The notes beneath the pieces are model-generated. The model searched no databases. It worked only from the letters and a program-made list of their open reading frames with translations, and was not told where the DNA came from. This document shows, piece after piece, positions 1-58,984 of a stretch of 58,984 nt of DNA. The DNA comes from a virus. Lineage: Duplodnaviria > Caudoviricetes. Numbering within the stretch: the stretch's first letter is position 1; the number at the start of each line of letters is the position of its first letter. The translations under genes and the position numbers were made by a program. The stretch is taken from positions 1 through 58,984 of the IMG/VR virus record IMGVR_UViG_3300045741_000116; one strand, written 5' to 3'.

Positions 1-155
1 TTTTTCTCCTTTTTAGGCTTCTGTGCTTCAAACACTTCTGAGTATTCTGGAGATCCAGGATACCTGAGTATGACACGACAGTTCCTACAGATCAAGCCTC
101 CCATCTTTAGGATGGGAGTTGTTATGTGAAAACATTTAGTACACTGAAGCTTCAT
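1..155 (-). CDS. Small Zn-ribbon protein (CxxC...CxxC), truncated at window edge; allele of 57789-57947
   Basis: Manual translation MKLQCTKCFHITTPILKMGGLICRNCRVIL...; ATGA overlap with upstream gene. Confidence 0.6.
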   Translation of the reverse strand, partial: MKLQCTKCFHITTPILKMGGLICRNCRVILRYPGSPEYSEVFEAQKPKKEK

Positions 156-655
156 TTCTCACCTCGGTATTTGGCCAGTGCCGCGCGCGCTATTTCGAAA
201 ATTCGGTTAAGCTCCGGAGCGTGTGAGTGGTACTGAGCTATTTGCTCCAACGCCTCAGCCAGCGCGTCGGCCTGGGCGCGAGCATGCACAAGGTCTTCAA
301 AATCTCGGACATGAATTATGTGATAGTCTAAAGTGTGCTCTCTATATTTAGGTTTTGATTGACTAAGCCGTTCATTTTCAGCCTTCAGCGCGCCAATCGT
401 CGCTTTGTCTTGCTCATATTGCCAGCGAGCGCATTCCATATAACCAATTTCATCGCCATCACTTTCATAATATTCTTGCACGGCTTGCTCATCAAACTCC
501 GGCGCAAGCTCAGCGGCGGCTTTCAAAGCTGCGTCCCAGCCCGCATCAAAAACCTCATCAGGTGTTTCAATGCAGCCCCCGTCTTCTTCACAGGCAAAGG
601 CTCGCCATTTATTCTTCGCTTCATCCCGCTGCTTGTTTAGTTTGTCATTGCTCAT
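152..655 (-). CDS. Hypothetical phage protein with coiled coil (allele A)
   Basis: ORF coupled to neighbours; AGWDAA and LAEALE motifs typical of small phage accessory proteins. Confidence 0.75.
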   Translation of the reverse strand: MSNDKLNKQRDEAKNKWRAFACEEDGGCIETPDEVFDAGWDAALKAAAELAPEFDEQAVQEYYESDGDEIGYMECARWQYEQDKATIGALKAENERLSQSKPKYREHTLDYHIIHVRDFEDLVHARAQADALAEALEQIAQYHSHAPELNRIFEIARAALAKYRGEK

Positions 656-855
656 CGTAACACCTCAGTCTTTTTGATCTTGGGTAAGATCTCACCGCAG
701 TTGTACAGTGTAACTTCTACTTCAGCATCATTACGGTCAAAAGCAGTGAGGCGAAGCTTGTTGCCCTCGCCTGCGTAAATTGTCACTTCTACTTGATTTG
801 TGTTTGCTCGAAACCAGTCAATTGCTTTTTTTAAATCATCTAGGTTGATTTTCAT
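652..855 (-). CDS. Hypothetical protein
   Basis: Identical protein in both terminal copies despite synonymous SNPs, which supports coding. Confidence 0.8.
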   Translation of the reverse strand: MKINLDDLKKAIDWFRANTNQVEVTIYAGEGNKLRLTAFDRNDAEVEVTLYNCGEILPKIKKTEVLR

Positions 856-1352
856 ATTACCTCGTCAATCAAGCCTAGCTCTAAGCACTCTTCAGCAGTT
901 AAGTAGGTTGTCTCGTGGTTCATACCAGCCCAGCTGCGCGCAGTTGTCTTAGTCCTAGCCGCTAGGAGCTCATTCCAGAAGTTCTCGGCTCTGCGCATTT
1001 GCTCTACCTCAGTCTCAAACTTCTTTACGTCTCCTTCGATCTCATTGCTCTCCTCGTGTACCATGATCCAGGCCTCTTTAGTCATAAAGCGCTTGTCACC
1101 GGCTGCTACGATAAGGCTAGCTGCGCTTGAAGCATGCCCGTACACGTACACGTAGATGTCAACAGGGCTTAAACGAATGCGGCTGTAGAAAGCCAAGGCG
1201 GCTTCAGGGATACCGCCTCCAGAACAGATCTCTACATGGATCGGCTTGTCAGACTGGTGCTCAAGCTCGTTCAAACGCTTAGAGAAGTCCTCAAAAGCGC
1301 CCTCGCTGATCTCGCCTATGATCCTGACACAGCGGCTATTTGTGTAGTTCAT
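852..1352 (-). CDS. ClpP-like (S14) serine protease
   Basis: PIHVEICSGGG, ASSAAS (Ser), IMVHE (His), YLTAEECLELGLIDEV motifs. Confidence 0.9.
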   Translation of the reverse strand: MNYTNSRCVRIIGEISEGAFEDFSKRLNELEHQSDKPIHVEICSGGGIPEAALAFYSRIRLSPVDIYVYVYGHASSAASLIVAAGDKRFMTKEAWIMVHEESNEIEGDVKKFETEVEQMRRAENFWNELLAARTKTTARSWAGMNHETTYLTAEECLELGLIDEVI

Positions 1353-1615
1353 TATACTCCGCCCTTCTCTTTCAGTCGCTCCATAACCAGCTTAGTCTTG
1401 TTCTTAAGTGCCTTCTTGGTATCCACGTAGGGGCCTCTTACCAGCATATAAGCGTCTTTAGCCTCAATATACCCAGGCGTTTCTTTAATAAGCTCAGCTT
1501 CTTCCTTCTGGCCTTCGAGCTGTACTACCAAAGACTTTAAAGCCTCAGTGTCCATAGTGTTCAGTGTGTTAAGGAATGCTTGGTCAATGCCGAATGGTAA
1601 TTTTTCGATTTTCAT
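1352..1615 (-). CDS. Hypothetical helical protein
   Basis: AGGAGG RBS; first gene after a sigma70-like promoter. Confidence 0.75.
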   Translation of the reverse strand: MKIEKLPFGIDQAFLNTLNTMDTEALKSLVVQLEGQKEEAELIKETPGYIEAKDAYMLVRGPYVDTKKALKNKTKLVMERLKEKGGV

Positions 1616-1631
1616 ATTTCCTCCTGAAGAT

Positions 1632-1660
1632 ACTCTATCTCAAAAGTTCATATTTTACAA
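1632..1660 (-). promoter_or_regulatory. Sigma70-like promoter TTGTAA-N17-TAGAGT
   Basis: 17-nt spacing, directly upstream of RBS of 1352-1615. Confidence 0.55.
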
Positions 1661-1662
1661 AT

Positions 1663-1704
1663 AAAAAGGCCCTTAGGTAGGAGGGGGGGAGTTACCTAAG
1701 GGCC
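1663..1704 (-). terminator. Rho-independent terminator with C-rich loop
   Basis: GGCCCTTAGGTA / TACCTAAGGGCC stem followed by TTTTT. Confidence 0.75.
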
Positions 1705-1722
1705 AACGGAGGGAAAAACTGT
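1663..1722 (-). ncRNA. Putative ~60-nt small RNA with two CCCUCC anti-SD motifs
   Basis: TTGCAT-N17-CATTCT promoter-like site (~1726-1755), then short non-coding stretch and terminator. Confidence 0.4.
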
Positions 1723-1981
1723 ATTCAGAATGACACATGTTTCAGAGTAATGCAAGTATTTTGTCCAATAAGTTACTGTTTTTGTAACTTTCTGGCTAGA
1801 TCTAAGGCATAATGTCTTAGCACATATATTGCTTGATTTAAAAAAACAACAAAAAAAAGAATTTAAGTAGAAGCCTTAAGGTATTATAACTACGGCAGAG
1901 CGGTTGTGTCAAGACAATACGTAAAAATCTTTTGTATAGAACTTTAGGGCTAGAAGAGCTATATTGAACTCAGGAGGACAT

Positions 1982-2095
1982 ATGAACAAGAAACAAGACC
2001 AAGAAGAAAAATACACAATACTAGGTGTAGCAGTAAAGTTTGTTATGTACTACGTATTCTTTTGGGTAGTATTTAAAATGGTAGGATTGGTATAA
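1982..2095 (+). CDS. 37-aa single-pass membrane protein (not in ORF track)
   Basis: AGGAGG RBS at ~1972; MNKKQDQEEKYTILGVAVKFVMYYVFFWVVFKMVGLV; TAATG overlap with helicase. Confidence 0.7.
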   Translation: MNKKQDQEEKYTILGVAVKFVMYYVFFWVVFKMVGLV

Positions 2096-3399
2096 TGATT
2101 AAGGTCACTATCGATAATAGTTTCAGTAAGATAGAAGGGCTAACAGCCCAGCAGTTTGGGCGTCTTAAACAGTACTTTTCCTATAAGACAGACGCCCAGG
2201 CTGCCTACTTTGCTGGTGGGAATTTCCCACGGGTTAAGTTCCTTATCGATAACCGAGGGTCCTTCCCTACCGGCCTACTAGGTAAGCTAGGGATCTTCCT
2301 GAGATCTGAGAAGCTAGAGGCTACCTACCGCGACACCCGCAAACAGCCTGCTGAAACCCAGGCCCTACCCCTGGAAACCCGACAGAAACCCTACCCAGCT
2401 CAATCTGAGGCTGTACATAACGCCATGCTCAACGGGCGCGGCACGATTTCTATGCCGACAGGTACAGGAAAGAGCTTCGTAATAGCGCTAATCGCTTCTC
2501 AGTTCAACGTGCGTACCTTGGTGGTAGTACCTAACCTAGAGATCAAGAAACAGCTCCAGAAGGACCTTTACGGCGTTTTAAACGGGAATTGTAAGGTGAC
2601 TGTCGAGAACATTGATTCTAAGGCCCTCCAGACCGCCAAAGACTTCGACTGCCTGATTATTGATGAAGCCCACCATGTGGCCGCCAAAACCTACCAGAAG
2701 CTCAATAAGAGCGTTTGGACGGGGATTTACTACCGGTTCTTTATGACCGCCACCCCTTTCCGTAACAACCGGGAAGAAAATCTCCTGTTTGAGGGCATTG
2801 CTGGAGACATCATCTATAACCTAACCTATAAGCGAGCTATAAGAGAAGGTTATATCGTACCTGTAGAGGCCTATTACCTGGAACTCCCAAAACAGAAGAC
2901 AGACGCTTATACTTGGGCTCAGGTTTACAGTGAACTTGTGGTCAACCACACGGCTCGGAACGAATACATAGCCCTATTGCTGTCCCGCCTTCGAAAGGCC
3001 AAGACCCTCTGCCTGGTAAAAGAGATCAAGCACGGCGAAGCTATATCGGAACTTACTAACATTCCTTTCGTGCACGGCCAGGACGACGACTCCAGAGCCT
3101 ACATCCAAATGTTTAATGAAGGGGAGTTGAAAGCCATTATCGGGACCACAGGCATCTTGGGCGAAGGCGTAGACACAAAACCTTGTGAGTACGTAATTAT
3201 AGCTGGGCTAGGAAAGGCTAAGTCGGCTTTCATGCAGCAAGTCGGCAGAGCAGTTAGGAAGTACGCCGGGAAAGAATCGGCTAAAATAATCCTTTTTAAG
3301 GACCCTAGCCATAAATTTACCTTGCGCCACTTCCGGGAGCAGTGTACTATCCTGAGAGACGAGTATGGAGTAACCCCTATTAAACTGGAGATAGAATGA
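2095..3399 (+). CDS. Superfamily 2 DExH helicase (UvsW/ResIII-like)
   Basis: PTGTGKS, DEAHH, TATP, GEGVD, QQVGRAVR motifs. Confidence 0.92.
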   Translation: MIKVTIDNSFSKIEGLTAQQFGRLKQYFSYKTDAQAAYFAGGNFPRVKFLIDNRGSFPTGLLGKLGIFLRSEKLEATYRDTRKQPAETQALPLETRQKPYPAQSEAVHNAMLNGRGTISMPTGTGKSFVIALIASQFNVRTLVVVPNLEIKKQLQKDLYGVLNGNCKVTVENIDSKALQTAKDFDCLIIDEAHHVAAKTYQKLNKSVWTGIYYRFFMTATPFRNNREENLLFEGIAGDIIYNLTYKRAIREGYIVPVEAYYLELPKQKTDAYTWAQVYSELVVNHTARNEYIALLLSRLRKAKTLCLVKEIKHGEAISELTNIPFVHGQDDDSRAYIQMFNEGELKAIIGTTGILGEGVDTKPCEYVIIAGLGKAKSAFMQQVGRAVRKYAGKESAKIILFKDPSHKFTLRHFREQCTILRDEYGVTPIKLEIE

Positions 3400-4139
3400 A
3401 AGCTATTAAGTTTGTCCTCGGAGTATGCGCAGTCGTAACCCTGATTTCAGTGGTTAACATCTTTCTTGGCATTATCGCCGTTAAAACTGCCATCCCGGCA
3501 ATGATTGAGACTAATGGAGACCTTCCGGCGTTCTCTAAAATCCAGGATTACTCGGTTAAGACGTTTGACGCAGCTGTTCGCTTAGAGTCTCCGACCCACG
3601 GCTTTTTTTGTTCCGGTGCCGTTATCAGCGACGATTACGTATTGACTGCTGCGCACTGCCTTATCAATCTGGACCCCTTGCACGGGCACGTAGGCATCCG
3701 CAAGACACCAATTAACGTAGTAGGCATTGCTTTGGCCGACAACCATAAGGAAGCTACCAAGGCTTTTGCAGCTGCGGTTAACAACCGAGCAGATTACGCC
3801 TTGGTTAAAGGAAACTTCAAGGATTTCACCAAGGTACAGATTGTTACTAACCCAAATGACCTTATCCCAGCGCTTTCAATCTCGTCTGCGGTCATGACTT
3901 GCGGCTTCCCTTGGGGTGCGAACTTCGCATGTTACCCGGTAGGACGCCTTGAGGTCTTCTTTGAGCATTTGTCTGGTCCTGGCCTGATGTACCCAGGTAT
4001 GTCTGGGGGCCCTGTCGTAGGAACGACTCCAATTGGACCGTTGGTAGTGGCTGTAAACACAGCTGTTGGGTCTGGTTTTGTAGTTGTCTCAACTCTGGTC
4101 GGTTTATTCGAAACTCTTGGAGTTGAAGTAATCGAGTGA
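3396..4139 (+). CDS. Membrane-anchored trypsin-like (S1) serine protease
   Basis: N-terminal hydrophobic helix; CSGAVI, LTAAHC, DYAL, GMSGGP catalytic motifs. Confidence 0.88.
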   Translation: MKAIKFVLGVCAVVTLISVVNIFLGIIAVKTAIPAMIETNGDLPAFSKIQDYSVKTFDAAVRLESPTHGFFCSGAVISDDYVLTAAHCLINLDPLHGHVGIRKTPINVVGIALADNHKEATKAFAAAVNNRADYALVKGNFKDFTKVQIVTNPNDLIPALSISSAVMTCGFPWGANFACYPVGRLEVFFEHLSGPGLMYPGMSGGPVVGTTPIGPLVVAVNTAVGSGFVVVSTLVGLFETLGVEVIE

Positions 4140-4161
4140 TATAGTTATTAAAGGAGGGATT

Positions 4162-4440
4162 ATGAGAAAGTATAGAAACGACGTTATCAAAGGAATGAGT
4201 GTGCTGGCGATTATGCTGGCCTCTTACGTGTCTGAGGGCGCGATAGTCTACGCTAACATGACTGACGAGGTTGAGCTGACTTGTGGGCTTTTCTGGCAAG
4301 GACAGCTGGTTAGTGGGGACAACACGGTTTACGCATGTATGACCTACATGTCTGACTGTATGAAGCGCACCAATGACATCAAGTTCTGCAATAAGTACTA
4401 TAACGCTAACAAAGCCGATATCACTAAGGGGGCAGAATGA
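4162..4440 (+). CDS. Hypothetical secreted/Cys-rich protein
   Basis: GGAGG RBS, hydrophobic N-terminus, 4 Cys. Confidence 0.65.
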   Translation: MRKYRNDVIKGMSVLAIMLASYVSEGAIVYANMTDEVELTCGLFWQGQLVSGDNTVYACMTYMSDCMKRTNDIKFCNKYYNANKADITKGAE

Positions 4441-4652
4441 CTCCCGAAGTACTTGCCAGCCTAATCATCAAGTTCTGTAGCATTAAAGAGCAGAAAGAAA
4501 TCTTTGAGACACCTGAAAAGACGGCCTGCGTCTTTTTTCTTATGAACTGCTCCGTAGACAAGAACGGTGTTATCCGAGACACACAGTTCGAGTCTTGCAA
4601 GGGCGCTTTTCTCAAGAACAAGACTAAGATCATTAAAGAGTACGGGGGATGA
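4437..4652 (+). CDS. Hypothetical protein
   Basis: ATGA-coupled ORF in plus-strand operon. Confidence 0.6.
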   Translation: MTPEVLASLIIKFCSIKEQKEIFETPEKTACVFFLMNCSVDKNGVIRDTQFESCKGAFLKNKTKIIKEYGG

Positions 4653-4653
4653 T

Positions 4654-4902
4654 ATGCCAGACATTTCGATGTGTAGCAGCGGCAAGTGCCCTATGCGAGG
4701 GGTTTGTTACCGCAAAACGGCGAAACCTTCTTCGTACCAGACATATTTTGCAGCGCCCCCTGGTGATGAAAAGGGCAATTGTGATCATTTTTGGCCTAAC
4801 AATGAGCAGATTTACGTCAAATATGACGCCTTTGATAATAGCTTCTACCTGAGTCCGGAAGACTGGGAAGACGGAACCGTGGTAAATCTGGGGGAGTTAT
4901 GA
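4654..4902 (+). CDS. Hypothetical Cys-rich protein (MPDISMC...CP...CYR)
   Basis: Start moved to ATG 4654; Cys pattern common in small phage proteins. Confidence 0.65.
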   Translation: MPDISMCSSGKCPMRGVCYRKTAKPSSYQTYFAAPPGDEKGNCDHFWPNNEQIYVKYDAFDNSFYLSPEDWEDGTVVNLGEL

Positions 4903-5135
4903 TTCTGGTTAAACACCCCAGTATGCAGGATGTAGCCGCTCACGTTCTCTGTGAGTCTATAATCCCTGCTCCAGGCGAAGACTGGGTTCACTTAACGGTT
5001 ATCTGGTACAACATCCATGGGCATAAGCATTACGGGACCCCGCCTTTTATGATTGACGATGAGGCCCAACTGCTTAAGATGCCTACCAGCCAGTACAAAC
5101 AGTGGGTTCCTTACGTGGTGAACCATGACTCCTAA
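4899..5135 (+). CDS. Hypothetical protein
   Basis: Coupled ORF with GGAG RBS. Confidence 0.6.
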   Translation: MILVKHPSMQDVAAHVLCESIIPAPGEDWVHLTVIWYNIHGHKHYGTPPFMIDDEAQLLKMPTSQYKQWVPYVVNHDS

Positions 5136-5340
5136 GCAGAAGGCCTGTAGCCATGTATATTTCGCCCCAGACTACGTGTGTGTCGATTGTGGACACAAAA
5201 TGGACTGGGATGAGATGTCTGAGCCTGAGCAACTAAATCTGTTTGACTTTCATCCCTATAAATGCGAATGTGGAGTCGACAGTGTTGGTGAGGGCATCCA
5301 CAGCGACTGGTGTCCTAAATATGTCCCAATTAGGAGGTAG
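5125..5340 (+). CDS. Small Cys/His Zn-binding protein
   Basis: CxH, CxxC, CECG...HSDWCP motifs. Confidence 0.65.
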   Translation: MTPKQKACSHVYFAPDYVCVDCGHKMDWDEMSEPEQLNLFDFHPYKCECGVDSVGEGIHSDWCPKYVPIRR

Positions 5341-5341
5341 C

Positions 5342-6109
5342 ATGTCCCAATTAGAAGCTCAGTTAGGTTTGCAATTTCTTCAAAGTCTTCCTAATTATCT
5401 ATCTCCTACAGGCATCCTTTGCCAAAAGGATGGGGATACCGGCGACAGCGCTCAGCGCATGGGTACTGTCCACACGCTTTTGTCACTTATAAATGACCCT
5501 GCACTCACTCTAATGGCCCATGCTACTTACGGCCTAGGGTTTCCCCGTCAGTTAGAGACATCCTGGGGTAAGTACGCGCGGTCCGATAAGGCTGGTTACT
5601 GGGGCTCTGACCCCAGGTGTACCAGTAGGGACCAGCTGTCGATTATTAAGATGGCATTAAGCCCTAAAGAACTCCTGGCTGTGTTTGTACGCCAGACCCT
5701 GCGCCTTAGCTTTCACCAGAATTACTATGAGCCGGATGAGAAGCGGTACCACATCCCAGACCCGCCTATCCTCCAGGAGCTTTCAGTGTATGCTAGGGGC
5801 CTTCTGGGACCCTTGTCGTACTTGGTCACTTGGTTTACGGACATTGGCTATGGTTTGGATATGCTGCTCAGGAGTAGCACTTTTCTAAATATTTGGAGCG
5901 CGGATAACATGCTGGCTCTAGGCCTTTTACAAGCCTGCCATAAGTACCCGAGCCCTACGGCTAAGCTACTTATGTATCTCTACAAGAAAACTGACTTCAT
6001 GAAACGACTGGAGCTTTACCATGGAATTTCTAATGGGAATAATGGCTGCCTACCTTTACTTTACCTATATAAGCTGGCGTTCCTCAAACTCGAGGGCTAT
6101 GAAGGCTAA
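5342..6109 (+). CDS. Hypothetical helical protein
   Basis: AGGAGGT RBS before ATG 5342 (start corrected from 5243); 255-aa ORF. Confidence 0.75.
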   Translation: MSQLEAQLGLQFLQSLPNYLSPTGILCQKDGDTGDSAQRMGTVHTLLSLINDPALTLMAHATYGLGFPRQLETSWGKYARSDKAGYWGSDPRCTSRDQLSIIKMALSPKELLAVFVRQTLRLSFHQNYYEPDEKRYHIPDPPILQELSVYARGLLGPLSYLVTWFTDIGYGLDMLLRSSTFLNIWSADNMLALGLLQACHKYPSPTAKLLMYLYKKTDFMKRLELYHGISNGNNGCLPLLYLYKLAFLKLEGYEG

Positions 6110-6221
6110 GTGGAAAGGTCCAAGGCTTTACAAGGACGAAAAAGAACTGTTCCACGGATATATAGACGGCGACGTGACAGAAGATCAAGTAGACTTACAA
6201 GGTCGAAGGAAAATGAAATGA
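6099..6221 (+). CDS. Small hypothetical protein
   Basis: GAGG RBS; fills gap in tightly packed operon. Confidence 0.45.
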   Translation: MKAKWKGPRLYKDEKELFHGYIDGDVTEDQVDLQGRRKMK

Positions 6222-6304
6222 TCTCGCCGTACTGGGTTATCGGATTAGCAGCTGTATTCTTAATTTATTGGCTTTTTGTACCTAACGGGAGGATCGGAAA
6301 ATAA
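6218..6304 (+). CDS. Small membrane peptide
   Basis: MISPYWVIGLAAVFLIYWLFVPNGRIGK; AAGGA RBS; coupled to neighbours. Confidence 0.5.
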   Translation: MISPYWVIGLAAVFLIYWLFVPNGRIGK

Positions 6305-6516
6305 TGGAAAAGACTAAAAATTCATCACTAAGCAACATGTGCGACTCAGAAGCTGCTGACATTGTAGCTATCGAAGAGTTTTTTGAGTTGTACAAAAACC
6401 AAGCTCAAGAAGTCCGCACTACTATGTTCAATATCATGCGCTCAGAGCCGGGCATTAACGCTAGGCTTTTGATGGCGCACGTAACACTTTTAATCAGGAG
6501 GAAAAATGGGCTGTGA
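6304..6516 (+). CDS. Hypothetical protein
   Basis: GGAGG RBS, TAATG coupling. Confidence 0.6.
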   Translation: MEKTKNSSLSNMCDSEAADIVAIEEFFELYKNQAQEVRTTMFNIMRSEPGINARLLMAHVTLLIRRKNGL

Positions 6517-7003
6517 TCATAAATGGTCAATGTACGAAGGTTTCACCGAGTCTTACGAACACTGTGCTTTATGTGGAATGAAGAAACAAAATTGGGACGG
6601 AAAAGCTGCGTTTATTGAAGCTACTAAAATTAACATGGAACACGCGCTAGATGCCATAAAATATCAAACCGGTACGGGAGTACTTACTGCGCGTAAAGGG
6701 TACGTATCTGTCCCTACAACAGGACTGGGCAGCGGCGGAGCTAATGGAAGTGCTGGGGCGGGAGTAGGCACTAATTTTCATACAAAATTAGTTAATATTT
6801 TTGAAGCGGCGGATAAACACTACGGTTGGCCAGATAGTTGTATTTTATCCAACAAGGACTACCTGTCCTTAGAGAATGAATTGAACCTTCCGGCGGGAAA
6901 GTACATAATATATTGCAATGTTAAAATTTATCCAGACAGGTACATCTGTCCAGGGGAAGGATATCTGGTTGTCGGCAATCATGTAATGGAAATCAGGGTT
7001 TAA
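6506..7003 (+). CDS. Hypothetical protein with N-terminal CxH...CxxC
   Basis: AGGAGG RBS; last gene of plus-strand block, converges on endolysin. Confidence 0.65.
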   Translation: MGCDHKWSMYEGFTESYEHCALCGMKKQNWDGKAAFIEATKINMEHALDAIKYQTGTGVLTARKGYVSVPTTGLGSGGANGSAGAGVGTNFHTKLVNIFEAADKHYGWPDSCILSNKDYLSLENELNLPAGKYIIYCNVKIYPDRYICPGEGYLVVGNHVMEIRV

Positions 7004-7391
7004 AGAATCTGTTGCCGCTTCCGGGAGGGTAGATTTGAAAGTGGACTCTGGGAGTTGAAGGGTCATCTTCGCACCAGAGTTCAGTTTTTTCCAGCAAAGG
7101 CACATTGTCCCTGCACCATTGCATCAAACTGCCGTCAGTGTCTAGAATATCTACAGCAGCGCCTTTTAGATGCGCACTCCCCATAGGAATCTTGTTGTCA
7201 GGAATGCCTTTAGCCCTATAGATTCTGAGCTGGTCCTGAGGGTCGCGGAAGCCACTGGTGACAGTCATGGGCTTGCCCCAGGCTTCCCTAATGACGTTTA
7301 TCCGCTTCAGCAATTCGTCTAGGTTCAGCTGAGCCGAGTGCTCAATATCGGCTATAGTCCTGCCACCTAGGAGTTCTTTCATGGCTATCAT
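6993..7391 (-). CDS. Endolysin, peptidase M15 family (Zn D-Ala-D-Ala peptidase fold)
   Basis: VTSGFR, SAHLKGAAVDI, VHFQ motifs; next to holin-like genes. Confidence 0.85.
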   Translation of the reverse strand: MIAMKELLGGRTIADIEHSAQLNLDELLKRINVIREAWGKPMTVTSGFRDPQDQLRIYRAKGIPDNKIPMGSAHLKGAAVDILDTDGSLMQWCRDNVPLLEKTELWCEDDPSTPRVHFQIYPPGSGNRFFKP

Positions 7392-7612
7392 TCTTTTGGC
7401 TCCTTATTTTCGGCAAACTTCTGGCTAACCTTACCGCCAAAGCCGGCGCCTAAAAATACCCCGCATAAGATGCTGAGGGCGTCTAGGGGCTGTCCTTTGC
7501 TAATGCCGTAGACAGCTAGGCCTGTAGCTGAAAGTACGCTAAAAAGGCTCATTACGCGCATTGACGATATATCGGACTTCTCGGATATGAGTTTTAAAAG
7601 AAAATCTTTCAT
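7388..7612 (-). CDS. Putative holin (2 TM helices)
   Basis: Two hydrophobic segments, charged C-terminus, directly upstream of endolysin. Confidence 0.65.
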   Translation of the reverse strand: MKDFLLKLISEKSDISSMRVMSLFSVLSATGLAVYGISKGQPLDALSILCGVFLGAGFGGKVSQKFAENKEPKE

Positions 7613-7827
7613 TTGTGAAAAGCTCCTATTGCAGCTGCGATAGCTATTAAAGCCATGATGAGCTTGAAAGCGCCCTCAACCTTAGCTACATGCACCTTGA
7701 TGGGATGTAAGTCTGACTCAAGTAGCTCTGTCCGCCTGATGTGCTCTTTCAGGGTTATATGCTGCTCAGCTAGAGTCGTTTTTATCTCGCTGATGTCTTC
7801 TGCAATTTTATCCAATTTCTTCTCCAT
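7609..7827 (-). CDS. Coiled-coil plus C-terminal TM protein (XhlA-like holin/accessory lysis)
   Basis: Heptad repeats then LIMALIAIAAAIGAF; lysis cassette position. Confidence 0.55.
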   Translation of the reverse strand: MEKKLDKIAEDISEIKTTLAEQHITLKEHIRRTELLESDLHPIKVHVAKVEGAFKLIMALIAIAAAIGAFHK

Positions 7828-7828
7828 T

Positions 7829-8299
7829 TTACACCGCTGAAAGCGCCTCCATTATGTCCTTAGGGGTAAGTAAGTATTGTGGTTTATTGAACTTATAACC
7901 TAAATCTGTGAGTAGCTCGCCGACAAGCTCTGAGCAAATATAACCTGGCTGGTCCTCCGTCTTAATACGACCCTTGGTAATATCACAGAGGAATATCTGT
8001 AGTAATTCCAGTTTAGAATATGGAATACCGGCTAGGTCAATACAGGTTTGGCTAAGCTTCTTGAACTGCTCGTCTGTAAGTTCCAGCTTTACCCGGTGGG
8101 TAATCTCGTCGTCTATAAAAAAATTGGTCAGAGACTTGAAATGTACCATCCCGTGGGCAGCGTGGTACACAATAGTTCTTTCCTGAGTGTGTAAATCCCA
8201 TGAAACAAACACGTGGGAGTAGTCTGTACCCATCCACCACTGGAGAAGCCTAGAACCTATCTTGCAGTTATTGCGGGAAGCGCCTATAGTGATGGTCAT
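7829..8299 (-). CDS. Permuted papain-like NlpC/P60 (YiiX-like) enzyme
   Basis: YSHV (His) precedes GIPYS and YICSELV (Cys); LLTPKD ending. Confidence 0.8.
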   Translation of the reverse strand: MTITIGASRNNCKIGSRLLQWWMGTDYSHVFVSWDLHTQERTIVYHAAHGMVHFKSLTNFFIDDEITHRVKLELTDEQFKKLSQTCIDLAGIPYSKLELLQIFLCDITKGRIKTEDQPGYICSELVGELLTDLGYKFNKPQYLLTPKDIMEALSAV

Positions 8300-8721
8300 A
8301 GAGTACCTGCGAACCTCCACAGGCTGTCTAGCTGGTCTTCAGTCCAGCCTAAAGCTGCTGCTACCTGGCTAACGAGGGGTCTGTTACGTTCAAAGGCCAA
8401 GGAATACTCCCACTCAATAGTAGCCAAAGTCTTAATAGGCTCAGGAAGAGTGTCGAAGGCAGGTTGAATCTGGTCATAAACACCCATAAGAACCAGGGCT
8501 TGGCGCATTTGTCGAGGAGTCACGCTGTGCGGCACCGCGTTCGGGTCTGGAGGAGCAGTAAAAGTACCGTTCACGTAGCTCCAGCCTATACCTGGAGTAG
8601 GGTCTAGGAGGTCAATACGAACAATATCATCAAAACCGTCTAGGAACAAAGGCACCAAGGTAATATCTTGAAGATCTATAATGTTCACAATTTTTTGATC
8701 TTTGATCTGGGCGTAGATCAT
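8296..8721 (-). CDS. Tail-fibre-associated/assembly protein
   Basis: PGIGWSYVNGTFTAP and VTPRQMRQAL...WEYS...LDSLW motifs typical of genes following fibres. Confidence 0.65.
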   Translation of the reverse strand: MIYAQIKDQKIVNIIDLQDITLVPLFLDGFDDIVRIDLLDPTPGIGWSYVNGTFTAPPDPNAVPHSVTPRQMRQALVLMGVYDQIQPAFDTLPEPIKTLATIEWEYSLAFERNRPLVSQVAAALGWTEDQLDSLWRFAGTL

Positions 8722-9185
8722 AGTTTCACCTTTTTCAGGGCAGCATAGAGCTGTTCTGCGTCATCCCAGGTGATACCAAACTTACCGTGAGCTGGACCTT
8801 CGTCTCTTACCTCGAAGTGAGAGGTAACTGTGTGGTCTTTGTCTAGGACCTTATGCAGTGCGTCCAGGAGGCCTCGAGCAGAATACTTTTTACAACCTAT
8901 TGTAACTATTCCACTTTCGTAGCTTACTTCGTACTTAGAGATGCGGAAAGGAGGAAAACCCTCGTCAGTACCTGTCAGAAGGTGTTCAGGAGGAGTCGCT
9001 TCGATTAAGTTCAATGTTGTATCGTTAGCTACGAAAGTATTAGACTCGGCGTAGTAGCTGTCGCCTGGTCCAGGACGTTTATCTTCTGAAACTTCAATGA
9101 GTTCAGCGCCTTCGATGTGAAGGGCTTCTTCAGATACGATGACTGACTCTACGATGTTGTTTTTAACAATTGCAAAGTATCTCAT
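8718..9185 (-). CDS. Tail-fibre-associated hypothetical protein
   Basis: MRYFAIVKNNIVE...PGPGDSY N-terminus resembles 8296-8721. Confidence 0.6.
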   Translation of the reverse strand: MRYFAIVKNNIVESVIVSEEALHIEGAELIEVSEDKRPGPGDSYYAESNTFVANDTTLNLIEATPPEHLLTGTDEGFPPFRISKYEVSYESGIVTIGCKKYSARGLLDALHKVLDKDHTVTSHFEVRDEGPAHGKFGITWDDAEQLYAALKKVKL

Positions 9186-10051
9186 TACTCTACCCACTCT
9201 ACTATAATTTGACCTGTAGTACCAGCAGCTCCGTTACCGCCCTTACCACCAGCTGTACCTGTGACTGCTAAGGCGCCTCCAGCTCCTCCGCCTCCGCCAC
9301 CACCGCCCCCAGCTCCAGCGTTAGGAGTAGTAGCATTGGCTCCAGCACTTCCAGCTACGCCGGCTGCTCCACCGTTACCGCCATTGGCTCCAACTACGGC
9401 TACGTCGTCACCAGAACCGCCATTGGCTGCTCCGCCTCCGCCTCCGCCGCCTGAAGCTCCGCCTCCAGTACCTACGTTACCGCCGGCTGCCTGGGTAAAG
9501 AAAGGAGTGGCCGCTCCTACGGTACCAATACCGTTGGCAGGCTTACCGCCGTCAGCTCCTGCTACAGCCCCTGCTCCGCTCATACCGCCCTGGGTGTGGA
9601 AAACACCGTATCCTGAGGCTCCCGCAGTACCTGTGGCGTTGATGGCTCCACGAATACCAGCGCCTCCGCCCGAGCCTCCACCGAATGACATGAGAGACCC
9701 AAAAGTCGAAGCCCCACCTGATGTTCCTGCGGTTCCGTTAGCGCCTGCGCCTCCAGTAGCACTTACGGCTCCGCCGTTACCGCCGGTACCAGCTGAGCCC
9801 GCAGCCCCGATAGTAATAGTGTATGTTGTTCCAGGCACTACGGTAAGAAAATGTCTCATACTGGGGCATGGTCCTCCAGGACCGCCAGCTCCTCCGCTAC
9901 GAGAACCAGCAGTAGTGGAACCTCCGCCACCGCCTCCTCCTCCACCGCCCCCGCCTGAACCGCCACGACCAATGACAGTAATCTCTGTCACTCCAGCCGG
10001 TGCAGTCCAAGAACCTGAGCTTGTAAAGGTTTGACGAATAATTCTAGACAC
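9185..10051 (-). CDS. Glycine-rich (polyglycine-II type) adhesin-like protein
   Basis: FTSSGSWTAPAGVT...GGGGGGG...GQIIVEW; paralog of 10052-10921. Confidence 0.8.
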   Translation of the reverse strand: MSRIIRQTFTSSGSWTAPAGVTEITVIGRGGSGGGGGGGGGGGGSTTAGSRSGGAGGPGGPCPSMRHFLTVVPGTTYTITIGAAGSAGTGGNGGAVSATGGAGANGTAGTSGGASTFGSLMSFGGGSGGGAGIRGAINATGTAGASGYGVFHTQGGMSGAGAVAGADGGKPANGIGTVGAATPFFTQAAGGNVGTGGGASGGGGGGGAANGGSGDDVAVVGANGGNGGAAGVAGSAGANATTPNAGAGGGGGGGGGAGGALAVTGTAGGKGGNGAAGTTGQIIVEWVE

Positions 10052-10921
10052 TTACTCTACCCATTCAACTACGATTTGTCCGTTAGACCCAGCAGCGCCT
10101 GCTGCTCCAGCTCCACCATTGGAGCCTGTGGTAGTTTTACGACCTCCACCACCGCCTCCTCCGCCTCCGCCACCACCAGAACCTGATATGGCAGCGTTGG
10201 CAGAAGGTGCAGCGTTACCGTCGTTTTGATCTGCTCCACCGTTACCGCCGCTAGTGCCGTTAGGCCCGTTGGCATCGCCTGCAGGAGGAGCGGTTGTACC
10301 TCCGCCGCCTCCTCCCCCACCTGTACCGCCGGCTCCGCCGCCTGCGGCTCCAGTGCCTGTAGTAAAGAAAGGAGAAAGAGCTTGGATTGGAGCATCCCCA
10401 GTGACACCTGCCGCGTTGGCAGATCCACCGTTACCGCTGTTGGATGCGAATATTGGGGTTAAACCAAATAGACCGTAGCCTCCGACTGTGGGGCCTGCTC
10501 CAGTAGTAGCAAGACCTCCAGCAGTTCCTGCCATGCCGCCAGAACCGCCCTGAAATTGCACTAAGGAGCCAAAAGAAGAAGCAGAGCCCGCTCCTCCAGC
10601 GCCTCCAGCAGTACCTGTAGCTCCCGCTGCGTTGGCTACCGCGCCAGCTCCAGCGGTTCCACCCGTACCTCCAGTACCGATGGTGATTGTATAAGAAGTA
10701 CCTGGGACAACTGTAAGCTGATAAGGAAGACTAGGAACTGACCCGCCTGGCGCTCCAGCTCCTCCACCACGAGCAGCAGTTGTAGTAGAGCCGCCTCCAC
10801 CGCCACCACCGCCGCCTCCGCCGCCTGAGCCTCCTCGGCCCCACACAACGACTTTAGTGACACCTGCTGGGGCGGTCCAAGAGCCTGAACTTGTAAACGT
10901 TTGTCTTACTATTCTGGACAT
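10052..10921 (-). CDS. Glycine-rich (polyglycine-II type) adhesin-like protein
   Basis: Same N- and C-terminal motifs as 9185-10051. Confidence 0.8.
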   Translation of the reverse strand: MSRIVRQTFTSSGSWTAPAGVTKVVVWGRGGSGGGGGGGGGGGGSTTTAARGGGAGAPGGSVPSLPYQLTVVPGTSYTITIGTGGTGGTAGAGAVANAAGATGTAGGAGGAGSASSFGSLVQFQGGSGGMAGTAGGLATTGAGPTVGGYGLFGLTPIFASNSGNGGSANAAGVTGDAPIQALSPFFTTGTGAAGGGAGGTGGGGGGGGTTAPPAGDANGPNGTSGGNGGADQNDGNAAPSANAAISGSGGGGGGGGGGGGRKTTTGSNGGAGAAGAAGSNGQIVVEWVE

Positions 10922-10922
10922 A

Positions 10923-13340
10923 TTAACCTACATACCAGTCGGTACCGTCAGTGATTACGTCGAACCAGCCCCAGTTAGTCTGGAGTACTTTACTAGCTGC
11001 CAGACCCTCGATCTTCTCAGAAGCACTACGGGCCAAAGTCAAGTTATTCGTGTTAAAAGCTCCTGCCTTATCAATGATTGTGAACTTCATACCAGACTTA
11101 CCAGTTGGGCTAGGAAGAGTCAGTGTAAAGGCGCCGCCTGAGGTGTCACAAAAGATGACATCGTCAGAGGTAGTAATCGTGTAGTTCGCCGTCTTAGTCG
11201 TAGTTGTCAGAAGCGGGATGTCAGCTTTGACAAGTGCTCTGAACGTAGGCGCCGCAGCAGCTCCTGAAGTAGGACCAGCTAAGACTATGTTAGCGTTTTG
11301 GTTTGAAATTGATATATTCGGAGTAGCTCCACCAGAGCTAGCCAAAGGCGAAGAGGCAGTAACTGAGGTTACAGTGCCGAGCATTGTATTAACTTGAGAC
11401 ACTGTCAGGTCAGAAGCGTTCGCAGTACCGCCTGTATTGTTACCTTTCAACGTCAGAGTAGGCATTTGAGCCAGTTTGGCGTTGGTTACGGCATTATTAG
11501 CGATTGTAGCAGCCACAGAGCCTGGGCCAGTGGCGGTTACGTCACCAGTCAAGGCAGTAATGTAGTTACCTGTGGCTTGTTTACCGTTCAACTGAGTCTG
11601 GATTGAACTGGTAACACCTGAGACGTACCCAAGCTCGGTATCAGTAGTGGCACTTGCTACAGGGATGCCTGAGGCATTGGAGGCCAGAGCACGATTAGCT
11701 GTAATCGCAGCGGCCTCTACAATAGCGCCACCAGAGCTAATCATAACTCGGTTATTATTCAACGCGGTTGATGAGTTAGTACCACCGTGAGCGATATCAA
11801 TCGTAGTTCCATTCCAAACACCTGTGGTAATCGTTCCTACAGCAGTAAGCGAAGAAGTCACGACGTTAGAAGCCAGAGTTGTACCAGTCAGAGTACCTGC
11901 TGGAGCTATGACAGCGCTAGTGCTAGCAGCAGTAATCAAACCTTTAGCGTTAACCGTAAAACTAGGGATAGCAGTAGAAGAGCCAAAGCTTCCTATGTTA
12001 CTGTTAACAGTGGCTAAGGTAAGGGTTGCTGCTCCTGGCCCAGTAGCTGTAGCGTCCCCAGTAAGAGACGTGATAGCTGAGCCAGCGCCTGCACTTACCT
12101 GCGCCTGTAAGTTTTCGAAGGCAGTTAGGATTGAGTCTGTAGCTGTAATCGGAGTGTTAATGCCGGTTACATACCCAGTCAACAGCTTTCCAGTAACGAC
12201 TGTAGAAGCGATTGAGGTAGTAGTCTGAGTTCCGGTTACGTCACCAGACAAACTGCCTGAAAAATTGACAGCAGTTGTAGCGTTCGTCGCGTTAGTCGCA
12301 GTCCCTGTCAGGTTAGCGGTGATAGTGCCTGCAGCGAAGTTACCTGAGGCATCGCGTTTAACGATGGTAGAGGCCGTATTGATAGAGGTAGCGGCCTGAG
12401 TATCGGCCACTGACTGCCCTACGGCTGCTGCAGAGTAGCTGTCTACGAATGATACAACAGTAGCTGACTGGGTCCCTGTCACGTCCCCAGACAAACTACC
12501 ACTAAAATTAGTCGCCGTAGTGGCAGTAGTGGCGTTACCAGAAAGGTTTGCAGTAATAGTTCCTGCAGCGAAGTTGCCGGAAGCGTCCCGGCGTACGATT
12601 TGAGAGGCTGTGTTGAGTGAGGTTGAGTTGTTGGCCAAAACAGTGGCTGAATTTACCGCTGAGGCGGTAGATCCACCTACGAAAGCAACCGTAGCTGCAA
12701 CAGAACCGGGTCCCGTGGCGGTTACGTCCCCTGTAAGGGCTGTAATTGCCGCTCCGCCGGTAGCGCTGACCTGTGCTTGGAGGTTCTCAAAGGCAGTCAG
12801 GATGCTGTCCGAGGCTGTAATAGGGGTATTAATGCCTGTAACAAAGCCAGTCAGTAACTTCCCTGTTACTGTGGCAGACGATATAGAAGTAGAAGACTGA
12901 GTACCAGTAACGTCACCAGACAACGAGCCAGAGAAGTTAACTGCGGTTACTGCATTTGTAGCATTAGTAGCTGTACCAGTCAAGTTAGCAGTAATGGTAC
13001 CGGCTGCAAAGTTACCTGAGCTGTCTCTTCGGACAATGGCAGAAGCTGTATTGAGAGCTGTAGCTGCGTTTGCCAGTACAGTCGCTGAGTTAACAGCAGA
13101 AGCGCTAGAACCGCCTACAAAATTGACAGTAGCAACGGCAGAGCCAGGGCCAGTAGCTGAAACGTCACCAGTCAAGGCGGTGATTACGTTGGTAGAGCCG
13201 AAAGGATACTCAACTCCGTTAGAGTCTTGGAGATAAAGGACTTGGTCTGTCTTGACATAAAGGATGTCAGAGCCTACGGGCGGAGCTACCGGGGTGCCAG
13301 ACAGTAGCGGTATTTGTATAGTACCTGGAATGAAAGCCAT
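10923..13340 (-). CDS. Long tail fibre with internal repeats
   Basis: Thr/Ala/Ser-rich; repeats LTGDVTATGPGS and NTASxIVRRDxSGNFAAGTITANL; C-terminal DTSGGAFTLTLP motif. Confidence 0.85.
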   Translation of the reverse strand: MAFIPGTIQIPLLSGTPVAPPVGSDILYVKTDQVLYLQDSNGVEYPFGSTNVITALTGDVSATGPGSAVATVNFVGGSSASAVNSATVLANAATALNTASAIVRRDSSGNFAAGTITANLTGTATNATNAVTAVNFSGSLSGDVTGTQSSTSISSATVTGKLLTGFVTGINTPITASDSILTAFENLQAQVSATGGAAITALTGDVTATGPGSVAATVAFVGGSTASAVNSATVLANNSTSLNTASQIVRRDASGNFAAGTITANLSGNATTATTATNFSGSLSGDVTGTQSATVVSFVDSYSAAAVGQSVADTQAATSINTASTIVKRDASGNFAAGTITANLTGTATNATNATTAVNFSGSLSGDVTGTQTTTSIASTVVTGKLLTGYVTGINTPITATDSILTAFENLQAQVSAGAGSAITSLTGDATATGPGAATLTLATVNSNIGSFGSSTAIPSFTVNAKGLITAASTSAVIAPAGTLTGTTLASNVVTSSLTAVGTITTGVWNGTTIDIAHGGTNSSTALNNNRVMISSGGAIVEAAAITANRALASNASGIPVASATTDTELGYVSGVTSSIQTQLNGKQATGNYITALTGDVTATGPGSVAATIANNAVTNAKLAQMPTLTLKGNNTGGTANASDLTVSQVNTMLGTVTSVTASSPLASSGGATPNISISNQNANIVLAGPTSGAAAAPTFRALVKADIPLLTTTTKTANYTITTSDDVIFCDTSGGAFTLTLPSPTGKSGMKFTIIDKAGAFNTNNLTLARSASEKIEGLAASKVLQTNWGWFDVITDGTDWYVG

Positions 13341-13348
13341 AAATCTCC

Positions 13349-13657
13349 TTAAACTATAAGCAATTGCCCGTTAGGGTCAATTACAATGGACCCTCCGACG
13401 TCTAACTCTATGTTGGGCGCTATCCAGGTATATCCTCCTGGCACCGTAACATTCGTATCAATAACCCGTTTAGTGATAAAACCTTGCGCCTCTACAGCCC
13501 CGCCGTCCTGTACGTAAGTGCCAGGGCTATCCTGGATATAAGTTCCTGTAGTACCGTCCCAACGGACGATAGCCTTGTCTGTTGACGACCCAGGTCCTAT
13601 TACGTTTCCGCTACCGCCGCCACTTGCTGGAGGAGCGCTACTACCAATCCTAGGCAT
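13349..13657 (-). CDS. Small virion/fibre protein
   Basis: GPGSSTDKAIVRWDGTTG fibre motif. Confidence 0.7.
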   Translation of the reverse strand: MPRIGSSAPPASGGGSGNVIGPGSSTDKAIVRWDGTTGTYIQDSPGTYVQDGGAVEAQGFITKRVIDTNVTVPGGYTWIAPNIELDVGGSIVIDPNGQLLIV

Positions 13658-14100
13658 TATCCTATCTCCAGTACGTAAAGGGTTTGGCCTGCTCCTGAGG
13701 CTATAGCGTAAGGGCTAGTAGCTCCAGTCAGGTCTAGTTGTAAACTTTCACCGTTGAACAAAGGGTACCCCGTACTCGTAGTGACTGCGTTGCTGTTACC
13801 GATGTAGATGGCGTTACCACCTGTGCATACGGCTCTAAAGCTAATACTGCTGCGGTTCGTTAGCGCAGGAGTTACAAGCTGTACAGCCGAGGTATTAATC
13901 GTGTACTTCGTTGTCTTAAAGTTAGCCAGTCCGTTCAAGTCAGTACTAACAGTACCAGATACTGTGGCAGTACCAGTCGTGTTGACGTTCAAAGCTCCAG
14001 CAGTTGAGGTAAGCGCGTTGCCTGAACTATCGTGGATATTGACATCAGAGGTAGGTCCTCCGCCGCCGGACTGTGGAGGCCATCTAGTGACTTGACTCAT
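13657..14100 (-). CDS. Small beta-rich virion protein
   Basis: Start corrected to ATG 14100; C-terminal domain resembles C-terminus of 17396-19045. Confidence 0.7.
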   Translation of the reverse strand: MSQVTRWPPQSGGGGPTSDVNIHDSSGNALTSTAGALNVNTTGTATVSGTVSTDLNGLANFKTTKYTINTSAVQLVTPALTNRSSISFRAVCTGGNAIYIGNSNAVTTSTGYPLFNGESLQLDLTGATSPYAIASGAGQTLYVLEIG

Positions 14101-14456
14101 TAGACTCCCTTCCCAGCGCACCAGACGTCTAAGGTGCCACTGCCAGAGGTAGGAACGTATCTGAGCCTTACTGCAGGCATTCCGAGCTGGTTGAGCTCGA
14201 ATAAAGCGTCGTCAGGAGTGCCTGAAGCCGTGATTACTGGGCTCAAAGGAAGCGTAGTCCAAGTGCCAGGATTTTTTGTATTAGGGTCATAGTCAATGGA
14301 GATGTCCACATAGAAAGTACCGACTGGTGAACCTGTCCACTTAGCTTGGAAAGATACGTTATCCTGTAACTTAATGGTGAGTACCGGTGACGTAACCGAT
14401 ACAGCCATACTAGCTGCGGTAACAATGTGATCTGAACTAAGAGGATAGAAAGACAC
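14100..14456 (-). CDS. Small beta-sandwich virion protein (paralog family)
   Basis: WTGSPVGTF...W...LNQL...RLRYVPTSGS, shared with 19045-19428. Confidence 0.75.
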   Translation of the reverse strand: MSFYPLSSDHIVTAASMAVSVTSPVLTIKLQDNVSFQAKWTGSPVGTFYVDISIDYDPNTKNPGTWTTLPLSPVITASGTPDDALFELNQLGMPAVRLRYVPTSGSGTLDVWCAGKGV

Positions 14457-14468
14457 GTCATTTCCTTG

Positions 14469-14825
14469 TTATGTGCTAATAGCAAACATGTTTACGTTAA
14501 TAGTTGAACTGCCGCCAGAAGTCCTTGTATATACAGCCCTAATCCAGCGATAAGACATATTGGCTATAGTGATTATTGCAGGTGCACCTGCAGTAATGGC
14601 AGCCGTAGCACTTGGGATGTCTACCCAGTTAGTCGGTGCGAAGGCAGATACAGGCCCCTGCGCGTCTGGATCATTAGAAGCCTGGAGCTTTACAGTACCG
14701 GCTGCTGTCGCATCACCAAAGTAAGCGTGGGCGCTCATAGACACCAGCTGGCCGGCATCTACTGCTGCCCCAGTTTGAGACACTGTATCAACGTCAGACA
14801 AGATTGAACAGTTAATTTGTTTCAT
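14469..14825 (-). CDS. Small beta-sandwich virion protein (paralog family)
   Basis: GTVKLQASND...NWVDI...RWIRAVYTRTSG. Confidence 0.75.
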   Translation of the reverse strand: MKQINCSILSDVDTVSQTGAAVDAGQLVSMSAHAYFGDATAAGTVKLQASNDPDAQGPVSAFAPTNWVDIPSATAAITAGAPAIITIANMSYRWIRAVYTRTSGGSSTINVNMFAIST

Positions 14826-15010
14826 TATTGGCCGCCTTCTTGAGGAGGAACTGGGTCTGGAGTGTCCTCACCAGTGATTTCACACGTTTCGTAGTTCGGC
14901 CAATATGGGCGAGTCTGCTCTTCAGCTACCCAAGCGTCCGCTTGTGTGCGTTTATCAAAATAGCACTGCCAGGTTTGACCGTCTTTTTGTGTAAGTTTTA
15001 CTGTGATCAT
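14825..15010 (-). CDS. Small fibre-associated protein
   Basis: AGGAG RBS before ATG 15010. Confidence 0.6.
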   Translation of the reverse strand: MITVKLTQKDGQTWQCYFDKRTQADAWVAEEQTRPYWPNYETCEITGEDTPDPVPPQEGGQ

Positions 15011-15023
15011 AAAATCTCCTAAA

Positions 15024-17357
15024 TTATTGATAATACTCGTAAACTGTGATAATACCGGCGGCTCCATTACCGCCAGCTGCGCCTGAAGTTCCTGCAGTTC
15101 CGCCAGATCCGCCTGCGCCTACTGCGTAAGCATAAGTAGCTGCTGGATTAGTGATAATGATGTCACAACCACCACCAGCTCCACCGCCAGAACCCGAGTT
15201 ACCACCAGCTACGTTAGCTAAACCAGCTCCACCGCCACCGCCACCAGTATTGGTAGCACCAGAAGCCCCTGCATTAGTTCCTGCAGCTCCGCCACCTCCT
15301 CCACCGCCAAGGATAGAGTTACCGCCAGAGCTTCCACAAGTATACTCATTGGCTAGCGCAGCAAAACCTGCACCTGCCCCAGTACCACCAGGTACTGATG
15401 TCCCACTACCACCAGATACACTAATAGTTCCACCAGTGACAACTGCGCCTTGGCCTCCACCAGCTCCACCGCCAGCAGTGATAACAGAACCAAAAGTTGT
15501 GCTGCCGCCTGCTGTAGAAGCTCCAAAAGAACCAGAGCCTGAAGAACCGCCTCCACCGCCTCCACCGACAGCTACTACTCTGAGGTAGAGGGCGCCAGTG
15601 GGAGTTGAGTAAGTACCTGAACTAGAAGTGAATTTTTGAACAGTAGGGAATCTAGGAGCGGGGATAATAGCTTGGACTGGGTAGTATTCTTCCACCACAA
15701 TATAGCCAGCTGCACCAGCGCCTCCAGCTGAGCCTGAAGTTCCGGCGCCTCCAGCTGAACCTGCTGTACCAACTGTGTACTGATATGAACCAGCGGGATT
15801 ATTAATAATTGCTTCAATATAGGCTCCAGAAGCTCCACCAGCTCCAGGGTAAGTACTGGCGGCACTAGTACCACCTCCACCGCCTCCAGAACCTGAGTTA
15901 GCAAATGCTCCGCCGCCTACACCAGCGACAGGACCGCCGTAACCGTTACCGCTGATAGGAGAAGCTCCACCTTGACCGCCACCAATACCACTAGCGCCGG
16001 CAGTAAAACTACCGCCTTGTCCAGCAGCTCCGCCAGCCGCTATAATTTGAAGTGCAGGAGCAGTTATTGAGGCAGACCCGCCTGTAGACCCAGGAGACCC
16101 CACAGTACCGCCGCCGCCTCCGCCTCCAGCTGAAAGATAAGTAGTAGTACCAGTGCTGTCTTTCCAAGTGGAAGTTCCGCCGGCACCGCCTGCAGTTTGG
16201 CCACCAGCGTTGACTCCGCCACCGCCTCCCCCGCCTCCGCCTCCAACTATTTTGATTTTAAGATATAAAGGTGCGGGACTTGTGGGAGTCGTATAAGTTT
16301 GTGCAGACCCCGAAGTAAATACTTGTTTTGTAGGAGTAGAAGAGGCTACTGCCTGCTGTCCAGCAGCGTAGAACTCTTCTACAATAATCAAACCGCTACC
16401 GCCGTTTCCGCCCTGGCCAGTAGCAGCCCCGCCACTACCACCTGTACCGATAGAGTAGGAGTATGTGCTTGCTGGGTTATTTATCCAAGAAATACCTAAG
16501 GCACCAGAAGCTCCGCCACCTGCGCCGTAGTGTGTCGAATCGCCAGAAGCTCCACCACCACCAGCTCCAGTAGCTGTTTGAGCATTACCGCCAGTTGAGT
16601 AGTTTGTTCCTGTATAGGCTCCAGAACCGGCTCCGCCAAATGCCCCAGTACCTCCCTGGCCTCCGAAATAACCATTAGAATTAGATCCACCAGGCGCTCC
16701 AGCGCCTCCACCTAAGTTAAGGTCGGCACCAGATCCAGCTGAAGCAGCTCCACCTGCTCCTCCAACTCCATTTCGAGTACCGCCTGCGCCTCCTGCTGCA
16801 CTAATAGCTCCAAAAGTGGTAGCATTACCTGAGCCACCGTCAAGACCGCCACCAGTAGAAGCTCCACCGCCTCCTCCGCCTCCGCCCACTACTGTTACTT
16901 TAATGGCAAAAGGTGAGGGATTAGTAGGTAAGTTGTAAGTACCTGAACCTGAAGTAATGAGTTGTTTAGTAGGGGCCTTAGCTACACCGGCAGATATATA
17001 ATTGCTGCTCCAAGAAGCTGCAGTAGTACCTGAGGTCAAGATACAAATGATTGTAGCCGCTGAATTAGGGCCTAAAAGTTGGACAGTATTACCGCCAGAA
17101 GAGTTAATCGTGACGTTACCAGTGCTACTGTTCTGGATGTAGAACTGTTGGCCCAGGGTCATTGTAGAAGCTACAGGGAGGGTCACAGTCTGGGTAGTCG
17201 TACCAGTGAAGAATTGCTGCTTAGTACTTGTATTTGTTAGGGTGGTTGTACCTGCAGCAGTCGCTGTGGTCGTATACCCATCAATGAAGCTATTAACAGA
17301 AGCTGTCTTCGTTAAGAACTTCGCATTATTACCTTGAAAAATTACTGGTGAACCCAT
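15024..17357 (-). CDS. Fibre/adhesin with three tandem Gly-rich modules
   Basis: N-terminal TQTVTLPVA fibre domain, then three modules (TSG..TY.TP ... GGGGGG ... IIVEEY/F). Confidence 0.85.
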   Translation of the reverse strand: MGSPVIFQGNNAKFLTKTASVNSFIDGYTTTATAAGTTTLTNTSTKQQFFTGTTTQTVTLPVASTMTLGQQFYIQNSSTGNVTINSSGGNTVQLLGPNSAATIICILTSGTTAASWSSNYISAGVAKAPTKQLITSGSGTYNLPTNPSPFAIKVTVVGGGGGGGGASTGGGLDGGSGNATTFGAISAAGGAGGTRNGVGGAGGAASAGSGADLNLGGGAGAPGGSNSNGYFGGQGGTGAFGGAGSGAYTGTNYSTGGNAQTATGAGGGGASGDSTHYGAGGGASGALGISWINNPASTYSYSIGTGGSGGAATGQGGNGGSGLIIVEEFYAAGQQAVASSTPTKQVFTSGSAQTYTTPTSPAPLYLKIKIVGGGGGGGGGGVNAGGQTAGGAGGTSTWKDSTGTTTYLSAGGGGGGGTVGSPGSTGGSASITAPALQIIAAGGAAGQGGSFTAGASGIGGGQGGASPISGNGYGGPVAGVGGGAFANSGSGGGGGGTSAASTYPGAGGASGAYIEAIINNPAGSYQYTVGTAGSAGGAGTSGSAGGAGAAGYIVVEEYYPVQAIIPAPRFPTVQKFTSSSGTYSTPTGALYLRVVAVGGGGGGGSSGSGSFGASTAGGSTTFGSVITAGGGAGGGQGAVVTGGTISVSGGSGTSVPGGTGAGAGFAALANEYTCGSSGGNSILGGGGGGGAAGTNAGASGATNTGGGGGGAGLANVAGGNSGSGGGAGGGCDIIITNPAATYAYAVGAGGSGGTAGTSGAAGGNGAAGIITVYEYYQ

Positions 17358-17377
17358 AAAGTGCGTTATCTCCGCAG

Positions 17378-17393
17378 TAGGCCTTTCGGCCTA
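17378..17393 (-). promoter_or_regulatory. GAAA-tetraloop hairpin between late genes
   Basis: TAGGCC GAAA GGCCTA; no U-tract. Confidence 0.5.
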
Positions 17394-17395
17394 GT

Positions 17396-19045
17396 TTACT
17401 GGTAAAAGTTAATGTCTATCTCACCTACGCTAGCTGTCGCTGAGACAGCCTTGATAGATACTCGTGACCCGGAAGGAATGAACAAAGGAACTCGACCATT
17501 ACCTCCAGGGAAGATATTGATTTGGTCTACTTCAGAAGCCGCAGCGCCCACTGCCAGAACAAGTGTCTGACCAGAGCTATCAAAAATCTCAATCTGAGAC
17601 GCATCGTTAGATGTAGAAGCTACTAACTGAACATAGGCAGCAGTCGTTACGTTTGTAGACGTATAATCGTTTCGAACTGGGGCATTAGCCTTCGCTCGAC
17701 CGCCTTGGTTAATACGCAGAGAACCTGAAGTCACCTGGCCGTAGTTTACTGCTGGAGCTTGACCATTGTTAACCGTAGCTAAGTCTACTCGTAAACCGCC
17801 TGCAGTAGTCGTAGTAAGCGGATTGATAGTAGCTGTAGTATAGGTGGGCGGGTTGGTAGTCGCTTCGGCTTGGATCATAGGACCAAGCTTACTTGTAATG
17901 GAAGTACCCTGGCTAAGCGCTAACGCACTTGTATTAGTGTCGATATTAGATAAGCTAGTATTTCCAGTAGTTTGAAGAGCTGAAGTACTTGCACCAGTGG
18001 GCAGCGAGACTGTTCCTGAAATATTAGTGATATTCCATGTACCAGACTGAGTCGCTGACACGGTTCCGCTGTCGATAACCGCATGGAGGTTAGTTCCTGT
18101 GGCTTGTGTGACAGTTACTGTACCAGATACTGGTTGAGTAACCGCACTGCCGTCTACTTTTAAAGCGCTAGAAGCGGTTACAGCGGCGGTGTTTGTACCG
18201 TCGTTGATCTTAGTTGTCTGAGCTCCTAGAGTCGTCTGGTTAGCTGCCGTAGCCGCTCCAGTAGGAAGCGGAGCAGAAGCCATAGACACAGGGACAGTGC
18301 TCTGGTCTGAAGCGATGACAACCGGCATAGAGGCTGCCATAGCTTTTTGACCCAAACTGTTCAACTTACCGTCAATTGAAGAAAGGCTAGCGTTACCAGC
18401 AGTTTGGAGGGCTGAAGTACTAGCGCCTGTAGGAAGGCTGACAGTACCGGTGATATTATTGATATTCCATGTACCGGACTGAGACGCAGGGATGGCTGTT
18501 TGGTCAGAAGCAATGGCGACAGGCAAACTTCCAGACAGAGTAGACTGTCCAAGGTTTACTGTGTTACCAGCGCCATCAAACAGGTTGATTTTAACGTGTC
18601 CGTTCGCGTCTACGTGGATGAACTTAGATTGGTTGGAGTCGTTGAGACCTCCAACTACGTTCATGTAGATTGAGCTGAAGTTGCTGGCTACTGTAGCCAG
18701 GTCCTTGGTAGGAACATGGTACACAGTACCAGGTCCAGCTACGAAAGGACCGGCAGTATTGCCGTTGTCGTCAACGAGCTCAGTGAGCTGGTTACCGTTG
18801 GTCTGGTTGTCAGCTACTGTGGCTAGAGTAGCTTCTGTAGCAGCGCCGTCAGGCAGTACGCTATGGCGTACATCGACGTCAAACGCTTGGTCAGGACCAA
18901 TGGTATGGGAAGTAATAGGAACTAGGTTACCAGAGTTGTCTTTAGCTCCGATAAGGGTAGCTGATAAAGGAACTGCCGAACCAGTTAAACCTACTGAAGG
19001 GTTAGTTGCTTGTACTGAGGGGTAGATAAACGTACGAATAGCCAT
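17396..19045 (-). CDS. Virion fibre/structural protein with internal repeats
   Basis: Repeats SQSGTWNITNISGTVSLPTGASTSALQT and SLPVAIASDQ. Confidence 0.8.
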   Translation of the reverse strand: MAIRTFIYPSVQATNPSVGLTGSAVPLSATLIGAKDNSGNLVPITSHTIGPDQAFDVDVRHSVLPDGAATEATLATVADNQTNGNQLTELVDDNGNTAGPFVAGPGTVYHVPTKDLATVASNFSSIYMNVVGGLNDSNQSKFIHVDANGHVKINLFDGAGNTVNLGQSTLSGSLPVAIASDQTAIPASQSGTWNINNITGTVSLPTGASTSALQTAGNASLSSIDGKLNSLGQKAMAASMPVVIASDQSTVPVSMASAPLPTGAATAANQTTLGAQTTKINDGTNTAAVTASSALKVDGSAVTQPVSGTVTVTQATGTNLHAVIDSGTVSATQSGTWNITNISGTVSLPTGASTSALQTTGNTSLSNIDTNTSALALSQGTSITSKLGPMIQAEATTNPPTYTTATINPLTTTTAGGLRVDLATVNNGQAPAVNYGQVTSGSLRINQGGRAKANAPVRNDYTSTNVTTAAYVQLVASTSNDASQIEIFDSSGQTLVLAVGAAASEVDQINIFPGGNGRVPLFIPSGSRVSIKAVSATASVGEIDINFYQ

Positions 19046-19428
19046 TATGCACCTACCGCCTTCATAGTTAAGAGGGCTTTGAGATCTGAGGCCGAGCCGC
19101 TAGTTGCTGTATAAACGATTCTGATCTCAGTTCCTGGCATCTCGTTGAGTTGGATGAGTAGTTCGCTGTCAGTACCAGAAATAGACATGGTAGTACCGAA
19201 GTCTACGTCGAACCAGGTGTCGTTATACTTAGTATTAGGCTGGGCAGGAGACTTAGACCCGTTACGAGACTGGAGTTTAAAGATACCTACAGGACCGGCA
19301 GTCCAACTCAGGTGAATAGAGGCTTTGTCAACTTGTTCTACGTTGGTAGAGACTGAGGTATTACTGGCGGACATATCGCCAGAGGCCTCGAACATGTTGT
19401 ACTGCGTTAGGACTGGTTTACGACCCAT
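19045..19428 (-). CDS. Small beta-sandwich virion protein (paralog family)
   Basis: WTAGPVGIF...WFDV...LNEM...RIVYTATSGS; AGGAG RBS. Confidence 0.75.
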   Translation of the reverse strand: MGRKPVLTQYNMFEASGDMSASNTSVSTNVEQVDKASIHLSWTAGPVGIFKLQSRNGSKSPAQPNTKYNDTWFDVDFGTTMSISGTDSELLIQLNEMPGTEIRIVYTATSGSASDLKALLTMKAVGA

Positions 19429-19478
19429 GAGATCTCCTTGTGGGCTAAGGCTTATGGCCTCGATTCAGAGGGTTAGCT

Positions 19479-19499
19479 CTAACTTAGTCATCCGCGCTT
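19479..19499 (-). promoter_or_regulatory. Putative late promoter motif, copy 1
   Basis: AAGCGC GGA TGACT AAGT TAG. Confidence 0.7.
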
Positions 19500-21771
19500 A
19501 CTTGCGGCGTCCGTGACGGTCAGCTTCTGCCGACTGGCTCATAGTTTGATAGGTAGAATTGTCTTTCCCTAATGATGACGTGCCTTTACGCTTCGGCGCA
19601 CCAGGGGCCTGTGGTGGGGGCTTAGGCAGGGGCTGAGCCATCAAGATAGACTGGGGAGTCATAGAAGAGTCTATAGGCTGCCCTAAAAACATAGATAAAG
19701 CGATCTTAGTCTTGTGGGGGATAAGCTCGCCGTCTGCTTCCTGGGTCATCATGGCATTGGATAGCTTACTAGCTAACTGGCCATACACACCGGGATACAT
19801 ACCACGGAGGTCCTGCATGTCTGTAGGCAGTAAGCTACCGTTCTTTACGTGCTCCATAACAACTAGCGGGTTCTGAGCTATGGTAAGAGCCCTCTGGTAC
19901 CGTGCCATCTCTGCGTCGGTAGGCGGGATTTCCTTGTCTAAAGGCCCTGGCTTGAACGGATGGGGCTTGATCTGCTGTAAGTACTGTAAGGCTTGAGTAG
20001 TGGCCTTGGTAAGCATGGCCTGCTGGTCTGGCATGTAATGGCTTAGCTCGCCGTTACTGACCTTACCGAGCTGGTCTGGGTTCTTGGTGTAATGATCTAC
20101 AACCTTGTCCATTTTGTCTAGGGAGGCTTGGCTAGGAATACTGATCTTAGACGCTCCGGACTTAAATACCGAGCCTGTAGCGTCTCCCATAGCCTTAGCG
20201 CCTTTAGCGACCATAGTAGCGTACTCTAAAGCTGATTTCATACCAGCTGGTGATATGGCTTTGTCCATGAGAGGCTTGAGTAAAGGCTTTAGAGCGTCAC
20301 TAATGACAGGGCCTAGGGCGTAAGTACCGGTCAAAGCTCCTAGAGCCTCACTACCAAGGGCGTGCCCGACACCAGTTCCAATGGCACCACCAATACCTTT
20401 ACCGGCTATCTTATGGAGCTCGGTAGCTACTAGGGCGTCAATGACCTTAGCTCCAGGACTCTCAGCTATATGCCCGTTTGGATAACCTACAGGTCTGGCA
20501 GCGTGGGATTTAGCCTCGTTGAACTGCATTTGAACTACGTCAGGACGGCCTAAAGTCTTGTAATCCCAGTCCTTTGGTGCGTATTCGTCTGCAAACTTAA
20601 GTCTTGCAGTCTCGTCCATATGTTTGCCATAGAGGTTAGGGAGCTTACCATTGATGTCAAAGGCGTCTAGCTTAGAGGCTTTCTTGTTCCACACTGCGTC
20701 ATCAACTAAGCGTTCACCACGACCCTTTTCAAGCGAGAACACGCTGACAAGCTCACCGTCAGGCTTGATAGCGTACCCAGACTTCTTGTCAGGGGACAAA
20801 TAAGTCTTCATACCAGTGTACTCTTCAGCTGCGTAAGGCGTGATATTGGCCTTATACATTGGATCTTTGTTCTCTAGAACCTTACCAATGGTCTTGTGGA
20901 ACTCCTCGTGCGGTACTTTCTCGTGGATTAAGGCTTCTGCTAAAGGCTTTTCTGCCTTGGTTCCTGCCGCAAGGGCTGCTTCTTCGGCAGCTGCTCCGCC
21001 ATTCTTTACGTAGTCTAGGCGGCCTTTCATTTGTTCTAGAATAGGTCCGACCTTCTTACCTACAGTGGCTTCCCAAAGTGGTGAGATGCTGCCTATAGCT
21101 GCTCCACCGACACCGCCCAGGGCTGCTGAAAGACCAATATTGGCAATGGCGCTCTGGGCAGACTGGTCTGGATCGTTGACAATCATCTTGGAGACTTCGT
21201 TACTGCCGCCCAGTAAAGCCATTTGGACTGCTTGGTCCACGGCTTCTGAAGCTACCTTAGCTCCAAACGTAGAGGCTTTACCTAATCCTGCAGCTTCTGA
21301 GGCTGCCTTACCTACTTTGGCTAAGACTTTGGCTTGACCTCCAGGTATGAACGAGCTACCTACAAAGCCTGCAGTTTCACCTGCGGCGTGGGTGATAGGG
21401 AAATCTTTCTCACGACGAAGCATGTCCTCAGGCTTAACACCAAATGCACGCTCAACAGCCGGTGCGATAGGTCCTGCTACGCCCTTACCTGCCCCTTCAA
21501 AGAAAGACTTAGTCTGTTCTATGCCGGACTCAGAGTCAGGTGTTACTTCGGAATCAGGTACGATGCTGCCTGGCGCGTCTGAAAGGACTTGGTCTGCGGG
21601 GATAATAGGTCCACCCTCAGCATAGTACTCACAGTCAGGCTGGTGCATACCACCTGTAGCGCAGAGGCTTAGAACCTCTCCGCCTTCGGCCATACCACCG
21701 TAGCACCGACAGTTGGGATGCGGCATACCGTGGGACTTACAGTTGGGGTTAAGACAGGGTTTGTCTGAAAT
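19498..21771 (-). CDS. Ejection (internal virion) protein with Cys/His N-terminus, AEGG motifs and GNAT-like insert; probable ATT start at 21771 (first ATG 21726)
   Basis: Ala/Gly-rich hydrophobic helices; follows two other ejection-type genes; GAGGT-N4-ATT. Confidence 0.7.
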   Translation of the reverse strand: MSDKPCLNPNCKSHGMPHPNCRCYGGMAEGGEVLSLCATGGMHQPDCEYYAEGGPIIPADQVLSDAPGSIVPDSEVTPDSESGIEQTKSFFEGAGKGVAGPIAPAVERAFGVKPEDMLRREKDFPITHAAGETAGFVGSSFIPGGQAKVLAKVGKAASEAAGLGKASTFGAKVASEAVDQAVQMALLGGSNEVSKMIVNDPDQSAQSAIANIGLSAALGGVGGAAIGSISPLWEATVGKKVGPILEQMKGRLDYVKNGGAAAEEAALAAGTKAEKPLAEALIHEKVPHEEFHKTIGKVLENKDPMYKANITPYAAEEYTGMKTYLSPDKKSGYAIKPDGELVSVFSLEKGRGERLVDDAVWNKKASKLDAFDINGKLPNLYGKHMDETARLKFADEYAPKDWDYKTLGRPDVVQMQFNEAKSHAARPVGYPNGHIAESPGAKVIDALVATELHKIAGKGIGGAIGTGVGHALGSEALGALTGTYALGPVISDALKPLLKPLMDKAISPAGMKSALEYATMVAKGAKAMGDATGSVFKSGASKISIPSQASLDKMDKVVDHYTKNPDQLGKVSNGELSHYMPDQQAMLTKATTQALQYLQQIKPHPFKPGPLDKEIPPTDAEMARYQRALTIAQNPLVVMEHVKNGSLLPTDMQDLRGMYPGVYGQLASKLSNAMMTQEADGELIPHKTKIALSMFLGQPIDSSMTPQSILMAQPLPKPPPQAPGAPKRKGTSSLGKDNSTYQTMSQSAEADRHGRRK

Positions 21772-21780
21772 AACTACCTC

Positions 21781-24162
21781 TTAGCGTCTGCGCCAGTGAC
21801 CGTTGCTAAACACGATTGGGTTACCGTTGGAGTCCTTACCAGTCTGGCCTTCTTTATACATAGGCGCCTGCTGTGGCTTAGCAGCCAAAGGAAGTCCGTG
21901 TTGTCCAATCAAAGTATTGTACCTAGCATGGTTACTTTCTACCATCTCATTCAGTCTAGCAGTATTTCCCAGTAATTGTGGAATAATATCTGTAGGAGTT
22001 TTCTTGAACTGCTCGTCGTACCAAGCCAAACGACCTTCTGTAAGAGCTCCGCCCTTGATAGAGTCGTTGTAGAAGTTCTTCATTTCTTCTACTTTTTGCT
22101 GTACTACCGCACGTTTAGACGGATTCATAGTGCCTGAGTTCTGTCTAATGAAGTTCAGTAGGTCTCGACCTTTATCGTCAAGGACCTTCATAGCCGTGAT
22201 CTGGCCTCGGACGTCCGCCGATACCGGAATCTTAGCGACTCCGACGTTAGGAACGATCTTGGACTCAAGGTTGTTAGCGATATCGTTCTGACCGTTCATT
22301 CGAAGCATTTGGACTTGCTGAGCTGCAACCATTGGATCGTCAGCTGGGTGAGTCATTACAGAACGCATCATCATTTGCATTTGAAGCTCATAGTTTTGCT
22401 TATGGAGCTGTGACATAGCCATTTGTGCCTGTGCTTGAGCTTGTGGACCTGCTGCTTTAGCTGCTGCGAGGTTGATCTTATTGGCTACGGCATCGTTCAT
22501 CATGATACGAGTCATGTCTTGTGCGTCTCTAAGATTATGGAATTGCTGAAGATTCGCGCTCAACAGGTTTTGTTTAGATGAAAGATTGGCTTTCTGAGCG
22601 TCAATGGAACGGTCAATCTGCTTGTTAAGGAACTCCATAGCAGCGTTAGGGCTAGCTGTGGGGTTAAAACCAGCTATGATCATACCGATACCAGCTAGGA
22701 GACGACTGTGAGAGCCGTTGCCGTTAGCGTCGCCGGTCCAGTACTTGTCTGGATCAATGTGGCCGTTCTTAATATCTTCGATATGAGCCTGGCGTTCTTG
22801 CTCCAAAGCCTGGTATCTGTTCTTGAAGTCTTGGGCAGCAGTTGCTTGGGCTTGAGCCTGCTCTTCGTAGGCCTTTTGCTGTTGGATGGCTTGTGCTTCC
22901 TGAGACTTAGCCATTCCTTGAATGCTCTGTTGAGCCAAAGGAAAGATACTGTTCATGCTCTGCTGCATGTCAGGTGTGCCAGACTTCTTAGGAGCAGGTA
23001 TTGCCGCAGCCTTCTCTTGAGCTGCCTTGGCTTCCCCTTCAGCTTTAGCTGCCTGGGCTTCTGCCTCTAGCTTAGCCGCTTTAGCTAAGTCCTCAGAAGA
23101 AGGAGGAAGTTTGGCAGCGTTAGCAGCCATTTCCTTCTCCATAAGCTGCTGTGGAGACAATCGCTCAGGTGGCGGAGGAGCTGGCATGTTCTCAGACCCA
23201 GGGTTAACACCTGAGGGTCCCATAGTCATAGGCATGCCCGAAGGTTGAAAGTCAGGTGCAGGAGCTTGTTCTGCAGGCTGAACGTCGTCAGTTCCTTCAG
23301 CGTACTCACGTACTTCACCGCCGCCAGCAAAGCCAGAGGCCTTAAGTGTTGGTACGGCAGGCTTAATCATTTGACCGATCTCGTCTACTTGCTGAGCAAT
23401 AGGTGGCTGCGCAGGAGCCGGCTTAGGTTGCATAGCAGCCTTTGCAGCTGCTCTAGCTTCTCTGGCTGCGTTTACCTTGGCTGCGATCTCAGCTTGTTTC
23501 TTTTCACCGCTAATCAGCATCTTTTGGGCCTGCATGATCTCTCGGTCCAAGCCCTTTTGAGCTACTGGGCTGAGTACCATGCGGCTAGCCTGTTGGCCTA
23601 CTTTACCGATGCTTCCCGCCATATTAGCTGCGTTCATAGCAGCGTCTCTACGTTCCTGGGCAGTCATTTGACCGCCTGCGATAGTTTCAAGGTAGTCAGC
23701 GGCTGTGGGCTCGTACATAATACTGCCCATCTTATCTTTAAGTATCTTGGACTGGTAATCATTGTAGGCGTCATTAGCAGGGTCCATATCAGCTGCAGGA
23801 CCTGTGCCTACCTTCTGAGGAGGCTGAACCATTGGTGCATTAGGGTCAATACCACGCATAGGGTCTGGGTTCTGCATCAACTGGTCACGCTGGATCTGTT
23901 GACCTACTGCTGACTGAGCTGGCTCGATGTCTCCACCGTCTGCCAACATTTGTTTGTCTTCTTTGGCTTCTGCTTTGTCTGTAGGCTTCTTGCTGGAGTT
24001 TGCTGCTTGGGCTAAGGCCGCGAGCTGAGCCTGGGTGTCTTTACTCAAAGGCTTGGTAGCCAAAGTAAGTAGATGCCCATCCCTGTGCTGCAGGGTGTGA
24101 GACTTATCGTCTGATTTCACATGCTTGAACTGCTTTAAGTCTAGTGCTATGCGGCCAGCCAT
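21781..24162 (-). CDS. Large ejection (internal virion) protein
   Basis: Gln/Ala-rich helical, low-complexity; podovirus ejectosome position. Confidence 0.7.
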   Translation of the reverse strand: MAGRIALDLKQFKHVKSDDKSHTLQHRDGHLLTLATKPLSKDTQAQLAALAQAANSSKKPTDKAEAKEDKQMLADGGDIEPAQSAVGQQIQRDQLMQNPDPMRGIDPNAPMVQPPQKVGTGPAADMDPANDAYNDYQSKILKDKMGSIMYEPTAADYLETIAGGQMTAQERRDAAMNAANMAGSIGKVGQQASRMVLSPVAQKGLDREIMQAQKMLISGEKKQAEIAAKVNAAREARAAAKAAMQPKPAPAQPPIAQQVDEIGQMIKPAVPTLKASGFAGGGEVREYAEGTDDVQPAEQAPAPDFQPSGMPMTMGPSGVNPGSENMPAPPPPERLSPQQLMEKEMAANAAKLPPSSEDLAKAAKLEAEAQAAKAEGEAKAAQEKAAAIPAPKKSGTPDMQQSMNSIFPLAQQSIQGMAKSQEAQAIQQQKAYEEQAQAQATAAQDFKNRYQALEQERQAHIEDIKNGHIDPDKYWTGDANGNGSHSRLLAGIGMIIAGFNPTASPNAAMEFLNKQIDRSIDAQKANLSSKQNLLSANLQQFHNLRDAQDMTRIMMNDAVANKINLAAAKAAGPQAQAQAQMAMSQLHKQNYELQMQMMMRSVMTHPADDPMVAAQQVQMLRMNGQNDIANNLESKIVPNVGVAKIPVSADVRGQITAMKVLDDKGRDLLNFIRQNSGTMNPSKRAVVQQKVEEMKNFYNDSIKGGALTEGRLAWYDEQFKKTPTDIIPQLLGNTARLNEMVESNHARYNTLIGQHGLPLAAKPQQAPMYKEGQTGKDSNGNPIVFSNGHWRRR

Positions 24163-24163
24163 G

Positions 24164-25429
24164 TTATTTACCTTTTTTAAGAGCTTGTTCTCTCATTATC
24201 TTAGCAACGAAAGCGTGCGCGGCCCAGTGAGGATGTTTAGCTTGTGTAACTGAGCGAGGGAGTACGATTCCACCCTCTTCCAATGTCTTAGGTACTGTGT
24301 CATTGGCGTATGAGTTCTTAGCGCCCTTGACTTTAGGTTTACCTGGGATCTTCTCGCCAGCTTCCATTGGGTCTTTCTTACCTTCAACAACCTTCTTAAC
24401 CTCTTTAGGTGGAAGGTAGCGCTCGCCGGGGGATACCATGGCTGGTACTTCCTTGTGAACTTTACCGCCTTTGGCGAACATTTGGCCAACTCTAGATCTA
24501 GGACCTTGCATCCCTTGCTGGGTAACTCGTCCGCCTTCAGCAGCTACTGCGAAGTTCGACCCGCTCTCAACTGGTGAAGGTTGACTGAAGTCCATAGTTG
24601 GGGCAGTCTCACCTTGCTGGGGCTGCAGGGTGCTCATATCAAAGCCACCTGCGTTAGAGGCGTTGTCCATATATGTCTGGCCGGCAGAAGGAGTTCCTTG
24701 CTGACCGCCAAATAGTTTGCCGGGAATAAGCTGAAGGGCAGAGCCAATAGCTCCGTTAACATTAGCGTCAAGGTTAGCCTGGCGCCCAGCGTTAGTTTGG
24801 TTATTAGCCATCTGCTGCTGTGCGTTCTGGAGCTGGGCTTGGTTGACCTGGTTCTGACCATTGAGGAGCTGTTGCTGACCTTGGAGGGCTGAGTTCGTAT
24901 ACATTTGGTTGCCCTGAAGGAGCTGGTTAGCCTGTTGTCCTGCGATGTTACCCTGCTGGCCTAAAGCTGCCAACGATTGCTGAGCTTGGAGAGCGGCTGC
25001 TTGTCCAGCCATAGACTGTTGGTTCAAGGCACCTTGCTGGGCGGCCTGACGGGCTATAAGGCCTACGTTTTGTCCTGCTCCACGTTGTCCGGCCATGAGT
25101 GCAGCTTGATTGGCAGTGTTCGCGCCAGTGGCGTTTGCTAGCATTGCCTGAGCTGGATTTGGTCCCTGGCCTGACGCCACATTACCCAGCTGATTAAACA
25201 CCTGGGACTGGTTCTGAAGAGCGTTCTGAGCTGTAAGGTTATTCACCAGGTTTTGCTGGTTAGTCATGCCTTGGTTGACATGCTGGAGGTTCTGAGCGTA
25301 CTGAGCTGGGTTCACATAATTCGTAGGAGGTGCCTCTATAGCACCAGGTTGTGACTTTTTGGCGTTAGAAGCGTTAATCGCTCCGCCTACGACTCCTACT
25401 GCTGCCCCGGCTACTGCTGCCCAACTCAT
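24164..25429 (-). CDS. Ejection/pilot protein with C-terminal FAKGG...VPAMVSPGE domain
   Basis: N-terminal MSWAAVAGAAVGVVGG and Gln-rich body typical of DNA pilot proteins. Confidence 0.7.
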   Translation of the reverse strand: MSWAAVAGAAVGVVGGAINASNAKKSQPGAIEAPPTNYVNPAQYAQNLQHVNQGMTNQQNLVNNLTAQNALQNQSQVFNQLGNVASGQGPNPAQAMLANATGANTANQAALMAGQRGAGQNVGLIARQAAQQGALNQQSMAGQAAALQAQQSLAALGQQGNIAGQQANQLLQGNQMYTNSALQGQQQLLNGQNQVNQAQLQNAQQQMANNQTNAGRQANLDANVNGAIGSALQLIPGKLFGGQQGTPSAGQTYMDNASNAGGFDMSTLQPQQGETAPTMDFSQPSPVESGSNFAVAAEGGRVTQQGMQGPRSRVGQMFAKGGKVHKEVPAMVSPGERYLPPKEVKKVVEGKKDPMEAGEKIPGKPKVKGAKNSYANDTVPKTLEEGGIVLPRSVTQAKHPHWAAHAFVAKIMREQALKKGK

Positions 25430-25908
25430 TTAGATGCCTCCTTGATTTGCAAGATCTGCTGTGCGGTCAACTGGACCTCATCATAGGTCTTTGCAATCAA
25501 CTGTTCTTCGAGTTTAACTAAGTCTTTCTCGTTACTTGCGTGGATTGTAGTCCAGATAGTGTCTTCGAGTGCGTACCCTACGCGCTTAGTGCCTGGGTAG
25601 GATACCATGGTGAAGGGGGCTGATACTTCTTTCATACCGGCCTCGGTCCATACGATGATACGGCCCTTACTAACGATATTTATGTGCTCTGTCTTGTGAA
25701 TCTTACCGGTGAGGATGGTTCCGGCAGGAATGTGGAGCTCCCGCGCGTAGAGCCCTTCAGCGAAATGATGGTTAGTAACCATCTCGATCTGAGGCAGTTT
25801 AGCGATCTCTTGCTCTATCTTGTCGATTTTACTACGTAATCCGTCACCATCGTCGATAAGCGCCTGGCTAACTGGTACTATGATTTCATTTTGTGCAATA
25901 GAACTCAC
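25426..25908 (-). CDS. Cupin-fold protein
   Basis: HHFAEGLYARELHIPAGTILTGKIHKTEH...PGTKR...DTIWTTIH. Confidence 0.75.
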   Translation of the reverse strand: MSSIAQNEIIVPVSQALIDDGDGLRSKIDKIEQEIAKLPQIEMVTNHHFAEGLYARELHIPAGTILTGKIHKTEHINIVSKGRIIVWTEAGMKEVSAPFTMVSYPGTKRVGYALEDTIWTTIHASNEKDLVKLEEQLIAKTYDEVQLTAQQILQIKEASK

Positions 25909-25950
25909 CAGTTAATCTCCTGAAAAGAAGGGAAGAAGGCGCTACCTTCC

Positions 25951-25971
25951 CTACAATAGTCATGAGCGCTA
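25951..25971 (-). promoter_or_regulatory. Putative late promoter motif, copy 2
   Basis: TAGCGC TCA TGACT ATTG TAG. Confidence 0.7.
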
Positions 25972-25974
25972 CTA

Positions 25975-28900
25975 TCAACCGAACTGGCGACTAGCCCGTT
26001 GAGTTCTGTAGCCTTTCTTGACTCCAACTGTGAGATTTACACCACTTATGGCTATTCCAGCGCCTGCTGCTACCCCTAGGCTAGGGTCGTAGATCTCGTT
26101 CACTGTTACTTGGAAGGAGCTACACTTCTGGATCTGTGGGAATAGCTGGGCTTCAAAGGCGTTGGCAGGGCCTCCCCATACGCTTCCGGCACCCCATAAG
26201 GTATCTCCGCCGTAAACAGGTGAGAAGTTGTCCTGACTAACTGAGATGTTCTGGCTAAAAGATGAGTTATAGTCGTAGGCCAGCTGTACTGCTAGTTTAA
26301 AGGGAGTAAAGTAAGTGCCTAGAAGGTGCAGGAAGTAGAACCTCTCATAGCCTTGAAGGCCTGCTATATTGATCCAAGCAGTTGTGAAAGACATAAGAAC
26401 AGGGTTTGACCCGTCCAGGTATGTTCCGGGCGTTTCTTGGAACACCGAGCCTAAAGAGCTCAGGTATGTATGCTGTCCCTGCCATAATAACGCAGAGATA
26501 GCCGAAATATTAGAGAAAGTTGCCCATTGGTCGTAATAATAGTCGTACATCAGGGTAATACCACTGCTCATTATGAAGCGAACTTGATTTGTCCCTTCAA
26601 TAGCTGTAGCACTAGTAACTGTGTCGCTGTTGTACTTCTCTACTGGGGCTCCAATATACTTAGTTTCTAGGTTTCTGCCTAGGAGCCATATACCTTTCTC
26701 AGATTGGAACATTATCCCCATTGGGGTTAATACCACTGAGCTAGGGTTAGTTGTTCCTACTGACGAAGTTATGTACACAGGCTCGCTGAAGTCGTTGTTT
26801 GCTCCTGTATTGTCAGGACCTTTACCTGTCAGGTAGTACATAGCTGCCTTCTTGAACATGATGAGCTTGTCATCCATGGCAGAAAGAGCTGTCAAAGGGC
26901 CTGTAGAGCCTTGGGCACCTGAGGTAGGGGACACGTAGATAGTGAACAGGTCTGAGAACTCGACGGGGGTGTTCTCAATGACTTGTTTGCTATACCACAT
27001 TAGATTCTGGTCTTCCGCGTCAATGACAAACATCCTGTTTTGATACAGGCAGCTATGGATTGAAGCCGGGGCTGCAATATTCTCGACTATCCCGCCTGTG
27101 GTATAAAGGAGGGTGTTACCGAGTATGGCGCTATCTGCCTGGGTATCTGTGAACGTCACGCTGTCAACTGTAGGGTCGTTCAGTGTAGGGCTAGCCAGGC
27201 TTGTGAACTGGTAATAGGTCTGCTGAGCGGCACTCCAACGATAACCTACGATGCGGATAGGGTTAGGAGATACCTTGTAAGTAAGCCTAAGTGTTGGAAC
27301 TTGCAAGGTAATAGAACTTGTACTGCCAGTCGTAGCTGATCCTACAGGGATTGAAGGAGCAGATCTGTGGAGGTTTCCAGCGTTGTCTGTCCACTCGTAA
27401 GTGAACTGGTAGTAATACGTAGAGGCTGCCATGCTACCGCCGGTAGTTGAGGCAGTAAGTCCTATGTTCTCAGGATAGAGGTGGAAGCCATGCTCGACTG
27501 GCTTAACACCATCGAACTCCCATACCTGGCCTCCAGTTAAGTGGAGGGCTCCAGCTATCTCTGAGCTGTACTGACCAGTTTGGTTAATACTGAATTTTGC
27601 TAAGGAAATACCTGTTTGGGTATAGATAGCGTTAACTGGTGTTCCACCAGGGAGCCCTGTACCCTTATTTACTGTGGCTAGGAAATCATTGAGCAAGTAT
27701 GGAACGTAATTTGTCCCATTTAGGACACTTATCGTAGGCAGCACAAAGGATCTAGCGTACCCGCCTGCGTTGGTAGCGGCTAGGCGCATGTAGACATGGC
27801 CTGAGCTGTCCATAAGGAAGTAGGTAGGCTCGTTGGTGGCTGACGTTCCGGTCTGAGTTGTTAACCCGTAAGCTGTCAGAAAATAGATCTTACTGTCTTG
27901 GAAGAAGGGCTTAGAAGCCAGTCCGACTGACCTAGCTACAATCGTTTGACTGCTTACTGATCCAGCTATACTAACGGTTTTAGACGCGACGTAGTCTGTC
28001 CTAGCGTTAGGGGAATAGCTGTAAGTATTCGTAACTTGATACAAAGCAGTCATTATGTTGCTGTTAATCGCCATTGTCAGTTCATTTATCGTTGTGCTAG
28101 TAATGAACTGAGTAGGAGCCAGTGCTGGAACTGCGTTGAGGTTGGCGTTGTAGGCTGTTGTAAAGGCGTTACCGCTGCCTGACTGCCAGTAGCTAGCCCA
28201 TATGGTAGGCGTTGGTGTAGACTCGTCTGCCGCAACTGATACCAGTTGGCTCACTGAAGCCGCTAAGTTACGCGCCACAGACTGATTCAGGATTACGTCC
28301 ATGTACCTTAGTCTGGTATTGCCGTTACCGCTCCAGATCAAATACAAACGGTTATTGGCTACTATACCGTCATGCGCTGAGGTAGCTGAAGTAAGGCCTG
28401 TGTCGATGTCTACCGCGCTAGTTACTGTAGTCGGAGCGTTAGTAGAGATAGCGATGTACTGGAAATGGTTAGACCCGCCAACTATAGCCGTGAAAGTAAT
28501 AATGAAGTAGCCGCCTAATAGGAAAGCTCTCGGGTTAGATGAGTTAGTAGGCAAAAGAGTCCTAGGAACGATCTGCTGGCCTGTACGGCTGTCTGAGATC
28601 TGGTAGGCCGCTGCACCTGCGTCTACGTATACCAAGCACACTAGGCCTGAGTCTGCTACAGCAGCGTCTGGGCTAGTCTGGTTGCTGCCTGTACGAACCA
28701 GGGACAAGGTGTCTAGGGACACTGGTTGGATCGTACCTTTGTCTACCCACATGTCTGTATCTTGACTGTAGGCGTATAGGTCGGAGCCTGTAGCTAACAG
28801 GTTATCATTAAGCTTGGTAAGGGTAGTCTGGGCTGTGTTTGGAAGAGTAGTAACGTTCTTAAAGCCGTTACGTTTCGTTAAACGGCCCGTAGTATCGAAT

Positions 28901-29010
28901 ATAGAATTCTGTAAAGCAGAGAACGTACCAATTTGAAGCTGGTAAGGGTCAGTCTTGGTATCAATTCCCTTTGCGAAATTGATGTTTACGTTCTGCTTTT
29001 GTAATGCCAT
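25975..29010 (-). CDS. Tail nozzle / tail tubular B-like stabilization protein
   Basis: 1011-aa beta-rich protein; N-terminal GIDTKTDP...LQNSIF...GRLTKRNG pattern; position after adaptor. Confidence 0.75.
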   Translation of the reverse strand: MALQKQNVNINFAKGIDTKTDPYQLQIGTFSALQNSIFDTTGRLTKRNGFKNVTTLPNTAQTTLTKLNDNLLATGSDLYAYSQDTDMWVDKGTIQPVSLDTLSLVRTGSNQTSPDAAVADSGLVCLVYVDAGAAAYQISDSRTGQQIVPRTLLPTNSSNPRAFLLGGYFIITFTAIVGGSNHFQYIAISTNAPTTVTSAVDIDTGLTSATSAHDGIVANNRLYLIWSGNGNTRLRYMDVILNQSVARNLAASVSQLVSVAADESTPTPTIWASYWQSGSGNAFTTAYNANLNAVPALAPTQFITSTTINELTMAINSNIMTALYQVTNTYSYSPNARTDYVASKTVSIAGSVSSQTIVARSVGLASKPFFQDSKIYFLTAYGLTTQTGTSATNEPTYFLMDSSGHVYMRLAATNAGGYARSFVLPTISVLNGTNYVPYLLNDFLATVNKGTGLPGGTPVNAIYTQTGISLAKFSINQTGQYSSEIAGALHLTGGQVWEFDGVKPVEHGFHLYPENIGLTASTTGGSMAASTYYYQFTYEWTDNAGNLHRSAPSIPVGSATTGSTSSITLQVPTLRLTYKVSPNPIRIVGYRWSAAQQTYYQFTSLASPTLNDPTVDSVTFTDTQADSAILGNTLLYTTGGIVENIAAPASIHSCLYQNRMFVIDAEDQNLMWYSKQVIENTPVEFSDLFTIYVSPTSGAQGSTGPLTALSAMDDKLIMFKKAAMYYLTGKGPDNTGANNDFSEPVYITSSVGTTNPSSVVLTPMGIMFQSEKGIWLLGRNLETKYIGAPVEKYNSDTVTSATAIEGTNQVRFIMSSGITLMYDYYYDQWATFSNISAISALLWQGQHTYLSSLGSVFQETPGTYLDGSNPVLMSFTTAWINIAGLQGYERFYFLHLLGTYFTPFKLAVQLAYDYNSSFSQNISVSQDNFSPVYGGDTLWGAGSVWGGPANAFEAQLFPQIQKCSSFQVTVNEIYDPSLGVAAGAGIAISGVNLTVGVKKGYRTQRASRQFG

Positions 29011-30656
29011 TAGAGAGTCTCATAAGTAATTGCAATGTAACCGCTTCCGCCAGTGCCGCCAGTTCCTACCGCAGACTGGTTACCTCCGCCTCCACCACCA
29101 CCGCCTGAGGCAGTTCCGCCGTTAGAGCCGTTAGTTGTGAAAAATCCGTTATGATTCTGGTATAAACCGCCGTTACCGCCGGCTCCACCAAGTCCGCTTA
29201 GTAGATTAGACGGGCAAGAACCTCCAGCTCCACCACCACCAGAGCCTTGAAAGTTGTCTGTGGTTTGTGCGCCTGTTCCTGCCGCGCCGCCGGGACCAGT
29301 GTTAACACCACCGTTAGCCGACTGACCTGCAGTTGAGCGTCCTCCGCCTCCACCGCCAGCTCCAGCTCCGCCTACACTGTTGCCGCCTGTGCCTGCTACT
29401 GCGCCTGAGGCTCCAGAGCCTCCACCGCCTGAGCCGTAGCCGAGCATGGCTCCGCCTTGACCGCCTGCACACGCGTTACTGTCACTAGTTGTATTGGCGT
29501 AACCGTACTGACCGCCTTGACCGCCGAGACCTCCAGGGAAAATCCAAGCAGTTCGGCCATTTGTATTGATTTGTAAGGTGCTTGGGCCACCAACATTTCC
29601 AGTATTTCCTAGGACACCTGCTGCTCCAGTGCCTGAGTTAGGTCCGTAGTTAGGATAACCGGCTCCCCCGACTCCACCGGAGCCCCCAGCACCTACTGAA
29701 ATATTGTAAGTTTCTCCAGGGGTTACTGCGATAGTATACGTAGTGATAGGAGCTGCTGCTCCGCCGCCTCCACCACCACCGCCGTTACCGACGTTGTCTA
29801 GGAAACCTGAAGATCCTCCGCCGCCTCCGCCTCCGCCGCCCGCGCCTTCTACGAAGAGTGTGTAGACGTTGGCCGGAACTGTGAAGCTAGAGTTAGAAGT
29901 ATATACCGATGTTACTCGGTGAGAGATTGGGTTAGCGAGTTTGGACGCTGTGATAGTGCTGTTAGCGATGTTGGCGTTGACTACACCTAGGTTACCGAGC
30001 TGAATTGTATTTGATACGATGGTAAGTCCAAAGTTATCAACTACATAGTCAGCTTTGATGTTGCCTGAGTTGTCCAGAGTCATTATCTTCTGGCTTGAGG
30101 GCAGGGTTGGGAATGTGATATCGAAGTTACTGCCTAAGGCTGGAGGGGGATTAAGAGTCATCCCAAACGTGCTGTTAGGTGTCAGGTTACGAAGAACAAG
30201 GCTACCTGCGTCCATGTTGGCAGCAATATTAGTATCTGACTGCCATACAAATGTCCCTGTACCGGTAACGTAGGTTGCTGAGGCAGGAGCTACTAGGTTA
30301 GAGATAGAGCCAGGAGTACCGGCTACTGCTCCAGACTGAGTCAGTCTGATGACGTTTCCAGAGATGTCCCTGTAGTAAAGATCTACACCATTGACGTAAG
30401 AAGTCCCTACTGCTGGAGTAGAAGCCTGCGCCAACATGGTAACGCCGGCTACCTGAGTCAGGAAGTGGTTATTGATAGGCAGGTCGGTATTAATGTTAAG
30501 AGCTGCTGGCGTAATCGGTACGCCTGAGCCAGCTGTATGCGTATGGCCGTCTACAATGCTTAAGGCGTTGTTTATATCCGTTGCGTAGTCAGGCCCTGGT
30601 TCTTGACCTACTACGGGAATAGGAAGGTTCATATTGGTTGATAATATGTAACTCAT
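29010..30656 (-). CDS. Tail fibre/spike with C-terminal Gly-rich module
   Basis: N-terminal attachment motif DGHTHTAGSGVPI; C-terminal FTVPANV...GGGGGG...GYIAITY. Confidence 0.8.
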   Translation of the reverse strand: MSYILSTNMNLPIPVVGQEPGPDYATDINNALSIVDGHTHTAGSGVPITPAALNINTDLPINNHFLTQVAGVTMLAQASTPAVGTSYVNGVDLYYRDISGNVIRLTQSGAVAGTPGSISNLVAPASATYVTGTGTFVWQSDTNIAANMDAGSLVLRNLTPNSTFGMTLNPPPALGSNFDITFPTLPSSQKIMTLDNSGNIKADYVVDNFGLTIVSNTIQLGNLGVVNANIANSTITASKLANPISHRVTSVYTSNSSFTVPANVYTLFVEGAGGGGGGGGGSSGFLDNVGNGGGGGGGGAAAPITTYTIAVTPGETYNISVGAGGSGGVGGAGYPNYGPNSGTGAAGVLGNTGNVGGPSTLQINTNGRTAWIFPGGLGGQGGQYGYANTTSDSNACAGGQGGAMLGYGSGGGGSGASGAVAGTGGNSVGGAGAGGGGGGRSTAGQSANGGVNTGPGGAAGTGAQTTDNFQGSGGGGAGGSCPSNLLSGLGGAGGNGGLYQNHNGFFTTNGSNGGTASGGGGGGGGNQSAVGTGGTGGSGYIAITYETL

Positions 30657-30949
30657 TAGAATACCACCAGATCCACCACAACAGGGGCTGAAGCGACTAG
30701 CAGCAGCGTGAGTTGGGGTGCTTGATTGTCGTCTTGCCTGTCATAAATAGTCGCTGCCGCTCTCTGCCTACAGATCTGCCATCCCTGGAGCTTACGTCCA
30801 AGCTTATGGTTCACTGAGTTGTTGCCTGTGCTGAGCTGCACGTCCTTAAGGATGACAGGGTTAGTCGTAGGACTGTCGATAATAGGATTCAATATATTGG
30901 CCCAGCGTGTCTGAGCTAGGTCCCAGTGGAGTTTAAGCGGCAGAGCCAT
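30656..30949 (-). CDS. Small tail protein
   Basis: VNHKLGRKLQGW motif common in tail proteins. Confidence 0.7.
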   Translation of the reverse strand: MALPLKLHWDLAQTRWANILNPIIDSPTTNPVILKDVQLSTGNNSVNHKLGRKLQGWQICRQRAAATIYDRQDDNQAPQLTLLLVASAPVVVDLVVF

Positions 30950-31998
30950 TAAAACCCTCCTATTGGACCGTTGTTACCGCCGGACCAGCCGTTAGACCAG
31001 TTACCGACGCGAGTGTCTGAGATCTTGTCTGGCATTCCAGCGTCTCTGTTAGCCGCAGACTCTTCGATACGCTTCGTGAGCATAGCCAGCTCTTGGATAA
31101 GCACTGAGCTGTCTGATTCTTCCTTGTCTAACGCATACTTAGCTGCTCTTACGATGACATACTCGACCCAGCCAGATATGCTGATGTCAGTAGTGTCTGT
31201 GTCTAAGAGAAGCTCTTTCAGTCTAGGGATATACCACAAGCGAATCTGCTGGTTACCTGAGGGCGTAGGAATGAACTCAATGTTACTGCCCATTGCCCGG
31301 TACTGGAGGTTGAATACACCGTAGATCGAAGAGGCTGTATTTGGGTACACGAATCGGTTCCTGTCAGCGAAGTTGAACTTATTGACAGTTACGAAGGCGT
31401 TGGTAGCGTTGTTTAAAGCCAGGTCCACGCCTGAGAGCTTGTAGAAAGGTCTAGGTGTAAAAGTAGTTCCAGTCAGGCTGTTCGTAAACGTATTAGAGCC
31501 GTTTGGAAGCGGGTAAAGGAAAGTACTTCCGTCTGCTGTGAACTGGATAGGAGTAGCTAGGAAGTAATCTTCGTAAACAGTTACTAATAGGTCGTATAAC
31601 TCAAACATTGCCTTGTTGATGTAGCCGTTCCACTCAGAGTCGGTTACGAACTGGCTATTAACCCTATCCGCCCTTTGTTTGGCACTCAGTCTAATAGCCG
31701 CTAGAGACATCTCACCTGTGGGGGTAGGGATAGCACTAGCGCTGGACGTCTGCGGGCTATCTAGGCCGTTAGACGCAGCCACAGTGTACCAATACTGAGT
31801 CCCAAGGGTCACCGCTGTGTCCAAGTATTGTGTGGCCAGAGGAGACCCTGAAATAGTCGATACCAGGGTAAACGTAACGTTGTCTAAGCTACGGTACACC
31901 TTGTATGACGTTGCGCCAGTAGATAAAGACCAGCTAACCAGGATTTGCTGGTTAGCAGTCTGTACGGCAAAATTTGAAGGTACTCCAGGAGCAGCCAC
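30949..31998 (-). CDS. Head-tail adaptor with N-terminal fibronectin type III domain
   Basis: PSNF...VSW...GATSYKVYRS...YWYTVAASN (Fn3), then RADR...EWNGYIN adaptor-like helices. Confidence 0.75.
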   Translation of the reverse strand: MAAPGVPSNFAVQTANQQILVSWSLSTGATSYKVYRSLDNVTFTLVSTISGSPLATQYLDTAVTLGTQYWYTVAASNGLDSPQTSSASAIPTPTGEMSLAAIRLSAKQRADRVNSQFVTDSEWNGYINKAMFELYDLLVTVYEDYFLATPIQFTADGSTFLYPLPNGSNTFTNSLTGTTFTPRPFYKLSGVDLALNNATNAFVTVNKFNFADRNRFVYPNTASSIYGVFNLQYRAMGSNIEFIPTPSGNQQIRLWYIPRLKELLLDTDTTDISISGWVEYVIVRAAKYALDKEESDSSVLIQELAMLTKRIEESAANRDAGMPDKISDTRVGNWSNGWSGGNNGPIGGF

Positions 31999-32030
31999 TT
32001 AAACCTCTGTTATTATTAGGGGTTTAGTGA

Positions 32031-32453
32031 TTATTCCCCAGGAAGAATTACTGAACTCTGACTGCAGATCATCATGATGTTGATGGCTGAGCCAGAAGCC
32101 GGGTTAGCCAGTGCTCCAGCAGCGTCCAAAGTCTTAACTGTCAGGACGGCTCCGGTAGAAGTCTGTACGCTGGTAGTAGGATCGTTTTGGATCTCAATAC
32201 CGAGGATGCCAGACAAGCCAGAAGACGGAGACTGCATAGACCCGTGGGCGCTAAACAGCTTTACGAAGTTAGTTTGCGGCTGGAGTGTAATAGTATACAC
32301 GCCTGTAGACGCTTTAACTGCAGAAAGGACGGTAGCTCCAGAAACGCTAGAAACAGCGCCGGAAGCTCCGATGTTGATAACGCAATCAATCATTGCGGGG
32401 GAGACGTGCATTGAGTAGATCTTTCCACCCGATGCCCAGTTACGATTGGCCAT
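32031..32453 (-). CDS. Probable head decoration/cement protein
   Basis: Small beta-rich protein with STGVYTITL; first late gene after the accessory island. Confidence 0.6.
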   Translation of the reverse strand: MANRNWASGGKIYSMHVSPAMIDCVINIGASGAVSSVSGATVLSAVKASTGVYTITLQPQTNFVKLFSAHGSMQSPSSGLSGILGIEIQNDPTTSVQTSTGAVLTVKTLDAAGALANPASGSAINIMMICSQSSVILPGE

Positions 32454-32566
32454 GATAACCTCTTTTTGCCCCTATTGTGACCGTAGAGTCGTTAGACGCG
32501 GTCTCACCAGGGTAGGAGGGGTGCCAGCCTGGGAAGTGCTCGAGGTTATCTCCAGCTCTACAATAG
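32454..32566 (-). promoter_or_regulatory. Structured 5' leader with anti-RBS
   Basis: GATAACCTC complementary to GAGGTTATC at the RBS; additional stems. Confidence 0.5.
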
Positions 32567-32578
32567 TCAAGGGCGCTT
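32558..32578 (-). promoter_or_regulatory. Putative late promoter motif, copy 3
   Basis: AAGCGC CCT TGACT ATTG TAG. Confidence 0.7.
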
Positions 32579-32941
32579 GTGGAGGCGTGATTTCAGGGTG
32601 TCTAAGAGGTATTCTATCTTGAATTTGTCGTTTAGCTGCCTATTACGGCCTGAGGGATGCGGCAGGTGGTATAGTTCTACTACCCACCCGTTTCTTTTAA
32701 GCGTCTTTTCGACCCTTTTACGGGCTTTTAGGCCTAAAGTAATGATAGGCTGGTTAATTATCTCAGATCGACGTAAAGCGGCAGCCAGGATATCAGGGTC
32801 GTTACTGTTGACTGCCCAGTAGGTTACGTCTAAATGAGCCGCCCAGGCTTTTAACCTGGGCTCACACTTAGCACCCACGAAGGCTACGTGGGTGTCAGTG
32901 TTAAGTTTAGACGGCTCGTCACCTACAAATAGTACTCTCAT
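32567..32941 (-). CDS. Minimal uracil-DNA glycosylase-superfamily protein
   Basis: VLFVGDEPS, AFVG, IITLG, LPHPSGRN motifs. Confidence 0.75.
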   Translation of the reverse strand: MRVLFVGDEPSKLNTDTHVAFVGAKCEPRLKAWAAHLDVTYWAVNSNDPDILAAALRRSEIINQPIITLGLKARKRVEKTLKRNGWVVELYHLPHPSGRNRQLNDKFKIEYLLDTLKSRLHKRP

Positions 32942-33068
32942 ATAAGTTGAGCTGCCAGGATGATTAGGAGTGCTATCCCTACCCCTGTCTGTCCACCGAA
33001 ACAGTAACCAACTCCTACCATTAGGAGGTTAATTATTACTGCCTTAATGTTATGCGCTGTCCGGCGGG

Positions 33069-33072
<4 letters not shown>
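32938..33072 (-). CDS. 44-aa membrane protein (not in ORF track)
   Basis: [44 protein letters not shown]; ATGA overlaps at both ends. Confidence 0.6.
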
Positions 33073-33639
<567 letters not shown>

Positions 33640-33672
33640 TAACAGTTTTATATACTTTTTGAGAATCTTAGC

Positions 33673-34578
33673 TTAGTCTACCTTGAAGTTAGAAGTTTTA
33701 GCCAACTCGTCCTTGTACCATTCTGGGAGACCTCTGATAGCTACGCGCTTAACCGTGGGGAAGAAGTGCTCAAACAGCTTCTGTTTGATCTCGTCTGCAC
33801 ACTCGGCCTCGATATCGGCTTGTACCTCTTTAAGGAGGGGCCCGATGTCTGAAGGGGTACCGGTAAGCTTCCCTGCTTCTTTAAGATGCTGGACTGCCTT
33901 ATTCCAACGAGCAGGCGTCTTGTATTGCTCGGCTAGCATAAGGTGAAACTCCCCGCTACTTGGGTTAGTTTCTTTCCAGTTCTTACCGTGCACCTCTTTA
34001 AATGCCTCTGACACATACTTACCGAGGAAGACTTTGCCATCGTTAGCAAACCGCTTGTAGTTCTTTACTACGACTCCTTCTACCTTCTGGCCGCCTAGAA
34101 CAGAAACGGTCTCCATAAGAGCCTTGAACATATTGTAATCAGTAACCATTCCTTCAAATACAATCGGTACGGTTTCAAGTCCAATACGTTCAGCTTCAGC
34201 TTTCTTATCCGCGTAAGGAAGATAGACTTCTTGTGCGGGAGAAATATCAAAAATAATGATATTGTTCTTCGGCGCTCGGTCATAGGCCAAAGCGTTATGT
34301 TTAGGCTTGTTTAGATATTCACCTCTGTAGGTGTAGCCGTCTTTAAGTAAAGGCTTAAGCTCCTGGATAACCTCAATAGCCCTGGTGAACATCTTCTCAG
34401 GCGCCTCTATGATCAATTGCTGGCCTTTAGACCTAGCCTTGAGCTCGCCATCGAACACTCCGAAGCTGAACTGACTACCATCCACCTTTTCCTCAATAAT
34501 CACTGGGTCAAGGAAAATGTCCTGAATTACTCCATGCCCTAAAGAATAAATCTTTGGATAGGTGTGCCATGATGTCAT
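33673..34578 (-). CDS. RNA ligase (Rnl2-like nucleotidyltransferase)
   Basis: YPKI, EEKVDGSQF (KxDG), RGEY, IFDI, EGVVVK motifs. Confidence 0.8.
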   Translation of the reverse strand: MTSWHTYPKIYSLGHGVIQDIFLDPVIIEEKVDGSQFSFGVFDGELKARSKGQQLIIEAPEKMFTRAIEVIQELKPLLKDGYTYRGEYLNKPKHNALAYDRAPKNNIIIFDISPAQEVYLPYADKKAEAERIGLETVPIVFEGMVTDYNMFKALMETVSVLGGQKVEGVVVKNYKRFANDGKVFLGKYVSEAFKEVHGKNWKETNPSSGEFHLMLAEQYKTPARWNKAVQHLKEAGKLTGTPSDIGPLLKEVQADIEAECADEIKQKLFEHFFPTVKRVAIRGLPEWYKDELAKTSNFKVD

Positions 34579-34886
34579 TTTAACTCCCTTGTAAAAGGTA
34601 TTACTTTTCTTTTAGCTTTAAAATCAACTCTAATGATATCAGCTACCGGCGTCAAGTCTAAGGGCGGCGGTGGCTTGGTAATGAAGTTATAGTGCTCGGT
34701 AGCCTGCAGCAGCGTCCTGAACGGCCCGTGCCCTTGCGGGCTAGCCGGGTCTGACCAGAAGTAGTTGCCGCCCGTGTTTAATCTAGGGTCTGGGCGCTGC
34801 TCAAACAGCCCATAGATAGGCTCCAAGGTATAAAAAGTCACCTGAAGAGCCGCTATATAGGCTACCGTGTTCTTCATATGGGTCAT
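34575..34886 (-). CDS. Hypothetical protein
   Basis: Coupled ORF. Confidence 0.6.
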   Translation of the reverse strand: MTHMKNTVAYIAALQVTFYTLEPIYGLFEQRPDPRLNTGGNYFWSDPASPQGHGPFRTLLQATEHYNFITKPPPPLDLTPVADIIRVDFKAKRKVIPFTRELK

Positions 34887-35065
34887 TAGTTCACCAGTTG
34901 ATTGAACGCCGAGAACGCCAGGGCTGCGGTTGGGACCAAGAACAAAGCGGCTACCAGCTTAGCGAGGAGCCGTTTAGAATACAAGAAGTAGAGACTAATG
35001 TCAATAACTAGCATTGTCGCCCCTACTGTCGTAATCAAATAAACAAGAGCATAAATAAGTTCCAT
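34886..35065 (-). CDS. Small two-TM membrane protein
   Basis: AAGGAGG RBS before ATG 35065; hydrophobic. Confidence 0.6.
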   Translation of the reverse strand: MELIYALVYLITTVGATMLVIDISLYFLYSKRLLAKLVAALFLVPTAALAFSAFNQLVN

Positions 35066-35084
35066 AGAACCTCCTTGCATGACT

Positions 35085-35291
35085 CTACTTCTTCTTTTTG
35101 TTCTTGTCAACGCCTTCTGGGAGGAGTGGAACTATTTCATAAGTCCAGTTGTTGTAGCTAGATACCCAGTTCTCGATGTACTCCTGGGCTTGAAAGATGC
35201 TGCCCAAAGACTTCTGCTCGAGTACGTGGCCTGCTGGCGCCTTGATTTCCCAGTTAAACTTACCTGTTTGGATCATATACACTTTTGTCAT
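35085..35291 (-). CDS. Hypothetical protein
   Basis: AAGGAGG RBS before ATG 35291. Confidence 0.65.
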   Translation of the reverse strand: MTKVYMIQTGKFNWEIKAPAGHVLEQKSLGSIFQAQEYIENWVSSYNNWTYEIVPLLPEGVDKNKKKK

Positions 35292-35476
35292 GCTGCCTCC
35301 TTGTAGGTTACCTGAGTTAGCTCCTCTGCCCTGTCTTCCCGCTCGAACAGCTCGGACCAATCAGTTACCTGGCAATAGAGCCACAGAGCTGACCCGTCGT
35401 CAGTAGTAATGGTGTACTGACTGCCGTCTGGTCTAGTCACCAGGACTTGGTTTGAATTAACTAGTTCGAAGTTCAT
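35288..35476 (-). CDS. Hypothetical protein
   Basis: GGAGG RBS, ATGA coupling. Confidence 0.65.
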   Translation of the reverse strand: MNFELVNSNQVLVTRPDGSQYTITTDDGSALWLYCQVTDWSELFEREDRAEELTQVTYKEAA

Positions 35477-35640
35477 AGGACCTCCACTCGTTTAAATACC
35501 CAGCCGTATCGTAGTTTGGATCTGTCAAAAACGATCCATTCGTCGCCATGCATCAGGTAGGCTTCTAGCCTACCGTCGTCGTGCATAAACATGCATTCTA
35601 CTCTGCCTGTACTAAGCTGTTCTGCAATGTATAGGCTCAT
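35473..35640 (-). CDS. 55-aa hypothetical protein (not in ORF track)
   Basis: MSLYIAEQLSTGRVECMFMHDDGRLEAY...; ATGA overlaps both sides; HDDGRLE resembles HESGRIE of upstream gene. Confidence 0.6.
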   Translation of the reverse strand: MSLYIAEQLSTGRVECMFMHDDGRLEAYLMHGDEWIVFDRSKLRYGWVFKRVEVL

Positions 35641-35858
35641 AACTCACCAGGTTCGCCGAGCTCGCTGAGGTACTCCGCCTCAAGGTAAGCTAGAAACGTA
35701 TAGTTGTCAAAGTAGCCTGTTCGCCAGTGGTTCAAGAACTGGTCATAGATCTCAATTCTACCAGATTCGTGTACGATGGCTAGGTTAGCTACTGCGCCAA
35801 TGGCGTAGTAACCAGGCGTAAGCTTACCGTTTGTTGTATATTCGTTATGGGACTTCAT
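35637..35858 (-). CDS. Hypothetical protein
   Basis: Coupled ORF. Confidence 0.6.
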   Translation of the reverse strand: MKSHNEYTTNGKLTPGYYAIGAVANLAIVHESGRIEIYDQFLNHWRTGYFDNYTFLAYLEAEYLSELGEPGEL

Positions 35859-36154
35859 GACAGCCCCTTTTCTGTGTGCTCGTAGAGATTGTAGAAGTAC
35901 TCTTCGTAGTCGAAAGTCTCCATATCAATCAGAACGATCTTGTCCTTTACTGCCTGCTCCACCATTCTAGCAAAGAAATCAGCCGGTTGAGGGCCGCTCT
36001 TGCTCCAGTAAGCGTCTTCTACCATTGATTGGAAGAAGTAGTTGTTGTCGAGCATGTCTGCGTAGTCCTGGCAGAGCATCTCGTTGCGACGGCTGTTCTC
36101 GTAGTCTTCCATAGTTCCGATAAAGATTGGTGCTTCTTGTTTTAAGTACATCAT
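35855..36154 (-). CDS. Acidic hypothetical protein
   Basis: AGGAGG RBS before ATG 36154; Asp/Glu/Tyr-rich. Confidence 0.65.
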   Translation of the reverse strand: MMYLKQEAPIFIGTMEDYENSRRNEMLCQDYADMLDNNYFFQSMVEDAYWSKSGPQPADFFARMVEQAVKDKIVLIDMETFDYEEYFYNLYEHTEKGLS

Positions 36155-36170
36155 AAGTCCTCCTGAAACC

Positions 36171-36199
36171 AGATTACCCCTGATAGAAAAGACTTGCAA
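36171..36199 (-). promoter_or_regulatory. Sigma70-like promoter TTGCAA-N17-TAATCT with upstream A-tract
   Basis: Canonical spacing; heads the accessory island. Confidence 0.7.
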
Positions 36200-36226
36200 T
36201 TTTTATTTTTTTAGTGTCTCAAAACG

Positions 36227-36248
36227 AAAAAAGGCCCTGTTAAGGGCC
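36227..36248 (-). terminator. Rho-independent terminator
   Basis: GGCCCT TAAC AGGGCC TTTTTT. Confidence 0.75.
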
Positions 36249-36318
36249 ATAACGAGGTAGGCGTGCTCTAACGCCTCGTTTTGATATAATTAGAAGTGCA
36301 TTATATCTCCTGTTTAAT

Positions 36319-36351
36319 AAAAAAGGCCTGGGACTTTACTCCAGGCCTTTT
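36319..36351 (-). terminator. Terminator after major capsid gene
   Basis: AAAAGGCCTGG...CCAGGCCTTTTTT. Confidence 0.8.
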
Positions 36352-36383
36352 AAGGAATATTCGAAGAATATACCTTTTATGGA

Positions 36384-37688
36384 TTAAGCAGAAAGCTGAA
36401 CAACACAGTTCATGCCAGGGGCAGAACAGATCAAGTTACCGTAGTAACCGATACGGATTTCCAGGGCATCCGCGTTTCCAACTCGGAGTCCTTCCAAACC
36501 TTCCATACCGTAGGTAAGGATGTGTGGAACTTTACCCAAAGAGCGCAGTTTCCATGTGTTCATTGTCAACATGTAGGCTGTTTGGGGAGGACATGAGCGG
36601 TCAGCAAGAACAGTAACACGTCCGTAAGCTGATTGGAAGGTGATACCTTCGAAAGCCACTTCAACTTCGTCGTGGTTAACTTGAACGTACTGAACTTTCG
36701 CTCCAAGAGCGTTAACAAGAGCAGCGTAAGAAGCGAAGTCCATGATGATAAGATCAGGTTTCGCGCCCTCACGGTTGCTGTATGCCAGAGCTGAAGTCAA
36801 ACCTTCTTCGATTGTCAGTGACTGAGCGTTGAAGCGCAGACCAGCCAAACGAGTAGGATCTGTGGATCGGTTAACACCCCAGAAGTTATCGTTGGAAGCA
36901 GGTGAACTTACCGGAATCCAAGCAGCCAGACCAGAGAGTGCCAAGAAAGAGCTAGTAGAAGAAGCTCCAGTTGACGGAAGGTCTCCGAGGATGGTAAGGT
37001 AAGCTGATCCAGTACCGATAGCCCAGTTAGCAGACAGAGTAGCTGCAGAAGCAGTTCCAGTAACTACGCCAGTAGCGCGGTTAACGCTAGTGATAGTCAC
37101 AGTGTCTGTAGAAGGAGCGCCACCGTCAGTAGCAGAAGCAACGAGTACCATTCCAACTTCGAACGCTACGATTTGTTGAGCGTTAGTCAAAGGAAGTACT
37201 GTTCCACCAGCTGTAGTACCTGACTGGGTAGAAGCAGAACTAGAAACACCGCGAGTAGCAGTTCCTGATCCAAACAATTCGAAAGCGATGTTGTTTGTGA
37301 TGTTGCGGAAACCGCCATCCATTTGAAGCTTAGCAGCGTCAACGAATGCACCAGCGTTGGTCTTAGTTTGTTCCATTAACAAGTTAGTGATAGTAACCAA
37401 TTGGTAGTCTTGGATTACGTATACGAAGAAAGACGCCAAAGAAGACGCAGTCTGCTGGTTCTGAGCGTTAGCAAACGTATGCGCACGACCTTGGGGGTTT
37501 CCGTACTCGAGTGGTACCGGGATGTATTTACCGGCAAAGCCATCGGGTGATTCGTTCTTAGGAACAAGTGCAAGGAATGGATTTTCCTTATACACTAAAT
37601 CCTTCATATATTCTTTGTCGTCCGTATACAGCTCTTTCAGGGCTGCAATCTGGTTCGAACTATTTGCATATTGTGGAGAAATTGACAT
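36384..37688 (-). CDS. Major capsid protein
   Basis: 434 aa; follows portal and scaffold; biased codon usage; terminator downstream; ALKELY...NPFLALVPK N-terminus. Confidence 0.85.
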   Translation of the reverse strand: MSISPQYANSSNQIAALKELYTDDKEYMKDLVYKENPFLALVPKNESPDGFAGKYIPVPLEYGNPQGRAHTFANAQNQQTASSLASFFVYVIQDYQLVTITNLLMEQTKTNAGAFVDAAKLQMDGGFRNITNNIAFELFGSGTATRGVSSSASTQSGTTAGGTVLPLTNAQQIVAFEVGMVLVASATDGGAPSTDTVTITSVNRATGVVTGTASAATLSANWAIGTGSAYLTILGDLPSTGASSTSSFLALSGLAAWIPVSSPASNDNFWGVNRSTDPTRLAGLRFNAQSLTIEEGLTSALAYSNREGAKPDLIIMDFASYAALVNALGAKVQYVQVNHDEVEVAFEGITFQSAYGRVTVLADRSCPPQTAYMLTMNTWKLRSLGKVPHILTYGMEGLEGLRVGNADALEIRIGYYGNLICSAPGMNCVVQLSA

Positions 37689-37718
37689 TTTAATTTCCTT
37701 TAATTAAATTTAAGTTAT

Positions 37719-37765
37719 TAAGATCTATTCGTTAGTAAGGACATCTTACTAACTGTAAGATCTTA
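37719..37765 (-). promoter_or_regulatory. Long imperfect hairpin upstream of capsid gene
   Basis: AAGATCT..GTTAGTAAG / CTTACTAAC..AGATCTT. Confidence 0.55.
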
Positions 37766-38809
37766 TTAAGATTTCAGTCTGCCTTCCATTGCCAGTATTG
37801 CCCGTTCTCTAGCAGATAACGGCCTAGAGGAGCTCGTAGCATTGGTAAGCGTTTTCATGGTCGGTTGCTGCACCTGTTTCTGTTCAGCCACTGGCTTCGG
37901 CTGTTCTACTTGCGGCTTAGGCTGGCCGGCCTGGAGTCGCTTTTGAATCTTTTGGATCTTAGAAGCGTAACCTGTCAGTTGTTCTAACAAGTAGTCTTCT
38001 GTCTCTCTACAAGCTTCCTCGACCGTCATGACTCGGCCTTCTTCTCGTAGGGTTTGTTCAATCAAATCAACTACATCCTTTACTGAGCCTGTAGCTTTAA
38101 TCGTTTCGAATTCAGGGTCAGAGTTCACTAGGGTGGTGGCTTCGTTAGTCAGCTGTGAGATAGCTGTTCTATAAGTCTGCTGCTCACGCTCTTCAATCGT
38201 TTTAACCGTCTTCTGGTTCTCTTCTCGAAGCGCTTTAATCTCAGCTTTCAGCATTTCCATTTCAGCCGATACCCGTGGGTCTCTAGGCTGTTGGTTAATG
38301 ATCTGTTGGGTGAGTTCTTCGTAGGAGACGCCTGACTCAGCTAGGATATCCAGGGCTCGTGCCTTGATCTCATCCTTAGTGTAGCCTTGAGTCGGCTGAG
38401 AGGGGGTAGCTGTAAGCTGTGCCTCTCGTGCAGCTAAAGCCTCTTCTCGGGCCTTTAGCTTAGCTTCCTGCGCTTGAGCCTTAGCTCGTAATGCCTGCTC
38501 TTGTCGAGCGATCTTGGCATACTGCGCTGTGATAGCCGGGTCTACCTTTGGCTTCTCTTCAGCCTTAGGTTCGGTCTCCGTAACTTCTTGAGACTGCGCT
38601 TCTATAACGTCATTTCCGCTTGTCTTGGGCTTTACGGCGCCCATTTCTTCGGCAGACACCTGGGTAGCATTCTGTACCGTGGTGTTCTCCTGGGGTTGTT
38701 GGTTCTGTCCAGTTAACATAGCGACAACCTTGGCTTTTACGTCAGCGCTGGCTGGTCGGTCTACTGTTGGTTGGACGGGCATTGGGCCTGCAATAGGCTG
38801 GATTTTCAT
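37766..38809 (-). CDS. Capsid scaffolding protein
   Basis: Charged coiled coil between portal and capsid; basic C-terminal helix. Confidence 0.75.
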   Translation of the reverse strand: MKIQPIAGPMPVQPTVDRPASADVKAKVVAMLTGQNQQPQENTTVQNATQVSAEEMGAVKPKTSGNDVIEAQSQEVTETEPKAEEKPKVDPAITAQYAKIARQEQALRAKAQAQEAKLKAREEALAAREAQLTATPSQPTQGYTKDEIKARALDILAESGVSYEELTQQIINQQPRDPRVSAEMEMLKAEIKALREENQKTVKTIEEREQQTYRTAISQLTNEATTLVNSDPEFETIKATGSVKDVVDLIEQTLREEGRVMTVEEACRETEDYLLEQLTGYASKIQKIQKRLQAGQPKPQVEQPKPVAEQKQVQQPTMKTLTNATSSSRPLSARERAILAMEGRLKS

Positions 38810-38897
38810 GGGTTACTCCTTGTTCGTTTGTTGGTTACTACTTGCACAAACTTTTAGTAAAATTTCATGTAATTAAATCTATAACGGCTTGATTTTA

Positions 38898-40787
38898 TTA
38901 AGCTCCTGGAGCGTTAGGAATTAATGGGCTTGTCGGAGCCGGTTGGGGATTGGCTTGGGGCGTAGGTTGCGGTCCTGCTGGTGCAGGAGGAGGCTGGGTA
39001 GAAGCCAGTAAAGCTTGTACTTGGGCTCGGAAGTCACGGAGCTTCTGGATCTTAGACTCTTCAAGCTTAGCGCCTGAGTACAGGTTGATGTAGGCTACTG
39101 CGTGCTGGTTAGCCAGGTCTAAAGGAAGCTCAGGGTAAGGAGGCGTGTACTTGCCTGTCTCTACGATATCGTCCAGGATCTGGAATACCCGCTCTTCACC
39201 TGCGTTAGCCAGGGTTTCCATTTGTTCGAGGTCCGGGTAGTCTAGGAGTCGTCGGCCTTCCTGCAGGGTAATCATACCTGACTGCACCATCTCGGTGACC
39301 TTAGCCAAGCGACCTGCTGGATCTTTAGGAAGGGACGACTGAGTAAAGCACTGGATGATATAGGTATCTTCCAGCATGGAAGCCTTAGGAAGATCTACTT
39401 CTCTGGTTCCGTTCTTGTTGGGATACACCGTAGTGTAGGAACCGTCTCGTTCTGCAATATCCTTAGCAAGATCAATTACTTGGTAAGCAAGGTCGACGAA
39501 CATATTATCATACCGCTTAGCAAGGGAAGCAAAGCGGTCAGTACTAATATCATCGTAAGTGCGAATAGCTTCGCCGCTGTCCAAACCTTGGGGTTTTTGG
39601 CTAGACGCCTGCAGTGCAGACACTCCACATTGCTGGTATCCGTATTGGATGAGCTTGTCGCGCTCCGCGTACAGTTCTGGTGCATTTGAAGGTGCCACTT
39701 CGTAAGTAGGTTTGGTTCCTCTGAACTTGACGATTACGCCGATATCGTTGTTGTGGTGAGCGGAAGAGACTTTGGAGCCCTCTTCTTGGAATACCCTCGG
39801 TACACCGACGAGCTTGATGGCTCGGCTAATGGTGTATAGGATGCTGTTTAATTCCATTTGGGTGCCCATAAGCTGCTCGGCCAGTCCTTGTGACCAGAAG
39901 CCTAGGAGTCTTGGGCTATAATGCATGAATGTGAAGGGGAAACGGTCTTTGACGTACTCTTCATCTACCAGGTATCCAGCTGAACAGGCCAGAGTATGGC
40001 GTCCGTCCTTGGCGTTCTTACCTGAGCGGAGGTGCCATCCTTCTACGACCATTACTAGGTCTGAGACCGATTTCGACGCGTCTGGTCCGTTATCCGGCGT
40101 GGCTTTAGCTGCCATCTCAATCTTTTTTGCAAGATGAGGAAAATTTGCCATAAGCACATCGCGGTCAACAAGTTTAATACGATAAAGCTGTCTGGGTTCT
40201 CCATACATTGCCTCGTTAGGGTCTACTAGGAGTTCCGTAAGGAGGACTCGCTCCATACCGACTCTGGCGTCTGGGGTTTCAAACGTGTGGATGCAGCCAG
40301 TACCTTCTACCAGTCCGTCTCGCAGGATAATGGGGGCCAGCTCGTAGGTCTTACAGTTATAGAACTCACCTTCTACGAAATTGTTCAGTTTTTTAGCGAG
40401 GTTACGCTGTTTATAATCCCCGTTATCAGTGAGAAAAACTGGCTTAGGACGTGACTGTGAGATTCTTGACACCAGAGTGTCAGTAGCAGACTGTATAAGG
40501 TTAAAAGTAGGACGTTCCTGAGGAAGGCCCTGGGTCTGGTCCATTTTAGACATGTTAGAACCAGCAAAGCTATAAAGACTTTGGTTACCATACAACCTCG
40601 CGTAGATAGCTGCTTGTCGGTACCGGTAGGCCTGGGTCTCTTTAAGATAGGCAGCAGAGGTCAGCATCTGAGAAGCGGCCTTATCCTTGTCCTTCTCTAA
40701 CCACCATTGGGCTAAGACAGCCGCGTTAGGGGCTTCCTTAGTCCTGAAGGTAACTTTTTTAGGAGCTTCTGTAGCTGTTACTTTCAT
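38898..40787 (-). CDS. Portal protein
   Basis: 629 aa downstream of TerL; FNLIQSATDTL...SRPKP, GVSALQASSQKP..LDSGEAIR; Pro-rich tail. Confidence 0.85.
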   Translation of the reverse strand: MKVTATEAPKKVTFRTKEAPNAAVLAQWWLEKDKDKAASQMLTSAAYLKETQAYRYRQAAIYARLYGNQSLYSFAGSNMSKMDQTQGLPQERPTFNLIQSATDTLVSRISQSRPKPVFLTDNGDYKQRNLAKKLNNFVEGEFYNCKTYELAPIILRDGLVEGTGCIHTFETPDARVGMERVLLTELLVDPNEAMYGEPRQLYRIKLVDRDVLMANFPHLAKKIEMAAKATPDNGPDASKSVSDLVMVVEGWHLRSGKNAKDGRHTLACSAGYLVDEEYVKDRFPFTFMHYSPRLLGFWSQGLAEQLMGTQMELNSILYTISRAIKLVGVPRVFQEEGSKVSSAHHNNDIGVIVKFRGTKPTYEVAPSNAPELYAERDKLIQYGYQQCGVSALQASSQKPQGLDSGEAIRTYDDISTDRFASLAKRYDNMFVDLAYQVIDLAKDIAERDGSYTTVYPNKNGTREVDLPKASMLEDTYIIQCFTQSSLPKDPAGRLAKVTEMVQSGMITLQEGRRLLDYPDLEQMETLANAGEERVFQILDDIVETGKYTPPYPELPLDLANQHAVAYINLYSGAKLEESKIQKLRDFRAQVQALLASTQPPPAPAGPQPTPQANPQPAPTSPLIPNAPGA

Positions 40788-40793
40788 AAGTCC

Positions 40794-41066
40794 TTATTGC
40801 TCTTGCGGTAGATGGCCTTGGGCAGAGTAAAACAGTTTCTGCTCTTCTGTCAGGGTGTCCCAGCCGTCTGCTATGATCTTACCTGGGTCGTTGAAGCCCT
40901 GTACTTCTGGGGCTTCTTTGGCTTGTTTCTTAGATGTAGGAACACTGGGTGCTACAAGATCGGGCTCCAGGTGGAACTCTAAGTTATCGATTTTCATGGT
41001 TTTTACGCCACGCTTGTTACATAACACCAGAAGCTTGTCTAAATCTTTAAGGCTTTCCAGTTTCAC
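40794..41066 (-). CDS. Hypothetical protein
   Basis: ORF between TerL and portal, GAGGT RBS. Confidence 0.65.
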   Translation of the reverse strand: MKLESLKDLDKLLVLCNKRGVKTMKIDNLEFHLEPDLVAPSVPTSKKQAKEAPEVQGFNDPGKIIADGWDTLTEEQKLFYSAQGHLPQEQ

Positions 41067-41069
41067 TGG

Positions 41070-41951
41070 TTACCTCATTTGTCTTTTGGATTGCATTCTT
41101 CGTCGGATAGCTGAAACCATGTCCATTTTGTCTTCTGCCGAGTGCTCTCGCTCGTCCCCGATCTCGTTCGAGTCTTCGGGCTGGTGCAGGCTGTCGATTT
41201 CTTCGTCGTAGTTCTCTTTAAGAGCCGCGTCTTCGTTACGCTTATAGTAGCCATTAGGCTGTTCCATAGCGTTGAGATCAAGGTCAACTTGGCCGCCCTC
41301 AGCGAACTTCCGGCGTTTAGCCATAATCGCAGCTGCCAGTGAGTCATGGCGCTCGTCTTCAACGTCTTCGTCTGGGTCGATGTCATGTACGTCTCCGCCT
41401 TCTGCCAACATGGGAGCCATATGCTCGTTATCCATGATCTCTTCTTCAGAAGGAGACATATAAGATTCTTTGATGGGAGACATAGAAGGCTCTTCGTCTT
41501 CTTCTGCCCGCTTCATACTGACTTCTTCGTTGATCATTCCACCTTTAGCCAACATTTGGAGGCGCATCTCTTCATCTTGGAGCTTACGGTCCAGTACCTT
41601 GAAGGGGGAGTCTGCGGCTACCATCTTAGACATTTTGAGGGGCTGTGGGTTCTTAAGGCTAGGAGTTCTGCGGGGAGCGTCTTGTTTGATATCAGGGCGG
41701 GAAAGCATTTGAGATTCTTTAATAGCCTTGGGAGTTTCCTGGTGAGCAATCTCTACTCGGTCATTGTGCTTCTGGTCTGGCATTGGTCGGGCTTCAGACT
41801 TAACTGATCCACCTTCTGCCATCTTCTTGGGAGCCTTGCGCTTAACTGCGTAAGCTATTGCAATTGCTTGTTTTTGCGGCTTACCAGCGTGCATTTCGGT
41901 AGCGATGTTCTCGCTCATTGCTTTCTGTGATTTACTCTTAATTAATGGCAC
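41070..41951 (-). CDS. Low-complexity probable internal head protein with four AxGG motifs
   Basis: MPLIKSKSQKAMSENIATEMHAGKPQKQAIAIAY N-terminus; MAEGG, LAKGG, LAEGG, FAEGG. Confidence 0.7.
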   Translation of the reverse strand: MPLIKSKSQKAMSENIATEMHAGKPQKQAIAIAYAVKRKAPKKMAEGGSVKSEARPMPDQKHNDRVEIAHQETPKAIKESQMLSRPDIKQDAPRRTPSLKNPQPLKMSKMVAADSPFKVLDRKLQDEEMRLQMLAKGGMINEEVSMKRAEEDEEPSMSPIKESYMSPSEEEIMDNEHMAPMLAEGGDVHDIDPDEDVEDERHDSLAAAIMAKRRKFAEGGQVDLDLNAMEQPNGYYKRNEDAALKENYDEEIDSLHQPEDSNEIGDEREHSAEDKMDMVSAIRRRMQSKRQMR

Positions 41952-41953
41952 GA

Positions 41954-42298
41954 TTACTCCCTAATGTTTCCGGCTTTGACGTTCTGAGCTTTAAAAGTGT
42001 TCTTGTTGAGCTCAATGACTTCGCGGTCTTCTGAAGGCTCATTGGTGTGTTCGCCCTCTTCATGGGGCTGTGAGTCCAGGATAGTGAACATGTCTTTAAC
42101 GGCGCGTACAAACGCTTTAACGTCTTGCGCGTGGATAGCTTGAATGGCAGCGTACCCGCAGGTCTCTAGGCCTTCGTCAGACGCGGCTGCGTCCTCGTTC
42201 TGGGCGTCTAGGGAGCCTTCTGGGGCTGCGTCTGATTTACGTCGTTTGATGATCAGGCCTGCTACGGGGGCCTGCTTGAGTTTCATGAAAGGAAGCAC
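41954..42298 (-). CDS. Hypothetical head-region protein
   Basis: AAGGAG RBS plus GTG; downstream of late promoter motif. Confidence 0.65.
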   Translation of the reverse strand: MLPFMKLKQAPVAGLIIKRRKSDAAPEGSLDAQNEDAAASDEGLETCGYAAIQAIHAQDVKAFVRAVKDMFTILDSQPHEEGEHTNEPSEDREVIELNKNTFKAQNVKAGNIRE

Positions 42299-42317
42299 TG
42301 CGACTCCTTGGCTATGT

Positions 42318-42338
42318 CTATATGAGTCATTCGCGCTT
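42318..42338 (-). promoter_or_regulatory. Putative late promoter motif, copy 4
   Basis: AAGCGC GAA TGACT CATA TAG. Confidence 0.7.
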
Positions 42339-42361
42339 GTTTTATGTAAATTTACGTAAAT

Positions 42362-43804
42362 TTAGTCAATTCCGTAGAGTTTTTTCATGGTTTCCTGCGA
42401 AAACTGCTCTTCTTGCTGGAAACCTTGGAGCTCTTTTTCCCACATCTCGTCCGGCTGGGACTCTGCCCACTCCTTGGTGCCCCATTTAGGGGCTGGAGGC
42501 CCTGCAGGCTTGTGCAGGTACCCGTAGGACTCTTTAAAAGCGTATAACACGGCGTCTATGATGTCACTGTGGGGTTTCTTCTTAACTACGATTTTATTAG
42601 GGCTAGACTTCTCCCAGTCGATCTGCACCAGGTAGGAGTCTTGGGCGAAGCGGGAGTTACCTTTGGCCTTGAACTTACCAGTCCTGAGGGCGTCGTTTAG
42701 AAGCTCTACGTTTTCTTGCTTACGGAGCTTGTCTGCTGGCTCTACCGGTACTGCGTGGCGTCGTCGGACCTCTTCTGCCAGCTTCTTACCTAGACCGCCT
42801 TCGTCCATGACGATCTTCTGTACATTATACTTCTTTTCGTAGAGCTTGATCTGTTCTACGAGCTCTGTAAGTCCTTGTTTCTTCGTAATTTTCTCTTCCA
42901 CCAGGTATGTTGTAGGGCTGGCTTCCGAGTAAGCTACGATGGCTATGGCGTCCGCGTCGTTAAAGCCAATATCCACGCCCATAATATAGTTCCATTTCAA
43001 CTCTTTAGGCAACTCTGTGTAATGGTTAACCTTTTCGTTATACCGTATCCAGAGAGACTCAACGTCTAGCACCCACTGGTTCCTCCACTCGCGAAGGAGG
43101 GTAGGATTGTCGTGCTGCCATTCCCGTTTCTTCATAAGGTCTTCTAGGAAGCCTTGGGGGTTTGGCATATGGGGGTTGTTCATTAGGGTCCACTCGTGAT
43201 GGCTATACCCGTACTTTCTTTGGTTTGTTACTTCGAAGAAGTACCCCGCCGGTACCGGTCCTGGGGTTCCTGTGAGAGCTAGCCAGCCATCGGGGTAATC
43301 CGCTATCGACGGCGTTAGTACGTCGTCCACCAGGGACTGTAGGTGCGCTCCGAAGTCCTGTGCCTCGTCTATTCCCACTCCAGGGTATTTGCGGCCTTTT
43401 AGGCGCTTGATGAAGTTTTTCATGTCCGCCCCGAACAGCTTCAGGGTCGCTCCGTTTGGGTGCTTCATTGTCAGCTTTGACTCTACGAACGTGCACCCTA
43501 TCTGGTATTTTTCGTTTATTTCCTGCAAAACGGGCCATAGAATCTCCCTCGCTGACTCTAAGGTCAGTCCTAAATAAACACATTGTGATTTCGGATGCTT
43601 AGCCATCGTTCTGAAGAAACGTAGGGCTAGCCCGTTAGTCTTACCAGCTCGGCGGGAGCATTGCGCATCGAGATACCGCGACGTGTCTTGAACGAAGGCG
43701 TTCTGCTCAGGAAAATCAGCACTAAGCTCTACTTCGTTTGTAGACACCTGGGTTGACTGACGGGCTACGGTTTCGGCGAGGATGCCGGTTTTACTTATTA
43801 GCAT
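42362..43804 (-). CDS. terL: Terminase large subunit
   Basis: SRRAGKT Walker A, GIDEAQ Walker B, LTGTP, GVDIG nuclease Asp, HSDIIDAVLY. Confidence 0.92.
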   Translation of the reverse strand: MLISKTGILAETVARQSTQVSTNEVELSADFPEQNAFVQDTSRYLDAQCSRRAGKTNGLALRFFRTMAKHPKSQCVYLGLTLESAREILWPVLQEINEKYQIGCTFVESKLTMKHPNGATLKLFGADMKNFIKRLKGRKYPGVGIDEAQDFGAHLQSLVDDVLTPSIADYPDGWLALTGTPGPVPAGYFFEVTNQRKYGYSHHEWTLMNNPHMPNPQGFLEDLMKKREWQHDNPTLLREWRNQWVLDVESLWIRYNEKVNHYTELPKELKWNYIMGVDIGFNDADAIAIVAYSEASPTTYLVEEKITKKQGLTELVEQIKLYEKKYNVQKIVMDEGGLGKKLAEEVRRRHAVPVEPADKLRKQENVELLNDALRTGKFKAKGNSRFAQDSYLVQIDWEKSSPNKIVVKKKPHSDIIDAVLYAFKESYGYLHKPAGPPAPKWGTKEWAESQPDEMWEKELQGFQQEEQFSQETMKKLYGID

Positions 43805-44042
43805 TTTTCTTCTTCAAGTCCTCAATATATTTGTCTTTAAGGGCTTTAATTTCAAATAGATAAGCTTTTACTTCTTCGAAAGTAAAGAACCATCGGCGCT
43901 CAGACTGCCACACTTTTGGTGCGATCTGCTTCATGTTCTTAGGGACGCCTTTGCGGACAAGTGTTCGCCACTTAGACTCGACCCCGGTGACCTCTTTCGA
44001 AAGCCAGTTAAGCTCTTTTCGTTCTAGGTAAGTTAAGTTCAT
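43791..44042 (-). CDS. Hypothetical protein
   Basis: Coupled ORF upstream of TerL. Confidence 0.6.
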   Translation of the reverse strand: MNLTYLERKELNWLSKEVTGVESKWRTLVRKGVPKNMKQIAPKVWQSERRWFFTFEEVKAYLFEIKALKDKYIEDLKKKNANK

Positions 44043-44344
44043 GTTTCGTCTTCTTTCTCAGTTAAGATGGCCTTAGCGCGTTCTTTGAGCTGCTCGTCTG
44101 TAAGACCTCTGAGGGACTCTCTTTCTCTGTCCTTAAGCTCGAATAATAGCTTGAGGTGGTCCCTTAGGTCTCTGGCGTCGTTGGCTTCAAGCTTACCGTT
44201 GACGCTTCGGGCCACTAGATTCTTAATTTCCCTGTATAACACCAGTAGTGCGTCGTCTATTAAACGAGCTACCGAGATCTCCGATATAGGCGGGACCTCG
44301 ATAGGTGTTAGGGGAATCTCTATTACTTCATTCTTTTTAGACAC
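44039..44344 (-). CDS. Helical protein, possible terminase small subunit
   Basis: Position upstream of TerL; LTDEQL C-terminal motif. Confidence 0.45.
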   Translation of the reverse strand: MSKKNEVIEIPLTPIEVPPISEISVARLIDDALLVLYREIKNLVARSVNGKLEANDARDLRDHLKLLFELKDRERESLRGLTDEQLKERAKAILTEKEDET

Positions 44345-44353
44345 TTACGGCTC

Positions 44354-44374
44354 CTACAGAGGTCACTCGCGCTT
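44354..44374 (-). promoter_or_regulatory. Putative late promoter motif, copy 5
   Basis: AAGCGC GAG TGACC TCTG TAG. Confidence 0.7.
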
Positions 44375-44615
44375 ACGCCGGGATATAGTGGGTTACGTTA
44401 GTGAGGGGCACAACTGCCTTATCTTTGATCACGTTACCGTTCGGGTCTTTGGCAGTAATAATAAGAACCGCGCCTACAACTCTCATTTTAGACACCTTGG
44501 AGTTCGTAGCGTCCAGGCTAAGAGTGGGCCCTACGTTACCTGAACCGGGGATGTAGATTCCACCGTGTAACACAGCGTATTTCACCAGGAATCCTGATTC
44601 TTCGACTTGGTTCAT
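44373..44615 (-). CDS. Hypothetical protein
   Basis: Coupled ORF. Confidence 0.6.
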   Translation of the reverse strand: MNQVEESGFLVKYAVLHGGIYIPGSGNVGPTLSLDATNSKVSKMRVVGAVLIITAKDPNGNVIKDKAVVPLTNVTHYIPA

Positions 44616-44902
44616 GCTGTAGCCTCTTCGGTCTTAGGAGTTTCGGTAGGAGCTGGTGTAGCTGCGTCTAAAGCAGCGCGCTCATTGCCTTCTGCCAGTA
44701 CCTTAGCGATCTCTTTCTTCTTAGCGTCAATTGACTGCTGGAAGTTCTGCAGGTCCTTGGCTTGGGCTTCTTTCAAAAGCTCAAAGCGTGTAGTAAGATC
44801 ACCGAGTTCAGCGCAGGCTTGGCCGTACGCTTTCTGGATGTCTGCTGCCGAACGGACAGTCTTTGGTTGTGGTTTAGGTCCTCGTGCTGATTTTCCTGAC
44901 AT
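44612..44902 (-). CDS. Coiled-coil hypothetical protein
   Basis: AAGGAGG RBS. Confidence 0.65.
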   Translation of the reverse strand: MSGKSARGPKPQPKTVRSAADIQKAYGQACAELGDLTTRFELLKEAQAKDLQNFQQSIDAKKKEIAKVLAEGNERAALDAATPAPTETPKTEEATA

Positions 44903-44911
44903 GTTGCCTCC

Positions 44912-45349
44912 TTAAATGGCAAATGGATTATAAATGGCGGTTGGAAACTTACTCATTAATTTTTTACCGGTCGCGGTTAAATGCGTGATAGCTGTAGGGT
45001 ATTTAGGCAGAAGACTTCGGGCAATGCCATGTCTGCGCCATCCTGAGCCGTCGGGCTGCTTAGAGTCCTTTACATACACCCAGTGAATCGTTTGAAAGTC
45101 TGGGCTAAGAATGCTGTACCCTAGAATGATATTGTGGTCTTCTTTGAGACAGGCGACTTTTACGGTGGACTTCTGGAGCAGAATTTCGGCTAAGATCTGG
45201 TAGTTCTCCATAAAGACTGGTTTAGGGATTAAGCTATACCAGGAGTCACCATAGTAAAGGCCTCGCAAGAATGTGGCTAAAATGAAGTTCTTGTCTTCTG
45301 GTACCATGTCTCGAATGTCGTAAAGTCCTGAAAAGTCTATGTTTGTCAT
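44912..45349 (-). CDS. GNAT-family acetyltransferase
   Basis: IHWVYVK...WRRHGIARSLL (R-x-x-G-x-A motif A). Confidence 0.75.
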   Translation of the reverse strand: MTNIDFSGLYDIRDMVPEDKNFILATFLRGLYYGDSWYSLIPKPVFMENYQILAEILLQKSTVKVACLKEDHNIILGYSILSPDFQTIHWVYVKDSKQPDGSGWRRHGIARSLLPKYPTAITHLTATGKKLMSKFPTAIYNPFAI

Positions 45350-45744
45350 TGCATACCTTCGTAAGTCATTAGGTGCTCATGCTGCATTATCTTGCGCAGC
45401 TTTACGATAATGGCCCGCACCCTTGATTCATGTAGCTTGATTCTCACCTTCTTCAATACTTTGACAATATCTGCTGAACCAATCCCGTTTGCGTGGTACT
45501 CCCAGATAATCTGTTCTCGTTTAGACTCAAAGGTGTGGGTATGAAGAAACTGGTTGGCCATGTAGTAATATTCCTGTATGGCTTCCCTTATCAAAGGGTC
45601 TTTCTGCATCGGCGACCTAGGAGCCGCTGATCTTAAAGACCCGTCTTCGTACTCAATATCGTCAAACCCAGCTTTCTTGAGTTTTGCGTACCATTCTTTC
45701 TGAAGTTTTTTTAGTTCATCATTGCGGGACATTTGAAGCGGCAC
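45346..45744 (-). CDS. Sigma region-4-like HTH protein, candidate late transcription factor
   Basis: REQIIWEYHANGIGSADIVKVL...ESRVRAIIVKLR resembles sigma70 region 4. Confidence 0.5.
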   Translation of the reverse strand: MPLQMSRNDELKKLQKEWYAKLKKAGFDDIEYEDGSLRSAAPRSPMQKDPLIREAIQEYYYMANQFLHTHTFESKREQIIWEYHANGIGSADIVKVLKKVRIKLHESRVRAIIVKLRKIMQHEHLMTYEGMQ

Positions 45745-46069
45745 TTTCAGTCTGTGCTGTCGCTTCAGCTTGTTTTTTGGCTTCTTCTGCTGCCAGGGCC
45801 TGCTGCTTCTCTTTGAGATCCTGCATAACGGCTCCAGCTACTTGGCTCGCGGCGCCTTTGATGAGGGTTTTTCCAAAATAGATTTTGGGCTTGTAAGCTG
45901 AGGTCGAGTCCAAATGCAGAATAGATACAGCCAGGGCAAACTTAACAGAATCATTGTTAGGCATACCAAAAGTCTCAATAATAGAATCTGACCAGGTTTC
46001 AAACTCAGCCTTCCCTTGTGGGAGTTTAGACGGTAAGTAAGCCATCAGTCTCAGTAAAAATTTTCGCAT
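45719..46069 (-). CDS. Hypothetical protein
   Basis: AAGGAG RBS after sigma70 promoter. Confidence 0.65.
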   Translation of the reverse strand: MRKFLLRLMAYLPSKLPQGKAEFETWSDSIIETFGMPNNDSVKFALAVSILHLDSTSAYKPKIYFGKTLIKGAASQVAGAVMQDLKEKQQALAAEEAKKQAEATAQTESAASNVPQ

Positions 46070-46089
46070 ATCGTCTCCTTATGAGACCT

Positions 46090-46118
46090 ATATTAGCCAA
46101 AAAGAGACTTAATGTCAA
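46090..46118 (-). promoter_or_regulatory. Sigma70 promoter TTGACA-N17-TAATAT
   Basis: Near-consensus hexamers with 17-nt spacer. Confidence 0.8.
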
Positions 46119-46123
46119 CTATA

Positions 46124-48211
46124 TTAGACATTAGCTAACGTTTTGCCGGTCTTGGGAACCGCTTCTAACGCTATACCCTTGAGAACAGTAGTGTTTTCCA
46201 TGGCATCTTGCATAAGTACTGCTACGTCTTCGGCGTCGGCTTCTGGGCATTCCACGATTAAAGAGTCGTGTACCTGAACTACGATCTGCCCGTCTATGCC
46301 CAACTGTTTCATATTGGCGTACAATCGTATGGCAGCACGATTCACTATGGAGGCCCCTGTAGACTGGATTCTATGGTTCACTGCTAGGTTTAGCACGTTC
46401 CTGGCGTCGTAGGGAAGTTCTGCGTGAGTCATGTCCCTAGGTATGTGTTTGGCCTCTGGCATTCTTCTAGGGCGCCCGAACAGGTTGTACACCACGCCGT
46501 TCTTCTTAGCCTGCTTGTGAGAGTCCAACATCATTTCTTTAACGCCTGGGAAGCGTTCAAAATAGTTGTCGATATCTAGCTGAGTGTCTTCCACACTCTT
46601 GCCTGTAGTGGAGGCTAGCTTGGACGCAGTGGCCCCGTAGGTTGATGCCAACGCGATGACTTTCGAAAGGTCTCTAAGCCGTTTATACTTGATGCCAAAA
46701 GCATCTGGGCTACCTTCCTTTTGAGGAGTGCAATCTGTCTTGCCGTATACCTCCATTCCGATAACGCTGTAAAAGTCATCGGTACCGCGAAAAGCCTGTA
46801 GGAGCCTCTCATCGTTAGAGAAATAAGCAAATACCCTCGGTTCCAGCTGAGAATAGTCGGCTCCAACAAACGTACGGCCAGGCCTAGCCTGGATGCAGCC
46901 TTTGATACGTTTATCATCCCTAGGCAGATTCTGAAAGTTTGGATTTCTAGACGAATAGCGTCCACTAGTCGTGCCATGCTGGAGGAAAGACGGGTGAATA
47001 ATGCCATATCTGGTCCTTTCTTGAATGCCTTCTACGTAAGTGTTAAGGATTTTAGTTTTGCGTTGGTATTCTAGGAGTTTCTTAATCCACTCATACCTGG
47101 GGGCTAGTTTGGCTAGGGTGGCTTTGTCGCAGGCTATATAGGACCAAGGAGCTTTCACACGCTTAGCCTTGACCTTCTTGCCGTTAACAATGGCCTCAGG
47201 TTGATAGATCTCGCCGAACATGCGCTCGCAGGTCGCTATGAATTCTCGCTTCGCTGAAAATGTATAGGGAAGCCTGAGCCCTAATGCTTTACAGACTGTC
47301 TTTCCCTCTTTAGTGAGAACGCTGTACTCGAGCATAAGCTTACCGAACAGAAGCCAGGACAGTTGGGAAGAGGACCCGATGTTGAAATGGTTCTTTTTGT
47401 TAGTGCCTGGGTACTTCTCGCTGACGATTGAGGCGATCTCCTGGTGAATAAACGTCTTCGCCTCTAAACACTCGGCTTCTAGCTGCTTCTTGAGCGAGGC
47501 TAGGCCCTTTACATCTACTGCCAGCCCTGTTCGGTTCAGATCGTACGTAGGGCCACGAAGAAGGGGCATAGTCTCTTCCTCGTAGAAGAACTTATCTAGA
47601 TCCTGCTCAAAAAGCTGCGGCACTAGGGTATGGAACAGCTTGAAGGTAAGGAGGGCGTCTTTGGCTCCGTACTTACCCATGAGGTAGGGGTCTGCCTTGT
47701 ACATCTCGTAAGACGCCTTGGTAAGGCTCCCGCCGTTAGCAGCTACGCTGGCCTTCATTTCTTCCTGCTCTTTTTTAGAGGACTCGCCGAAAATACTGGC
47801 CGACAGCTCTTTCAAGCCTACCCGACGATTCTCGTCTAGGAGGTGTGCGAGTACCATGGTGTCGGTGTGGAGGCTAGGCATTAGATCTGTTTTAAAGAAG
47901 GCTTTGGCCATAATACAGTCGAACACGCTGTTGTGCATTATAAGGCTTTTGCCTACCAAACTTTTAATGAGTTTCTTGGAAGCCTCAAGCGTGGAGTAAT
48001 AAACTAGCCTAGAATTAACCTTGTCCCATGATGCTAGGATAATATAATAAGCCAAACCCTCTTCAGCGCATATGGAGTAGCCTATGACTTCGTCCTGCTC
48101 AGTAAGGCCTGTCGTCTCACAGTCGTAAGCGATGAATTCCTTATCCTGTAAGTACTGGGCGAGCTCCTCTACTGCGGAGTCATTATCCAGCACGATTAGT
48201 TGTGGCTCCAC
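46124..48211 (-). CDS. polA: Family A DNA polymerase with 3'-5' exonuclease
   Basis: DCETTG, HNSVFD, TTSGRYSSRNPNFQN, ADYSQLEPR, KVIALASTYG, QVHDS. Confidence 0.95.
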   Translation of the reverse strand: MEPQLIVLDNDSAVEELAQYLQDKEFIAYDCETTGLTEQDEVIGYSICAEEGLAYYIILASWDKVNSRLVYYSTLEASKKLIKSLVGKSLIMHNSVFDCIMAKAFFKTDLMPSLHTDTMVLAHLLDENRRVGLKELSASIFGESSKKEQEEMKASVAANGGSLTKASYEMYKADPYLMGKYGAKDALLTFKLFHTLVPQLFEQDLDKFFYEEETMPLLRGPTYDLNRTGLAVDVKGLASLKKQLEAECLEAKTFIHQEIASIVSEKYPGTNKKNHFNIGSSSQLSWLLFGKLMLEYSVLTKEGKTVCKALGLRLPYTFSAKREFIATCERMFGEIYQPEAIVNGKKVKAKRVKAPWSYIACDKATLAKLAPRYEWIKKLLEYQRKTKILNTYVEGIQERTRYGIIHPSFLQHGTTSGRYSSRNPNFQNLPRDDKRIKGCIQARPGRTFVGADYSQLEPRVFAYFSNDERLLQAFRGTDDFYSVIGMEVYGKTDCTPQKEGSPDAFGIKYKRLRDLSKVIALASTYGATASKLASTTGKSVEDTQLDIDNYFERFPGVKEMMLDSHKQAKKNGVVYNLFGRPRRMPEAKHIPRDMTHAELPYDARNVLNLAVNHRIQSTGASIVNRAAIRLYANMKQLGIDGQIVVQVHDSLIVECPEADAEDVAVLMQDAMENTTVLKGIALEAVPKTGKTLANV

Positions 48212-50030
48212 TTGTGTCCCCTTTATACGGAACGGACTTATAGGCTACCAGGTCCGTCTTACGGTCCAGTTTACGCAGGTTAGTCGCCTTGGGCAAGAAG
48301 AACTTAAATGCTGTCTCTTCCTCTTGAGTCATGTCTCGCATTCGCTCAGTTTCTGAATCAAAATACATGTAGTATGGCACGTCTTCTTGGATAACGTCTC
48401 GTTTTGGCTTCTTGTGACGGATCTTACAGTACTTGAAAGCGGTTACCGCCGGGCAGCCATGTTCCATTTGTGTACGTTTCAAAGGCTGCCAGATCGTTAT
48501 GAGGTAGTCACAGTACCATTCAAATGACGAGGTGCCGTAGGCGGCGTCTTTGTTAAGCTCCAGATCGCCGATGCCTGCTTTCTCTCGGCTTGTCTGGCTC
48601 TGCATTACCAGGAGGGTATTTGTCTGTACGGCAAAAGCTTTCATGGCATGACAAATTGCCATAAGGTCTTGGTTCTCGTCGTTACTGCCTTTTTTCTTCA
48701 ACGCTCCAATATGGTCAATTACAACGCAGCCGACCTTCTTGCCTGTAACGGCTTGAAATTTCTCAATATATTCCTTAATCTCGTCAAACGAAAGGTGTCT
48801 GAAAGTACCGTCTTCGTCATAGTTACTGATAATATGGACTTTGTCGTGCAGGCTAGTGTCCTCGCCGCACATGCTTTTCCAGCGGTCCGCTATCTCGTTA
48901 GCCGGCTGCTCAAGGGGAATAAAGAAGTGTACATAGTCTGGGTTGGTCTGTACGAACCACTGGAACATGTTCAGAGTAAACGCGGTCTTACCGACTCCAG
49001 AGCCGGCCACCAAGCCGATTACCTGGCCAAGGCGGAACCCATGGGCGGTATTGTCGATGCGGGGGTGGCAGCGAAACGGCGTGCCTTTAAGCGTATCCCC
49101 ACTGCGCTGCAGGATGTCTTTAACACTCATGGACAGCTCAAGCTTTTCCTTATCTTCAGAAAGCTCAAACGTCCAGATCTTGTCCACAATGTTGGTAGCG
49201 TAGCTTACCCGATGGATCGGGGCCCGCTGTAGGGCCTTGGCGCTGTTTACCAGGACACTGGAGGCTTCGGCTGCTGTGAAGCCGTTAGCGAACATGAGGT
49301 GCGCCAGGCGATAGTCCGCCTTGCTACGGTCTTCGTGAGGGTTAGACCAGAGCTCCTTGGCTTCTGGATTGTCCTTCAAGAGCTTACCAAACTTGGGCGG
49401 AATAGTGTCGTCTATGTCCGTCGGCTGGTTAATACCATAGGTTTTGTTGTAGTGCTGCTCGCAGTAAATCTCGTCAGCTTTAGTAATAGGGGGAAGGAGT
49501 TTATCTAACTGCTCCGAGGTGTACACTTGGTCAGTTTCAGCAATGAGTTCGCAAGGGACTGAGGCGTTCTGATGCTTAGTGTTAATACTGCCTGGCGCGC
49601 GCATAAGTTGAAACAGTTGCCCAACAGCTTCGTCAGTGTCGTACAGTCGCATAAGTCGACGTTGAAATCGAAGGTAACTTTTAGCATCTAGGTCAGAAAT
49701 TTGCCAATAGACGTGGATACCATTGCCGGAGTCTACGATCTTGGTAGGGGTTATGCCAATTTGGACTATTTTGTCTAAAAAAGTATCTTTAGTGTATACG
49801 CCGTCTTTTACGTCAGCATCCACAAAAACAAAATTAAAAGTATCAACATGAGAGCCATCTATTGTTACTCCCTTTTTATATTCGCTGGGGTAATTGGGTA
49901 AATAATAAATGTTGTAGCCTTGGGCATTGTATCGCTTGATTTCTTTGTCTGAAAACGCGCCTTCTAGCACTTTAGGCATAGAGGCGGAAGGAGTAATCCA
50001 ATTAGGCAGTATAAGCCTGTACAAAGTCAT
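48183..50030 (-). CDS. Primase-helicase fusion (RepB-like primase plus DnaB/RecA-fold helicase)
   Basis: FVDAD, DSGNGIHVYW, MRAPGSIN (primase); AGSGVGKT, VIDH, QSQ (helicase); start corrected to ATG 50030 with GGAGG RBS. Confidence 0.88.
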   Translation of the reverse strand: MTLYRLILPNWITPSASMPKVLEGAFSDKEIKRYNAQGYNIYYLPNYPSEYKKGVTIDGSHVDTFNFVFVDADVKDGVYTKDTFLDKIVQIGITPTKIVDSGNGIHVYWQISDLDAKSYLRFQRRLMRLYDTDEAVGQLFQLMRAPGSINTKHQNASVPCELIAETDQVYTSEQLDKLLPPITKADEIYCEQHYNKTYGINQPTDIDDTIPPKFGKLLKDNPEAKELWSNPHEDRSKADYRLAHLMFANGFTAAEASSVLVNSAKALQRAPIHRVSYATNIVDKIWTFELSEDKEKLELSMSVKDILQRSGDTLKGTPFRCHPRIDNTAHGFRLGQVIGLVAGSGVGKTAFTLNMFQWFVQTNPDYVHFFIPLEQPANEIADRWKSMCGEDTSLHDKVHIISNYDEDGTFRHLSFDEIKEYIEKFQAVTGKKVGCVVIDHIGALKKKGSNDENQDLMAICHAMKAFAVQTNTLLVMQSQTSREKAGIGDLELNKDAAYGTSSFEWYCDYLITIWQPLKRTQMEHGCPAVTAFKYCKIRHKKPKRDVIQEDVPYYMYFDSETERMRDMTQEEETAFKFFLPKATNLRKLDRKTDLVAYKSVPYKGDTSGATTNRAG

Positions 50031-50046
50031 ATTCCCTCCAAAAAAA

Positions 50047-50146
50047 GCAGGCGGGCCAGATTCGAACTGGCACCTCGGCATTTGATGCCTACTACGGTCC
50101 TAAGACCGTCTCGGACTTCCGCACTCTACCGTTGAGCTACCGCCTA
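50047..50146 (-). ncRNA. tRNA-like RNA with atypical expanded anticodon region
   Basis: Acceptor TAGGCGG/CCGCCTG, D arm TAGCTCAACGGTAGAGT, T arm GCCAG-TTCGAAT-CTGGC; three hairpins between; no CCA. Confidence 0.7.
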
Positions 50147-50151
50147 AAGCA

Positions 50152-50697
50152 TTATCCTTTAGCGTTCTTACCTTTATTCAACAGGGCTTCCATACGCTTC
50201 TTGCGTTCCAGGTTAGCCAAAGCAGCTGCCTGCACTCCGTCCTCAGACTCTTCGTCCTCGTCGTCTGTAGGAGCTTCGTAACCGCCAGCAGTACCTTCGT
50301 CGTCTGTAAGGTCAGCGCCTTCATACTCAGTCCCTGAAGTAGAAGCGGTGTTTACCTCGATAGTGTTGTCTTCGTCGACTTCAACTTTATACTTATACAT
50401 GTCGCCGTTTGGTGTGCTTTGCATACGGTCGAAAGTGGCTCGAACCATAGTGCCAGCAGTGACTGCTTTCATTTTGTTGTCGAGATCAGTTTTACCCCAT
50501 ACGCCAACGTTGCCTTTAGCAGTTTGGAAAATGTAGATAAAAGAGGTTCCGCTCTTTTTCTTCTTGTCCGCTACCTGCTTGGCACCGATGTAGTACCCTT
50601 CGATAGACTTAGGGTTAGCTTTCCCTGTCTTCTTGTTAGAACCCCCGAGCGAAATCACTGTGTCCGCGCTGAGGTCTGCTACTTCTTTAAAACCCAT
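50152..50697 (-). CDS. Single-stranded DNA-binding protein
   Basis: OB-fold-like N-terminus with acidic tail; next to primase/polymerase. Confidence 0.7.
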   Translation of the reverse strand: MGFKEVADLSADTVISLGGSNKKTGKANPKSIEGYYIGAKQVADKKKKSGTSFIYIFQTAKGNVGVWGKTDLDNKMKAVTAGTMVRATFDRMQSTPNGDMYKYKVEVDEDNTIEVNTASTSGTEYEGADLTDDEGTAGGYEAPTDDEDEESEDGVQAAALANLERKKRMEALLNKGKNAKG

Positions 50698-50725
50698 GTT
50701 ACTTCTCCTTTGTTATTGGTTTGGG

Positions 50726-51091
50726 TTATCTTTTATACTTTACGTCTGGTTTAATGAAAACACGGTTCTGAAGCCATTCTTCTGCCGGCACATCATCAAA
50801 GTACGCCAACGGCTTAGAAATTACAAGGTCGATATGGCGATCAAGCTCTAAGAACCTAGCAACGGTCGCCGCCCATTGGTAGCCGCCTCGGCTCCAAAGA
50901 ATGATATAGGCGCCTCTAGATTTTTCCTCTTTAAGAAGCCTTACCATAGATTGGTTAATCCCTACGTGGATAGTGCGCCCTGGCTCAATAGGGTCTGGAA
51001 TAAAAGCTCGCATTTGGCTGTCTTTAGGATCGCAAATCAAGGTACCGTCTACGTCAAAAGGCTTAATGTTTTCGCTCTTAATAATAATCAT
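50726..51091 (-). CDS. HAD-family phosphatase (PNK 3'-phosphatase-like)
   Basis: FDVDGTL, ILWSRGG, KP..YFDD motifs. Confidence 0.75.
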   Translation of the reverse strand: MIIIKSENIKPFDVDGTLICDPKDSQMRAFIPDPIEPGRTIHVGINQSMVRLLKEEKSRGAYIILWSRGGYQWAATVARFLELDRHIDLVISKPLAYFDDVPAEEWLQNRVFIKPDVKYKR

Positions 51092-51294
51092 TGTACTGTC
51101 CTTTTATTCTTAGTAATAAAATTCGCCATATCCAGAGTTGCGTTTAGTTCATCATGGATCTTGACGAAATGCAAGAGCTTGTTCATCGTTTCGTCAGAGA
51201 CTATCCCGTCTCCGGCTACGTCCTCGCGGACTTGGTTAGCCAAGTCCACAGCCGACTGAATCAAATCTAAGAGTTTGTAGTTAAGGTCTGTCAT
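51088..51294 (-). CDS. Hypothetical protein
   Basis: Start corrected to ATG 51294. Confidence 0.55.
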   Translation of the reverse strand: MTDLNYKLLDLIQSAVDLANQVREDVAGDGIVSDETMNKLLHFVKIHDELNATLDMANFITKNKRTVQ

Positions 51295-51704
51295 ACTACT
51301 TTTCCTTCCGTAGCTAGATAGCTCATAGCTACGTGTAATATTTTCCAATTATTTTCTAAAACGCCAAGCATCATATTACATTTTTCACAAGTAAGTCCTC
51401 GAACATTGCCCGTTTTATGATTGTGCTCGACTACAAGAGGTTTTTCAAGATTACAAATTTTACACTTAGCATTCTGTTCTGCATGCATTCTTTCTCTGTC
51501 ATCAATAGTTATGCCGTACCTTTGTTTTAGAAGTGAGTTATTTCGGGCCCTAATTCCTTCTGGTTTATTTCTAGCTTTTGCGGAAGACTCTGCACATTTT
51601 CTCTTATACTCAGGATTTGTTTTTCTAAGCCACGAGTTGTAGCAAACAATACACATTCCTCGAGCCCCGTAGCGCTTTTCTGGGTGACAACTACTCTTTT
51701 TCAT
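51291..51704 (-). CDS. Endonuclease VII-family (HNH-type) nuclease
   Basis: RYGIT, CKIC, VVEHNHKTGNVRGLTCEKCN. Confidence 0.85.
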   Translation of the reverse strand: MKKSSCHPEKRYGARGMCIVCYNSWLRKTNPEYKRKCAESSAKARNKPEGIRARNNSLLKQRYGITIDDRERMHAEQNAKCKICNLEKPLVVEHNHKTGNVRGLTCEKCNMMLGVLENNWKILHVAMSYLATEGKVV

Positions 51705-52029
51705 TTTTAACTCTATTTGGGCTGCGGTTATCTATTAAAGTGCCTAGTTCGGCAGATCTAATTATCATTGAAGTGCAGGCTCGAATAGAGCCTAAATGAG
51801 GCTGCCCATCTACTGGGTCATTCTCTTCTCCATTAAGGTATGCGTAAGCATGTCTAAGTAAAGCGCTCATGATTCTGGTAACTTCCATACCGTTTTCATA
51901 ATTATACCGTCCGTATTTGCGTTCTCCTACCATTAGGGCTTGAGCCTCTGCTATCATAGCGGAATAGGGAATAAGACTAAGATCTGCCTTGCCTTGGTCG
52001 TGCTTTACTCCTGTTTTAGAGTTTTCCAT
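51691..52029 (-). CDS. dATP/dGTP diphosphohydrolase-domain protein (DUF5664-like)
   Basis: KHDQGK.DLSLIP, GERKYGRYNY..G, ALLRH, DPVDGQPHL. Confidence 0.8.
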   Translation of the reverse strand: MENSKTGVKHDQGKADLSLIPYSAMIAEAQALMVGERKYGRYNYENGMEVTRIMSALLRHAYAYLNGEENDPVDGQPHLGSIRACTSMIIRSAELGTLIDNRSPNRVKNEKE

Positions 52030-52717
52030 TCCACCGTCCGCCTTTCTTGAGGACCATTGGTACCAACTGGGGGATGCCGTTTACAATTACCAGTATGGAC
52101 ACAATTGGTCGTTTTGGGTTTACTTTGTTATATCCTAAGGCAAGTGATTTGTCATCAGCTAAACAGCCGGTATGCGCGTCAAACATCAGTTTTTCTGGGG
52201 TTGAAATGTACGTGATTTGAGCCTTCTCGTGGAAATGCCCTTGGACCGTGCTCATACCGTACTGTGAGGCTAGGCGTCCTGCTGTACCTGTTTTACCGTG
52301 GCAGAAGTAAACTGGGCCTAACGGAGTGTTAACAATAGCGTCAAATACCCAGGTCCAGCCCTTGGGGGCGTCCAATACGTCGTTGTAGGGGCGGATAGCC
52401 TTGCGTGGGATTTTACCCACGATGGCTTTTCTAAGCACCATAGAGCCGTGGTTAGACTCAACTACAGTGACTTTGGGGAATAACTTATAGATAGGTATAA
52501 GTCCTTTAATCGCCTTCTGAAGCTCTACACCTGCGCTGTCGAGATCTGGGTCGCTGTCATGGAAGGAGGAGTCATGGAAGTCGGCCTCGTCACCAATACA
52601 AATAACTGTGTCTGGCTTATACTTAGCCTTAACTGCTTTGAGAAAAGGCACTGTGTCTGGGTGCGCGTAAGGATGGTGCATATCGCTTAACACCAGGATG
52701 CTCTTAGCTTTTTTCAT
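52016..52717 (-). CDS. Calcineurin-like metallophosphoesterase
   Basis: SDMH, GDEAD, SNH, CHG, GHFH motifs. Confidence 0.88.
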   Translation of the reverse strand: MKKAKSILVLSDMHHPYAHPDTVPFLKAVKAKYKPDTVICIGDEADFHDSSFHDSDPDLDSAGVELQKAIKGLIPIYKLFPKVTVVESNHGSMVLRKAIVGKIPRKAIRPYNDVLDAPKGWTWVFDAIVNTPLGPVYFCHGKTGTAGRLASQYGMSTVQGHFHEKAQITYISTPEKLMFDAHTGCLADDKSLALGYNKVNPKRPIVSILVIVNGIPQLVPMVLKKGGRWNGKL

Positions 52718-52989
52718 TTTCCTCCCTCAGGTAAATCGTACTTTAATAAATACTCAAGAACTTCTTTCGTTGTTTCAATAGTTTGGCGGCCTACACGGAA
52801 CTTATTACAACGGTAACACAGCAGGCCGCGTATCTTGTTGGTCTTATGATTGTGATCGACGCTTAGGCTTTTCTTGAAAGCCTCCCTAGGTTTTTGGCAT
52901 ATAGCACATTTATTCCCGTGCTCTTGAATAAGCTTGTTACGAATCTCAGTAATCTGCTTGGTTGTGTAGAGTTTGCTGAGTTTAGCCAC
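52714..52989 (-). CDS. Endonuclease VII (candidate Holliday junction resolvase)
   Basis: CAIC, VDHNHKTNKIRGLLCYRCN; directly after Rad50-like gene. Confidence 0.85.
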   Translation of the reverse strand: MAKLSKLYTTKQITEIRNKLIQEHGNKCAICQKPREAFKKSLSVDHNHKTNKIRGLLCYRCNKFRVGRQTIETTKEVLEYLLKYDLPEGGK

Positions 52990-54544
52990 GCAACACACTC
53001 TTTCCGTTTACCAACTCTACCTCAATCTGATTCGAAAATAAAGCTTTCAATTCTGTGCTATGCTCTACGCAAAAGACACTTTCATAAGAAGTCGAAAGCG
53101 CTTCAAGTAGCGAGTATGCTTTTACCTTAAATCTGTCGTCAAGTCCGTCCAATGCTTCGTCGAGAAACACAGCGTTAAACGTCACGCCATGGTGATTCTT
53201 TACCGCCTGCATTACGGCTAGGCCAAAAGACAGCTTAAGTAATTGACGCTGGCCTTTACTTAACTGCGTGTAAACGCACTCGTTTCCGTCTTTGTGAATA
53301 AGAGTTTCGATCTTATCGGCGTCGGCAATTGATAGCTCTACTCGAATCTCTGCGTCAAAATACTTTGCCAGGTATTCATTTGTAGTATTTTGTAGTTCCT
53401 GGATAGTTCTAGTAATTAGTGCGCCTCGGAAGTCCTGGATTACGTCCAGAAGGATCTGCACTTCTTGCTTTTCCCCGGCTACTTGAGTCTTTAGTTTGTC
53501 AAAAGCTTTTGCCTCAAGCTTGGTTTTCTGTACTTCTTCCCGCAACTCGTCAACTTCTGCATCATACGGATTTTCTTCAGTAATAGCTTCCTCGACCTGT
53601 TGAGTATAGTGGTTGGTCCTTTGCTGAGCCCTTTCAAACTGAGCTAAATACCGGTTAGTATCAGAAAATCGCGCACTTATATGTTCCCTAAGAATTTTAC
53701 GTTTTTTTGAAGGATCTTTAAGCGGTTCACCGCAAGAGCCGCATTTAGGATTTTCCATTTCGGCCTGCATTGCAGCAATGTCTTTTTCGCGCTCCGCTTC
53801 AAACTCCTCGGCGTACTTACGAAGCTGGTCTAGTTCGGCTTGGAGTTCTTTATCAAAGTTACGAGCCTTAGATTGGAGCCCTTCAATGCGCAGACCTCTC
53901 TGCGCTTGCCACGCAGTTTGCTGTCCTATTACTCTAGTGCAGGACGAGGTAAGTACGCGAAGGGCTGCGGCTGCTTGGTCTAGGGAAGAAGCGAGTGTAA
54001 CTTCCTTTTGTTTCAATTCCTTTTCTTTGGCACTTAAACTGAGTTTAAGCCGTTCTGGTAGGGCCAGGTCTACTATCTGCTCACAGATCTCCCTACGCGC
54101 TTTGGCAGTAGCAGTAAAGAAAGCCGCCGTTCTTGAAAATTCATGAAAGTAAGCTCCTGACAGGTAGAGGTCGGCGTCTATACCTAACTTGGCGTTTATG
54201 AGCTTCTGGGTGTCATTTAGGTCTTTACCTCGTAGAAGAGCGTTTTCACCGTAGCCAAAGAATAGATCATTTGGGTTACGGGCCCTAGTAACAATGAAAA
54301 ACTCACCGTTAAGGCTAAGGACGACTGAGCCAAAGGTCTGCTCTTTTGAGCCCCAAGACACTACTTCGTCAACTTTACCGCCTTTAGCGGTAATGCCGAA
54401 CAGTACCCACGGTACAATATCGCAGAGAGTAGACTTACCTGAGCCTGTGGCACCTTGGATAAGGGTCAGGCCTTGGTTAGAAAAGTTAAACGACAAATCT
54501 CCATAACTACTGAAGTTTTTGACTTCTGCTTTAATTACTCGCAC
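52982..54544 (-). CDS. Rad50/SbcC/T4 gp46-like recombination ATPase
   Basis: KNFSSY, GATGSGKST, CGSC hook, LSKGQ signature, FLDE. Confidence 0.9.
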   Translation of the reverse strand: MRVIKAEVKNFSSYGDLSFNFSNQGLTLIQGATGSGKSTLCDIVPWVLFGITAKGGKVDEVVSWGSKEQTFGSVVLSLNGEFFIVTRARNPNDLFFGYGENALLRGKDLNDTQKLINAKLGIDADLYLSGAYFHEFSRTAAFFTATAKARREICEQIVDLALPERLKLSLSAKEKELKQKEVTLASSLDQAAAALRVLTSSCTRVIGQQTAWQAQRGLRIEGLQSKARNFDKELQAELDQLRKYAEEFEAEREKDIAAMQAEMENPKCGSCGEPLKDPSKKRKILREHISARFSDTNRYLAQFERAQQRTNHYTQQVEEAITEENPYDAEVDELREEVQKTKLEAKAFDKLKTQVAGEKQEVQILLDVIQDFRGALITRTIQELQNTTNEYLAKYFDAEIRVELSIADADKIETLIHKDGNECVYTQLSKGQRQLLKLSFGLAVMQAVKNHHGVTFNAVFLDEALDGLDDRFKVKAYSLLEALSTSYESVFCVEHSTELKALFSNQIEVELVNGKSVLRG

Positions 54545-55577
54545 AAGCCCTCCACAACGCCTTGAGGCGTTCTTTAGTAGCATCGCCGGTATTCGTCATG
54601 GAGTCAATCATATTGTCCAGTAGAGCAGATTGAGACATTGTGTCTGCTTTTGAAGGCACTTGGGTTTCTTGGTCTAGGGGTATATAGTCAACTTTTACTG
54701 AAGCGGCCTCTAGGCCTTCTATGAGCTTTTCTTTAGGAAAGCTGGATAGCTGCTCTTTAGTGCCTCGAAACTTTATCCACACCAGGTCTTCTGGGTTATG
54801 TTTGGAGCCGGTTTTTGGCTCTCCAAAAGCAATGTCATAAATGATGTGTTTTCGCATACTTGTAGGAATAAACTCCAAAGAACCGTCATTTTTTAGTACT
54901 TGGAAGCCCTTCTCTGGGTCGTTAGCCTCTCCGAAGCCTAGAGTATAGGGATTACCAATGTAGGATACTAGTCCACCATCTGGACACACAATATCTTGCC
55001 TAGGATGATAGTGACCACTTATTACTCGGTAGCCTGCGAATGTCTCTTTAGGTACTGCGCTCTTGTCTATAATGTAATCTCCCATAGCCGACCCCTGAAC
55101 ACCCTGGTGCATGATGATCATAGGTTTCGTAAGTACGTGTTCGTACTCTAAGAGTACTTCCTGCGCTTCCCCTTCTATATCCTGTAGGTACTTTAAAATC
55201 ACTGTAGGGTCCGCCTGATAGGGTATTAGGTCAACAGCTACTCCACAGAGGTGTCCGGTTTGTATAGTTTCAATGATTGTCGCATAGGGCTTAAGAAAGT
55301 TAAGTGCGTGCTCTTTACCCTTCTCGTTTATCAGGTCGTGGTTTCCTACTAGGATGATGGTCTCAGGTGCGTCTTTAACAGAAAGTAGCTCGATGAGTCG
55401 ATTAGCTACCTCGGCTCGGATGATTGCTTTTGTGTCTAAAAGATCCCCAGCTATTACTAGGGGGACTTTCAGCATTACCGCTTTAAACTGAGCTTTACGA
55501 AGAGCTAAGGATGCTAGCTCTATGGTATGTACGTTAAAGTGTACGTCTGAAATCAAAACTGCTATCGGTTCGCTCAT
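54531..55577 (-). CDS. Mre11/SbcD/T4 gp47-like nuclease
   Basis: SDVH, AGDLLD, GNHD, HQ, SGHYH motifs. Confidence 0.9.
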   Translation of the reverse strand: MSEPIAVLISDVHFNVHTIELASLALRKAQFKAVMLKVPLVIAGDLLDTKAIIRAEVANRLIELLSVKDAPETIILVGNHDLINEKGKEHALNFLKPYATIIETIQTGHLCGVAVDLIPYQADPTVILKYLQDIEGEAQEVLLEYEHVLTKPMIIMHQGVQGSAMGDYIIDKSAVPKETFAGYRVISGHYHPRQDIVCPDGGLVSYIGNPYTLGFGEANDPEKGFQVLKNDGSLEFIPTSMRKHIIYDIAFGEPKTGSKHNPEDLVWIKFRGTKEQLSSFPKEKLIEGLEAASVKVDYIPLDQETQVPSKADTMSQSALLDNMIDSMTNTGDATKERLKALWRACASN

Positions 55578-55633
55578 ATCCCCTCCAGGATTTAAAAGCT
55601 CCTCCACCTTTAACTACGGCTTCTCTTACCTAG

Positions 55634-55700
55634 GAACCGTCAGGACTCTAACCTGAAACTCTGGGTCACGCCAGCGTTATACCCTTGTACTTCGGGTGGG
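55634..55700 (-). pseudogene. Degenerate tRNA-like element
   Basis: T-arm TCAGG-TTAGAGT-CCTGA, stem CTGG/CCAG, D-like AGTACAAGGGTAT; acceptor stem largely unpaired. Confidence 0.35.
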
Positions 55701-55712
55701 GAGCTAAATTAA

Positions 55713-56540
55713 TTATTCGTCGCCTGCTCCTGCCAGTTTAATACCTTCAGCCGTGATGTCAAGTTCCATTACCTTGGGTCCAGGATTGGAACGGTCAATA
55801 TGGTTCTTAAAGAGACGCCATTGCACCTTAGCGCCTTTACGTACTTTTTCACCCTTGACAGTCGCCTCAATCCAAGATTTGCGGCTAGTTTGGTAAGTGA
55901 GGCTAGAAAAGAAGTTTACAGCTTTTCCGCCTGCGTTGGTTTTACCTGGGGAGCCTAGGTTGTCGTACGTATAGTTAATGATCAGGACTGCAATATCGTG
56001 CATCTGACGCATAGCAATAAGCATATTCAGGCCTTCCCGGTTAGTCTTACCCTTACCGCCTGGGCGCTGTGAGCTTTCGGCCAAAACGCGCTCCGTATCA
56101 TGTTTGGAGATGACGTTACCGATAGAGTCGATGATCACCAGGATTTCTTCCTTGGGGTTCTTTTCTAAGCGGTCATTCAGGAAGCCTAGGGTATCGTCAT
56201 AAACCTTCTCAGCGATAGACTCCTGAAGGACAAAGAGCTTCCTCTTAGGGTCTACACCCCAGTCGGTAAAGTCTTTCTTAGTCGTCTTACCCTCGGTCTC
56301 AACGTAAAGGACGGTGACGCCTTGGTCCTGGGCTGCTTTGATGGCAGCGATAGAAGCCGAGGTTTTACCTGAGTCGGAGTCGCCTGCAATCATGACGATT
56401 TTACGGAAAGGCAGCCCTTTGGTCTTAGTACCTTCCTGCCACCAGCTAGGCATTACGATGTATTTTAAGTTGTCTGAGTCAGGCATTTCGTCGGCTGAAA
56501 AGATGTTGGATTTAGGGCGAGTTAGTTTGCTAGGTTTCAT
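55713..56540 (-). CDS. RecA/UvsX-like recombinase
   Basis: GLPFRKIVMIAGDSDSGKT, YVETE, IIDSI, GGKAVNFFSS. Confidence 0.9.
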   Translation of the reverse strand: MKPSKLTRPKSNIFSADEMPDSDNLKYIVMPSWWQEGTKTKGLPFRKIVMIAGDSDSGKTSASIAAIKAAQDQGVTVLYVETEGKTTKKDFTDWGVDPKRKLFVLQESIAEKVYDDTLGFLNDRLEKNPKEEILVIIDSIGNVISKHDTERVLAESSQRPGGKGKTNREGLNMLIAMRQMHDIAVLIINYTYDNLGSPGKTNAGGKAVNFFSSLTYQTSRKSWIEATVKGEKVRKGAKVQWRLFKNHIDRSNPGPKVMELDITAEGIKLAGAGDE

Positions 56541-56941
56541 TTAGAGGTCCTTTCAAGGTAGGCTAAAAATTTGTCGCTCATGGTTTCGTACCAGCCTAGA
56601 TTAGTATTGCACCTGAAGCATAATAGTCCTCTTACTTTACCAGTCTTATGGCAATGGTCAACTGCTAAGGTGCAAGGTCTCCCTTGTTGTGGGTCGATTT
56701 TTGACTCGGGATTGCCGCAGATTGCGCAAAGGTCTTTTTGTTCTTCTCTTAGTTTTTCATAAGCTGCGTACGCTTCATCTATAGATAAATGAGGAAAATA
56801 TATAGTTCTTAATCGACGTTTTCGTTGATAAAATTTAAAATATTCTTGATTTTTATAATAACGTACGCGGGCCGCTTCTAAAGAACGGCTTTTATTTTTC
56901 TGGTAATATTCTTTTTTCTTGGCCGCGTTGTATTCGCTCAT
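56537..56941 (-). CDS. Endonuclease VII-family nuclease with basic N-terminus
   Basis: CAIC, LAVDHCHKTGKVRGLLCFRCN; AT-rich 5' half. Confidence 0.85.
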   Translation of the reverse strand: MSEYNAAKKKEYYQKNKSRSLEAARVRYYKNQEYFKFYQRKRRLRTIYFPHLSIDEAYAAYEKLREEQKDLCAICGNPESKIDPQQGRPCTLAVDHCHKTGKVRGLLCFRCNTNLGWYETMSDKFLAYLERTSK

Positions 56942-57342
56942 CCCATCGTACCTTTTGCCAATGTTCTAAAAAATATATGACTTTCTTTACAAACGTTGTA
57001 AGTACGCTCTACTTCTTCGGCGAGCACTTCTGCTTGATCATAAGCTTTTTGTTCGTTTTGCACTAACTCGTTGGTGTCGAGCATCGCAGCAATCCCAGCT
57101 TCGGTCGGTTTTTTGTCCGATTTAGAAATAATATCTAAATATATAGCTCCTCGTATGGCCTTAACATTTTGTTTCTTCATCCTGGCATCTAGATCTACCA
57201 AGCGAAGCTCCGAAGACACAACCATCATGGCGTGAAGAAACTTGGCCGCTAGCTCTTCTGCCTGCTCTGTGGTTACCCGCTCTTCATAGGCCGCTTTAAT
57301 AGTCTCTTCAAGATCTTTACAGAATTTTTCAAAATTTGACAT
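56938..57342 (-). CDS. UvsY-like recombination mediator (tentative)
   Basis: Helical; KKPTEAGIAAML motif; upstream of RecA-like gene. Confidence 0.5.
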   Translation of the reverse strand: MSNFEKFCKDLEETIKAAYEERVTTEQAEELAAKFLHAMMVVSSELRLVDLDARMKKQNVKAIRGAIYLDIISKSDKKPTEAGIAAMLDTNELVQNEQKAYDQAEVLAEEVERTYNVCKESHIFFRTLAKGTMG

Positions 57343-57360
57343 AAAAACCCTCCTTTTGTG

Positions 57361-57792
57361 TTAAAAATTTAATCCTACTGACAAACCAATAATACCTGAC
57401 TTCATACCCCAAAGTCCAACAGTAACCGGTCCTAAGACTTCCTTTGAGACAGACAAGCCTACATCGATCCCTTGCGGGGAAGCATAGTTATACCCTCCTA
57501 AAAGGGATATTTGTAATGTTTTCCTTGTATTCGTCTGCTGGACGAGCTGGTCAGTTGTCTTAGTAGTATCGACAATGTGGGTATCAACGTGGGTGTCGAT
57601 TGTAGTGGTCGTAGTGCCGTCTGGAGCCTTGACGATTACCGTGTGGGAGTCCTGCTTTATGTCTTCTTTCTTCTTTTCTTCGGTTTTGGTTACCTCAGTT
57701 GTGATAACTGATTTTACCGAGTACCGGCCTGCAGCGAAGGCTACGGCCAGAAGTATTAGGGCTGTTATAATGATGGTAATACTTTGTTTCAT
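57361..57792 (-). CDS. Membrane protein: N-terminal TM, Thr-rich linker, C-terminal amphipathic beta strands ending in Phe
   Basis: IIITALILLAVAFAAG ... GIIGLSVGLNF. Confidence 0.7.
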   Translation of the reverse strand: MKQSITIIITALILLAVAFAAGRYSVKSVITTEVTKTEEKKKEDIKQDSHTVIVKAPDGTTTTTIDTHVDTHIVDTTKTTDQLVQQTNTRKTLQISLLGGYNYASPQGIDVGLSVSKEVLGPVTVGLWGMKSGIIGLSVGLNF

Positions 57793-57947
57793 TTTTTCTC
57801 CTTTTTAGGCTTCTGTGCTTCAACCACTTCTGAGTATTCTGGAGATCCCGGATACCTGAGTATGACACGGCAGTTCCTACAGATCAAGCCTCCCATCTTT
57901 AGGATGGGAGTTGTGGTGTGGTTGCATTTATGGCATTTGAGGGTCAT
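57789..57947 (-). CDS. 52-aa Zn-ribbon protein (not in ORF track)
   Basis: MTLKCHKCNHTTTPILKMGGLICRNCRVIL...; ATGA overlaps. Confidence 0.65.
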   Translation of the reverse strand: MTLKCHKCNHTTTPILKMGGLICRNCRVILRYPGSPEYSEVVEAQKPKKEKK

Positions 57948-58441
57948 TTCTCACCTCGGTATTTGGCCAGTGCCACGCGCGCTATTTCGAAAATTCGGTT
58001 GAGCTCCGGAGCGTGCGAGTGGTACTGAGCTATTTGGTCCAACGCCTCAGCCAGCGCGTCGGCTTGGGCGCGAAGAGTAGCGCGCTCCTTGCCCCAATCA
58101 ATCGATGATTGCTGCCATTGGCGAACAGTGCGTTCAAGCTCAGCCTTCAGCGCGCCAATCGTGACTTTGTCTTGCTCGTATTGCCAGCGAGCGCCGTCAA
58201 TTACATCTTCAAACCGTTCTTCCGTAAAAAAATTTAACGTCCTAGCGCCATAAGCAAAACGCCATTCGCGTAAGGCCTGTTGATTAAACTCTGGCGCAAG
58301 CTCAGCTGCGGCTTTCAGGGCTGCGTCCCAGCCTGCTTTATAGCACTCCTCTTCCACCGGTCCAGTATCCCAGTTACCAAACTTAGCTTCAAAGGCTTCT
58401 GATGCTCGGTCACGTAGCTTGTTTAGTTTGTCATTGCTCAT
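57944..58441 (-). CDS. Hypothetical protein (allele B of 152-655)
   Basis: Shared blocks with 152-655. Confidence 0.75.
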   Translation of the reverse strand: MSNDKLNKLRDRASEAFEAKFGNWDTGPVEEECYKAGWDAALKAAAELAPEFNQQALREWRFAYGARTLNFFTEERFEDVIDGARWQYEQDKVTIGALKAELERTVRQWQQSSIDWGKERATLRAQADALAEALDQIAQYHSHAPELNRIFEIARVALAKYRGEK

Positions 58442-58641
58442 CGTAACACCTCAGTCTTTTTGATCTTGGGTAAGATCTCGCCGCAGTTGTACAAGGTAAC
58501 TTCTACTTCAGCATCATTACGGTCAAAAGCAGTGAGGCGAAGCTTGTTGCCCTCACCTGCGTAAATTGTCACTTCTACTTGATTTGTGTTTGCTCGAAAC
58601 CAGTCGATTGCTTTTTTTAAATCATCTAGGTTGATTTTCAT
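58438..58641 (-). CDS. Hypothetical protein (copy of 652-855)
   Basis: Identical translation. Confidence 0.8.
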   Translation of the reverse strand: MKINLDDLKKAIDWFRANTNQVEVTIYAGEGNKLRLTAFDRNDAEVEVTLYNCGEILPKIKKTEVLR

Positions 58642-58984
58642 AAAATCTCGTCAATCAGCCCAAGTTCCAAACACTCTTCGGCAGTTAAATAGGTTGTCTC
58701 GTGGTTCATACCAGCCCAGCTGCGATCCGTTGTCTTAGTCCGAGACGCTAGGAGCTCGTTCCAAGCTGTCTCAGCTCTGCGCATCTGCTCTACCTCTGTC
58801 TCAAACGACTTGACGTCACCGCTGAGTTCGTTACTCTCCTCGTGCACCATGATCCAAGCCTCTTTAGTCATAAAGCGCTTGTCACCGGCTGCTACGATAA
58901 GGCTAGCTGCGCTTGAAGCATGCCCGTACACGTACACGTAGATGTCAACAGGGCTTAAACGAATGCGGCTGTAGAAAGCCAAGG
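58638..58984 (-). CDS. ClpP-like protease, 3' part (continues at 1199 on circularisation)
   Basis: Matches 852-1198. Confidence 0.85.
   Translation of the reverse strand, partial: LAFYSRIRLSPVDIYVYVYGHASSAASLIVAAGDKRFMTKEAWIMVHEESNELSGDVKSFETEVEQMRRAETAWNELLASRTKTTDRSWAGMNHETTYLTAEECLELGLIDEIL

What the first reader, a model, noticed from the sequence alone, without database searches (positions are those of the whole stretch)
19498..41951. Shared hydrophobic-A-x-G-G-x-(V/I) tag in four unrelated virion-interior proteins: candidate packaging/maturation signal system
Seen: the motif recurs in 41070-41951 (MAEGGSV, LAKGGMI, LAEGGDV, FAEGGQV), 24164-25429 (AAEGGRV, FAKGGKV), 21781-24162 (LADGGDI, FAGGGEV, degenerate YAEGT) and 19498-21771 (MAEGGEV, YAEGGPI). 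That is about 10 copies in otherwise dissimilar, low-complexity proteins. I did not notice it in capsid, portal, fibre or replication proteins. Known: FAxGG occurs near the processed C-terminus of siphovirus tape-measure proteins such as lambda gpH. Inference: in this podovirus it may be a di-glycine cleavage site or capsid-loading tag for cargo. 41070-41951 would then be a polyprotein cut into peptides, and the ejection proteins would carry removable propeptides. No canonical prohead protease lies in the head module.
Basis: partly seen in the sequence, partly recalled or inferred. Interest (0 to 1): 0.8.

Follow-up and report, generated by a model that had tools for sequence, protein, structure and literature searches.

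The report
Conserved cut-site-like motif in phage ejection proteins
A short peptide signature recurs only in four proteins this phage probably carries inside its particle, and it matches the spot where phage T5 cuts its tail ruler protein, so it is most likely a processing site.

Summary
About 0.14-0.22 hits are expected by chance.

The motif is conserved in homologues:
- 119 of 119 listed relatives of the 293-aa protein.
- 149 of 149 listed relatives of the 421-aa protein's C-terminus.
- 94 of 119 relatives of the 793-aa protein.
- Only 21 of 83 relatives of the fourth protein.

It is absent from terminase, portal, scaffold and capsid homologues in 80 related loci. The motifs lie in predicted disordered linkers at domain borders.

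The same A-x-G-G core occurs in two tape measure proteins. In T5 pb2 it sits directly after R1127, the mapped cleavage site (PMC10038345). It occurs twice in the lambda gpH region that is cleaved at an unknown site.

My best reading, at about 0.45, is a maturation cleavage site cut before the Ala, not after Gly-Gly. No protease is identified: a ClpP-like and a trypsin-like gene exist but are sporadic among relatives. Cleavage is untested here. This scan has noted the same motif before on other phage DNA.

The parts
41070..41951 (-). 293-aa protein P0001 between large terminase and portal. It has a basic N-terminal domain (aa 2-45, phrog_2423), then conserved acidic blocks separated by four motifs, then a basic tail. 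Candidate polyprotein.
41802..41822 (-). motif 1 of P0001, MAEGGSV (aa 44-50)
   Evidence: A45, G47, G48 invariant in 25 aligned homologues
41532..41552 (-). motif 2 of P0001, LAKGGMI
41388..41408 (-). motif 3 of P0001, LAEGGDV
41286..41306 (-). motif 4 of P0001, FAEGGQV, preceded by the conserved A-I-M-A-K helix
24164..25429 (-). 421-aa protein P0002. It has a hydrophobic Gly-rich N-terminus, a Q/N-rich middle, two motifs and a very conserved C-terminal domain. Its layout resembles a small tape measure protein.
24524..24544 (-). motif AAEGGRV of P0002
24458..24478 (-). motif FAKGGKV of P0002, directly in front of the conserved domain
   Evidence: A30, G32, G33 invariant in 40 aligned sequences
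24167..24475 (-). C-terminal ~100-aa domain of P0002 (aa 319-421). It is 57-82% identical to the listed homologues, is confidently folded and has no detected fold relative.
21781..24162 (-). 793-aa protein P0003. It has a small N-terminal beta domain, disordered linkers holding the two motifs, and a helical C-terminal domain.
23926..23946 (-). motif LADGGDI of P0003 (aa 72-78), in a linker with pLDDT about 35
23311..23331 (-). motif FAGGGEV of P0003 (aa 277-283), followed by degenerate YAEGT, in a linker with pLDDT about 32
19498..21771 (-). 757-aa protein P0004 with a Cys/His-rich N-terminus, two motifs and a GNAT-like domain. The start is probably ATT at 21771, behind a GAGG ribosome-binding site.
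21673..21693 (-). motif MAEGGEV of P0004
21604..21624 (-). motif YAEGGPI of P0004

Best explanation
The motif has this form: basic residues, then M/Y/F/L (sometimes K/R), then Ala, a polar residue, Gly-Gly, any residue, then Val/Ile. I read it as a short linear recognition site for proteolytic maturation of proteins that travel with the DNA. These are the three ejection-type proteins and the 293-aa protein next to the portal gene.

By analogy with T5 tape measure protein pb2, the cut would fall between the hydrophobic or basic residue and the Ala. The new N-terminus would then begin A-x-G-G. Predicted products:
- P0002 would release its conserved ~100-aa C-terminal domain, as T5 releases pb2C and lambda releases gpHC.
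- P0003 would shed a 73-aa N-terminal domain.
- P0004 would shed a 27-aa Cys/His-rich leader.
- P0001 would be cut into five peptides (1-44, 45-134, 135-182, 183-216, 217-293).

Shown: the motif, its specificity, its conservation, its position in disordered linkers at domain borders, and its coincidence with the mapped T5 site.

Inferred: that it is cut in this phage, the position of the bond, and the protease. The protease would have to be a host enzyme or an unrecognised virion activity, because no phage protease is universal among relatives.
For: 1. Specificity. All 10 of 10 six-frame hits fall in the four ORFs, against 0.14-0.22 expected. In 80 related IMG/VR loci (1,830 ORFs, 338,561 aa), 119 of 119 strict hits and 176 of 181 loose hits lie in P0001 homologues. 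There are none in 63 terminase, 60 portal, 48 scaffold or 52 capsid homologues, nor in 1,204 unassigned ORFs.

2. Conservation.
- P0001 family: 119 of 119 listed homologues carry at least 1 loose motif and 102 of 119 carry at least 3.
- P0003 family, searched with residues 400-793 only: 94 of 119 carry a loose motif, always in the N-terminal 60%.
- P0002 family, searched with the C-terminal 132 aa: 149 of 149.
- Ala and both Gly are invariant in the alignments.

3. Extended logo. There is K/R at -3 and -2, M/Y/F/L at -1 and V/I at +5. This 8-9-residue window is what a protease or binding groove would read.

4. Accessibility. The motifs lie in low-confidence linkers between confidently folded parts.

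5. T5. pb2 has only two A.GG in 1,219 aa, one at A1128. The paper localises the cleavage 'after R1127' (PMC10038345, passage in section 9). Chance coincidence is about 2 in 1,218.

6. Lambda. gpH carries the core at A734 and A779, inside the Gly-rich C-terminal region from which a ~14-kDa piece is removed. Both the site and the catalyst are unknown (PMC12617516, passages). A cut before A734 would give 79.8 + 12.5 kDa.

7. Free-standing 41-46-aa versions of the P0001 N-domain end where motif 1 begins.

8. Precedent for a host peptidase. The GenBank record annotates P22 gp7 as losing 20 N-terminal residues to host OpdA.
Against: - There are no proteomic data for this phage or any relative, so cleavage is pure inference.
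- T5 matches only the A-E-G-G core. It has Arg at -1 and Met-Met after the Gly-Gly.
- 25 of 119 P0003 homologues and 62 of 83 P0004 homologues lack the motif, so it is not essential to those proteins.
- The T1 tape measure protein, T7 gp13-16 and P22 gp7/gp20/gp16 lack it. HK97 has only a variant.
- Profile comparison finds no homology between the P0002 domain and T5 pb2C or lambda gpHC beyond the 8-column motif.
- No protease partner is identified. Among 10 complete relatives the ClpP-like gene is in 5, the trypsin-like gene is in 3, and 3 have neither.
- The trypsin-like protein has an N-terminal membrane anchor and so probably faces the periplasm.
- I found no MPTase, S78 or S49 protease.
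Confidence: 0.45

Rival explanations
1. The motif is a docking handle that is not cut. It would bind one common partner during assembly, such as the portal, the core stack, a chaperone or the conserved C-terminal domain of P0002. That partner would recruit or order the proteins that leave with the DNA.
For: - The same specificity, conservation and disorder data fit a binding motif equally well.
- Multiple copies per protein (up to 6) suit avidity.
- The most conserved domain of the module always has a motif directly in front of it.
- A second short element, A-I-M-A-K, is shared by two of the families.
Against: - It does not explain why the T5 cut falls exactly at the core.
- In the single-chain model of the P0002 C-terminus, neither nearby motif packs on the domain: pLDDT is about 50 or lower.
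- No partner is identified.
- Tape measure proteins sit in tails, not capsids, so a capsid-specific partner cannot be general.
Confidence: 0.25
2. The motif is only a flexible seam. It would be a hinge and recombination joint at which modules of ejected proteins are swapped, with no reader protein.
For: - The motifs lie at borders of independently folding or independently occurring modules.
- Presence and number vary between homologues.
- Earlier reports of this scan describe module exchange at such motifs in giant tape measure proteins (not checked here).
Against: A mere hinge would not keep an invariant Ala, a hydrophobic or basic -1 residue, basic -2/-3 residues and Val/Ile at +5 across hundreds of diverged sequences. 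It also does not explain the T5 coincidence.
Confidence: 0.15
3. The motif is read by a host protein after ejection, for example an envelope or cytoplasmic factor. This would resemble the short epitopes in the disordered translocation domains of colicins.
For: - The carriers are proteins that probably enter the cell, and the motifs are disordered and repeated.
- Tape measure proteins are also ejected (PMC12617516 passages).
Against: - No host is known and no candidate partner was tested.
- The colicin analogy is recalled, not tested.
- This reading does not explain a cut made during T5 tail assembly.
Confidence: 0.1

Closest known systems
Maturation cleavage of phage T5 tape measure protein pb2 into pb2* and pb2C (Linares et al. 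2023, PMC10038345; passages read)
   Same: - The A-E-G-G core lies directly after the mapped scissile bond R1127/A1128.
- The site separates a long N-terminal part from a small C-terminal domain of about 90-100 aa in a protein that is ejected. P0002 has the same layout.
   Different: - T5 is a siphovirus and pb2 is a tail protein.
- T5 has Arg at -1 and lacks Val/Ile at +5.
- There is no detectable homology of the C-terminal domains.
- Here the motif occurs 2-4 times per protein and in four proteins.
Lambda gpH processing to gpH* and gpHC (PMC12617516; passages read)
   Same: Two copies of the aromatic-A-T-G-G core (A734, A779) lie in the unresolved, Gly-rich C-terminal region where a ~14-kDa piece is removed. 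A short P-A-x-x-x-x-G-E element follows, as in P0002.
   Different: - The lambda site and catalyst are unknown, so the link is a prediction.
- Pfam Tape_meas_lam_C covers gpH 627-701, not the motif, and does not match P0002.
- hhalign finds only the motif in common.
P22 ejection protein gp7 leader removal by host oligopeptidase A (annotation in NC_002371)
   Same: A podovirus ejection protein loses a short N-terminal leader to a host peptidase. Gly-Gly pairs follow the cut.
   Different: There is no A-x-G-G at that site and the register differs.
T4 internal-protein capsid targeting sequences and prohead protease sites (recalled, not tested)
   Same: Short peptides mark cargo for loading and are removed during maturation.
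   Different: - A dedicated prohead protease sits in the head module there. No S78, S49 or Pfam/PHROG-recognisable protease was found in this head module. The T4-type S77 family itself was not searched.
- The sequence signature is different.
Polyvalent proteins of phages and conjugative elements (Iyer et al. 2017, PMC5512222; passages read)
   Same: These are multi-module proteins delivered with the DNA and thought to be cut into units. One P0004 relative carries the ART-PolyVal domain PF18760.
   Different: Their proposed processing enzyme, the MPTase domain, is absent here. That paper's main text contains neither 'linker' nor 'glycine'.

Membership tests
Tape-measure-type maturation site (T5 pb2 R1127/A1128 type) | A-x-G-G core immediately C-terminal to the scissile bond | tested here: met
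   The core is present in all 10 window instances and at T5 A1128. The T5 site comes from the paper passage.
Tape-measure-type maturation site (T5 pb2 R1127/A1128 type) | The protein is actually cleaved there during assembly | not testable with these tools
   No proteomics exists for this phage. Supplementary files of the T5 paper (fig. S5G, S8C) could not be seen.
Tape-measure-type maturation site (T5 pb2 R1127/A1128 type) | Homology of the released C-terminal domain to pb2C or gpHC | tested here: not met
   hhalign of alignment A2 against the T5 and lambda C-termini gave probability 0.2% each. Only 8 motif columns aligned for lambda.
Tape-measure-type maturation site (T5 pb2 R1127/A1128 type) | Site lies in an exposed linker between a long N-terminal part and a small C-terminal domain of an ejected protein | tested here: met
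   In the P0002 model, residues 22-33 have pLDDT below 50 and the domain from 38 onward is above 90. The P0003 linkers are at about 32-35. Ejection itself is inferred from synteny.
Pfam PF09718 Tape_meas_lam_C | Match to the family profile | tested here: not met
   None of the four proteins has a Pfam hit to it at E up to 0.1. In lambda the family covers 627-701, upstream of the motif.
Cargo of a canonical prohead protease (S78, ClpP/S14, S49 types) | Protease gene in the head module between portal and capsid genes | tested here: not met
   Portal is followed by a coiled-coil scaffold-like ORF and a SU10-type capsid protein. S78 and S49 are absent. A ClpP-family gene lies far away at 852-1352 and occurs in only 5 of 10 complete relatives.
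Polyvalent proteins (Iyer et al. 2017) | Zincin-like MPTase domain for self-processing | tested here: not met
   PF18818 has no match in the genome at E up to 10.

The most novel reading that the evidence does not exclude
One short signature, (hydrophobic or basic)-cut-A-x-G-G-x-(V/I), is a widespread maturation site of proteins that leave phage particles with the DNA. It would be shared by siphovirus tape measure proteins and podovirus ejection proteins. It would be read by a still unidentified and probably host-encoded or assembly-activated protease. It predicts that lambda gpH is cut at F733/A734 (or Y778/A779). It also predicts that the 293-aa protein family next to the portal gene is a true polyprotein giving five small virion peptides.
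Probability: 0.35. Interest if true: 0.78.

Novelty: new variant of a known kind. Interest (0 to 1): 0.62.

Why it matters
Tape measure cleavage in lambda has been known since 1974. Yet a 2025 structural paper still states that the site and the catalyst are unknown (PMC12617516). A 2023 paper found no conserved motif among tape measure C-terminal fragments (PMC10713586).

A sequence signature that coincides with the one mapped site (T5) would do three things:
- It gives a concrete, cheap prediction for lambda.
- It provides a search pattern for processing sites in thousands of uncultured phages.
- It suggests that podovirus ejection proteins and an abundant uncharacterised protein family (273 hits) are matured by cutting.

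It would also help annotate module borders in the large, fast-evolving proteins that phages inject.

Tried and rejected
- **Close relatives in GenBank phages.** None were found by megablast, or by tblastn of the portal or P0002. A single-protein scan of IMG/VR with P0004 also found none.
- **Family libraries.** Pfam, PHROGs and NCBIfam gave no function for the four proteins. The only hits were phrog_2423 on the P0001 N-domain and phrog_2563 (unknown function) on P0004 aa 300-417, the stretch that tblastn matches to phage acetyltransferases.
- **Fold of the P0002 domain.** Foldseek against PDB and BFVD gave no hit at E up to 0.001. VIA-align wide gave a best Z of 2.5. PDB sequence searches with A1, A2, A3 and the 1011-aa protein gave nothing meaningful.
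- **Atlas leads.** These were a crAss cargo family at 0.84, an ejection-protein family at 0.83 and a tape measure cluster at TM 0.47. PF25725 has no match in the genome.
- **Binding of the P0002 domain (aa 325-421) to P0001 residues 170-240.** The complex job gave no verdict (score 0.00 against a mark of 0.32). It counts neither for nor against.
- **Trypsin-like protease 3396-4139 as the processing enzyme.** Rejected as a general partner. It has a membrane anchor and is present in only 3 of 10 complete relatives.
- **ClpP-like protease 852-1352.** It is present in only 5 of 10 complete relatives. I recall that E. coli ClpP cuts its own propeptide at a Met-Ala bond, which would fit the -1/0 residues. 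This is memory only and was not tested.
- **Complementary protease pattern.** The first five relatives each had one protease or the other. This did not hold in the next five: three genomes have neither.
- **Other recalled analogies.** A resemblance of a P0002 segment to the GroES mobile loop, and of the motif to adenovirus, ubiquitin-like or bacteriocin double-glycine sites, were considered from memory. I dropped them because the register differs and no matching peptidase was seen. No dedicated search for C39 or clan CE peptidases was run.
- **Literature.** Searches for the motif words, for tape measure cleavage motifs and for the lambda site found no description of this motif. They cover only the held library.
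- **Fifth carrier.** The 140-aa protein 32031-32453 was rejected because its Ala position varies.


Full report
**The window.** The window is a complete 58,984-bp virus record. It has no close relative among GenBank phages.

Gene order on the minus strand is as follows:
- large terminase (42362-43804)
- a 114-aa ORF
- the 293-aa protein P0001 (41070-41951)
- a 90-aa ORF
- portal (38898-40787)
- a coiled-coil scaffold-like protein (37766-38809)
- a SU10-type capsid protein (36384-37688)
- accessory and tail genes, including a 1011-aa protein (25975-29010) and a 160-aa fibre-like protein
- P0002 (24164-25429), P0003 (21781-24162) and P0004 (19498-21771)
- fibre genes

This order matches the place of internal or ejection proteins in T7-like and P22-like podoviruses. 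That is the only basis for calling the three proteins ejection proteins.

**Observation.** Composition predicts 0.14 hits in the 19,211-aa ORF set. In 2,000 residue shuffles the mean was 0.22 and the maximum 4. The regex was fitted by eye, so I relied on independent tests.

**Conservation.**
- A search with P0001 returned 273 proteins, of which 119 homologues were listed. All 119 carry at least one loose motif and 102 carry three or more.
- For P0003 I searched with residues 400-793 only, which contain no motif. Of 119 listed homologues, 94 carry the motif, always in the N-terminal 60%.
- For P0002 I searched 1.84 billion representatives with the last 132 residues. There were 1,195 hits, and all 149 listed homologues carry the motif. 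One copy sits directly in front of a ~100-aa domain that is 57-82% identical to the window's own.
- For P0004, searched with residues 100-757, only 21 of 83 homologues carry a loose match and 12 a strict one. There the motif is sporadic.

**Specificity in relatives.** In 13 syntenic IMG/VR loci the motif is in every P0002 homologue (12 of 12), in 8 of 13 P0003 homologues and in 1 of 12 P0004 homologues. Two pairs of these loci are near-duplicates.

In 80 loci around P0001 homologues (1,830 ORFs), 176 of 181 loose hits and 119 of 119 strict hits lie in the P0001 homologues. None lie in terminase, portal, scaffold or capsid homologues, or in 1,204 unassigned ORFs. The other five loose hits are four in DNA polymerase homologues and one in a small ORF.

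**Anatomy.** The logo extends beyond the regex. It has Lys/Arg at -3 and -2, then M/Y/F/L at -1 (K in a minority). Then come an invariant Ala, E/K/D, Gly-Gly, any residue and V/I.

AlphaFold models place the motifs in low-confidence linkers. In the P0002 C-terminus the domain from model residue 38 has pLDDT above 90, while the motif in front is below 50. In P0003 a small N-terminal beta domain (9-56) and the helical C-terminal part are separated by disordered stretches. Those stretches hold the motifs, at pLDDT about 32-35.

P0001 is not plain low complexity. Its family has conserved blocks between the motifs. Its N-terminal domain occurs in other phages as a free-standing 41-46-aa ORF that ends where motif 1 begins.

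**Link to tape measure proteins.** Lambda gpH carries the core twice, at A734 and A779, with a P-A-x-x-x-x-G-E element between them that resembles the one after the P0002 motif. I read passages of PMC12617516. [quoted passage not shown] They add that residues about 690-817 are unresolved and that the precise site and the catalyst are unknown. A cut before A734 would give 79.8 and 12.5 kDa.

T5 pb2 has only two A.GG in 1,219 residues, one at A1128. A passage of PMC10038345 localises the cleavage after R1127 by mass spectrometry. So the only mapped site lies exactly in front of the core, which would happen by chance about 2 times in 1,218.

The link is not general:
- HK97 has a variant.
- The T1 tape measure protein, T7 gp13-16 and the P22 ejection proteins lack it.
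- Profile comparison sees no homology of the flanking domains.
- No Pfam family covers the motif region.
- PMC10713586 reports no conserved motif among tape measure C-terminal fragments.

**Protease.** The head module has no protease recognisable by Pfam or PHROGs, and S78, S49 and MPTase families are absent. The genome does encode two proteases elsewhere:
- A ClpP-family protein at 852-1352, with a partial diverged copy at the other end of the record.
- A trypsin-like protein at 3396-4139, with an N-terminal membrane anchor and an intact His and Ser signature.

Among ten complete relatives the first is present in five and the second in three, while three have neither. One of those three carries motif-bearing P0002 and P0003 homologues. 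So no phage protease can be the general reader. A host enzyme is possible. P22 gp7 is annotated as trimmed by host OpdA, and the T5 paper cites a 1973 title on host involvement in tail protein cleavage.

**Verdict.** The motif is real, specific and old. The best reading is a maturation site cut before the Ala (0.45). The rivals are a docking handle that is not cut (0.25), a mere seam (0.15) and a host-binding epitope (0.10). The complex prediction gave no verdict.

Earlier reports of this scan noted the same kind of motif in giant tape measure proteins and crAss-like cargo proteins on other DNA, and also left open whether it is cut. I did not check those claims. They reached me after I had formed this reading.

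Noticed in passing
852-1352 (-) and 58638-58982 (-); ends 1-1198 vs 57793-58984: A ClpP-family protease gene (94.8 bits) lies in the early region. A partial second copy lies at the other end of the record. The two record ends align at 84% identity, so this is a diverged terminal duplication or an assembly joining two strain variants.
   Followed up: partly
3396-4139 (+): A trypsin-fold serine protease with an N-terminal transmembrane anchor lies next to a helicase gene. It probably faces the periplasm. It is present in 3 of 10 complete relatives, and its function is unknown.
   Followed up: partly
21771-21783 (-): P0004 probably starts at an ATT codon five bases after a GAGG ribosome-binding site that overlaps the stop of P0003. 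The first ATG (21726) has no such site.
   Followed up: partly
about 20455-20931 (-), P0004 aa 281-439: An acetyltransferase-like segment matches annotated acetyltransferases of many Streptomyces phages (tblastn E down to 2e-11). One relative of P0004 carries an ART-PolyVal domain instead.
   Followed up: partly
41310-41350 (-) and 24170-24230 (-): A second short element, a helix with the core A-I-M-A-K followed by basic residues, is shared by the P0001 family (before motif 4) and the C-terminus of the P0002 family. In some P0002 relatives it runs straight into another A-x-G-G motif.
   Followed up: no
21690-21771 (-); P0003 relatives P0124, P0143, P0183, P0188, P0221: A Cys/His-rich stretch surrounds the P0004 motifs. 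Several P0003 relatives have motif variants with Cys at the polar position (Y-A-C-G-G), which hints at metal binding next to some motifs.
   Followed up: no
32031-32453 (-): A 140-aa protein has a strongly conserved N-terminus (M-A-N-R-N-aromatic-x-x-G-G-K) in 9 related ORFs (8 loci). It resembles the motif but has a variable second position. The relatives are 204-442 aa long, longer than the window's copy.
   Followed up: partly
32567-34578 (-): An RNA ligase, a collagen-repeat protein with a signal-like N-terminus and a small uracil-DNA-glycosylase-superfamily protein sit inside the structural gene block.
   Followed up: no
L003:3724-4141 (MW202674): In an unrelated podovirus record, the free-standing 47-aa version of the P0001 N-domain is unannotated. 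It overlaps the end of a gene annotated as co-chaperonin GroES, just upstream of terminase.
   Followed up: no
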